Shown in pieces: positions 1 to 51,264 of a DNA stretch of 51,264 bases (positions are counted from its first letter, which is position 1; every line of letters starts with the position of its first letter). Origin of the DNA: Cyanophora paradoxa CCMP329 (lineage: Eukaryota; Plantae; Glaucophyta); contig QPMI01000458.1 of assembly GCA_004431415.1 (NCBI GenBank), positions 1 to 51,264 of the forward strand, read 5' to 3'. The translations under genes and the position numbers were made by a program. The notes under the pieces are model-generated. The model made no database searches. It was not told the origin of the DNA and was given only the letters and a program-made list of their open reading frames with translations.

Positions 1-1249
1 TCGAGCGTCGGGGCGGCAGGCGGTGCTTGCGGCGCGGCCGCCGGTCGTCTCGTTCGGCCTCTCGGGGCGCATCCAGCCCCGCATCGAGTACCTCGCGGGC
101 CTGGGGAAGGGCCCCGCCGACGTACCCCTGGGCCCCGCCCTCCACGCCACGGACGAGGACTTCGCGGCCGAGGTGGCCGGTACCCCCCTGGAGGCCTGGC
201 TGGCGTTCAAGGGACCCTCGGCCGGCCCGGCCGGCCCGGCGAGGCGCCGGCGGTCCCGGGAGGGGCCCCCGGGCAGCATCAGCCCGGGACGAAGGCAGCC
301 GCGGGACGGCTCCTCGGCCTCGGGCCGGGGGCGGGCGGCGAGGCGGGAGGGGCGGGAGGCCCCGGGCGCAGCCTCGAGCGGCGAAGAGGCGGAGGGGCGG
401 CCGGCGCGCGGAGCCGGCGGACGAAGGGAGCCGCGGGCCGGGGACGGAGGCATCCGGAGGGGAGGAGGCGGCGGAGGGCGGCCGGCGCGGGGAGCCGGCG
501 GCCGCAGGAAGGCCGCCGGGGCGGAGGAGGGGCAGGAGGAGGCCTCGGCCCCGGCCGCAGGCGAGGGGCGGCCGCGGGCGCGGGCGCGGAGCGAGGGGGC
601 CCCGCGGCGGCCGCGCGGGGCGGCGGCCCGCGGGGAGGAGGCGCGCCCGGCGCCGGCGCCGGAGCCGGCGCCGGTGGAGGCGTCGCAGGTGCAGGCGGCG
701 GAGGCGGGCGGCGCGGCGCCGCCGCCCCGCGGGAGGAGGCGGCGGCGAGGAAACAGGAGTCCGGCGAGGGCGCGGCGGGCCGGCCGGGGGCGACGAGGGC
801 GCGCCGGGGCGGCCCCCGCCCTGCTCCTGGCGGACTGGCGGCTGCAGCGGATCCCGCGGAGGCGCCGGGCCCGGCGGCCGGCCGGCGAGGGCGAGGGCGA
901 GAGCGAGGAGGGGTCGGCGTCCCCGCGCCGCCGGCGGAGCGCCTCAGGGCGGGCCGGCCGGGAAGCGCGGCGGGCCGGGGCGGGCGGGGGCGGGCGGGGT
1001 CGGTGGCGGCGGCGGCGGCGGCGGCGGTGCGGCGGGCGCGGAGCCGGCGCTTCTCCCTCGTCAACCTCGTCTTCCGCGGCGAGGGCGGGGGGCCCGAGGG
1101 GGCCCCGGGGGGCGCCGGCGGCGACGAGGCGGCGGCCGGCGGCGACGCCGGATCCGGCCGCGGGGCGTCAATGCCGGGCTCTGGTGATCGTCCGGCCAGG
1201 GCTTCCCCTTAGTGGGCTGTTGCGGAAGACTCGCTTAGTCATTGGCTAA
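1..1249 (+). CDS. 3' part of an mTERF-family gene followed by a low-complexity tail (5' end outside the window; exact stop uncertain)
   Basis: PPVVSFGLSGRIQPRIEYL...LHATDEDFAAEVAGTPLEAWLAFK (about 23-215) matches the C-terminal mTERF pattern P..xSYSLE.RI.PR..YL...L..sDeeF of plant/algal mTERFs; the rest is GC-rich low-complexity sequence. Confidence 0.55.
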   Translation, partial: RASGRQAVLAARPPVVSFGLSGRIQPRIEYLAGLGKGPADVPLGPALHATDEDFAAEVAGTPLEAWLAFKGPSAGPAGPARRRRSREGPPGSISPGRRQPRDGSSASGRGRAARREGREAPGAASSGEEAEGRPARGAGGRREPRAGDGGIRRGGGGGGRPARGAGGRRKAAGAEEGQEEASAPAAGEGRPRARARSEGAPRRPRGAAARGEEARPAPAPEPAPVEASQVQAAEAGGAAPPPRGRRRRRGNRSPARARRAGRGRRGRAGAAPALLLADWRLQRIPRRRRARRPAGEGEGESEEGSASPRRRRSASGRAGREARRAGAGGGGRGRWRRRRRRRCGGRGAGASPSSTSSSAARAGGPRGPRGAPAATRRRPAATPDPAAGRQCRALVIVRPGLPLSGLLRKTRLVIG

Positions 1250-2754
1250 CGTTTTCGTATCAGTTTATTTTCAGCTTAGCGCTAGCTACGTTATTTAAGG
1301 ATTGAGGAAGTCCGGGGCCGTGATCATGAGCTCAGACACCGGGCAATCGGCGAGTTCGATTCAAGGCCCGGCCGGGAAGGAACTTCGGAAAAGGAGGTAG
1401 CGCTAGCTATACTACTGCTATAGCTCGCTATAGCTAGAAGCCAGGCCGCCGGGCCCAGCGTCCGATTGACCCAAAGATCATAGGTCAGCTGCAACGACAT
1501 AGCTAGATTGACCCATCATAGGAATATATATATATGCTCTTACATATATCTTAACCTACGCACAAACCCGACCGACCTGCAAAACCGTAGGTCGGCCTTT
1601 AGGTCAGAATGGGGGGTCGTCTAGATCGGCCCACTTTGCGGCTCAGGCCTGGGGTTTTGGAGCATGCGCTCTTGCATGGTTGTAGCCAAGGCATCGGAGA
1701 AGCCTCAGAAGCATCAGCCGACAGGGTTTCTTGCAGCTGACGGGGAAGAATCGCTGTCAAACTTCCGGCTCGATTCGCGGGCGGTGCGCGTCACAGGCGG
1801 CGAGGAGACGATCAGGAAGCACGTAAGAACGATCATGTCAATCCTAATCGTCGCGTGAGGCTTCCTTCAACCCGCAGATCTGGAATCCTCGAACCTGCGG
1901 ATCGTGAGAAGAAGGCACGGACGAGCGGCGAACAATCGGCAGGTACAAAGGATCATCGGATTAGAGCGCTTTTATCGTCCGAACTCTGGCGTCCGAACAG
2001 AGTCGCGCGCTCTTGTGAAGAGGGCCGGGGCTTTTCAACGCGCTCTCTTCTGTGTGGCTTTCCATCACTTCTGCAGCTTCGCCGCTATGCAGCTCTCCAT
2101 CTTCTCCGCTTCGCGGTTGTGCACAGCTTGCGCTTCTTGCGCTGCCTGCGCGTGCTGGTGCTGGTGCTGGTGCCGGCGTTGCTCGGCGCCGAGAACCTAT
2201 CGTCCGAGCCCTCAGGTGCTCCTGCCCGCGCCTGCCCGTCCCGAAGCAGCGCTGCAGTGGTGTCGACTTCTGGTTGACGTCGAGCGCAGCGCTGGCGATC
2301 TATCGCGAGTTCCCCAGTATGCTCAATCTCCAGGTCCGCCGCCGTCCCTTCAGCTGCAGCTGGCTTAGGTCCGCTAGCTTAAAACCCGACACGAACTGGC
2401 CCAGGCATTTGCGCTCTCCAGCTCCCTGGGCCGGGCACGTGACTCCGGTCAATCACAAGCCTCCGTCCCTCCGCCCGTCTCCTTCACTTGCGTCCCGCGG
2501 CCGACTTAAGAGCCAGATTCCGCCGCCTTCCCCGGCGCTCGAGTTCAAGCCCCCCGCTATCCCGCCTGACGTTTCTCGGCACCCGCAGGTCGTTGCGGCG
2601 GTACTCTACCGAAGAAAATCGAAGGATCACCAGACTTTTTCCAGAAATTAATCAAAGAAAAGCATGTAATAATAGAAAAGAAAAGCATGTACTTATAATT
2701 AATAATAATATTCGGCAATAATAATGATCAAGCCGACAAGCCGAAGGGGGGTAG

Positions 2755-3400
2755 GGGGTAGACAAGTCCAAACAAGTCTGACCCCCCTTCCCCTCGGACT
2801 TGTCTGGACCCTTCCCCCCCCCCCCCCCCTCCCCCCCCATTTTAATTTCCCGTCCCCTCAGACTTGTCTGACCCCCTTTAGACTTGTCTGAAGCCCCCCC
2901 CCCCCCCCCCCCGCCCCCCTTTCCCGTCCCTCAGACTTGTCTGACCCCCTTTAGACTTGTCTGAAGCCCCCCCCCCGCCCCCCCCGCGAGATGCCCAGGC
3001 AATCATAATGATTCGAAGGGTGGGGGGGGGGGGGAGACTTGTCTGACCCCCCTTCAGACTATCTGACCCCCCTCAGACTTGTCTGACCCCTCAGACTTGT
3101 CTGACCCCCCTTCAGACTTGTCTGAACCCACCCCTCCCCCCTTAGACTTGTCTGACCCCCTTCCCCCCTTAGACTTGTCTGACCCCCTTAAGACTTATCT
3201 GACCCCCCTCGGACTTGTCTGACCCCTCAGACTTGTCTGACCCCCTTCAGACTTGTCTGAACCCACCCCTCCCCCCTTAGACTTGTCTGACCCCCCTTCC
3301 CCCTTAGACTTGTCTGACCCCCTTAAGACTTATCTGACCCCCTCAGACTTGTCTGACCCCCTCAGACTTGTCTGACCCCCTTCAGACTTGTCTGAACCCC
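2755..3400. repeat. Minisatellite of palindromic TCAGACTTGTCTGA units separated by C-runs, with a ~135-bp higher-order period
   Basis: More than 20 copies of (t)cagacttgtctga(ccc..); the variant gaacccaccctcccc recurs at ~3124 and ~3259 and in similar form at ~3394. Confidence 0.9.
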
Positions 3401-3802
3401 CCCCTCCCCCCCCCCCCCCCCCCCCCGACCGCGGCCGCGCCCCCGGCCCCCTAGGGCTCACAGTGGAGACGATAGGCTCACCACGCGAAACAGTTCGACA
3501 AGTGCGCATTTTCTTTTGACTTCAAAAGAATATTTACAATTTGTCTGCGCGACCCCCCCCCCCCCTCCCCCCCCACCCCCGGCGGATCTAGACCCCCCCC
3601 CCCCCCCCCCCCGCGATACACGCCGTCTAGCCTACGAGGCTTTACGCTTTGCCCGTCTAGCCGATGGGGCTAGATGCCTACTGGGGGAAGACATGCGGGG
3701 TATAATGTATAGCCCAGTTGCCTGGGGATGATTAGATTCGTCGCCGATTGCGTGGCATTATTGATTCTCAGCACAGACCGGTTGGCAACTCCGGCGAGCG
3801 GA

Positions 3803-6800
3803 ATGGATCCAGCGACGCCACACGAGGCGCCAACGACGCCGCCTGCTTCGGGCGGCACTGGAGCAAACGGCGGGTGCGCTGTGCTGCGCGGCCGGCCGTG
3901 CGCGCAGCCTGCCCAGCCGCGCGCGCAGCTGGCGTGCTGACGTCACGGCCATCCCACAGAAACAAGCGGAAATCTCCCTCGCAAGCGTTGCTTGACGGCC
4001 CCGGCCCCAACAGCCGACAGCGCCTCGACATGGACACTACAGCAGGCAACACGCTCGTAGGCCAAGCGGAACACACGTGCGTATTGACCGACTCGTCCTT
4101 TTCCCTGAAGGATCTGACCTGGCGTGCGCGCCCTGCGCAGCAACGGGTCGCCGCGCTCCCTTTCCTTCCAAGGCCGCGCGCTCCCTTTCCTTCCAAGGCC
4201 GCGCGCTCCAGCTGGTAACAGCGGGGCATGCCTAGGTGACGACGAGCTGGAGGATGGATTCGAGGCGGAGGGCTCGCCGCTCGCAGTCGCGGCCGGCGCC
4301 CCGGTGCGCGTTTCAAATTTGATCTGCCGCGCCGACCCACTCACGGCGGCCCCGCCGCAGATTCCTGCCGCGGCTCAGTCTGAGGGCGACTGCGAGGGCC
4401 ATCGCCAAGGTCCAAGTAAGCCCAAGCCGGCGGGCCGCCCCCCCGCGCCGCCGCCGACACCGAACGCATGTGCAGGCGGCGACCTTCCCTCTGGCGCCCA
4501 GCCTGGCAGCACAGAGAACGACGCCAATCGCGAGGGCCTAATCCCAGGTCTTCGCCGCCCCCCCTCCCCCCCCCTCCTCGCGCCGTATATGCCGCTCCCC
4601 CAACCCGTGACCGCCGCTAAACCAAGTCACCGGCGCAGTCACCGGCCTTGGAGCAGCCATGGCGCTTTCTGTCGGCCGCCATAGCGCCCCGGCCGCGTTC
4701 CCCGCCAGCGGCACTCTCCCGGTCCGATTCTCCTATCTTTGAATTCTTCTGTTCGCCGTGAACCCCTTCTCCTTCTTCGGAACAGGAATCTGGCATCGCG
4801 GGTGCGCACGGCAACGGCAACGAGCAGGATGCTATGGGCATCGAGGGCATCATCCTGCCATCGGGCGTCCACGAGGCCGCGACCGCCCCCACGGTTTGTG
4901 CCTGGACTTCCATTATCCGATCAATGCTGCTTTCTTATATTTACGGCTATCCTCTTCAGGAGCCGGGCAGGTTTATCAAGATTGCCGAGGGTTTGGAATT
5001 CAGATCCCTGGACAACGTCGCATACATTCCCGGCAGCGCGGATGTCCCACGTGCGCCCTTACTGGTTTTGCAATTTCTGGTCTAAATTCGATGCGCAGAG
5101 TTTGTGCTGTTCGATCCGAACATCCTGCCGCGTGAGGTCGTCCAGAATCTCCGCTGCCAGCAGTCCAACTGCGGCAAGGTGATGCCCAGCGTTGCTGTTC
5201 TCTCCCACGACTCTCGCCACGCCGGCCTGAGGATCTGTGGGTGCTTGCCCGCCCGGCCCCCTCGTACCCCCCGCAGGATTCCCCACCCCGCTCCCCTTTC
5301 CCCCTCTCCCACCTAATCATTTATCCCACCCCTCTCCTCTGGCTCCACCCCGAGCGCCCGCCTCCTTTCTCCCCGCTCTGGATCCCCCTCCACCCCTCCC
5401 CCCCTCCTCCCCTCCCCTTCCCCCTCCCCCTGCCCACCCCTTCCCCTCCCCCCTCCCCTCCCCTCCCCCGCCCCGCCCCGCCCCGCCGTCCCGCTCCCCG
5501 GCCCCCAGCCTCCCTAATCGATAACGCGCTTTTCTATCCTTGCTGCAGGTCTCACGTCTTCATATGCTCGGATCTCTCCTGCGCCAACTGCCGCTCCGGC
5601 AAATTCACCCACGACGGGTCCCTGCGCACCGCGGAGATGAACGGCCAGAAGGCAAGCGCGCGCTCCCTTCTCCGCTTCGGGCCTTGGCCGCCGACCCTTG
5701 GCCGCCGCGCGCGCAGGTGTTCGAGATCGTCTGCGCTCACGAGAAGTGCGCAAGTGCGGGCGGGCCGGTGATCGTGCTGGCGACCGCGAGCCTCGAGGAC
5801 GAGAACTCCGTGCACTTCACTCTCTTGCGGGCGTACAAACTCCTCTCGTCCTGTACCTTCGCGTACGAGTGCGTTCTCCGCCCGCACCCCCGTCTTCGTT
5901 GCCTCCTTGATCCTGATTCGGTATGCTCCCGCAGCTTCAAGCAGGAGCTTGGGATGTACGTGAAGCGCCCCTCCAACCGCGGCTGCCCGCAGAAGTTCCC
6001 TCCGGGGTCCGACGAGCATATCAAGGTGCACATCTGGATCTTATTTCTAGACCCGGCTCATCGGTTGCGGCCCACTGACCCGGTGCACGCGCAGCATGTC
6101 CTTTTCGGCTGCGAGTTCCGCCCCGAGGAGTGCCAGCACTGCAAGAAGATGGTCATGGTCAAGGACATGATCAGCCACTTGGTGCGCGCGTCGCATTGTT
6201 TTTGGTGCTGCCGCTCTTGCTGACGCTCTCCTCGGGCGCAGATGGAGTGCGAGAAGTGCGGCGCGAAGTACTGCCTCGGCACGGAGGAGCTTCAGAAGCA
6301 CGAGGGCGTGTGCCCGAAGAAGGTCGTGAAGTGCCCGAACGTGGTGCTTGATCTATTATGCGTTCGAATTCCCACTTTGCGTGCATTCAATCCAACGAGG
6401 CTTGGTGTTCGCGTCAGGACGGCTCGCTTCAGTGCTCCGCGGAGTACGAGCGCTGCATGAAGGACGACCACAACAAGGTTTGTGAGTACTGGGAGGTCGA
6501 TTGCGCCGTGCCGGGGTGTGGCGAGAAGGTGCGCGAGAGCGTCGCCGTCGCGGGTTTCTTCTTGCGCGCGACTTCTCGTCTTCGCGCAGATGCTCCGGCA
6601 CAAGCTGCCGGGCCACAACGAGGAGAAGGAAGTGCACCACCTTCGGCTCGAGCTCGAGGTCCGTCTCCTGCGCCTCCCGCCTCTAGATGTTGCCCCCCGC
6701 TTACCTTGAGCACCCAGCTCAACAAGGCCAAGACCGCGGACCTGCAGGCCAAGTATTCGGCCCTCGAAGCCAAGAATTCGGCGCTGGAGGCTGATGCCGC

Positions 6801-7473
6801 GGCCGCGATAGCCAAGACCGCGTTTGTGGAGGCTGTGGTCGAGCAGACGTCGAAGCAGGTAACCCTGGCCCTCCCCCTGGAGCGCGGGGCCTTCGCCTGA
6901 CGATGGGGGGCGCAGGTGGGGGCCCTCGAGGCCCTCGGGGGCCTCGCGACCAAGGCCGCCCTCGAGGCCGCGAAGGAGGAGATGACGCAGGTGCGCGCCC
7001 CTCGATCCCCTCACCCGTCCCCCGCCGAGCTGAGCGGCGTAGCAGAAGGTGCTCCACAAGAACGCCGACCTCGACCTCGTCAAGGAGAACTTCAACAGCT
7101 TCAAGGCGACCACCGAGACCCGCCTCGGTGGCCTCGAGACCAGCGTCCGCCAGCTGCAGGTCCGCGCTGCTCCCCGCGCGCCGCCGCCCTCGTTTCGGCC
7201 CCTGAGCGCCCCCGCAGGAAGCGGGCCACGAGGAGAACAGCTGGGACGCAGCGAACGTCGCTGCCAGCCCCGCGAAGAAGTTGGTGCGAGAAACAATGCC
7301 CCGCCTCCACAATGGCGACTAGCGCATCGCTAACGGCTGCGGGGCGGGGCGGCGCAGCGGTCGGACACCAGGAAGGCAACTGTTGCCAAGGAGGCCAGCA
7401 AGGGGGCCAGCCCTTCGCCTCAGCAGGTCGGGCCGCGCCCGGGCTCGTCCTAGATAGACAAGCGTCGGATTGA
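3803..7473 (+). CDS. Multi-exon RING-like / TRAF-type zinc-finger / coiled-coil protein
   Basis: Exons joined across short introns give LRCQQSNCGK..SHVFICSDLSCANC..., HVLFGCEFRPEECQHCKKMVMVKDMISHL, CEKCGAKYCLGTEELQKHEGVCPKKVVKCPN, HNKVCEYWEVDCAVPGCGEKMLRHKLPGHNEE (TRAF zinc-finger spacing), then heptad-rich LQAKYSALEAKNSALEA. Start and stop are approximate. Confidence 0.65.
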
Positions 7474-7572
7474 ATCTAGAACTAGAGATTGTTTTAAATA
7501 TGATCACATATAAACGTTGACACATTGACACAGCCGGGGCCCGGTTCCGGGGTGAGCGTGCGGCGAGCATTC

Positions 7573-9164
7573 ATGATCAGCTCACGCTCCTGCGCAGCTG
7601 CTCCGAGAGAGCGCCTGCGCAGCTGCTCCGATCGATCTGGATGTAGAGACGCCAAGACGCACGGCGACCCCCGCATCGGATGTTCCCCTCTCGTCCTCGG
7701 TGCGCCGACGGTGGCCGCGCGCGCGCGGGTTTCCCTGGACGACCATCTGCAGCCTGCTCACATCGTGTCGCAGAGAAGCAGGCGCTCGGCAGAGCGCAAG
7801 CTCTGCCGGTCACCGGATGCGGAGCCGTCGGTTGCAGGAGCTCGCGATCGAGCCGCAGCCATCGATATCGCGCAGGCCGACAACGTGTGCAACGCGAAAA
7901 AGCTGCAGCTAGCGCAGGCGGTCAGCAGAGTAAAAAAAGCGCTGAGAGATAGGAGCGGCGAGCACGACCGCCGTGAAGTCTTCGTCGGCTTCGATCGGAT
8001 CTTCGATCGGATTCTAGAGGAGGTGAGCGGAGTACTCGGTAGACTAGCGAGCACTGCCCCGCTGACTTTCATTCTCGCCACGTCGACATCGCAGGTTTTA
8101 AAATTTTTGCCCGTGTCGCATCTGGCGCCGGCCGTGATTCGGTTCCTCGACACTGTGTACCGGCTGATGTACGGGAGGGGCCTGGCCCTGGTGGAGGGGA
8201 GCACGGAGGGCGACGAGAGTGAGACGAGCGCGGAGTTGGAGAGCGAGGAGAGCTGGGTCTTCGTCAGTCGGGATCCATCATCATCAGTCAGGGTGCGACA
8301 AGACATGGCCGTCGTGTGCGTCCGTGCGCGCATGGCTCGCGCCGATCGGTACTGACGGCCGCGGCAGGAACGCCGTCCTGCACGCGGAGTGGGCGGCCGC
8401 GGCGCCCGAGCGTGCGCTCCGCCTGCTCGACAAGGCGTTCGAGATCGCGCTGGCGGCGGCGGTTCCGGAGGAGGGTCCGAAGAGGAGGAAGAAGAAGCCC
8501 ACGAAGGCCAAGAGAGAGACTAGGAAGAGGCTGGAGCACAAGGGGTACAAGGCGATCTCGCTGCTGTACCGGGCCTTCTTCGAGCAGCGCTGGGCCGCCT
8601 TCCTCGCCACCCGGTGCGCGGCCCCGGCCCCGGCCCGCGCTCGAGCTGAGTCGACGCTGACCGGCGCGCGCGCGCGGGCGAGCTCAGGGAGCGCTGGGCC
8701 GCCAACCTGAAGAGCATGGGCGTGACGGAGGAGCAGCGCGACAACGCTCGGCTCTACGTCGAGAAGGCCCAGGCTTCAATCGAGCAGGAGGGGGAAGGCA
8801 GCGCCCCGTCCGACTCGTCGCCCGCCCCCGCGCTTCCGTGCGCGCCGGGCCTCGAGCTCCCGCCGGGCCCCCACCCCGGCTCCCTCTGACCGGGCCGCGT
8901 GCAGGGGGCGCGAGGGCGCGAGCTCGAGCCCCGCCGCGGCCGCCGCCGCCCGGCGGCAGCGTCGGCTGCGCCGCGCCCGGCGCTGCCATCGGGAGGCCCC
9001 CGGCGCCTGCGCCGCAGCTCCGCCGCTCGGACGCCTCCTCGAGCCTCTGCCCCGCCCTGGCCCAGCCCGGGCCCCCGGCTCCGCGCTCGGCGCCGCTCAG
9101 GCCCAGGTTCCCGTGCGCTGTACCCCTCTCGAGCCTCATCGCACTCCCGCCCCCCCCCTCTTAA
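7573..9164 (+). CDS. Uncharacterised multi-exon protein, copy A (paralog of 16.7-18.0 kb)
   Basis: Blocks shared with copy B: VFxGFD, QDMAxVC, HxEWAAAAPExAxRLLxKAF, YxAISLLYRAFFEQRWAAFLATR; host-style introns. Boundaries approximate. Confidence 0.5.
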
Positions 9165-9608
9165 GTCTCGCGCGTGCACGTGCGCATGCACAGGACCGGA
9201 TGAACGGGAAGCCCCAGCTGCAGCGTGGACGAGCCGACCGTCAGCTCGAGACGGCGCCCCTTTCACCGAATTCAACCCAGCCCGCCCGTCCTTTTCAGCT
9301 TGGTTGAGTACTTTATGATCACGATTATGTACACGGGCAAGCCATCCCGGAGCGGGAGCAGGGAGGAGGGCGTAGGGGGGGGGGGCGAAGGGGGGGGAAA
9401 GGGGGGGGGGCCTAGACGCGGCTAGGGTCGGATGATTAATACGTATACGTATACTTCGGTCGGCAATTGAGTCCCGGGTCGGGGCCTAGAGGGGGCGGGT
9501 GTCGGCTGAAGCCGGCGTATTAGGCCCACCGTACCCCGGTGTAATGTAGATCTGTAATTCATATTGATAATTAGGTCGGGCGCGCCAAGGTCGGCCGACG
9601 CCGGCGGG

Positions 9609-11035
9609 CTAGAGGCGGCGAGGCGCGGCGAGGGAGCGGAGGGTGTCGTCGATGGCGCGCGCCTCGCGCACGCCCCGCAGCGCCTTCACCGTCTCCACGA
9701 ACCGCCGCGCCCGCTCCGCCAGCTGCAGGGGGGCGGGCCGGGGGCAGCGAGGTGAGGGCGGCGGGCGGGGCGAGCCCGCGCTGTCACTGCGCCGGGGGGG
9801 GCGAGGAGGCAGGGCCGGCTCGAAGTCATGGCTAGCCTCGAGAGTTGGAGCGGCTAACGGCTAGACCCGCCCAAGCCTCGGCTAGCCCCCCGCTTACCTC
9901 GGCGTCGGTGTCGGAGAGGACGGCGGGGCAGCACGCGTCGTGCGGGATCAGCACCGACCCCGGCCGCCTGCCCCCGCGCCCGGGTACCGTGAGGGCGGGG
10001 GGGGGGGGGAGGGGGGGGGGGGGGGTAGGGCGCACTCGGGCTCGACGATGGCGGCGGGGCCCCGCGGGAAGGCGCCCCCTGCGGGGGCACAGGGGCCCTG
10101 CGGGGCGGGGAGCGGGGCGTAAGCTAAAGGGCGGAAGTCGAGAGCGCGTGGGCCGCGCCGCGGGGCGGCGGGCGCACCGCGCAGGAGGAGCCGGGGGCGC
10201 AGGATGACGGGGCGCAGGAGGAGGAGGGGGGGGGAGGAGGAGGGCGGGGCCGGGGAGGCGGCGAGGCGCTCGCGGAGGCGGTGGGAGGGCGGAAGCCGAG
10301 CGGCGGGGCGGCGGGCGCACCGAGCAGGAGGAGCCGGGGGCGCAGGAGGTTGGGGCGCAGAAGGAGGAGGAGGGCGGGGCCGGGGACGCGGCGAGGCGGT
10401 CACGGAGCCGCTCGAGGGGTACCTGCGGGGGCAGCGAGACGGGCCCCGGCTCCGGCGCCGCGCAGTCCGTGCAGCCGAACGCCGAGGCGCAGTGCACGCT
10501 GCCGGAAAGATCAGATCAAATCGCGAGCAGCCAAGCGCGTCTCGAGCCGAGCTCTCGTTCGGGGCGGGCGCACACGTAAGAGGCGGAGAGGATGTCGTCG
10601 GCGAGGGCGACGCAGTCCTTCCCCGCGTGGAGGCGCGCGGTGAAGCGGCGGCCCTCGGCCGCCACGTCGAGCACGAGGTGGTCCTTCCTGAAGAGCGGCC
10701 GCTTCAGGTCCTGCTTGTCGATCGCCCTGAGGGCGCGGGAGGAAGTGAGCGGAACTTTTGATCGGCCGCGGATTCGGGCCGGGCTTCAAGGACGCACTCG
10801 AGCGGTATTTGAAGCGTTTCGAGCTTCGCGGGAGGTCGGTTCGGCGAGAGCGCGATGAGGACGGGCTCGCGGAGCGCCATGACGAGGGACTTGTCGGTGA
10901 CCTGGACGCGCTCGCAGCGGATGGGGAGCTTGACGGGCTCTCCCTCGGGCACGCTGAACTCGAGCTCCGCTCTCGCGTCGCTGAACACGCGGCGACGAAG
11001 CCGGCCGGCGCTGGAGAGGAGCCCGAGCTCGCCAT
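9609..11035 (-). pseudogene. Uncharacterised multi-exon gene, copy A, frameshifted relative to the copy at 18312-19579
   Basis: Near-identical to 18312-19579 (FSDxRAELEFSVPEGEPVKLPIRCERVQVT...LAERARRFVETVKAL) but the frame is broken near 10992 and 10738, and ~10140-10380 carries an internal duplication. The indels could be assembly errors. Confidence 0.5.
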
Positions 11036-12219
11036 CTTCGATGGTCGCTGACCGAGTTCGGGGGCCGACGCCCGCTCGCCAAAGCGATTCTAGCCAACTC
11101 CATATCTAGAGGTCGCTGCGTACGACGCGCTCGCAGCGGATGGGAAAGGATGGGTAAGCACGAGGCGGCCGACCTAGAAGCGCGGTGGGGACTCCAAATG
11201 CTCAGGCTCAGGAGCGCTCGGGCCGGGCTCAATGCGCCGCGCGACTGCGGGCTCAGGAGCGCGCGGCGCTCCACTGCTAGTAAGCCTACGAGGTCCGTGC
11301 GCGGCGCGCGGTGCTGCAAGCCTACGAGGTCCGTGCTAGTACTTCTGGTTCTCCACATGACAGTCAATGTCAGTCATGACCTCTGGGGTACGTCGTCACT
11401 CTGCAAGCACATTGCAGTTCGGGAAACGTTCGTACCCCGGTCTGCGGTACATCGTTATTTGGATCTGCAGAGCGGCATGCGCATGGGTACGAAGTGCACA
11501 GTCGACGATGAAGCGAGCTCGGTGAAGCCAGTAGATGCACAATCCTTGCACTCTTGACCGTCCACGCAGGTGCGAGGGCGATCGGCCGGCGACGCGTTCC
11601 CGTGCACGGCCTAGCTATATATATAGGCGATTTACGGCGCTTCACGGGCCAGGCGACGGGCGCCGGCGAATTCGATTCGCGCCCGCTTTTGCATACGATT
11701 CCGCCGCTTTCGTGGCTCGATTAACTCGAGCGCAGAGCGTCCCGGCAACATCAAGCTCGCTGTATTGACCGTTCTCCCTTGGGCTCCTGCGCTGCTCTCG
11801 CTCGGCTTCGCTCAGAGACTGCGGGGCCGCGAAGAAAACGTCGAGACGGGAGCTCGGCTGACACTCGGGATCCCGGAGGCCATCGCAGCTTCTCGGACTT
11901 CAGCCGAGCTGCCGTGAGGAGCATGCTCTGCGCTCTCTCGTCGACGTCCGTCCCTTCACGCCGCAAGCCTCGCCGCTCTTACGGCGGCCCCACAGACTGA
12001 CTCTGCGAAGCACGTCGGGGACGGCCCCGGCGCGGGCGGTGCGCGTGGGCCCTTTCGTGCTCCGGCCCGGCTCACGGATCACGACAGGGCTGTTCACGTC
12101 GCTCCGCGCTGCCGCGACGTAAGGTACGGAGTCGGACCCGGCAGCATCATCTGCGGCCAGGGGGCCTCCTTGCCCGCCCTAGTGACCGCGACCTAGTGAC
12201 CCTAGTGACCCTTCTACCC

Positions 12220-12660
12220 CTCTCCCACCGCCTCCGCGAGCGCCTCGCCGCCTCCCCGGCCCCGCCCTCCTCCTCCCCCCCCCTCCTCCTCCTGCGCCCC
12301 GTCATCCTGCGCCCCCGGCTCCTCCTGCGCGGTGCGCTTGCCGCCCCGCCGCTCGGCCCACGCGCTCATAACTTCCGCCCTCACGCCCCGCCCCCCGCCC
12401 CGCGCCGCAGGGCCCCTGTACCCCCGCCGTCCCACGGGGCCCCGCCGCCATCGTCGACCCCGAGTGCGCCTACCCCCCTCCACTCCGCCCCCCACCTCCC
12501 TCACCGTACCCGGGCGCGGGGGCAGGCGGCCCGGGTCGGTGCTGATCCCGCACGGCGCGCGCTGCCCCACCATCTCCAACACCGACGCCGAGGTGCGCGT
12601 GAGCGCGGGGCCAGCCCCTCGCTCATGGCTAAAGACCATAGCCGCCACTAGCCACCCTAG
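12220..12660 (+). repeat. Inverted partial third copy of the central exons of the 9609-11035 gene
   Basis: ctcccaccgcctccgcgagcgcctcgccgcc...gtcggtgctgatcccgcac...accgacgccgaggt is the reverse complement of ~9890-10290. Confidence 0.8.
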
Positions 12661-13652
12661 CTGCCCCTAGCCACCCTAGCCGCTCCCCCCGACCTTCCTC
12701 TCCTTATGCCGGTCTCGGACTCAGACTCGGCGCCCGTTCTAAGGGGTCTGCGGTCCTCGGACTCGATCCAAGGCTATCGGCATAACCGCAGGGGCGCCCG
12801 CAGGCGGCGGCCGGAGGGAGGGCGGCGGGAGGCGAGCTGAAGGAGCGGGCCCGAGGAAGGTGCGCGAGCTGGCACGCGAAGGGCGGCGGAGCGCGGGGCG
12901 GAGCTAGGCAGGGCGGCGGCGACGGAGAAGCCGTCGACAGTGGCTTTCCCTCTCTAGGCGGCTCTTCTTTCCTCCAATCCTCCTTGAGCTCCTCTATTTG
13001 AGAGAAAGCTCCCTCGCTAGCTCCCCTCGCCCCTTCATGACCATCTCCCCTAGCTGACCCGATCCTCTCTCGACGCAGCTCTGTTGCCTTTCAGCTTCTC
13101 ACCACGCTCAAGCTCCTGTCGGGATCGGCGCGTTCTGTCGTCGGCCCTCATCGGCCCGGGCGCAACGACCAGAGAGGTGAGCACTAGACCGCGCCGCGGC
13201 GCGAGCGTGCCGGCCTTGCCCGCGTTGCCGGCGCTGACTCTTGCGCGCAGGCTAGCCACTGATGCCACGGGCGCTCGCTGATCGCACGGGCGCGCGCCTG
13301 TCGTGTTCCTTCTCCTTGCGCAATCGCGGTACGCCCGCCGTACGCAATCGCGGTACTACTAGTGCTTGGCGGCCTTTACGATGCCGCGCCTCGCCGACCG
13401 CCAGCCGATCGATCGAGCTCGTCTCCCCGTTATGCGCCGCGCTTACGAGCCTCCCGCGCAGATCCGATCGGGGGGCTGCTGTGACGGCGCGCTCCTCCTC
13501 TCTCTGCGGCTCTCGCGGCAGCTGCGATGAGCTGTTGAGCGCCGGGTACGCCCGCCGTGCGCAGGGTAGAACTAAATCGACTTGATTGAAGGATTTGCTC
13601 AGTCCTTAAGCGGAGAAGGACATCCGCATCAAGACCCACGCCCTCCGCTGAG

Positions 13653-16546
13653 ATGGAGCCCGAGGATCATAATTTCAAGAACAAACGCGCCGGCAACGAT
13701 GGCAAGCCGCGTGGGACGCCGGCGCCCGATCGGTGCGCGTCGGAATTCAAATTCCGTTCGGGTCGCGGACCGCCGACCTCGCTCTGCAGCACGGCCAAGT
13801 CGACGCCTGCTTCGAACGAGTCCCGTGGGAGCGCCCGGTGCGTTTGCCGACGCCGCCCGCGGCGCTCGGCCGCTCGTCCGGGCGCGGTCGGGGCCTAACG
13901 CCGCGTCGTCTGCGCAGGACCAAGCGCCCCCCGCCTACTCCCGGCACCGGCGGCACCCCAACCGGCGGCATCGTCCGCGCCCCAACCACCAAGCGCCTCA
14001 ACGTCGCCGCTTCCGCGAACGGCCGCCTCGGCCTGCAGTTCGACGCCGCGATGACCTCTCCTCCGCGTGCAAGCTCTGCCGGGCAAGCCCCGGCGGTCCC
14101 GGCGTGCGCTTCCGACCCCGCCCAGTTTGAATTCGATCCTCCGTCCCGCACTCATAAGCGCGCATCGTGCAGTGAGGGTGGCATCTCTTCTCCTCTGCGC
14201 TTCACCTACACTGAAATCGTCGCGCGTAGCCCCCTCCAAGGTCCGCCCCGCGCCGCTGGATGCCATTCCGCCGCTCACGCCGCCGCTGACGTCGATGCCG
14301 CTGCAGCCGCCGGCCCTCGCCCGGCCACCGCCGGTGCGAACAAGCCGACTGGCCCTTCGCCGGCGGCCGCGGCCGGTCCCCCGGTTCGCGCCTCAAATTT
14401 GATCGCCGCCCCGACGCCTGCTGATGGCTTCGCGCAGGCTCCCGGCGCCACGCGTTCGCACGACGCCGCTGGTCCTGGCGATAAGGTTGCGACCCGCCTC
14501 GACTTCGAGCTGGCCACCGCCCTGACCTGCGGCGCCGCAGATCGCCGGTGATCTCGAGCCAAGCGCCGCATCGAGCTCTCCCGTGCGCCGCCCTCCCGAG
14601 CCTCCCGAACCGCGGCCCGCTGACGCCCGCGCCAGCTGTTCGCTGGCCGCGCGCTGGAGGCGCCGGTGCCGCAGACGGAGGAGCAGGAAGCGATCCAGCA
14701 GCTCGCCACTGTGGACGAGAGCGTCGCCTCCGCCCACGGCGGCCGCGAGGCCTTCGACGCCGCGCACGAGGCGGCGGCCGCCCAAGACAACGGCGAGGGC
14801 CTGACCCGATCCGTGCGCCGGGCCTCCATCCGGGGCGGTCGGCACAGGCCGCGGCGCGTGCTCTGTCAGATGCAGACGTATAAGCACATGAAGAAGCTCG
14901 AACTTCAGCTCGAGAAGCAGGCGGAGGTCTATCGCCCGGACCCTCTCTCGGTCCCGCGCCTTCTCACCCCGAGCCCGCAGGAGAGTGCCATCCTGAAGGC
15001 CCAGCTGGCGGCCAGCACGGCCGCTCTGAGCGCCCTCAAGGCCCCTGTCCCCGCGGCAGTGCTGGCGGCCCTCCAGGCGAAGGTGGCCGCCCTGGCGGCC
15101 CGTCAGGAGAACGTAGAGGCCGAGTTGCGGGCGCATTCCCCCCCCCCCCCCCCCTGCTCCTCCTCTCTCTTCCCCCCCCTTTCCCCGTCCCTGTCTCACG
15201 GGCACGCAGGGGGACCGCGCCCTGGAGGTCCTTCGGGCGGAGCGAGCCAAGTCCGACGCGGCCGCCCTGAAGGCCAAGCTGGAGCTGGAGAAGGGGCTGA
15301 ACGAGATGCATGGCAAGGTGCCTTCATCGCTCCGCGCACAGCCTTGCGCGCCCTCCCGCTGACGCCCCCGATCCGCGGCAGGTCGTGGCGGTGGCGGCGG
15401 CGGCGAAGGCGGCCAAGTTGGAGCTAGAAGAGAAGGTGCCTTCAGATTCGCTGACGACCCCTTCGCCCTTTTGGCGTTGAATTTCCGTGCAGATCAAGGC
15501 GCTGGAGGCCGCCCTGGGCTCTGTGGCCGCTGCCGCGGCCCCGCTCTCCCGCGTGGCGGACCTGGAGGCGGCCCTGAAGACCCACAAGGCGAACTTCAAA
15601 GCGCTAACCAATTCGGTGGACGCCCCCGCACCCCGCGCCCCGCTCCGGCCCCTCGCCCTCACCCCCGCTGCGCAGGTGCCCACCAAGAGCGAGGTGGAGG
15701 GAACGGCCAAGAAGGTGGAGGCGTCCATGGCGCAGGTGCGAGCCCGCGCGCGCCCTCCGCCGCAAGCTTCCCCCGTCTCCCGACCCCTCCCCTGGCCCAT
15801 CGTCCCCCCACCCCTCTCTTCAATCACCCCCCCCCCCCCCACGCCTCCCCCTACCCGCTACCCCTCTCCTCCTACCCCACCCTCCGCCTTTCCCCCCACC
15901 CCCCACCCCACCCCCTCCCCCGGCCGCCCTCCGGCCGCCCGCCTCCTCCCTCTGCTCCCTCCTCGTGGAAACACCTCCTCCCCCTTCCCCCGCTCCCTCC
16001 TTGCCGCAATCTCACTCCCTCATGCGAGCGCAGGCGGCCACGGACAAGACGGCCGCCGAGAAGCGCTTCGTCGACCTCGAGACCAGCGTCCGCGTCCTCA
16101 AGAACATCGTCCGCGACCTTCAGCGCCAGCTGCAGGTCCGCCGTGCCTTTTCCGCCGCCCTTGGGTCGCCGCTGGACGATCTGAACGCAGGGTCTCCGCA
16201 ATCCCAAGGGGGCGCCCTCGTTCCCCGTCATCGACCTCGAGGACGAGGAGGAGGGTGCGGCGTCCAAGGGAAACAGCGGGGACGCGCCGAACCGCGCCAA
16301 GCCGGCGGGGGGCGCCAGGCCGCCAGTGCCAGCCCCGCCGTGCGGGGGCGGCGCCACGAACCCCAAGCCCCGCCCGTCTCCGTCCGGCTCGAGCTCGTCG
16401 GCCCAGCGCCCCGTGCCTGCGCGAGCGCCCAGCCTTCTTCTCTTTTCGTTCCCTTACGCTCTTCTTCGCAGTGGTCGGAAGCGGAGAAGGACGAGGAGGC
16501 CGCCACCCCGCACCAGCAGGTCGGCAGCCGCCAGGGCCTGATCTAG
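13653..16546 (+). CDS. Multi-exon coiled-coil protein, diverged paralog of the 3803-7473 gene without the zinc fingers
   Basis: Shares AAAGxPVRxSNLI and LETSVR...QLQ|intron with the first gene; heptad exons KLELQLEKQ, LAALQAKVAALAARQE, LEAALKTHKANFKALT. Confidence 0.5.
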
Positions 16547-16699
16547 AGTTCAATCTATGTAGAGCTAGATCTCGGAAGATTTTGGAAGATTTTGGATTAC
16601 GTACAGGGGCGCCCGAGTAGCGCTCGCGCTCACGCCTGCCTCAGGAAGGCAATCGCGGTCGAGTTCTAGGACTCAAGACCCCACTGGCAACGCCCCCGA

Positions 16700-17649
16700 A
16701 GCCTCTCGCCAAGCAAGCAGCTGCAGCCAGCAAAGCAAGTGAGGGGGACGAGACGGCTGCAGCTGAAGCCGGCGACGAAGACAGTCGTGAGAACGCAATC
16801 GCGACCGAGCTCCGAAAGGTGAAGCAGGCGCTGAAAGCCAAGAGTGGCGAGCGCGACGTTCGACGCGTGTTCGACGGTTTCGACCTCTTCACGGCAGCGG
16901 ACTTGCTATCACTCCCGTACATGAAGAAGGTGCATCACGAGCGGGGCAAACTCGAGCTGGCTTGCGGGGCGTCGATGACGTCGCTGACCGGCGGACGTCG
17001 CAGGTCGTGGATTTGGTGCCGCCGTCGCTCTTGCCGAGGTTCGGAGGGCGGCTCCACGAGCCCGTTTACCGGCTGGCGCACGGGAGCGGCCTGATGCAAG
17101 GGAGCAGGCAGCGCGACAGACGGATCCTCCGGAGGCCAGGCGGCAGGGCGCACAGGGTGAAGCAAGACATGGCCCTCGTGTGCGTGCACGCGCGCGTGGC
17201 TCGAGGGCATCGGCGCTGACGGCCGCGGCAGGTATCACGTCATGCACGTGGAGTGGGCGGCCGCGGCGCCCGAGCAGGCGATCCGCCTGCTCGAGAAGGC
17301 ATTCCAGATCCAGATCCAGGAGGAGGGGATGGCGCTGGCTGCGGCGGAGGGGCCGGAGTGGAACATCCCGCTGGAGCTAAAGAGTTACGAGGCGATCTCG
17401 CTGCTGTACCGGGCCTTCTTCGAGCAGCGCTGGGCCGCCTTCCTCGCCACCCGGTGCGCGGCCCCGGCCCCGGCCCGAGAGGCCGATCTGGGTCAGCGCT
17501 GACCCGCGCGCGCGCCGTGCGCGCTCAGGCCGCTCTGGGCCGCCAACCTGAAGAGCATGGGCATGAGCTCAACATCCGGGCGGATGCAGAGGGCCCGAGT
17601 CTACGTCGACATGGCCCTAGCTGCCATCAACGAGGGCCGCCCGTCTCCC

Positions 17650-17688
<39 letters not shown>

Positions 17689-18020
17689 GCGCCTCGCGTA
17701 GGGCCCCGATCCCGCCCCCCTCTGACCGGGCCGCCTGCAGGGGGAGCGAGGGCGCGAGTTCGAGCTCCGCCGCGGCCGCCGCCCACGGCCGCGCCGGCCT
17801 TGCCGTCGCCTCGTCGGCGTCGGTGGCGCCGCGGGGAGGCCCGGCGCCGGCCCCGGCGCTCCAGTCCGCGCGCCCGGGCGCCTTCTCCGCCGGGAGCTCC
17901 CGCCCTGGCCATGGCCCAGCCCGGGCCCCCGGCGCCCCGCTCATCAGCGCCAGCCAAGCTCCTTTCTCCGGATCCGTGCGTTGTACCCCTCTCGAGCCTC
18001 ATCGCACCGCGCCCTCTTAA
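16700..18020 (+). CDS. Uncharacterised multi-exon protein, copy B (paralog of 7573-9164)
   Basis: VKQALKAKSGERDVRRVFDGFD, HVEWAAAAPEQAIRLLEKAF, YEAISLLYRAFFEQRWAAFLATR. Start uncertain. Confidence 0.5.
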
Positions 18021-18311
18021 CTGGAAGGCAGAGCGAACTGGAAGGCCCAGCGCTAACGGACTAGCTATAGCGAACAAGCTGCAGTCCAGTATAGCTAGTG
18101 GCCAGCTACACTAGCCTAGCCTAGCCTAGGGGCCTAGCATAGTTCGGTGAGGCGGGGAGCAGCGAGGAAGGTCGTTGTACCCCGGTGTCTTCTGTAATTC
18201 ATTTCGATACTTATATTAATTAGGTCGAGGCGGGCAGGCTAGAGGCGGCGGGGGTCGGCCCCGGTGTATTCTGCAATTCATATCGATACTCAGATCAGGG
18301 GCGCCCATAGG

Positions 18312-19579
18312 CTAGAGGCGGCGAGGCGCGGCGAGGGAGCGGAGGGTGTCGTCGATGGCGCGCGCCTCGCGCACGCCCCGCAGCGCCTTTACGGTCTCCA
18401 CGAACCGCCGCGCCCGCTCCGCCAGCTGCAAAAAGAGTGAGTTTAGGGGGACAGCTGGGGGCAGCTGGGCGGGCCCGTGCCGACGCTGGGCCGGCAGGCG
18501 AGTCCCGATGGCAGCGGAGGGGGGCCGGGGGGGCGAGGAGGCAGCCTCGAGCCTTGGCTAGCTAGGGGCTAGAGCTCCTACAACCGGCCCCGCCCCCCGC
18601 GCACCTCGGCGTCGGTGTCGGAGAGGACCGCGGGGCAGCACGCGTCGTGCGGGATCAGCACCGACCCCGGCCGCCTGCCCCCGCCCGGGTACGGTGAGGG
18701 AGATGGGGAGGGGGGGAGTGGAGGGGGGTAGGGCGCACTCGGGGTCGACGATGGCGGCGGGGCCCTGCGGGAAGGCGCCCCCGGCGGGGGTACAGGGGCC
18801 CTGCGAAGCGGGGCGCAAGGCGTAAGCTTAAGGGCGGAAGCCGAGCGGCGGGGCGGCGGGCGCACCGAGCAGGAGGAGCCGGGGGCGCAGGAGGATCGGG
18901 CGCAGGAGGGGGAGGAGGAGGGCGGGGCCGGGGAGGCGGCGAGGCGCTCACGGAGGCGCTCGAGGGGGACCTGCGGGGGCAGCGGGACGGGCCCGGGCTC
19001 CGGCGCCGCGCAGTCCGTGCACCCGAACGCCGAGGCGCAGTGCACGCTGCCGGAAAGATCGGATCAAATTGTGAAAAAACAGGCGCGTCTGAAGCTGAGC
19101 TTTCGTTCGGGGCGGGCGCACACGTAAGAGGAAGAGAGGAGGTCGTCGGCGAGGGCGAGGCACTCCTTCCCCGCGTGGAGGCGCGCGGTGAAGCGGCGGC
19201 CCTCGGCCGCCACGTCGAGCACGAGGTGGTCCTTCCTGAACAGCGGCCGCTTCAGGTCCTGCTTGTCGATCGCCCTGAGGGCGCGGCAAGGAAGTGAGCG
19301 GAACTTTTGATCGGAATCGCGCCGGGCTTCAAGAACGCACTCGAGCGGGATTTGGAGCGTTTCGAGCTTCGCGGGAGGTCGGTCCGGCGAGAGCGCGATG
19401 AGGACGGGCTCGCGGAGCGCCATGACGAGGGACTTCTCGGTGACCTGGACGCGCTCGCAGCGGATGGGGAGCTTGACGGGCTCGCCCTCGGGCACGCTGA
19501 ACTCGAGCTCCGCTCTCACGTCGCTGAACACGCGGCCGACGAAGCCGGCCGGCGCTGGAGAGGCGCCCGAGCCCACCAT
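18312..19579 (-). CDS. Uncharacterised multi-exon protein, copy B (first exon open)
   Basis: ORF 19064-19579 forms exon 1, followed by exons CVHCASAFGCTDC..., GSVLIPHDACCPAVLSDTDAE and LAERARRFVETVKALRGVREARAIDDTLRSLAAPRRL-stop; duplicated at 9609-11035. Confidence 0.55.
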
Positions 19580-19856
19580 CTTCGATGGTCGCTGACCGAG
19601 TTCGGGGGCGGAAGCCCGCCCGCCAGAACGATGCTAGCGTGCCGCCGACTCCAGAGCTCGCTGCGTACGGGGTGGGGCAGAAGGGGCGAGAGAGCTGCTC
19701 AAGATTCGCCCCGAGCTGAGTAGTGCGCGTGGGGCCGGCGAGCGCTGGCTGGTTGCTTGACGTGCTGCAGTGCCCAGGGGCGCGCGTAGCTAAGGATTGG
19801 CGCAGAGCTCGGCGAGCTGGGGTCGGCCTGGACGGGTACAGTGCCAACCGAGAGCG

Positions 19857-20522
19857 ATGCGGCGAAGGAGGAGGGAGGACGTGCGGGGCTCGCCGGCGGC
19901 CGGCACGCCGCCGCCGGTTGTCGATGAGGCGGAGGAACCGCCGAAACCGCTCCCGACCCGCTACGCCTTCCGCGCGTGGTCCGCGGACGACGGAGCGCCG
20001 GTGCCGTACCTGGAGGACGCCTACGCGCAGCGGTACGCCTTTTCTGTGCTTCGGAAGCGCTACGTCGCGCGCAGCTCACGCTCGCGCAGGGAGCTCCGGC
20101 TGCTCTGCGGCCTGGTCTTCTGCGTGTCGCTGGCGGTCTACGTCCGCTGCCTCTACCCTTCGGTGCCTGGCGGTGACAGCGGGGAGCTCATTCTCTCCGC
20201 GTGCAGACTCGGCATCGCCCACCCGCCGGGTTCGCGCCGCGGCGGCGCCTTCTCGGCCGCCGCCGCCGCGAGCTGAGCCGATTGCTGCCGCGCAGGCTAC
20301 CCGACGTTCGTCATGCTCGGCCGGCTCTTCATCGAGCTGTTCCGGCCCTTCGGCAGCGTCGCCTGGCGCATGAACCTGATGAGCGCCGTACGTTTGCTGG
20401 GCGCCTCCTCGAGCGCGGGGCTGCTGGCGGCGGCGGCCACGTGGACGCAGAACCACCCGGCGGCCCTCCTCGGCGCGCTGATGTGGGCCTTCTCGTCCCT
20501 CGCGTGGCTCTACTCCACCCAG
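19857..20522 (+). pseudogene. TMEM260: 5' fragment of a TMEM260 / DUF2723 O-mannosyltransferase gene (two exons, then truncated)
   Basis: [34 protein letters not shown]|intron ~20230-20295|YPTFVMLGRLF...VAWRMNLMSA...AFSSLAWLYSTQ is the DUF2723 signature (GGDSGE, HPPGYP, AxRxN); the expected AEVFxLN exon and remainder are not seen. Confidence 0.75.
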
Positions 20523-20774
20523 GCACGCCCGCGCCGCCAGCCGAGCGCGATCAAATCTCATCGAGATCCGCGCCAGCCCGCGCAGGCACACGTATGCGTT
20601 TCCCACCTGCCATAAAGAACCAAACGTCGAAGGGGCAGCCAAGAAGGGGGCCCCGTGCAGCAGCCCGCCCGGCGCCGGCCGGGCTCCAATGTCTCCTTGT
20701 TCCTCGACGCGGCTTCGACCGAGAGGTCCGTAATCGTACCCCTTCCGCGCTCCGCGCCCCTCTCTTGAGCTTCC

Positions 20775-21190
20775 GAGCGGCAGGCGGTGCTAGCGGCGCG
20801 GCCGCCGGTAGCCCGGCCGGCCCGCCGAGGCGCCGGCGGTTCCGAGGGGGGCCGGCCGGGCAGCAGCAGCCCGGGGCGGAGGCAGCCGCGGGACGGCTCC
20901 TCGGCCTCGGGTCGGGGGCGGGCGGCGAGGCGGGAGGGGTGGGAGGCCGCGCCGGAGGAGGAGGCGGCGGCGAAGGGGCGGCCGGCGCCCGGCGGCCGGT
21001 GCGGGGAGCCGGCGGAGGGGCAGGAGGAGGCGGCCGCAGCCGCGATCGCGAGCAAGAGGTGGCCGCGGGCGCGGGCGCGGAGTCACGCGCCCCGCAGGAG
21101 GGGGCGCGGCCGGCGCTGGAGCCGGCGGAGGCGGAGGCGTGGCGAGGGTGCGCTGCCCGAGGGCACCCCTCGGCCGATCGGGCCCTGCCC
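20775..21190 (+). pseudogene. Internally deleted duplicate of the mTERF 3' region at 1-1250
   Basis: gcggcaggcggtgctagcggcgcggccgccggt matches 13-45, then jumps to the sequence matching ~224-360 (cagccgcgggacggctcctcggcctcggg); the conserved mTERF motif is deleted. Confidence 0.7.
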
Positions 21191-22443
21191 GAATTGATTT
21201 ATAGTATTCGTGCGCACGCGATCTCGTGGAAAAAAGGGATCCGGAGCGCCCAGGCCTACCCCCGCCTTGTCAGGGCTAAGATATAGCGCGCTTAGATCAG
21301 GGCTTACCTAGGCCTCGACCAGCAGTGCAAGTTCTTTCCGAATTGAGGATGCATATGCATGGTCATGCGTATGGTTATTATGGAGATGCGGGCCAGGCGG
21401 TCGACGTCCGGCCCAGGGCCAACGTTCGAATTCGAATTCATTGCAATTAATATTGGTTACGTTCTAGGCCCAGGCCTAGATCATGATCAGAGCATCAAAG
21501 CTTCCATATGCTTGATATCGATCATGATCATTGAACTTCGGAATATACAGAGAGAGCACTGCGGCAATTCCAGTTGCAACCTGACATGACTCATGTATAT
21601 GATCATGATCACTGAATTTGAATACGTGAACACGAATTCCGAACGAGCTATAGATCTAACGAGCCATACCGTAGTACGCATATATATTATAATTACGAAA
21701 TATGCGACCATGAACTGCATGCTTGCCAAGTTGCAATTGCAATTGGGAACAATTGAATCCCATTCGAGCAACAATTGTAATACTGTAATACATGTACACT
21801 GTGGCAATTTGATGTGATCTAATTATCCATTTGGAGCAACGATCAAACTGAATTGAAATTGATCATGATACGATACATCGATCGAACGAATGCTAGCTAG
21901 CGCTATAGGGAATCTTTGGAGTTCGATTGCGCGAAGGTCAGGAGCTGAAGGTCGTGAGGCTTCGAAGAAGCACATGAATGAATATTACAGGCATGTACCT
22001 ATCATAGTATATATAATAGCTGAAGGCCTAGCTATAGGGCTGCTCATAACTAAAGGACATGAGAGAGGCCCCGATCATGACTCAGTGATCATGATCATGA
22101 GGGATCGCGATAGGACGTACGTACGCAAACGAGACTCTGAGAGAATAAGAAGAAGAAGATAGACTCAAAGCGGCCCAGGGCGAAGAAGAAGATATAAGAA
22201 ACGAAAACTAACGGCAGATCTAGAGATCTAGAAGTGCTATAGCTAGCTAGCGCTTGACACACAGATCTAGAGGTGCTATATGCATAAAAACCAGGCTAAA
22301 TTAAACCGATCGCTGAATCACCTAAACGCGGGTTGAAACCAGGCAAAACCGATCGCTGCGTCGGCTGCGCATGCGCCCCCACTTGGCCCAGACCGCGCCG
22401 GGGGCAGGACGTCGACGTCGATCGCGACCCCGTCCAGCTACAG

Positions 22444-23096
22444 CTACTGGATGGAGCAGAACTTGAGTCGGCTCGAGTGCGCGCGTAGCAGCCTCTCCTC
22501 CATGTCTTTCTTGTGCGCGACCTGCTGCTGAAGGGCGGTCCCCTCCTTGCCCGCCGCCCGCTCCCATTCGGCCGCCAACGCGGCGGCTCTGCGCCGCGAC
22601 TGTCCAGCCTTCATCTTGGCGAGTGATTCGGCCATCTCCCGCTTGAACTTCTCCTTTTCCTCCGCCGTCATCGTTTCCATCTTCTTCTCCGCCTGCTCCT
22701 GCCGCAGCTTCTCCGCGAGCGCCTCCAGCTGCGCGGCCTCGGCACGCAGGCACTCCAGCTCCTCGTCCTTCTTCGCCACCTCGGCAGCCAGCGCCGCCGT
22801 CTTCTGCCGCTCCTTTTCCAGCTCCTCCTGCATCGACGAGGCCGGCGCAGGCGTTGCGGACGGTGCCGTTGTGCGTGTATTGGATTGCCGCGCCTCCTCC
22901 AACTCCCGCTGCATCGCCTCCTGCGCAGCCTTTGATTTAGCGCGCCGTAACATGCATATGTACAGAGGTGGGCGTCAGCGGGAAGGGCCGGGGGCCGCGC
23001 CTTCTCGCGTTTCAGCGCCTGTATTTCGTCGAGGATATCGGTGTCGACGTCCGCGTCTGCATCGGCGTCGACGGCGCACGTGGCGGCCGTGGCCAT
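22444..23096 (-). CDS. Small coiled-coil protein (probably two exons)
   Basis: MATAATCAVDADADADVDTDILDEIQALKREK, a probable intron, then the E/K-rich heptad ORF 22444-22953. Confidence 0.5.
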
Positions 23097-24041
23097 GGGG
23101 CCCTCTCGGCCGCCTGCAGCTGTCCCCTGCAGATCCTCTGATTCGGAGGGCATCGACGATGTATCGAAATATATCGCGTGCGGCTTGCAGTTGAATTCGA
23201 ATCGATATCAGCTTCAACGTTCTGCAACAACAGGTGGTTCGGTGCGACCCCGCGGCACTCATAATCAGGTTTCAATTCATGATCATCAACGGCAGGAGAC
23301 GCGCATGCGCGGGATCACCGTGGGGCCAGTAGCTGTACATGTAGTCGAAGGCGAAGCCTTGCAAAAATTGAAGGACGTCAGCTCGCCGCTCTCCGGCGCG
23401 GGTTTGTGATGCCCGCGCTGCAGCTGGGGTTGTCCATGCTTATAGTTATGATCTGCGTGCCTTTCAGAATCAGCTGCGCATATGTAAGACAGTGTATGCA
23501 GCACCGCGAGCCTCTAGATTTAGATCTCTCATGATCAGAGTCTGCAGCTGGATAGCAGACCCTGTCTTACTGGCCATGGATAGTTGTACGTATATATATA
23601 TACAATATTAATTGCAAGTACTCGGTAACGAAGTCATGATCATGAAGAAGCGCATGCGCACGTGCACGAGGTTTGCATTCTCAGCATTCTCAGAGTCTGT
23701 TTGCGTGCATCTCTGCCAGAGTCTGTTTGCGTGCATCTCTGCCATCTCAGCATTCTCAGAGTCTGTTTGCGTGCCTGATTCGATTACCGTAGTACAGTAC
23801 TACTAGTAGTGTACACTGTACAGTACTACTAGTAAGTATATATATATTTTACAACTTTGGCACTGCCGCAGACTAGGCCCGCACTGCCCCGCAGTGCGGG
23901 CCTGTGCGGCCCGGCCCGGCGGCGGCCGCGGCAAGCGCGCTGAACTAGTTTTGTACCGTTGATTCGGCGTTGAATTCCGAACTCTATATATATATAGCTA
24001 GTGCCGCAGTGCCACGGTGACTCGGCGAGTCTGCTACCGGG

Positions 24042-24928
24042 TACTGTAAAACGAGAAATGTCCGGCAGAACTTAATATTCGGCGCTATTCGGCATATATA
24101 GCCTCGCCGAATATTTGAAACTGCCAGAATTGTGCAGTAACCGCATGCGCACAAGTTCTGGTATATTAGTGCGCGACTGTGCGCCCCCAAATTAAATTAA
24201 TGCGTTTTCATTAAATTGCAGCCATGCAATTTGCAGGAAACGCATTGATTTGGGGGCGCATTAATTAAGTGCGCGCAGCGCGCATTACTTAAAAATTAAG
24301 TGTCTATTATAATTAGTGATCGAATAGTCCATTTCCCGGGTCCGAGGTTCCCGACGACGTCACCGAGTCAGTCGACGTCACTGAGTCTTCGACGTCGACG
24401 TCACCACGTCACGACTCACGAGTCATGATCATCGGATGATTCGTATCACCGAGTCACGATTCCGAAAGTTCCATCATTGAACGATTCACGACTCGATTGA
24501 TTGATCATGACGCATACCACGCAGGATATGAGCGATTCGCCGAGTCGCAGAGCCTTCTGGGGCCGCCGGGCTCGCGATCGCGAGTCCGACGGTCGCAACT
24601 TGGCAACTTCAAGGCTTGCAATTACTACTGTAAAACACTCAATGTCCAGCGTGACTTTATTTCGGCAAAACGCGAAATAAACGCCGAAATTGTGGTTCGT
24701 CATCATCATATTTTCGGCAACCTAGACAGTCCGCCTAGGCGGCGGGTATGTTGATCCCTCTTCTGCCATACTATGATACATCTGCACAATTCTGGCAGTT
24801 TCAAATATTCGGCACAGCGAGTATATATGCGGGCCGGATAATGCGGCCCGTATGCATGCCGGCCGCGGAAACTTGCCGGAAAGCGCCGAATATTATAAGT
24901 TCCGCCGGAGATTTCGTGTTTTGCAGTA
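24042..24928. mobile_element. Non-autonomous Tc1/mariner-pogo-type element (MITE) with TA target duplication
   Basis: Left end TA|CTGTAAAACGAGAAATGTCCGGCAGAACTTAATATTCGGCGCT..GCCGAATATTTGAAACTGCCAGAATTGTGCAG; right end is its imperfect reverse complement (24781-24926) followed by TA; a related extra left end at ~24626; no transposase ORF. Confidence 0.75.
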
Positions 24929-25115
24929 AGTTAGCAAGTCGCGGGCCCGCGGCGCGGGCCGCCGCGGCCGCGGCCCGGCGGCATCAGTGATTGCTCATCA
25001 TGACATCATGGCATCATGATGGCATCATGGCCGCAGTGGCATCACTGGCAACTTGGCAAATCAGTGGCAATGTCTGGCATGCATCATGACTCAGTGATGC
25101 ATGCTACTACCGTGT

Positions 25116-25377
25116 TACCGTAAGACAGAATATTAGTTCGCGCAAAATATTAGTTCGGTACCAATTAGTGCGTTTTTTGCCGTAAAAACGCACTAATTTG
25201 AGACCGCCCTAATTACAGGACGCTAAGAAAATGCTGTTGGGGTACAGCGTGTACCCCCCGCCCCATACACTGGAAACGAATAAACGCACTAATTTGAGAC
25301 CGAACTAATTACTATGGTCGGGGTCCGGGTCTAAAAACGAACTAATATCGTGCGAATTAATATTGTGTTTTACGGTA
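25116..25377. mobile_element. ~260-bp MITE with CCGTA-starting terminal inverted repeats and TA target duplication
   Basis: TA|CCGTAAGACAGAATATTAGTTCGCGCAAAATATTAGTTCG versus the reverse complement of the right end TA|CCGTAAAACACAATATTAATTCGCACGATATTAGTTCG. Confidence 0.75.
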
Positions 25378-26529
25378 CACTAAATTAACAGCCCGTTAAT
25401 TAAGAGGTTATAAAATCTGGCCCTCCCTTAGGCGAAATAACATGCAGAGTTCCAAACTAATGCATATGGGGCAGTAATTATATAATGTTGGGGGGTAGAT
25501 TGTATACGTATATATATAAGACAACTGAACAGCAGCGAATTAGCAGAGCGAATTAGTCGAAAATTCGGTCTGTTAATTTAATTTAATATCACTACCTACG
25601 GGGGGTTCGCCCCACCGTAGTCTCTCAAAAAAAAAAATTTAATTGGGACTCTGTTAATTAAGTGAGTCCAGTATTTATGTGTTGCACGGTAGTATGATAT
25701 CATGCCATGAAGCCTTGAAGATGTGGCGCCGGCATGCCGCAGTGCCGGCGCGGCGGCGCCATGCTGCCAGGCTGCCGGCGCCCCGCCGGGCCGGCGGCCC
25801 CCCGGCCCCGCCAGTGCCGCCACCGCCGGGCGCCGGCCCACCGGGCCACCGGCCGCCGGCGCCGGCATGCCGGCTCCGGCGCCATGCCGCAGTGCTGCCA
25901 AGGCTGCCACAGCCTGCCAGCCAGTGCCAGGCCCGGGCCCCGGCCCCCGGAGGCCTAGGCTGCCGGCGCCCCGCGGCCGGCGGCCCAACGGCCGCGGGCG
26001 CGCGGCGGGCCCAAGTTTGCAACCTTACTAACTTACAAAGTTAGCAATTCAGGAAGCCTTCGGCTACACATAAATAAAAACATTTGTTTTTATTTATGTA
26101 TTCGGCTTGCCCGGCCGGTTAAATTTAACGTTGCATTATTCTAAACTTGCATTACTTGCATAATTCGCTGCATTTCAGTTATATTTAAGTTTGGCGTGCT
26201 TGAGCCTTGAGCTCGAGCTTAAGCTTCAGCTCCAGCCGTGAGCTTGAATTGCAACGTCCGACGGTCCTCATGGATGGGACCTCACTGAGTCATCAAGCCT
26301 GCTTGCAGAAGTTCCCAGAACTAGTGTCCTAGGCTCCTAGCTATAGCTATAGGTATCGCCAGTGTCCCCGGGCCCCTGATTCCGCGGCCGAGCGACTTCT
26401 GTGCGCATGCTCATGATCAATGAGACACGTACAGCAGCTGCAGATCGAGACTAGACTCGTCGTATGGTAGCAACTTGCAATTGGCAAGCTTTTAATTATA
26501 TAAGCTCGACTTCCTGTCACGAAATCGAC

Positions 26530-29500
26530 ATGGCGGAAAGTGTGAAGGTCGCTGTGCGGGTGCGGCCCTTCAACCAGCGTGAGAAGGATCGCAATGCAAA
26601 GCTCGTGCGTGCCTACGTTTGCATATTCCCGCCCGCGGCCGGTCCTGCAGCTGGGCATATATATGCATGCTTAAGCATTCCAGCTGCAGGGACCTTTGTA
26701 CCTAGATTTAGAGGCTCGTGTGGCTGCATGCACTGTATTACATATGCACAGCTGATTTTGAAAGTCACGCAGATCATAAGCATGGACGGCCCCAGCACGG
26801 GCATCACAAACCCGGAGAGCGGCGAGCTGAAGTCCTTTGCCTTCGACTACAGCTACTGGTCCCACGGTGAACCGATGATCCCGCTAACGCGAATTAGTAC
26901 TTCGCATAAGTGCGCATGCTCAATTGCAAAAGCTAAGGGCCCTGTTACCAACCTCGGCGACGACCCCCCGCAGACGGCTTTGTGAACGACGAGAACGGTT
27001 ACTCGGTGGGCACTTCGCCCAAATACGCGGGCCAGCGAAAGTGCGATGTCCGGCCCACCTCGATCACGCTGCAGCTGCTCTTAATTATATGTTTCTCTCA
27101 TGATCAGTGTGTACGACGATCTTGGGGCGTCAGTGCTCGCCAACGCGTGGAACGGGTACAACTGCTCGCTGTTCGCGTATGGGCAAACGGGCTCGGGCAA
27201 ATCGTAATCCATGGTTGGCTACGGAGCAAACAAGGTTCGATTCGCCGGCGACCGCGCGGCGCGTTCGCCCGCTGGGCTCCGGATCCGGAAGCTCATGATC
27301 AGGCGACTGGCAGGGAATCATCCCGATTAGCTGTGAGGAGATGTTCAAGCGCATCGGCGAAAACAAGGAACCCAACAAGCAGTACATGGTAACGGTCCGC
27401 TACCTTCCGAGCCTCTGAGCCCGAGCGCGGAGAAGCCCCCTCTCCCTGAATCGACAACGCCGGCAGGTATCTATGCTCGAGATCTACAACGAGAAAGTCA
27501 AAGACCTTCGTACGTAGCTATATCCCCTCACGATCAGGCGCTGGGCTCTCGCGCACTTCAGTCTCCCTGCTGACGCTGCGCCGCTCCTCGCAACCGCAAT
27601 CGGTCCACAGTGAATCCAAAGAGTGCGCGCGAACCCTTTTCCCCTGTTGACGTTTGCGGTCGCCCCTTTGCGTTGTCCGTGCAACACCCGCGTAACGTTA
27701 ACGCAGTTAACCCCCCCGGGGGTCTGAACGTGCGGCAAGACAAAGTGCGGGGGGTATACGTGGAGAACCTCACCCCAGTCCCCTGCAACTCGTACAGGGA
27801 AATTGAGCAGCAAATGGAGAACGGTGAGATCGCGTCCGCTTCTTGAGACCCTGCTTCCCCTGAACTGTCTGCAGGGACCACAAACCGGACAGTCGCGTCG
27901 ACGAATATGAATGCGACCTCATCCAGAGCGCACACGGTCCGCAATTATAATAATTCACTCTATCTATTCAACTGTCCCCATTTGCTAAGTTCTGGTCTCT
28001 GTTAGGTCTTTACAATACAGTTCTCCATTGTCACGACCGTGGGCGGCCAAAAGAGCGAGATCGGCTCCAAGGTGGCCTCTGGCATTGAATATAATTTTCG
28101 AATTCAATAATTAATATTGCGCGCGCGCCTTTTAATCTGATCCGTGATCAACTGCAGATCAACCTGGTGGACCTGGCGGGCTCGGAGCGGGCTGAGAGCA
28201 CGGGGGCAACAGGGGACCGTCTCAAAGAGGGTTTGCGCATCGGTCTAGATCTGTGCTTAAGCTTGCCGCTTTCGAGATTAAGCTTCTGCAGGATGCGCCA
28301 TCAACCAATCCCTCTCCGCGCTGGGCAACGTCATCAGTTCCCTTGCAGACCAATCCATGGGAAAGAAGGTGAGTCTATGTTTGCAAGGACCCCCCCCCTC
28401 CCCCCCCCCTCCACTTCCTCCTACTCCTCCCGCCCCCGCCCCCCCCTCCCCCCCCCTCCTCCTCCCCGAAACGAATCACACCCCATCGATATCCGCTGTG
28501 CAGGGTGTCTTCGTGCCGTACCGGAACTCGGTTCTCACACGGCTTCTTCAAGACGCGCTTGGAGGCAACTCGAAGACGATGTGCGCCCTGCTCTTTCCGC
28601 TCTTTCCACTTTCGTCTTGATATCGATACCGCTTCCCGCCATCCGCAGTATGATAGCCGCATTGAGTGCGTGCGCGCTTTGTTCAGCGCGCCGCTGAGTT
28701 CGAACCCCTTTCATTATCAGTCTCCTGAACTCGTGCAGGCCCCGCCGACATTAACTACGAAGAGACCCTCTCCACGCTGCGGTACGCGGACCGCGCCAAG
28801 AAGATAAAGAACGTCGCCAGAAAGAACGAAAATCCGACCGAAAAGGCTCGCAACCCCAGTACTAGTCCTGCCTGCTTGATTCGCGATATCGATTCGGAGC
28901 CGCTCACGAATTACGCAGCTGATCCGAGACCTGCGAGAGGAGATCGAGCAGCTGAAAAAGGCGATATCGATGGGCGGGGGCGCGTCCGCGCCGGGCAATT
29001 CGGGCCGCGTCAGCAGCGAGGAGGTGGAGCGCATGAAGCAGGAGGAGGCGGCGATCGAGCGCGTGCTGCTGGAACAGGCAAAGTCGTGGGAGGAGAAGCT
29101 CGCCGATGCGCGGATGCGCGGCCTGGTCGGAGCGGGCGGCGATGCGGAGGAGCGCCGCGCGAAGCTGAAGACGACGCCACACATCAAGAACCTCAACGAG
29201 GACTCGATGCTGTCAGAGCAAGTGCGCCATATGCATATTACCGCAAACCACGCGATAAACACACTGTGACAATCATTGTATTGCGTCGTTTCCTTGATTC
29301 GCATCAACAATTCAGATCGTCTACTTCATCGAGCCGGAGAAGCCGATGCGGGTTGGGCGCAAGGATGCACTGGACCCGCGCCCCGACGTCATTCTGACGG
29401 GAGCTTCTGTCCAGAAGGCCCACTGCACGTTCGAGAACGACGGGGGACATATTTTCGTCACGCCGGAGCCGGGAGCCAAGGTGACTGTCAACGGCAGGCA

Positions 29501-29732
29501 GGCGGAGGGCCGCACCGGCCCCATCCAGCACCTTTCTCGCATCTTCCTTGGGCATCACGCATGGCGCCTGCACGATCCGGCAAGCGGCTCGAAGGAGCCG
29601 CCCGACCAGTTCGACTGGGAATTCGCGCAGCGCGAGCTTGCGGAGGCTCAGGGCCAGGGGATGAATCTGGTGGAGAAGGCCAAGGAGCTCGACGAGGTGG
29701 CCGCGTTGAAAATGGCCGAATACGAGAGCAAG
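26530..29732 (+). pseudogene. Kinesin-3 family gene (KIF28/KIF13-like; motor + neck coil + FHA), multi-exon, with an in-frame TAA, interrupted downstream by the viral element
   Basis: Spliced translation: [160 protein letters not shown] (VGR...HC..VNG), FDWEFAQRELAEAQG. TAA at 27205-27207; the last visible exon ends at a GT donor at 29733. Confidence 0.9.
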
Positions 29733-30023
29733 GTTCGCTCAAGGCCGCTGCGCGCCAGACATCGATGTCGACTAGTACTAGTACTGGCCTGACAGGGCGT
29801 ACGTATATAGGTGGGCTCTTGCCAAGGGTCGAGCTCTCGAGCTTGCCCCTTCGCTGTCAATGCATTGTTAACCCTCGGAGGTTGATGAGTCACGCGTTGC
29901 GGAGGTTGCATTGTTATATTGCATTCGGGGAGGCAGGGGGACTAACACGTCCAATGTACCCCCCGGGGGCCTCCCGGCCTCTAACTAGGCTCGGACTCTA
30001 ACTGAATGCTGTACCCCCTGCGG

Positions 30024-30776
30024 TTACTGCCCGAGCCTAGCGAACTTGCGTAACTCGGCCTCGCCCTGTACCCAGTGACTGGTGTCGTCCATCCATTCGC
30101 GTACCTCCCTCTGACGCTTGAGTGACTCACGCTGCTCAGGTGAGGGGGAGGGGGGGCCGTAGAGGAGGGGCCGCGGCGGGGGTACCATGCCAAAGTTTGC
30201 CCACTCGGGGGGTATACCGAATTCACCGTGATCGATTCTCTGAGGCGTGAAGTACTGGCCGTCGCTCAGCGCCAGGTGGTAGAAGGCGTTTCGCAGTCGT
30301 CTGAGGAAGCGGGGCTGCACAGTCTGCGGGTCAAGGCTCTCGAAGCGCCACGGTGCCACAAAGTCAATGATACGCTCCTGCACCCGCGCGGGCAGAGCGA
30401 GGATCTGGCTCTTGCGGTTCGCAAAGGCCATCCACAGTGCTTGTAGGTCCGCCCAATCGCCGTTCAGATCCCTGCGTTCTCGCCTGCCATGATTGCGTGG
30501 ATTGATCGTCATACCCATGAAACGTGCTGCGCCGATGGTGTTTTGATCTGGAAACTCTTGATCGTCGTTAAACTTATCTCGTATCCAGCGCACGAGGTAC
30601 AGCACGCGTTCCATAAAGTTCTCCCCGGGCGATCCGCTCCCCGAATCGGGGCCCATCGCCCATCGCCGCCGGTGCAGATCGGATTGTGCGTCGTCCAAGT
30701 CCACGGTCCGCTGTAGGATCTCACCGATGATGGGGCCGTTGTTGTACAGCACGTCGGACTCGCGTGTCCGCGCCAT
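30024..30776 (-). CDS. Viral hypothetical protein, paralog 1 of a tandem pair
   Basis: ATG (MARTRESD) preceded by ATATTCTC; shares FxxRVxxLxxWIRDKF, LPxxxxxxIxxF and RxWxxDxxxxxxGEA with 30815-31519. Confidence 0.7.
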   Translation of the reverse strand: MARTRESDVLYNNGPIIGEILQRTVDLDDAQSDLHRRRWAMGPDSGSGSPGENFMERVLYLVRWIRDKFNDDQEFPDQNTIGAARFMGMTINPRNHGRRERRDLNGDWADLQALWMAFANRKSQILALPARVQERIIDFVAPWRFESLDPQTVQPRFLRRLRNAFYHLALSDGQYFTPQRIDHGEFGIPPEWANFGMVPPPRPLLYGPPSPSPEQRESLKRQREVREWMDDTSHWVQGEAELRKFARLGQ

Positions 30777-30814
30777 GCTCGCGGCTCGCTGAGAATATCT
30801 ACCCGTACCCCCTA

Positions 30815-31519
30815 TCACGTCCACCTCCACGTCAGGCGATTGTTCTCGAAAACGGGGTACGCCTCCTCCTCTGGGGGTATAGTGCCGACCTTTGCCTCAC
30901 CCGGCAGACGGTTTCGATCGTCCTGCAGCCAGTCGCGCAGTCGCTTGCGCTCGTTGATGGGGGGCCTCGAGTCAAAGGGGGATACGTAGGCGGGGGGCGG
31001 GGGTGGGGCGGGCGGAAGCTCTTGCCAGCTCCGGGGTACGAGCTCGCGTGGAATCTCGAGCTCTGTGTACCGTGAGCCGTCGTACTGTCGGACACCGCCT
31101 TCGCCTGTACGCATGTACCACTGTATCTCATTTCGAAGCCCATTGATCACATCGCCTTCGCGCCCGTCTCTACCTGCGAGTAAGAAGTTCATGATCTTCA
31201 ATCTGGCCTCGTTCGGCAGACGGGCCACGCGGCTTCTAGGCGACATCAGCGCCACGTACAGGGACGTAAGCACACTGCTGAAGTCCCAGTTCCGATCATA
31301 GGATGGGGGGGCGAGCCTCACGGTATCCCGCAGCCCCTGGGCTGCAACAGGGGCTAGCCCCCTCAGCGGAAAGGACGACGTTCCTATCCGATTTCGCATC
31401 CCCTCCTTGAACTTATCTCGTATCCAATGGGCCAGGCCCCTAACGCGAGTCAGGAACTCTTCGGGGCTCGAATCTTCGTCCATCTGCGGGACCGGGCTCG
31501 AATCTTCGTCATCCGACAT
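30815..31519 (-). CDS. Viral hypothetical protein, paralog 2 of a tandem pair
   Basis: ATG (MSDDEDSS) preceded by AATTTCTC; the upstream extension in the ORF track overlaps yqaJ and is unlikely. Confidence 0.7.
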   Translation of the reverse strand: MSDDEDSSPVPQMDEDSSPEEFLTRVRGLAHWIRDKFKEGMRNRIGTSSFPLRGLAPVAAQGLRDTVRLAPPSYDRNWDFSSVLTSLYVALMSPRSRVARLPNEARLKIMNFLLAGRDGREGDVINGLRNEIQWYMRTGEGGVRQYDGSRYTELEIPRELVPRSWQELPPAPPPPPAYVSPFDSRPPINERKRLRDWLQDDRNRLPGEAKVGTIPPEEEAYPVFENNRLTWRWT

Positions 31520-31571
31520 TTGCAATTGCACACAACGAGAAATTCTAAACGCTACTGCGAGGCTACGAGCT

Positions 31572-32207
31572 ATGGACCTACAACAGGGGAGCGCGGCGTG
31601 GCACGCTGCGCGCCGCGAAAAGCTAACCGCCTCGAACTTTGCCGCCGCGTGCGGCATCAACCCGTGGAAATCCAGGGCCCGCCTCTGGGCGGAGCTGAGC
31701 GGGATCGCGGAGGAAAACAACTTTGACAACCCTGCCCTAACCTACGGGCACGACTACGAGCCCCTCGCGGTCTCTATCTACAAGGCACTGAACGATAACG
31801 TGGACATTCAACACACTGGACTGCACGAACACAAAGAAATGCCGTTCCTCGCCGGGAGCCCCGACGGACTGATAGGAAATGATAGGATTTTAGAGGTGAA
31901 ATGCCCTTACAAGGGCGAACTTTACGATAGCGTTCCTACCTATTACATGACTCAACTTCAGGGCCTGCTGGACATAACGGGCCGCGACTGGGCCGAACTT
32001 TTCTGTTTCACGCCTCTGCGCGTGCAAACGTGGTACGTCAGACGGGACGAGAGGTACATCGAGCTCATGCGGCGGTGCTTACATCTATTTTGGATGCACG
32101 TGAAGGCTGGAACTCCGCCCGAGCCCTACAGCGATCGAATGAAGTCAGAGAACCTCAGCGAGGAGCAGGCGGCGCTGCGCGAGTTTAAGTCGTACGCCCT
32201 CCTCTAG
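31572..32207 (+). CDS. yqaJ: YqaJ-like viral recombinase / lambda-exonuclease-family (PD-(D/E)XK) nuclease
   Basis: QQGSAAWHAARREKLTASNF, YGHDYEPLA, FLAGSPDGLI, ILEVKCPY, YYMTQLQGLLDIT: complete YqaJ motif set, 211 aa, uninterrupted. Confidence 0.93.
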   Translation: MDLQQGSAAWHAARREKLTASNFAAACGINPWKSRARLWAELSGIAEENNFDNPALTYGHDYEPLAVSIYKALNDNVDIQHTGLHEHKEMPFLAGSPDGLIGNDRILEVKCPYKGELYDSVPTYYMTQLQGLLDITGRDWAELFCFTPLRVQTWYVRRDERYIELMRRCLHLFWMHVKAGTPPEPYSDRMKSENLSEEQAALREFKSYALL

Positions 32208-32546
32208 TGTCCCGACCCTCTCAGATATTAATTTAAAGATCTGGGAGGGTCGGGACACGTCTCTTGGTCAGACTACTTATGTACGCCCTCCTCTAGTGTC
32301 TCGACCCTCTCAGATATTAATTTAAAGATCTGGGAGGGTCGGGACACGTCTCTTGGTCAGACTACTTATGTACGCCCTCCTCTAGTGTCTCGACCCTCTC
32401 AGATATTAATTTAAAGATCTGGGAGGGTCGGGACACGTCTCTTGGTCAGACTACTTATGTACGCCCTCCCTCCTCTAGTGTCCGGACCTTTCCAATAATC
32501 TATAAAGAAAGTAGGGAGGGTCCGGACACGTCTCTTGGTCGGACTC
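32192..32546. repeat. Tandem 89-bp repeats (three near-identical + one diverged), each holding a ~20-bp-arm palindrome with an AT-rich centre
   Basis: Units start at 32192, 32281, 32370 and 32459; core gtgtcccgaccctctcagat-attaatttaaag-atctgggagggtcgggacac. Confidence 0.95.
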
Positions 32547-32824
32547 ACCGTAGCTTGGTGTAGCTCAGGCCCAGGCGGGGAAGGCGAGTCTGCAATGAAT
32601 CAGACCCCACAGGATTTGGTTGAGCTGCTCTTTGCAGGGGGGCAGGAAGGCGGCCGCAGAGGGCTAGGGAGACTAGATCTAATTAGTAATCCCACACCGC
32701 GCATGTGCAAGCGACAGAGAACGAAGTGAGTAAATGCAGATCGATGATACGGCAATCATGAGTTGTTCAGAAAAGGTCGGGACACATAGAGAGTGCATGC
32801 CCTCACTCTCGTCCGCCCTCGCAA

Positions 32825-32875
32825 TGTCCCGACCCTCCCAGATCTTTAAATTAATATCTCAAAAGGTCGAGACAT
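32825..32875 (-). repeat. Dispersed inverted copy of the 89-bp-repeat palindrome core
   Basis: tgtcccgaccctcccagatctttaaattaatatctcaaaaggtcgagaca. Confidence 0.85.
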
Positions 32876-32975
32876 TCATTGATCATATGCATGACGTCAC
32901 TTGAATTCGCACGTTCGTATTTACACACTGGCACGCGCATCCCGTTCGCGAAGTCCACACTGTGACATCCGACAA

Positions 32976-35900
32976 TCACACGCGCCTGTGAATGAGAGCA
33001 TAGCAGTCGGAGAAAACGTTGTAAACCTCTGGGAAGCTTGGCGCCATGCCTGCCCTTGCCTGCTTAGCCTGGCGCTCTACTGCGTCGTCGAGCATGTCTT
33101 CCTCCCACGTGATGTAGCGTCGCTTTCGGCTGCCCATTTGCCCTCCGTCCGCGTCGGAGAAAGCGCGTCTCACTCCGAGGTACTTCTCCAGCAGGTACTT
33201 GATGACTTGCCAAGACTGCTGCGAGAGCCGCTTCTTCTCACCGTCCGCTGCATCGAAGCGGGGCGCGCGCTCGTCCAGACTCTGCAGAGCCGCGTACGCC
33301 TCCCGACCCTCCGGCGACGCCAGGGCCGCGTAGGCTTCGTCCGACCACAGAGCACGCCCCGCGAGCTTTCCATACCCCCGCCAGCCGAAGAGTTTCTTGA
33401 ACAGCGCGACGACCTTCGATACCTTGAGGCGCTCAGCAGTAGGCACGATCTCGGCAACGTCCGCGCCATGCTTCAGCACCAGCGTGACCACGGCAGTGAG
33501 CGGGATGGAGTAGAACGAATCCCACATCCAGGCGACGTCTCCTTCGGTCAGCTCGCTCGGATCCTTGGCCAGGAACGCGGCGATCGACGTGCGAGCAAGC
33601 GAAGCAACCTTCTCGATGTCCAGCTTAGCGAGAGACTCGCGGGACTGCCTCCAGGCCAGCACCGTGCTCCACAGATCGACGGGCTCCAGCGCGCCCGCCT
33701 CCAGCACGCTCCTGATCTCGCGCAGCCGCTGCTCCTTCTCCTGCTTCGGTCCGCTCGGGTTTTGATCCTCCGTGACTTGCACGTTCATCAGCGCGCAGGT
33801 CGACATCAGCCGCAGGCGCGCTGCCACTGCGAGGCGCCGAGTGGGCATGCCGGCGCGGCGGCTCCCGCGGTGGCTAGCCTTCAGGTCCAGGTAGCGCTGC
33901 ATGTCGTCCGAGCTCTCGTCGTCGTCGCTCTCACGCCAGTGCGCAGCCGCCGCGCCGACCGCAACCGAGGGCGTCCGGTTCTTGCGCACGGCGACGAGCA
34001 GGTGCTCTCCGTCGGGCGTGCTGCGTTTGCGCAGCCTTCTGACTCGAAACAGCAGCTGCACGATGTCGTCCGCCTCCAGCTGCGCGGGCTCTGCCTGGAA
34101 CACGCCGTAGACCTTGTCAAAGTGCGCGTCCGAAAAGTCCACGCCTGCCCCGAGCGCGGAAGTTGCGATGAGCACGTCGCAGGCCTTGTACGCGCCCTCC
34201 TCAGACACATCGATCGACACGATGCGCACTGGGCCGTCGTTCGTGAAGCGCACGCTCTTCTCCTTGGCCTGCCCAACGATGAGCCCGATCGTGAACGGTG
34301 CGCCGCTGCCGTCCTCGGGCCCTGCCTCGAGCTGAGTCACGTACTGAGCGCCGCCCAGGCTGAGCTGCTCCAGCGCCTGCTTCGCAATCTTCTCCTGCAT
34401 CTCGATCGCCTTGGCCGGCGTCTCTGCAATGATCATCGCCCGGCAGCGCCCCGGTCTGCACAGCGCCATGATGTCCGCCTCGACGTGCGCCGGGCTGTCT
34501 GACACGCGCATCTTCCAGTCGCAGGTGCGATGCGAGTTGTACAGGAGCCCCAGGCGCGCCCCGACCTCCTGCGCCGACTCTGCCAGGTACGCGAGATCGA
34601 CCGACCGAACGAAGCCGTCCATCGCCACGATGCGCGATGCCTTCATCACGCCGCGCCATAGGCCCACGCAGCGCGCGTTTCGAGGCACTGACCGCATACC
34701 TAGGTGCAGGCCGGTGGGCTCGAGGGTGCCGCTCGAGGTGAGGTGCTTCGTGAGGGAGGAGAGCTCGTCCAGCACGACCAGTAGCGGCGCCGTCGACCAG
34801 CCCTCCCAGTCCTCGAGCACCTTGTGCAGCGAGTCCCATGTGATGACGACGCACCTGCACTCCTCATGGCGGAAGCCCCACTTGCCATGCGATCCCTTTG
34901 AGCTCTCCGGTGGCTTCTTGATGTCCATGTAAAGCACGGCGTCCTTTGACAACTCCGCAGCATCAATGCGACGCTTGAGGTCGCGGGAGAAGGCCCGGCG
35001 GCAAGTCACGAGGATCACTCGCCAGCCGCCTGCAAGGGCCGGGTCCAGGTACGCATCGATCAGCGCCTGCGTCTTCCCCGTGTTGAGTCCCGAGCAGATG
35101 ACGTCGACCTGCGGCTGAGCGGATCTCGGGTTCTGCTCCAGCGCCCCGAATGCGGAGGTAAGGATCTTGCACGAGAGGTGGCGTTCATCCACTGCATTGA
35201 CGCAAGCCTCCAGGCCCGTCGACTCGAGCGCGATCAGGAGGGAGGGGAGGGCAATGTCGAAGGCGACAGGCTGCGAGGGATCGGTCACATAGCGGGTCTG
35301 TGCCACGCTGCCCGACTCCCCTCCGGTCCCCTCCCCCTCGAGCTCGACTTCAATACCGTGCGCCTGGATGGAGATTCGAGCCGCCGGCGCCCCCGGCTGA
35401 CTCCCGCCCAGGACGAGGGTGATGGACCCGTCGGGCTCGACTCCAAGGTGCTGAACGCGGCGGGCGTCGTGCAGGCCAAGGTCCGCGCGCAGCTCTGCCC
35501 CGCCTTCCAGATCTCGTCCCTCACCGCCTTGTTCTTGCGTAGGCGGTCCAGGAGCCGCTCCAAGGCCGGCAGGCTTGGGCTCGAATCCAGGAGAGCGCCC
35601 GGCTCCGGGATGGGCTTAGCGCGGGGCGCCGAGCTTCTGGATGGAGTGGGGAGGAGCTCCGCTCGCGGCCCGGGCGCCGGCCCCCGCAGAACGTAGCCCC
35701 CGGTGCCATCCACACCGAGCTCCAGGCCGCTCGAGCTCCCAAAGAACCATGCCATGAGATCGCAAGCCTCCGGGCTCTGTAGGACGTAGGCAGCCTTGAA
35801 TCCATTATCCAAGGGGCGAGAGAAAGTGAAGCCTCCGAACTTGGTTGCAAAGGCGCAGGCTGCCGCAGTGCTCGTCTCATCCTCGGCACCCGAGAAGTGG

Positions 35901-36097
35901 CTGGGGGTGATGCAGGGCGGGTGGAAGACGCAGAAAGCCGTCCCCAGGGTCGGGCTGCAGGCCTTCTGGACTTCGACGAGAGGGAATCGAACGAAAAAGC
36001 TGCACTCCTGCTCGCTCAGATCTATCTGCTGTACCCCGGGCCCGGGCATACGGGCCAGGAAGGCGTCGACGTCGAGAGACACGCGTCCGGTTGCCAT
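32976..36097 (-). CDS. UL9-like origin-binding SF2 helicase with an uncharacterised N-terminal domain (~1040 aa after correcting one frameshift at 35498-35501)
   Basis: VICSGLNTGKT (Walker A), VILVTCRRAFSRDL, VVITWDSLHKV, VVLDELSS (Walker B), IVAMDG and DVLIATSALGAGVDF follow herpes UL9 motif order (GSGKT, VVSCRRSF, QVESLHRV, LDEV, AMDA). The helicase frame is open upstream of 35306 past 35500, where ORF 35285-36097 joins it with one added base. Confidence 0.8.
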
Positions 36098-36187
36098 GGT
36101 CGTCTCTCTATAGCTAGGCTTGGAAAATTCTAGATCTACTAGGCTAGTCGACGTCTGTTGGCTAGCTATAGTCGACGTCTGGACTGC

Positions 36188-36237
36188 TGTCTCGACCTTC
36201 TGAGATATTAATTTAAAGATCTGGGAGGGTCGGGACA
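36188..36237 (+). repeat. Dispersed copy of the palindrome core upstream of the helicase gene
   Basis: tgtctcgaccttctgagatattaatttaaagatctgggagggtcgggaca. Confidence 0.85.
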
Positions 36238-36842
36238 GGCTTTGGTCCGACCTTAAGCGCTCAACTAGACCCGGTTGACACCGTCTTGATCTCTCCTTCT
36301 TGGCGCAGCGGACGATGTGACGCGCAGACCGTCGGCCCGGCGGACGGGGAGGCGCGCGCGTAGAACTTCGGAAGCGCTAGCCCCTTGCTTGACCGAAGCT
36401 TAGAAAGTTTTGAGCGCACGCGAATGCGACACGTGTAGAGAGAAGGCAGAGCGCGCCGGAGCTAGCTTGCGCGGCCGAGCGCTCGACCGCCTTTGCTCCT
36501 AAGCTCAGAAAGTTTTGGGCTCACGCGGTTGCTCCACGTGTTTCGACTCAAAACACAGTACCCCAACCCGAAAAAAAGCGCCCGGGCAGCGCATCTCGCA
36601 GCGCCCGGGCCCAGCGCTCCTTGCAGCACTTGCCAGAGGCACTAGCTTGCATTCCGCTCAGCCCGGAGAGCCGCCGCCTCGCTCCTTTCGATTCGGAGGT
36701 GCGCCTCACTTCGCAACCTCTTTCTCCGCACCACGGCTAGCTCCGGACCTCAGATTTTGGGCGCTGGAAAGCTCTCTCGACGCCGCACTCACGCCGCCAC
36801 GCGCAGGGTCGCTCGCGCCGGCCGCGGACCTTCGAAAGCTCG

Positions 36843-38572
36843 ATGGCGCCCGAGCCGGAGCACTCCGCCGCATCCCGCAGGTGCCAGCTCGCTCTCTTGC
36901 CGCTCTATCCCTTGCATTTAGCACCTAGAACATGTCCCGCAACCTCGCGCTCGATTCGCCCGCGTCCGCTGACATTTGGTCTCTGAGCAGGTGCCGAGAT
37001 TGGCCGCCGCGCCTTCCGCAACTCGAGCCGACGTTCGCGGCGACTTGCGCACGCTTCTAGATCTCGTTCTCAAGCCCGCGCATCGATTCGGCGGCTCCGG
37101 CTCGCCTCCCCGCGCCTCCAGCCCCGCGCCCCACACCCGTTCTTGTCCTAGCTAAGCCCTCCCTTGTCCGCAGCCAGTCGCGGGCTACGCGCATCGCGGA
37201 TAGCATCAGTGGAGCTACGTTTCAGCGCTGGACGCAGGCCCGCCCGCCCAATCCCTCCCACCTCCCGCTCGCAGCACGCTCACTGGGCCGCAGGCAGCTT
37301 CGCGGGGAGCCGCTGGATTCGAAGCCGCGCACCTTCCCCGCCCGTCCCGACGTCGTACGCGCTAACGTCGCCCGCGCCGCAGGTGGCCGCCAGGCCTCCT
37401 GCATCCAGTCCTTCGAGCCGGTGTGGCTGCGGGCGAAGCGCCTCGCCTTCTGGCAGGAGACGGCCTCCTGCACCCTCACCCGCTTCGTCATCACCCACTG
37501 CGTCGTCGACCCCACCACCTACCTCGTCGGCTCGGAGACGGAGGGCGGCATGACGAGCGTGGCGGGCATCTGCGAGTACATCTCGCGCACGGAGGGCCCG
37601 GACGCCGCCGCCGCCGTCGCCGCCGACGTCGAGAACGGCGAGCTGGACGAGACCATCGCCGCCTTCGGCCCAGGTGCCGCCTCTTCTCCTACAGGGCCGG
37701 CGGCATCTGGCAGACCTACATCCGCGGCATCGTCCCCAAGGCCCCCTCTCCCTCGGCGAGAGCCAGCCGGCGCTGCAGGCCATCCAGTTCTTCGAGCCGG
37801 CGGACCCGGAGAACGGCCCTTCCCGTCAAGGCCTCGATCCGCGGCAGGGGCAAGCGCACCCGCAACTCGGCCCCGCCTTCGTCCCGCCCCCGCCCTCCTC
37901 GCACGGCCAGCAGCACCCGCCAGCAGCACCCGGCCAGCAGCGCATCGACGAGATGCTGCCGCGCCAGGTCCGGCCCCGCGTACCCCCCGCCTTCCCTGTA
38001 CCCCCCCTCCCCTCGCCCCCCTCCTGATCCAAGGGCAGGGTACCCCGGCGAACGGCGGCGCGGGCCCGAGCGGCTACGGGAGCTCGGCCCCTCCGACGCG
38101 CGCCCAGCCGTCCCTTCCCCGCCGACGCAGCCGTCCGCCGCTCGCCGCGCTCCGACCGACGCGTTCATCCGCCGGCGCCATCCTCAGCGCGATCATGGGC
38201 TTCGGGGCCCAGCAGGGGGCCGAGCGGCGGGCGCTGGCGGCGCGCCAGGCGCGCGAGGCGGAGGCGCGGCGCCAGGGCCTCTGGGCCCAGCGCCTGCAGG
38301 AGGCCACCGCCTTCCGCGCCGAGCTGGAGGCGGGCTTCCGCGCGGAGCGGATGAGCGCGGCGGAGGCCGTGGAGAGCTGGCGGGCGTTCGAGGACGGGAC
38401 CGTGGAGCTGGCGAAGGGCCTCGGCTACAGCTACCGGCGGGCGCCGGTGCCCACCTCGTACGCAAGGCGGGCGGCGCGCGAGGCCTCGCGGGCAAAGATC
38501 GACGCGGCGGAGGAGCAGGCGGCGCGCGAGGAGGCCGAGGACAACGCGCGCTTCCGGCACCTGCACCACTGA
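36843..38572 (+). CDS. Probable intron-containing gene (or genes) inside the viral element; product unknown
   Basis: Host-style branch/acceptor sites end at 36990, 37173, 37293, 37382 and 38038; coding-like blocks SCIQSFEPVWLRAKRLAFWQETASCTLTRFVITHCVVDP and MGFGAQQGAERR...RFRHLHH-stop. Exon structure uncertain. Confidence 0.35.
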
Positions 38573-38620
38573 GGCCCGAGGCGGTATTTTTTCTCAACCC
38601 TCCCTCAATTCGGTCCCGCG

Positions 38621-38809
38621 ATGGCCTTCGAAGCTTATCCTGCCCACTACTCGCTAGGAGCCCTCGCCGCGACCCTCACCTGGCTCCTCGGCGGCACCCC
38701 CACGGCCTCGGCGGTCATCGGCGTGGGCTTTGGCTACGCCGCCAAGAGCCTCTACGCCCCCGGCTGCGCCTCGCAGGCGGCGGCCGGCATGCGCCCCGCC
38801 GGGCGCTAA
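38621..38809 (+). CDS. Small hydrophobic viral protein (62 aa)
   Basis: ATG preceded by ATTTTTTCTC; two hydrophobic segments. Confidence 0.6.
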   Translation: MAFEAYPAHYSLGALAATLTWLLGGTPTASAVIGVGFGYAAKSLYAPGCASQAAAGMRPAGR

Positions 38810-38903
38810 CTTTTCAAAGTTCATTCTCCCCTCCCCTTTTCCGAGTTCCGAGTCCGTTGGCGTTCCCTTTTAAATTTTCTTCATTCTCGTTACACGTTCG
38901 AAG

Positions 38904-39382
38904 ATGTCGAGCGCGGTAGAGAAGCTGCTGTGCACCGTGTTCAAATCGGATTCGCGATGCAGCAAGATCGGCGAGGCGGCGAGGGCTAAGGGTGGGGCGG
39001 CGGCGGAGGGGCCCAGGGTGAGGGCGGCGGATCCCGCGCCGCCGTCGCTGAAAACGATCAAGGGGGCGGGCAAGGGCAGGAGCGTGGGGCGCTGCCCCTC
39101 GTGGCGATCGCGCCGGGGCAGAGGGAGGCGGCGCACGCGGCGACGGCGGCGCTGGCCGCGCGGCGCCAGGCGGAGGCCTACCCGTGCCTGGGCCGGGGGC
39201 TGCACCCGCCGGCCGGCCGCCCCTACGCCGTGAGCGCCTACTTCGACGAGGCCAACCGGCTGAGCTGCCAGGAGCTGTGCGACAACCGCATGCGGCGCGC
39301 CGTGGACGGGCACCTGCCGCTGCTGGTGGCGCTGGGCGGCTCGCTCCTGATGGTCTGGTACCTGCGCGGCCTGGTCATTTAG
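38904..39382 (+). CDS. Viral protein with a C-terminal transmembrane segment (one frameshift near 39095)
   Basis: ATG preceded by AATTTTCT; ORF 38904 joins ORF 39101-39382, ending LPLLVALGGSLLMVWYLRGLVI. Confidence 0.55.
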
Positions 39383-39419
39383 ATAGTTTTTCGAAACCCC
39401 GGTTGGAAGCTAGCCAAGG

Positions 39420-39746
39420 ATGAGCTGGCTCGATGCGCTGCTCACGAAGACCTTCGGCCCCAAGGGCCAGCCGCGCCTGCAGTTCGGCGAGATCAACGCG
39501 GCGATTGGCGCCACGGTGGAGACGAAGAACCGAGAGAACGTCCTGCGCGGCGACGGAGGCGCGTGGGCCGACATTGCGGCGGGCGCCCTGGGCTCCGCGC
39601 TCACCGCACCGGGCAAGGCGGGCCGCGCGCTGACGGACGGGGCCGAGCGCTTCTGGCACTGGCTCAAGGTGGCCGTTGTCATCGCCGCAGCGGTTGTGGC
39701 GGGTCTCCTGGTGCTCGAGGCTCGCGCGCTATTTTCTAAACGCTAG
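39420..39746 (+). CDS. Viral protein with a C-terminal transmembrane helix (108 aa)
   Basis: WLKVAVVIAAAVVAGLLVLEA; upstream GTTTTTCG motif variant. Confidence 0.65.
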   Translation: MSWLDALLTKTFGPKGQPRLQFGEINAAIGATVETKNRENVLRGDGGAWADIAAGALGSALTAPGKAGRALTDGAERFWHWLKVAVVIAAAVVAGLLVLEARALFSKR

Positions 39747-39762
39747 GTAAACCGAGCGAACC

Positions 39763-40137
39763 ATGCGCGGCGGCTCTTCCCCCCGTGTTTCCTTCGCTGA
39801 GAACCCGGTGGCGAACGCAGTCGCCCCTACCCCCCTGGAGCCCGGAGTGAAGCTGGAGCGTGCGAACGCAGTCTCCGTCAAGAAGGCCAAGCGCACGCTG
39901 GCGCTGGAAGTCCCGGTCGCGGAGGATACGGAGAAGGTTGCATTCAACAAGCGCAAGACGTACAAGGCGATACGCGAGGGACAGCTGCTGCCCACGGACT
40001 CGGTTCCCGGGCTGCCGGGCACCACGGCCGGCGAGCTCCTAGTGCGCAACCTGCGCCTGCAGTACGTCTCCCGCCTCCGCCGCTCCAAGGCCAAGAAGGC
40101 GCGCCTGGACTCGGGCGATAGCAGCTCTAGCTCGTAG
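39763..40137 (+). CDS. Basic viral hypothetical protein (124 aa)
   Basis: ATG preceded by ATTTTCTA; K/R-rich; abuts its neighbours. Confidence 0.65.
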   Translation: MRGGSSPRVSFAENPVANAVAPTPLEPGVKLERANAVSVKKAKRTLALEVPVAEDTEKVAFNKRKTYKAIREGQLLPTDSVPGLPGTTAGELLVRNLRLQYVSRLRRSKAKKARLDSGDSSSSS

Positions 40138-40164
40138 GGCTCTGTACTGTTGTATTCAATGCCT

Positions 40165-40448
40165 TTACCAGTTCCTGTTCCTATCCCAGAGCACGACTCG
40201 GGTGAAGGGCACGGTCATAGCGAACATGAACTCGGCGAACTTGGCAAAGTTCATCAGGGTTCCCAGGCGGGGATCCTCCAGTAGATCGCCTCGCGCAGCG
40301 CCTCGTAGACGCGCATGAGGGAGCGCTCGTTCTCCGTCGCGAAGGCGTCGCCGGGCTCGTCGGGGTCGGGATCCGTGAGCTCGGAGTACTCGTCCGAGCT
40401 GCCCGCGCTCTCGGCACCTGCGGCGGGGTCGGGCGAGGGGTCGGGCAT
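40165..40448 (-). CDS. Viral hypothetical protein (one frameshift at the G-run 40268-40271)
   Basis: MPDPSPDP...AIYWRIP continues as RLGTLMNFAKFAEFMF...NRNW with one added base; upstream ATTTTCTG. Confidence 0.5.
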
Positions 40449-40496
40449 TCTTTGCTGGTAGAAGGGCTAGAAGAGGGACCAGAAAATCACTAGCAA

Positions 40497-40838
40497 TCAC
40501 GGGCGCCGGAACTCCATCGAGTCGCCGCGCCAGTACTTGTTGCCGGAGGCGAGCAGCTTCATCGGCTCGCCCGTCGAATCGTGCTTCCAGGCCTCGCCGT
40601 CCCAGAGGGCCGTGCCGCCGTCCTCTAGCTTGAGGCGGTGGCCCGGCTCGAGACGGTTGCCGTCGAGCATGCGGCCGGCCATGAGCGCCAGGTCCCACTC
40701 GGTGAGGTTGCGCTGCTCTGCGGGGGTGAGGCCGCGCTCGACGCGCTCGGGCTGGCGCGCCTCGCGCTCCATGCGGCTGAGGCCCACCAGGAAGAAGATG
40801 GGCAGGGCAAAGGCCATGAGATCTAGCAGGGCCTCCAT
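40497..40838 (-). CDS. Viral protein with an N-terminal transmembrane/signal segment
   Basis: MEALLDLMAFALPIFFLVGL...; upstream CTTTTCTA. Confidence 0.65.
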   Translation of the reverse strand: MEALLDLMAFALPIFFLVGLSRMEREARQPERVERGLTPAEQRNLTEWDLALMAGRMLDGNRLEPGHRLKLEDGGTALWDGEAWKHDSTGEPMKLLASGNKYWRGDSMEFRRP

Positions 40839-40848
40839 TGGGCAAGAC

Positions 40849-41136
40849 TTAGAAAAGGTTCCGGACCAGGCCCGAGAGCTGCGGGCCCAGGCGCCGGGCG
40901 GCGTAGTAGAGCGCGGCCGCCGCCGCCGCAAGGATCAGCAGGCGCGGCGGGCCGCGCGCCGGCTCCTCCAGCGTCAGGTCCACGGTCTCCGGCCCGCGCG
41001 CCGGAGCCGCCAGGATCTCGGGCTCGGAGCAGAGGGACTTGGGCCCACGGCGGCGGCGCTGCTTGGGCGCCGAGGCGGCGGCGGTGAGAAGGTCCTCAGG
41101 CTCCTGCTTGATACCTGCGCAGTCAGTAAAGTCCAT
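40849..41136 (-). CDS. Small viral protein with a C-terminal hydrophobic segment
   Basis: MDFTDCAGIKQEPED...LLILAAAAAALYYA; upstream AATTTTCC. Confidence 0.6.
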   Translation of the reverse strand: MDFTDCAGIKQEPEDLLTAAASAPKQRRRRGPKSLCSEPEILAAPARGPETVDLTLEEPARGPPRLLILAAAAAALYYAARRLGPQLSGLVRNLF

Positions 41137-41194
41137 GCTTGCTGGGTACCTTGGAAAATTGTGGGAGGCGTCCGGAGATTGCGAACGTAGGAGG

Positions 41195-41907
41195 GGGGAG
41201 AAATGACGCGGACGCAAAAGATTCCGTCATGGGTTTTCCGTCATGGGCTGGAACTTGGACTCGGGACTCGGCCGGGAATTCTCCTGGTAAGTTCGAGACT
41301 TGAACTCGGCGGGGTACCCCCTATGTCCAAATGCCCTAGTGTCCCAGAGTCCTAGTGTCCTAGTGTCCTAGTAGTACTAAGTAGTACTAAGTAGGTGGTA
41401 TCGATATCTAGCTAGCTAGCGCTAGCGCTTGCTTAATTAATTACCTGAAAGGTTGCGGAGGTTGCGGACGCGTCACAATTCCGTCATGGGTTTTCCGTCA
41501 TGGGCTGGAACTTGGACTCGGGACTCGGCCGGGAATTCTCCTGGTAAGTTCGAGACTTGAACAAGAACGACGTACCCCTCCTATGACCGTTCTATACTAC
41601 ATTAAAGTATTCATTGATTGTGAATAACGATAATGTCATAGCAACTTCAGTATGATGTCATAGCAACTTGAAATTACCTTCAAGTCGAATAGAGGGGTAC
41701 AGAGTCGGTACGTTAGACTTGACAAAAACACGTGTATTTTTTTACGCCGAGTTTTGCGGCCGAGTCCCGAGTCCAAGTTCCAGCCCATGACGGAAAACCC
41801 ATGACGGAATTGTGACGCGTCCGCAACCTCCGCAACCTTTCAGGTAAATGTCAGGTAACTTCAGGTTAATTAATTAAGCAAGCGCTAGCAAGCACTAGCT
41901 AGATATC
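41195..41907. repeat. Non-coding origin/terminus-like region: one direct repeat plus a perfect 91-bp inverted repeat (41441-41531 / 41757-41847) around an AT-rich spacer
   Basis: Module attccgtcatgggttttccgtcatgggctggaacttggactcgggactcggccg at 41221 and 41478 (forward) and 41757-41810 (reverse); the arms extend imperfectly to 41403/41907. Confidence 0.93.
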
Positions 41908-42334
41908 ACAGCTCTACCTTGCCCAAGTTGATGGTATCTAGCAAGGCCTGCTCCTCCAAGTCTGCACCACCACCGCCTCCCAGCGCTAGCGCTAGCTCGA
42001 TACCGCCTCCGGCCTTGATCTCCCTTGGCTCCAGCCACCTGAGAGGCTCAGGCCACCTCCTCCTGGTGAAGCCGGTATCGTTGCTCTTGTCCAGCTTGAG
42101 GTAGCGGTAGGGCGCCGGCGCCGGCCAGTCCGGCCTGTGGCCGCTTGCCTCCTTGGCTATGTCCTTGGGCCTACGCGGTCGCAGGTCCGCCTTGGCCTTC
42201 GCCCTCTGCAGGGGGCCCAGCGCCTTGAACTTCGGTGCCTTGGTCGCCGGCAGGGCCTTGGGCTGGGGCTTCTGGGGCTTCTGCATCTTCACCGCCTTGG
42301 GCTTCGGCATCCTTGGCTGCTTCGATTTCGGCAT
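41906..42334 (-). CDS. Lys/Pro-rich basic viral protein (possible DNA-binding core protein)
   Basis: MPKSKQPRMPKPKAVKMQKPQKPQPK...; has its own upstream CTTTTCTC motif; overlaps the 3' end of 42171-42572. Confidence 0.5.
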   Translation of the reverse strand: MPKSKQPRMPKPKAVKMQKPQKPQPKALPATKAPKFKALGPLQRAKAKADLRPRRPKDIAKEASGHRPDWPAPAPYRYLKLDKSNDTGFTRRRWPEPLRWLEPREIKAGGGIELALALGGGGGADLEEQALLDTINLGKVEL

Positions 42335-42572
42335 ACTTCTTGCTCATAAATGAGAAAAGCGCCTCAAAGTCTGCCTTTATCTCCTCCTTGGACCAGGATG
42401 TCATCTGATCCGGGTCACCTGAGAACGGCGCATCGAACGCCACGTGGAGCGATTTGCAGGCCTGGGCAATCATTGGCTCGGGCCATGCCAGCTCGATCAG
42501 CTGAAGGTAGATGTTGAGGGCCTTGTCGAGCTTGGCGCCCTGGGAGACCAGCTGGGAGATGGCGGGCTCCAT
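42171..42572 (-). CDS. Viral hypothetical protein with an acidic tail
   Basis: ccaccATGg start (MEPAISQLV) preceded by ATTTTCTG. Confidence 0.6.
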   Translation of the reverse strand: MEPAISQLVSQGAKLDKALNIYLQLIELAWPEPMIAQACKSLHVAFDAPFSGDPDQMTSWSKEEIKADFEALFSFMSKKYAEIEAAKDAEAQGGEDAEAPEAPAQGPAGDQGTEVQGAGPPAEGEGQGGPATA

Positions 42573-42638
42573 GGTGGGTAGACTAGCATCAGAAAATGGC
42601 GCCAAGTTCGAATCTATTTTTTTACCGGGAGAGTTTGG

Positions 42639-42720
42639 GCCCGAGTCCCAGGTCCAAGTTCCAGCCCATGACGGAAAAACCCATGACGGAATCTTTCGCG
42701 TCCGCGTCACTTCTCCCCCC
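42639..42720 (-). repeat. Fourth (inverted) copy of the TTCCGTCATGGG module
   Basis: ccgagtcccaggtccaagttccagcccatgacggaaaaacccatgacggaatctttcgcgtccgcgtcacttctcccc is the imperfect reverse complement of 41195-41270. Confidence 0.9.
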
Positions 42721-42834
42721 CCCCCTCCTCAGGTGAGCGCTCACCTGAACCTCACCTGAACGGCCTCTATAAGCACGCGGCACGCGGCGTTCCCCTCACA
42801 CTCTCAATCTCTCTCAACGCAACCAGCAAGCAAC

Positions 42835-43308
42835 ATGGCCCTTGTTGCCCAGTTCTTCGTCGAGGAATACACCGTGCGCGTGATCGGCGAGCCCATTGAC
42901 CGCGAGGTGGAAGTTCTCAAGGACGGCAAAGTAGACGACTGCAAGGACTGCCCCGGTAAGATCCTCCTCATGAAGCTCTCCGACGATGGCTTCTCCTTCA
43001 CCCTGGTCTCCTGCGCCAAGACCCAAACCGGACAGACGGCCTACATCGTGACCTTCTCCGCGGGGCGCCTGAACTGCACGCATGTTCAAGTACCCGAGTG
43101 GGCCTCGTTCTGCGCGGCGATCTCTCCCTCAGGCCGCTCCCTCGCCTACACATTCTTTGAGGGGTATCAGTGCAACATCTGGGTCTTGCGGAGGCAGATG
43201 GGCTCCCCCCAGATGAAGGTCGATCAGCTGCACCAGCAGTGCGGCTACCCCTTTAGCCTTGACGATAGGATGATTTCCTTTGATCTTGATGGCTCTGTAT
43301 CCCTCTGA
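42835..43308 (+). CDS. Viral hypothetical protein (157 aa)
   Basis: Clean ORF with normal amino-acid composition; TATAAG at ~42767 and CACCTGA repeats upstream. Confidence 0.7.
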   Translation: MALVAQFFVEEYTVRVIGEPIDREVEVLKDGKVDDCKDCPGKILLMKLSDDGFSFTLVSCAKTQTGQTAYIVTFSAGRLNCTHVQVPEWASFCAAISPSGRSLAYTFFEGYQCNIWVLRRQMGSPQMKVDQLHQQCGYPFSLDDRMISFDLDGSVSL

Positions 43309-43416
43309 AATTGAACGCGTGTTTTCTGACTTCGTCTGAAGCTCACCTGACGCGGGGCCTTAAGAGGGGGCACGGGGCCTCGGTTCCTCACACTTTAACC
43401 GTAAGCCAACGAGAGA

Positions 43417-43707
43417 ATGTGCGCCCCCAAGTACTTCACCTGCTGCCTGACCTTCGGCATCTTCGAGTACGAGGCCATGGAAGAGGATCTGGACGAGAAC
43501 GGCGAGATCTGCTTCAACTACTGCAGGCTGCTGCGCAACATCTCGCTGGAGTGCCGCAAGGGCGACTGCTTCCAGCACATCATGCTCAATCCCGCCAAGA
43601 ACGAGATCACCCTGTACGCCGTCGCCTGCCCCAGCGCCAGATTTAGACTCTCGAATATTCGCGTAGCCGCGATCGAAGCCCTTCCCCTCCCCAGTGAGAC
43701 GAATTGA
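43417..43707 (+). CDS. Small Cys-rich viral protein (96 aa)
   Basis: Clean ORF with the same upstream architecture as the preceding gene. Confidence 0.65.
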   Translation: MCAPKYFTCCLTFGIFEYEAMEEDLDENGEICFNYCRLLRNISLECRKGDCFQHIMLNPAKNEITLYAVACPSARFRLSNIRVAAIEALPLPSETN

Positions 43708-43811
43708 ACACGTGTTTTACCTGAATCACCCGAGCGCTCAGCTGAAGTCAGGTGGGGCGCCCTTTAAATATTTTCTAGCGCTAGGCTGATCGCACACTAA
43801 GCTCAGACAAC

Positions 43812-44591
43812 ATGGCCACCGTCCGCAACGCCAACGAGATCGACCCCGCCAAGCTCGCCTTCGAGATCGACGCCACCGGCCGCATCAAGGCCAAGTACGA
43901 CGGCCTGCAGGGCCTCATGATGTACGCGCCGCCCATGGTCACCATCAACCCCTGCATCAACACAGAGCAAGGCAAGGCGTGGAGCGACGAGAAGAAGGCC
44001 TTCGTCATGGAAGAAAACGGCGGATTCTACACGCTGGACCTCACCGATCTCAGCGCCGTCGACGGCCAGACGAACCCCGCCGCGGACGAGTTCCTCAAGC
44101 TGCTCGAGGCCCTGGACGCGAAATTCTGCGAGTTCGTGCAGCAGAACCAGGCCAAGCTCAAGGTCTCGCCCGGCCGCTCCCTCTCCAAGGACCAGATCTC
44201 GGTGCTGCAGACCCCAGCGTGCGCATCAAGGTCGACAAGGAGTCGGGCCAGGCCTTCTACAAGTACCTCAACATGCGCATCCGCACCCAGACGATGGCGG
44301 GCAAGCGCAAGACCATCCCCGTCGTCGACATGTCCAACTACCTCATCACCGAGCGCGCCACCATCGGCACCGGCGACCTGGTGGCCGCCCTCGTCAAAAT
44401 CGACACCGCCTACGCCATCCCCGAGGGCAAGTTCGGCCTCAAGTGGTCCTTCCTCGCCGTGCAGCAGTGCAAGGTCGGCGCCTTTCGCTTCGCCGGGCGC
44501 GCCCCGAGCTGGCCTTCAAGCCCTACGACAACGAGGCCGATTTCGAGCCCTACCTAAACCCGAGTCTATGTACGCAGCCCCCATGCAGTAG
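43812..44591 (+). CDS. NCLDV-type (T7 gp2.5-like OB-fold) single-stranded DNA-binding protein; frameshifts at the C-runs 44212-44215 and 44502-44505
   Basis: YTLDL...FLKLLEALDAKFCEF...LQTP|SVRIK...GDLVAALVKIDTAYAIPEGKFGLKWSFLAVQ, then an acidic/aromatic tail (YDNEADFEPY); matches the helix-plus-GxFGxxW pattern of nucleocytovirus SSBs. Assignment is by motif recall. Confidence 0.65.
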   Translation: MATVRNANEIDPAKLAFEIDATGRIKAKYDGLQGLMMYAPPMVTINPCINTEQGKAWSDEKKAFVMEENGGFYTLDLTDLSAVDGQTNPAADEFLKLLEALDAKFCEFVQQNQAKLKVSPGRSLSKDQISVLQTPACASRSTRSRARPSTSTSTCASAPRRWRASARPSPSSTCPTTSSPSAPPSAPATWWPPSSKSTPPTPSPRASSASSGPSSPCSSARSAPFASPGAPRAGLQALRQRGRFRALPKPESMYAAPMQ

Positions 44592-44644
44592 CTCGGACGA
44601 ATAAATTGTGAATTTTTGGTGCAATTGATTACAAGCTTTTACAC

Positions 44645-45448
44645 TCAAAGGCCGTTGAACTTGCCGCCCACCGCCTTGGGCTCCGCCGCCGTCGAGGCCG
44701 CCGCCTCCGTCACCTCCTTCATCACCTCCGGGTTCGCGTTCGCCGCGTGCACCGCCAGCACCGTCTGCACCAGGGCCATCCCCAGGCGCGCCTCGGGCCC
44801 CAGGGTCACGTAGCGCGAGTACTTAATCACCAGCTCCTCTAAGATCGGCTGCACCTGGTCCATCGAAGAGAGCGTCGCCTGCCCGAGCCCGTCGAGCTTC
44901 AGGCCGATCGGATCGTACGCCTTGTTCAGGTGCTCCAGCGAGTGCATGCCCGCGATCAGAAAGAGGCGCGCCGCCTCCAGCGAACCCCGCGTGCTCAGCT
45001 CGCGCTGAATCTCCTCGTACTCTTCCTTCAGCTCGTCCAGCGGCGTCGCCAGGCTCAGCTTCTTCGTGGACGTAAGCTCGCCCCCGAACGAGCGCCTGTA
45101 CTGCGCGATCTGCCGCAGAACCTGCTTCTTCTCGTCCACGTCCACCTGCGCCTCGTCGCGCGGCCTCTCCTGCAGGTCGATCCCCAGCGCCTTCTTCACG
45201 CTCTGCTCCTTCTTCTTCGTCATTTCGATGTGCTCCTGCACGCTGAAGCTCGCCCCCTTGCTCGGCGCCGTCGGCGGCACCGTGGGCCCGTCGCCCGGCA
45301 GCGCCGTCTTGTCGGCCTTCGGCGCCTTCTCGCCCTTTTCCTTGCCCTCCTTCGCGGGGCGGCCCTTCTTCCGGGGCTGCGGGATTCCCACGGGGTTCGG
45401 CCCGTCCACGGCCAGCGCCTCGAAGCCAAGCATCGCCGAGGGGTCCAT
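44645..45448 (-). CDS. Conserved nucleocytovirus-type hypothetical protein (DPxxLKLDG...EELxxKY...PExRL family; possibly DUF5767-like)
   Basis: LDELKEEYEEI...LEHLNKAYDPIGLKLDGL...ILEELVIKY...GPEARLGMAL resembles a widespread giant-virus protein; uninterrupted 267 aa. The family name is from memory and unverified. Confidence 0.6.
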   Translation of the reverse strand: MDPSAMLGFEALAVDGPNPVGIPQPRKKGRPAKEGKEKGEKAPKADKTALPGDGPTVPPTAPSKGASFSVQEHIEMTKKKEQSVKKALGIDLQERPRDEAQVDVDEKKQVLRQIAQYRRSFGGELTSTKKLSLATPLDELKEEYEEIQRELSTRGSLEAARLFLIAGMHSLEHLNKAYDPIGLKLDGLGQATLSSMDQVQPILEELVIKYSRYVTLGPEARLGMALVQTVLAVHAANANPEVMKEVTEAAASTAAEPKAVGGKFNGL

Positions 45449-45477
45449 CCTTTACGCCTGCCCCTTAGAAATATTTT

Positions 45478-45807
45478 TCACTCCGAGGTCAGCTCGACGA
45501 AGAGCTCGATGTAAAGCCAGAGCTTTTCGCGCAGCTCGGGCCCGCTGCCGTAGAATAGCGAGCGCACGGCCGAGGCGTACTCCTGCGGCAGCCTCTCGAA
45601 AACCGAGTCGTCCTTCGCCTTGATCAATTCCGCCTCCGCGTTGATGTGCCTCCTGAACAGAACGATGACCGCCGTGGCCCCTATGCCGCGCAGCGACTGG
45701 ATCTGCGCCCGCACCCCGGGCTCCTTGGCCTCCGGCTCCAGCAGGTCGAGGAAGCGGCCCCAGCGCGCCTCGATCTGCTCGCCCAGCGTCGCCTCCGTCG
45801 CAGCCAT
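45478..45807 (-). CDS. Viral hypothetical protein (109 aa)
   Basis: Clean ORF ending REKLWLYIELFVELTSE; upstream AATTTCTG. Confidence 0.7.
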   Translation of the reverse strand: MAATEATLGEQIEARWGRFLDLLEPEAKEPGVRAQIQSLRGIGATAVIVLFRRHINAEAELIKAKDDSVFERLPQEYASAVRSLFYGSGPELREKLWLYIELFVELTSE

Positions 45808-45829
45808 GTGCTCGCGTGGGCCTCAGAAA

Positions 45830-46952
45830 TTACTGACCGAGTCGGAGCGCCTGGGCTGCTTGGTCGAACATCTCCGCCTTCCGGGCGTTCGTTTCCGCAA
45901 GCATGGCAATCTGGTTGTTCTCCGTGTTCCGGACGATGGACTGGAAGGCTGTCTGAATTGCAGTCTGCGATGCAGCGGACATACCTGCCACCGTTCCTTT
46001 AGCGCGGAGCTCTAGCATGCGTCCTTTCTGGAACGGCGTGGCAAGTTGATTGCCCTGCAGCGCAGGGAGCGGGTTGACGACGCGGGGCAGCAGGTTCTGG
46101 TCCGCGTAAGGCATGGCCGTCGGCAGGGCCGGGCCGCGCGTCCCGGCTGATCGAGGAGCATCGCCCCAAACGGATTGCCCCGGCTGAAGTCCACGTCGTT
46201 GCGGCCGTAGGGCTTGTTGACGGCGCTGCTGATGTTGGCCGTCTGCGCGTTGAACATGGGCGATAGATCGGGGTGTAGCCCGCGCGCAGCCCCTGGGGGT
46301 TCGCCTCCGTCTGCCCGTAGCGGCCGGCCGGCCCGAGCAGGTTCTCCTTCTCGATCTCTTCCATCGTCTTGATCCAGCCGCGCTCGCGCGCCCACTTCAT
46401 GACGAGATCATCGTAGTTCATCGGGAAGAAAACCTTCTGGTACTTGTCGAAGCGCTGAATTTCGATATCCTGCTCGATCATGTTCGTAATTCGCTCCAGC
46501 AGCTCGGGGTAATATTCCTCGAGCATTTTGGCGACGCCCGGCTGCTTCAGGTCGAAGGCCGTCATCGCCCACTGGTCGAAATCGCGAATCATGATTTCCT
46601 TCCGCAGGCTGAACGCGTTCTCCACGTCCTCCTCGTTGATCGTGCGACCGGGGTTCGCGTTCTGCAGCTGCTGTCGGATGCCCATCCGCATCAGCTTCTC
46701 CATCGAGGGCGTGTACTTCATCGCGGGCAGGGTCTTCGTTTCCCCCCCGCTGAGCCCCAGGCCCCGCGCCTTGTCCTCGGGCGTGTAGACGTCTGCCTTC
46801 GTTCCATCTACGACGGGCACCTCGGGCATGATCGTGCCCGGAAGGAACTTGTTCACGATGCCGTCCATGTCGGCCTTCAGGTCGTTCTTCAGCGCCTGGC
46901 GCTGCTTCTTAGAGCCCTCCCCAATGTCCATCATAGAGTGGCCCTTCGTCAT
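45830..46952 (-). CDS. Viral hypothetical (possibly virion) protein, ~375 aa, split by frameshifts near 46270 and 46130
   Basis: ORFs 45999-46952, 46012-46395 and 45830-46114 join through single-base shifts; only one upstream motif (AATTTCCC). Confidence 0.6.
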
Positions 46953-47030
46953 CGTGCCTCGGTTAGGATCCCAGTGGGAAATTTATTGGTTCACATCGGC
47001 CTACCAAGCACACCCTGGCTAACAAGCAAT

Positions 47031-48399
47031 CTAATGGAAGCGGCGGTAGGCGCCGCCGTTGGTGAAGGTGATCTCGTTGTAGTAGCGGCAGTAGATGTCG
47101 GCCACGGGCTTGTCCGCGCCGTAGGTCTTGAGCGTGGTGAGCGTGAGCTCGATGGTCTTGAAGGCGCCCATGTCGAGGCCGCCGAACATCTTGGTGTTGT
47201 CGGCCACGTCCGTGCCGAAGGGGAGCGAGTAGATGAACTCCGTCCCGAACTGGCCCACGTTGCGGGCTGGATGTCGCTGCTGTGCCCGTCGTGGGTCGCG
47301 AGGGTCGTGGGGGCCGTGTCGTTGCCCGACCACGGGTGCGGGTGCAGCGCGTCGGCCACGTCGGCCGCCGCCGTCCCGTCCATCGAGGTCACGCCCCGCA
47401 GCAGCTCGAGGTGCTTGCGGGCGGGGGCGTGCGTGTGCTCCTTGTGCGCGATGGCCGTGCGCAAGAAGTGCGCGTCGTGGTTCGAGCTATCGAGCACCTT
47501 GATGTTGTCGCACTTCAGCTCGATCTTGTCGAGCGGGCGGAAGCGCCAGAAGTGCTCGCCGTTGTCGGTGTGCGGCTTGTCGCGCACCACGATGATCAGC
47601 TCGTAGCAGATTCCGGTGAAGGGCAGGCGGATGGCCTTGCCGGACTCGAACGAGACGTGGTAGTGCTGCACGTACTTGCCGGCCCACGTGAACGAGTTCG
47701 GGTGCAGCGCCAGCTCGCGCGAGTCGATGTGCACGTAGCGCAGGATGAGCTTGGTGTCCAGGCTGACGGTGCTCGTCAGGTTGGTGTTGGTGTGCAGGCC
47801 GCCGTCCACGAAGGAGGCCGTCACCTCCTTCTGCGAGGCGTACGTGATCTGCAGCTTCATGTCGTTTCCGGAGCAGCGGAGCTTGTGGAGCGGCACGGCG
47901 AACTTTCGACCGTGGCCCGTCGCGATGCGAATCGGTATGTACAGCGTGTTCGGGGCCTTGCCCCGGCGGCGCAGCGGCTGGTGCGCCCAGAGGTTGTTCA
48001 CCATGTCGACGTGCTGGACGACGGACTTGTCGTCCTCGAACTCGCCGTAGATGGCGTCGTAATGGCCGTCGTACTCGTGGATCAGCTGCGCGCCCACGAA
48101 GATCTTCACCTTCTTGAGCAGCACGTAGCCGGCCTTCGGGATGTAGAAGTGGTCCGCGTTCGTCAGCGCCGGCAGCGTCACCTTGAGCCAGGAGTCGTTG
48201 AACATCGGCGCCGAGTGCGGGATGACGATGTCGACGGTCTGGCTGAAGCTCACGCCCGACTGCACGGGGCTCACCTCGAGCACCTCGTCCACGAACGGCA
48301 TCGCCGTGTCGAAGGTCTCGTGCACGTGCACCGACGCGTCGGAGCTGCGCAGCGAGTGGTGCAGGGCGGTCGAGGGGTGGAGATGAGCGCGGAAGCCAT
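47031..48399 (-). CDS. mcp: Double-jelly-roll major capsid protein, Nucleocytoviricota type (~456 aa; frameshifts at 48374-48377 and 47264-47266)
   Basis: PFVDEVLEV...SFSQTVDIVIPHSAPMFNDSWLKVTLPAL, GYVLLKKVKIFVGAQLIHEYDG, TLYIPI, FAVPLHKL...MKLQITY, IRLPFTGICYELIIVV, FIYSLPFG...GGLDMGAFKTIELTL, IYCRYYNEITFTNGG parallel the conserved NCLDV capsid blocks from N- to C-terminus. Confidence 0.88.
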
Positions 48400-48439
48400 G
48401 GTTTAGGGGTGCGTTGAGAAAATTTTGTGGATGGGCGCC

Positions 48440-50329
48440 TATGCGTCCACAAACCTCCAAAAATCGATGTCGGGTCCGTCCCCGAGAAATAATCTCGTAG
48501 CAGCTGCGCAGGCACGTTGGCAATAATCTGCCCGGGCACGCCCTTGGCCGTGTGGTACCGGAAATCGCAATTTCCGCGAAGCTCCCGAGGGTCTCGTCAT
48601 TGTTTCCGAAGCGCCTCTGTATGTCTTTGAGCGCCTTGCTGTAGGCACCCTGGATCTTCGCGCTCTTTTGATCCTCAAACCACCTGCGCCGCTCCTCCGC
48701 GTCAGGGTTGCCCGCGAGAAACGCCGAAATCTGAGCTGCATCGGGGCCGACGTCCCATCGCTGTTTGCGGGCGGGAGGGGGCACGCTGGGGGGCGCACTG
48801 GGCCCTGCGGCGGGTGCCGGCATCACCTCTCCCGTGGGGCCAATGTCCCACCGGCGCCTGCGTGTGCGCTCGGCCGCCTCCTCGAGTGCCCGTTTACGTA
48901 CCTCAAGCGTCGCCTCTGCCTCCATCACGTCCGCCTGCAGCCGCTCCGTCTGGATGAACTCCGAAACGGTCGCGAGCTCGCTTTCGGGGGCCGCATCGGC
49001 CGCCACGTCGGTGATCAGCTGTCTGCGCGCCTTGGCGAGGAGAGCCGCCCCTTTTGCGTTACGCAGCGCATCCAGCGACCCCAGCCGCGCCTCCCGGGAT
49101 TCGTCCGCGTCTAAGCCCTTCTTCAACTTGCGGTCTTTCGGCTTCGCGGACGATGCGGCGTACGTCGCCGGCGGCGCAGTCGGAACGCCCACGGCAGCCA
49201 GCGCCCCCCTCACCGCGGCCTCTACCGTCGCCATCTCGGCATCGGAAGGACCGGCCGCGGGCGCTCCCACGGATGTGCCCGGGGCGGCCGGAGGGGAAGC
49301 TTCGGGCGATGGAGCGGGGTTGAAGGGCACTAGGAGGGGGCGGCGGCTGTGGTTCGCCGCCACCGCCCCGCCGCCACCGCCCCCGCCGCCACCGCCCCCG
49401 CCGCCACCGCCCCGCCGCCACCGCCACCGCCCCCGTCGCCTTCTGCGGGCCGTTCGCGCCTACCCGGCAGCGCCTTCTGGATCAGCGCCTCCTTGGCGCC
49501 CCTCCGCGCATTCGGCCTCAGAGCGATGGCCCCGTTTTCATCGATGGCCGCGTTGTCCTCTTTCTGATCCGCGCCTCCTGCTCCTTGCTCTCGGCGATCG
49601 TAACGAGCTTGGTCATCGCGGCCGTCAGGCGCCGCATCTCGGCGCGCGTGTCCCTCAGCCGGCCCTCGTCGGGGCCGGGCCCTCGTCGTCCGATCCGGGT
49701 GGCTCGGCCTGGGTGAACGGCTGCGAGGTGTTCCTATCCGCGTAGCTCTTCTTCTCCTCCGGTAGGTTTTCGCGCGCATAAATGCTCGTCGGTTTGAACT
49801 CCTCGCCGTTCACGATGTACTTGTAGTAGTAGTACGCGTCATCCAAGTTCATGGGCCCGAGGGTCTCGAGTCGCTTTTTGCGTTTCAAGAACTCTGTGAT
49901 CTGGTCTTCCTTCGACTTGCAAAAATCGCGCACGCCTGGGAGCATGGTCAAATTCTTACCGTCCACGTCGCACGCGCCCGCGCCCCGCGCCTTTCGGTTC
50001 GTTTGAGTCACGGCGTCGATGGCAAAGGCGGACTGGCCCATCAGCCAGGAGCGGAAGCCCTCCTCGTACTCCTCGTCCAGCCCGGACTCCATCTCCTTGA
50101 ATTTGTTGATGTAGTAGGCGTTGGCGATGGCCTGCGCCTCCACCTCTGCGAGCTTGTCGGTTTTCGCCCTATCCTCGACGCGCATCCCGTCGGAGCGGTG
50201 CAGCGCGGTTTTGGCCATCTGCTGAAAGTGCGCGTACTTGTCGCTCTCAAAGGGCGTGATGTGCGAGTCCCCGCCCCCCGGGACCGCCAGCACGTTGCGC
50301 GGCGCGAAACGCGAGGCGAGCCCCCTCAT
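48440..50329 (-). CDS. Large viral hypothetical protein broken by several frameshifts; globular N-terminus, low-complexity C-terminus; stop position uncertain
   Basis: ORF 49655-50329 (EEGFRSWLMG...LPGVRDF...GPMNLDDAYYYYKYIV) appears to continue through 49330-49779 and the N-terminal part of ORF 46991-49363 (repeat RRWDIGP/QRWDVGP). Confidence 0.5.
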
Positions 50330-50612
50330 TTGCTCTTCTTAGGGGCTGGCTTTGAAATTTTATCGGTCTTGGCCTTGTCTTCCTTCCCGTCCTTCTTATC
50401 GGCCCCTTCTTCCCTGCTTCGTCGGGCGCATCGCCACGAATATTTTCGCCGGGCGAGACGTCCTCGTACAGCGGCTTCGGCCCCTTAGGAAATTCGGGCG
50501 GCCCCTTCAGCTTCTCCTTCGCCTCCTTCACCTCGGCCTTGGTGGGCCGCTCCTGCCCGTTCGTGGGCGCCTTTTTCGCGGCTTCTTTTGTGCCTCCGGC
50601 ATGTTTACCCAT
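50247..50612 (-). CDS. Small Lys-rich viral protein (ends uncertain)
   Basis: MGKHAGGTKEAAKKAP...; upstream ATTTTTCTG. Confidence 0.45.
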   Translation of the reverse strand: MGKHAGGTKEAAKKAPTNGQERPTKAEVKEAKEKLKGPPEFPKGPKPLYEDVSPGENIRGDAPDEAGKKGPIRRTGRKTRPRPIKFQSQPLRRANEGARLAFRAAQRAGGPGGRGLAHHAL

Positions 50613-50700
50613 CACCAGAAAAATATGGGTTGGCACCCCGTACGTCTCGGGGAACTGCCTCTCCCACCTGCGCATGGCCGCGTCCCTCTGGTCGTCGAAG

Positions 50701-50958
50701 CTACGGGTAGGCCGCGGCCCTCTGCCCCATCACGATTTGCCAGAGCCGTGCACGGACCTCGTCCTGCAGTCTGTACACCCAATCGCGAATGTTCTCGACG
50801 ATATCCGTCGGCAGCGTGGCCAACCCCGCCTTGATCTCGGGTACATCCGTGGGATCCTCTTCGAGCGTAAGCTTCTGCATGCGAGCGCGCAGCATCTCAA
50901 TTTGCGTATCGATTGGGGCCAATAAGGGATAGATCGAGACATCGGGGTACGGGGTCAC
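50701..50958 (-). CDS. Small viral hypothetical protein
   Basis: IDTQIEMLRARMQKL...DWVYRLQDEVRARLWQ; upstream AATTTCTC; start uncertain (the ATG at 50942 needs a frameshift). Confidence 0.5.
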   Translation of the reverse strand: MTPYPDVSIYPLLAPIDTQIEMLRARMQKLTLEEDPTDVPEIKAGLATLPTDIVENIRDWVYRLQDEVRARLWQIVMGQRAAAYP

Positions 50959-51007
50959 TGAGAAATTACACTGGGTCGGAAGAGGAGGTACCCCACCAGG
51001 ATCCCCG

Positions 51008-51217
51008 CTATAATCCAGAGGGCGACCAGTCGCGCTCCGCCGGCGCGCCCCCCGGCGTCACCATCAGCTGCCCCGCCCCGGGCCTGCGCAGGCCGTGCGT
51101 GCGGTGGTCCGCCCAGTGCGGGCGCGGGAACTGCTCCTGCGGCATGCGCTCGGGGTAGATGCCGTCGAATCGGTTCTGCATTTGGTACATGTCCCTATCG
51201 AACAGCAGGGAGGCCAT
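51008..51217 (-). CDS. Small viral hypothetical protein (69 aa or longer)
   Basis: ATG preceded by ATTTCTA. Confidence 0.5.
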   Translation of the reverse strand: MASLLFDRDMYQMQNRFDGIYPERMPQEQFPRPHWADHRTHGLRRPGAGQLMVTPGGAPAERDWSPSGL

Positions 51218-51264
51218 TTCTCAATTTGGGGAGGGACTTAGAAATACTGCCCGTGAGCTCCCTG

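Follow-up and report, generated by a model that had tools for sequence, protein, structure and literature searches.

A multi-copy integrated element with a giant-virus-type capsid gene and a UL9-like helicase gene in the glaucophyte Cyanophora paradoxa

The question of giant-virus origins turns largely on their small relatives, nearly all of which are known only from metagenomes without a host. We know of no virus isolated from a glaucophyte. In the glaucophyte Cyanophora paradoxa, a 51,264-nt stretch of DNA (contig QPMI01000458.1, positions 1 to 51,264; hereafter the window) passes from host DNA into about 21 kb of virus-like genes, which raises the question of what kind of virus they represent. 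The preferred explanation, which we consider probable, is that the element in the window, which encodes a YqaJ nuclease and a UL9-like helicase besides a capsid of the giant-virus type, is integrated in several dozen copies that are transcribed, and that it likely derives from a small, polymerase-less virus that depends on the nucleus and belongs to an undescribed lineage. No description of this element was found in the literature. C. paradoxa, a model alga in culture, would offer a deeply divergent small giant-virus relative in numerous copies that are intact and expressed. The size of its genome, its route of integration, the production of virions and the part played by the antisense RNA described below are directly testable.

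Integration and copy number

Short-read DNA runs revealed that the window turns into a high-copy repeat from ~29,805, with a depth ~10-65 times the host level. Host-depth contigs from runs X1, X14 and X5 cross this point and end at 29,831-29,833, one word length inside the high-depth sequence, with 0-2 differences. The boundary therefore lies at ~29,802-29,811 and not at 29,870, where a reading made from the letters alone (the sequence-only reading) had placed it, whereas the contiguity with intron-rich host DNA described there is upheld by these contigs. The flank is a kinesin-3 gene that was cut by the insertion and does not belong to the virus (Table 1). No terminal-repeat partner of the left end was found within the window.

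MCP models were found on 32 contigs. Of the 32 models compared, 17 were full length, and three capsid subfamilies with conserved neighbours were distinguished. The MCP lies 2-6 models away on 18 of the 24 contigs with the putative SSB and on 10 of the 13 named DUF5767 contigs. Near-identical backbones carry divergent capsid and helicase variants in mixed combinations. The element is integrated in the C. paradoxa genome in several dozen copies. Depth ratios were alike in runs of 2012, 2019 and 2024, and hence gave no sign of free amplification. The multi-copy state, the expression and the antisense RNA were all absent from the sequence-only reading.

Table 1. Features of the host flank and the element, in window coordinates
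Positions	Strand	Feature	Evidence or remarks
26530..29732	+	Host kinesin-3 gene with motor, kinesin-associated and FHA parts; rich in short introns	Pfam Kinesin, Kinesin_assoc and FHA on exon frames; host-level depth
29802..29811	.	Left host-element junction, with TATATAG; base-level position approximate	Host-depth contigs from X1, X14, X5
30024..30776	-	250-aa ORF, left arm	Cluster of 6 members; other contigs have it near YqaJ or the helicase
30815..31519	-	234-aa ORF, part resembling the 250-aa ORF	44-nt repeat D20, 73%; no family match in family scans
31572..32207	+	YqaJ / lambda-exonuclease-family nuclease, 211 aa	PF09588 2.7e-28; phrog_434 9e-40; TIGR03033
32192..32545	.	Candidate origin: 3.9 tandem units of 89 nt, with a 50-nt AT-centred palindrome in each	Repeat analysis; hairpin -22.5 kcal/mol
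32825..32874	.	Palindrome unit	Pairs in inverted orientation (98%) with 36,188-36,237; marks 5' bound of antisense RNA
32871..36232	+	Spliced antisense RNA over helicase gene	12 introns (GT-AG, 49-117 nt); coding signal absent
32976..36097	-	UL9/CyRepA1-like SF2 helicase, ~1,040 aa	Herpes_ori_bp, CyRepA1; one frameshift near 35,497
36188..36237	.	Palindrome unit lying upstream of the helicase gene; other copies carry it in tandem	Joint of 36,249 to 36,186 in three DNA runs
36932..40137	+	ORF block, structure ambiguous at 36.9-38.6 kb	No family match in scans
40184..41136	-	Small ORFs, one spliced intron (40,418-40,490)	Splice joint in RNA runs X19 and X22
41190..42723	.	Nested inverted repeats (41,403-41,531 / 41,757-41,907) flanking a core of 38% GC; possibly an origin or promoter block	Additional copies precede divergent genes
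42835..43707	+	Two cysteine-rich ORFs, 157 and 96 aa	5-member cluster; RNA contigs
43812..44591	+	Putative NCLDV/T7-type SSB, 260 aa in intact copies (P0074)	22-member cluster; relatives in ENA (90%) and Logan (71%)
44645..45448	-	DUF5767 protein, 267 aa	PF19071 2.7e-13; 22-member cluster
45478..46952	-	109-aa and 374-aa ORFs (latter intact in P0128)	Adjoin MCP
47034..48399	-	Double jelly-roll MCP, 456 aa in intact copy P0001	Pfam, fold, RNA contigs; two frameshifts here
48440..51264	-	Further ORFs, many single-base indels; element continues past window end	ORF list, RNA contigs

Capsid type and gene content

The MCP matches Pfam Capsid_N (1.1e-7), and a comparison with NCLDV capsid clusters gave an ESM value of 0.98, with recognition below threshold. 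Its predicted fold resembles giant-virus capsids (Z 33-37) more closely than those of the virophages Sputnik and mavirus (Z 21), and the best match is PBCV-1 (Z 36.9, rmsd 2.3, 353 aligned; the model was built from an NCLDV-rich alignment). An earlier model from 4 sequences had a pLDDT of 36 and was discarded, and a single-sequence PDB search with the MCP gave no match. All outside sequence matches that could be identified are canonical giant-virus capsids; no close relative outside C. paradoxa was found. An adintovirus stood far down the BFVD match list, and the entry at rank 3, A0A2H4YBA8, which we presume from its accession range may be the Pleurochrysis endemic virus capsid, was given no weight. 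In a tree of 85 rows, containing no labelled mriyavirus and no PLV reference, the Cyanophora clade had a support of 100, a stem of 1.5 and a sister without support. By sequence match and predicted fold, the capsid is thus of the double jelly-roll type of Nucleocytoviricota in the broad sense and not the virophage type of Maveriviricetes, in agreement with the sequence-only reading.

In 4 of 4 runs, RNA contigs covered 934-1,379 nt of the MCP gene of this copy and had 0 substitutions. They also show that the two frameshifts in the gene are assembly errors. The capsid mRNA is intact, and one run showed a poly(A) tail near 46,970. The 109-aa and 374-aa ORFs are likely virion proteins, judging from their position beside the MCP; the 374-aa ORF has no pairwise similarity to a 224-aa ORF.

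The helicase matches Herpes_ori_bp (1.3e-8) and CyRepA1 (3.8e-15), and UL9 structures were reached by profile (E ~1e-3), with E 0.21 in a single-sequence PDB search. The extra base behind its frameshift was seen in three DNA runs. The N-terminal part has no family match, and the acidic motif I of AEP, in the form that we take it to have, was not seen there by eye. Both the UL9-like SF2 helicase and the YqaJ nuclease (PF09588) had been proposed from the letters, and both assignments stand. The proposed NCLDV-type SSB was confirmed by no family, structure or locus search: the ORF had no match in Pfam, PDB, PHROGs, the ESM atlas, a phage tblastn or 70 giant-virus loci, and its putative identity comes from a motif pattern.

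ORFs are dense and mostly intronless from 30,024 through the window end, as first described, yet splicing removes an intron from at least one viral gene. Splice-acceptor motifs are fewer on the sense strand in some genes and not in others, and this pattern was given no weight. Family scans of 30 ORF pieces, and of 25 in another scan, gave no match to PolB, RNAP, integrase or A32, in line with the earlier statement that integrase, PolB and a packaging ATPase are not visible in the window. VLTF3, VLTF2 and RuvC had no match within the 21 kb seen of an element that extends further, the HUH motif occurs in no coding frame of the window, and pPolB, RVE and YR were not found there. Rfam gave no match.

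Candidate origins and antisense RNA

The helicase gene is overlapped by a spliced antisense RNA that is bounded by AT-centred palindromes. Its splice joints were found in RNA runs X17, X18, X19, X21 and X22, from five studies, and in no DNA run; runs were classed as RNA from spliced joints and a poly(A) tail. At 3-4 positions the antisense contigs depart from the sequence of this copy, indicating that the RNA derives from other copies. A coding role was rejected: with 11 introns removed the longest open frame has 363 codons (null p 0.22), and with 12 introns it has 310 codons, below all 1,500 null draws. Element RNAs are host-spliced on both strands, which implies nuclear transcription.

Under the preferred explanation, the element would be transcribed by host RNA polymerase II. 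The AT-centred palindromes on either side of the helicase gene may be bound and opened by its product, by analogy with herpesvirus UL9, and the DNA could then be copied by a host DNA polymerase together with the putative SSB. YqaJ and the putative SSB might power the recombination that swaps modules, and the antisense RNA may keep the helicase, and hence replication, low in latency. In herpesviruses, UL9 acts at oriS and oriL, and latency is associated with antisense transcripts. The two systems share an origin-binding SF2 helicase family, AT-centred palindromes and a spliced RNA that is non-coding and runs antisense to an important viral gene. However, the herpesvirus capsid is unrelated and the helicase similarity is confined to the helicase motifs, so the parallel should be read as an analogy.

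Relationship to known viruses and alternative readings

Mriyaviricetes (Yaraviridae and Gamadviridae; PMC11253617) resemble the Cyanophora element in their NCLDV-like double jelly-roll capsid, a PD-(D/E)XK nuclease and no PolB or RNAP seen, and endogenous forms have been reported in algae. They have an SF2 or SF3 helicase, the SF2 form being UL9-related in a subset of Yaraviridae, and an SSB in Gamadviridae; the SF2 helicase and the SSB are split between the families, whereas the Cyanophora element has a UL9-like SF2 helicase together with a putative SSB. Features that mark the class also include a 35-45 kb genome and Mriya_1, _48, _50 and _51, and in its SF2_hel subset an intact AEP primase N-terminal to the helicase. 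The mriyavirus nuclease is stated not to be orthologous to YqaJ, whereas the Cyanophora enzyme is of the YqaJ type, and DUF5767 is not named in the supplements of that paper. The Cyanophora element further differs in its dozens of copies and swapped capsids, in an MCP compared without a mriyavirus reference, and in that an intact primase motif, HUH, A32, VLTF2/3 and RuvC were not recognised in the 21 kb seen.

The 'Ariadnavirales' (SmDNAV and relatives; bioRxiv 10.64898/2026.08.29.747986) share the UL9-like helicase, YqaJ, an SSB (putative here), the absence of PolB and RNAP (neither seen in the window), an association with protist genomes and dependence on the nucleus, which is likely for the Cyanophora element. 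They differ in their size of >200 kb, their hosts, and an intact AEP, PCNA, TFIIB and VLTF2/3, none of which was seen in the window. Zoravirus, VC134, VC218, Zephyrvirus and Alpenseevirus are, as presented in the main text of bioRxiv 10.64898/2026.06.19.733378, also small, with NCLDV-related capsid modules, and some integrate; there they are defined by Mriya48, HUH, RVE or YR genes, none seen in the window, and that main text mentions neither Cyanophora nor UL9. C. paradoxa also harbours PLV-type endogenous viruses, with 366 MCPs in two clusters (PMC10120064). These are multi-copy as well, and one shares a contig with an MCP of the present family, but the six printed example MCPs are unlike this family by eye, and the present MCP matches Capsid_N.

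Of the small mriyavirus-like provirus proposed from the letters, the integration in a protist, the NCLDV-type rather than virophage-type capsid and the UL9-type helicase stand. 'Small' and 'mriyavirus-like' are inferences: the element runs past the window, so 21 kb do not establish a dwarf virus; A32, VLTF2/3, RuvC and HUH are missing from them, the nearest MCP homologs are canonical giant-virus capsids, and the replication set also occurs in Ariadnavirales. A bolder form of the preferred reading, which we consider unlikely, is a separate dwarf nucleocytovirus lineage distinct from mriyaviruses, with active glaucophyte proviruses, herpes-like palindromic origins, swapping of capsids and helicases between copies, and latency through the spliced antisense RNA against the helicase.

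The window might instead be one end of a >100 kb endogenous virus of Megaviricetes, which could be reduced in the manner of Ariadnavirales or could carry PolB and RNAP farther along. We regard this as unlikely. In its favour, the identifiable outside MCP matches and the best fold match all point to giant viruses, SmDNAV combines the same replication genes with a large genome without PolB, and the element continues beyond the window. However, dozens of copies lie within a 100-Mb genome, and of the 21 kb compared with 58 giant-virus loci the MCP alone matched. One terminus, the replication genes and the capsid lie within 19 kb. A rough ceiling follows from the unknown repeats (11.5%), which after subtraction of PLVs (~7.3%) leave ~4 Mb, or at most ~100 kb for each of ~40 copies, a crude figure that ignores collapsed repeats. 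On one contig a PLV capsid gene probably lies at most 14 models past the MCP by gene numbering, a weak hint of a nearby end.

Rather less likely is a composite of a capsid-bearing element and an independently mobile helicase cassette between the 50-nt inverted palindromes. The 98% inverted repeats flank the helicase exactly, helicase variants of 48-98% identity share this slot, the fused model P0066 places the 39.4-kb ORF on the same strand as the helicase, which suggests an inversion, and one RNA contig carries a different sequence before 33,013. A named MCP model accompanies the helicase on only 2 of 17 named helicase contigs, but the helicase search was confined to models of 462-1,470 aa, and gene models may be upset by antisense splicing. 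Moreover, the surroundings of the helicase are the same on at least four further named contigs (342, 471, 20851 and 21428), and in X1 and X14 its depth is about that of 36.2-37.4 kb.

It is improbable that the element spreads only within the genome or needs a co-infecting giant virus, as PLVs and virophages do. No packaging ATPase was seen in the window, and the steady depth ratios do not indicate free amplification. Pattern scans of IMG/VR and JGI metagenomes, which reach close relatives only, found no free relative of the MCP, DUF5767, the SSB or the helicase, and one locus (27%) for YqaJ. Nevertheless, the capsid ORF is intact in 17 models and transcribed, and the putative SSB has relatives beyond the C. 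paradoxa genome.

Finally, a chimeric assembly of a co-cultured virus or repeat with host DNA is highly improbable: the assembly is from long reads with many single-base indels and the junction contigs hold only ~30 element-side bases, right at the bridging threshold, but three short-read DNA runs from three different years contain the junction words at host depth, copies lie on 32 contigs, and the element genes have a GC3 of 0.7-0.98.

Capsid gene and its expression

The element proves to be genuine and active, a family of many provirus copies whose capsid is of giant-virus type and deeply divergent. The sequence-only reading had assigned its major capsid protein (MCP) to the NCLDV type, and this assignment held. 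Three MCP subfamilies all match Pfam Capsid_N, one of them scoring under the curated cut-off. The MCP structure model (alignment of 69 sequences, pLDDT 79.9) gave structural Z scores of 36.9 with PBCV-1, 35.3 with faustovirus, 35.1 with iridovirus and 34.3 with EhV, versus 21 with virophages and 15 with adenovirus. Since NCLDV sequences dominate the alignment behind the model, its fold does not count as evidence independent of the sequence matches. Foldseek searches against BFVD and PDB agreed.

Searching 1.84 billion representatives with an MCP profile yielded 96 matches, seven from Cyanophora at 117-953 bits; the top match from outside Cyanophora reached 60 bits. A profile dominated by these outside matches found PBCV-1 capsids at 1e-124, which shows that they are ordinary giant-virus capsids. 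A quick LG+G4 tree placed the Cyanophora clade on a stem of length 1.5 and gave it no supported sister; mriyavirus and Polinton-like virus references were absent from this tree (85 rows: four Cyanophora MCPs, 68 representatives of 365-520 aa, the sequence P0016 and 12 of 45 locus MCPs).

MCP contigs of 934-1,379 nt without any substitution relative to the window were found in four RNA-like runs from four studies, so the window copy, or a sister identical to it, is expressed. One RNA-like run also shows a poly(A) tail on the MCP coding strand near 46,970. An extra base at 47,263 in all four runs, and another at 48,373 in two, correspond to the two MCP frameshifts; those in the putative single-strand binding protein (SSB) gene and the 374-aa ORF adjoining the MCP behave alike. 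Because the RNA contigs carry the missing bases, the breaks in these three genes are assembly errors. The helicase break at 35,497 was filled in three DNA runs by contigs that differ at 4-5 further positions, and it may therefore reflect either an error or a change confined to the window copy.

Host junction and copies

Left of the element lies a kinesin-3 gene with motor, kinesin-associated and FHA matches. It is covered in three DNA runs (2012, 2019 and 2024) by a host-depth contig whose end varies by no more than two bases, and there depth rises about 20-30-fold or more. This end, together with 31-base words, sets the element boundary. The host-element junction proposed earlier thus stands, while its position moves from 29870 to that given in the table. 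The contigs reach only about 30 bases into the element and therefore confirm the junction words, not long-range continuity. At least half of the sampled 28.5-38.4 kb words were present in 16 of the 24 runs listed.

Coordinates of features in the window
Feature	Position (strand)	Observation
TMEM260-like and TRAFD1 zinc-finger matches	19794-20273 and 5525-6220	weak; on host exons
Host-side segmental duplications	8289-11124, 12214-12612, 17153-19669	73-92% identity, one block inverted
Copy of kinesin 5' exons (26702-26873)	23312-23523	diverged, inverted, ~3 kb upstream
MITE-like stretch	24106-24813	perfect 32-nt inverted repeat flanking 644 nt; lower GC
Last visible kinesin exon	ends 29,732	
Element boundary	about 29,802-29,811	
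Host-depth contig end	29,831-29,833	
Segments skipped by DNA contigs	30485-30735, 43465-43701, 45809-46224, 46739-46870	different sequence in other copies
YqaJ nuclease	31,572-32,207 (+)	
High RNA depth	32644-33929	5' end of antisense unit
Antisense RNA	about 32,871 to 36,232 (+)	from palindrome to palindrome
Helicase	32,976-36,097 (-)	
Unspliced RNA contig	33,263-33,909	within high-depth stretch
Second nested inverted repeat	41.2-42.7 kb	38%-GC core
ATGACG-containing block	41190-41305, 42622-42723	upstream of two divergent genes; both arms of central inverted repeat
Putative SSB	43,812-44,591 (+)	
DUF5767	44,645-45,448 (-)	
MCP	47,034-48,399 (-)	

The window proteins are present in EukProt, and their cluster mates have Cyanophora paradoxa accessions. 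Element-to-host depth ratios are rough values from long single contigs: the left ORFs stood at 8-13, the helicase at 35-58, the 42.9-kb region at 21-24 and the SSB at 66 in DNA run X1. Among the matches listed, 32 named contigs carry MCP gene models, and the MCP lies 2-6 models from the SSB on 18 of 24 named SSB contigs and from DUF5767 on 10 of 13. Full-length MCPs, present in 17 of the 32 models compared, share 55-100% identity with the intact 456-aa copy P0001. Capsids of 55-63% identity adjoin copies of SSB and DUF5767 that share 97-99% identity with the common type, and on contig 342 a helicase variant of ~72% identity adjoins a 98%-identical capsid. Such divergent genes beside near-identical neighbours indicate that modules have been exchanged between copies.

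Replication genes and relation to known viruses

Family matches make the YqaJ nuclease certain. The UL9-like SF2 helicase was likewise borne out by Herpes_ori_bp and CyRepA1 matches, with UL9 structures matched weakly. All nine helicase homologs found are from Cyanophora, and the N-terminal 300 residues matched nothing searched. By its motif pattern, the putative SSB resembles the NCLDV/T7 type; the earlier NCLDV assignment found no confirmation in Pfam, PDB, PHROGs, the ESM atlas, phage tblastn or 70 giant-virus loci. Two SSB relatives outside the C. paradoxa genome, P0077 (ENA, 90%) and P0083 (Logan, 71%), both on 3-kb contigs, point to related viruses elsewhere.

Downstream of the helicase, a 50-nt AT-centred palindrome is repeated in tandem, and single units of it on either side of the gene form an inverted pair (98%). 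By analogy with UL9 biology, the palindromes and inverted repeats are candidate origins. Of 25 starts picked by hand, 19 have the motif [AT][AT]T2-4C[TC] no more than 60 nt upstream, versus a 6% background, an optimistic count because the motif was derived from those same starts. The ATGACG-containing block is a candidate early promoter.

According to PMC11253617, mriyaviruses are defined by MCP, A32, VLTF3, VLTF2, RuvC, HUH and four more genes in 35-45 kb; only the capsid type, helicase and a nuclease are matched in the part of the element inside the window. The Ariadnavirales (bioRxiv 2026.08.29.747986) demonstrate that the replication set of the element can occur in a reduced giant virus of >200 kb. 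The element behaves like a nucleus-dependent, integrating relative of both groups and might belong to either. No description of it was found in the literature, with subscription journals mostly uncovered; its contigs could be listed in preprint supplements (bioRxiv 2026.06.19.733378 and 2026.08.29.747986) or among the complete MCP sets of PMC10120064.

Antisense RNA over the helicase

RNA run X18 contains 11 GT-AG joints spanning the helicase. Of 12 antisense joints, at least 10 were recovered in X17 and X22 each and at least eight in X19 and X21 each, and none in the three DNA runs. All are GT-AG on the + strand, opposite the helicase, with a branch-like motif in 10 of the 12. The RNA has no open frame longer than chance, and it comes mainly from other copies because its contigs bear majority-type variants. 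We hypothesize that it represses. A reasonable alternative is pervasive antisense transcription, since bidirectional overlapping ORFs are described as common in the C. paradoxa genome (PMC6704402). Summed RNA contig depth, a poor measure, was very high (~14,000-15,000 in X19, X21 and X22) where the antisense unit has its 5' end.
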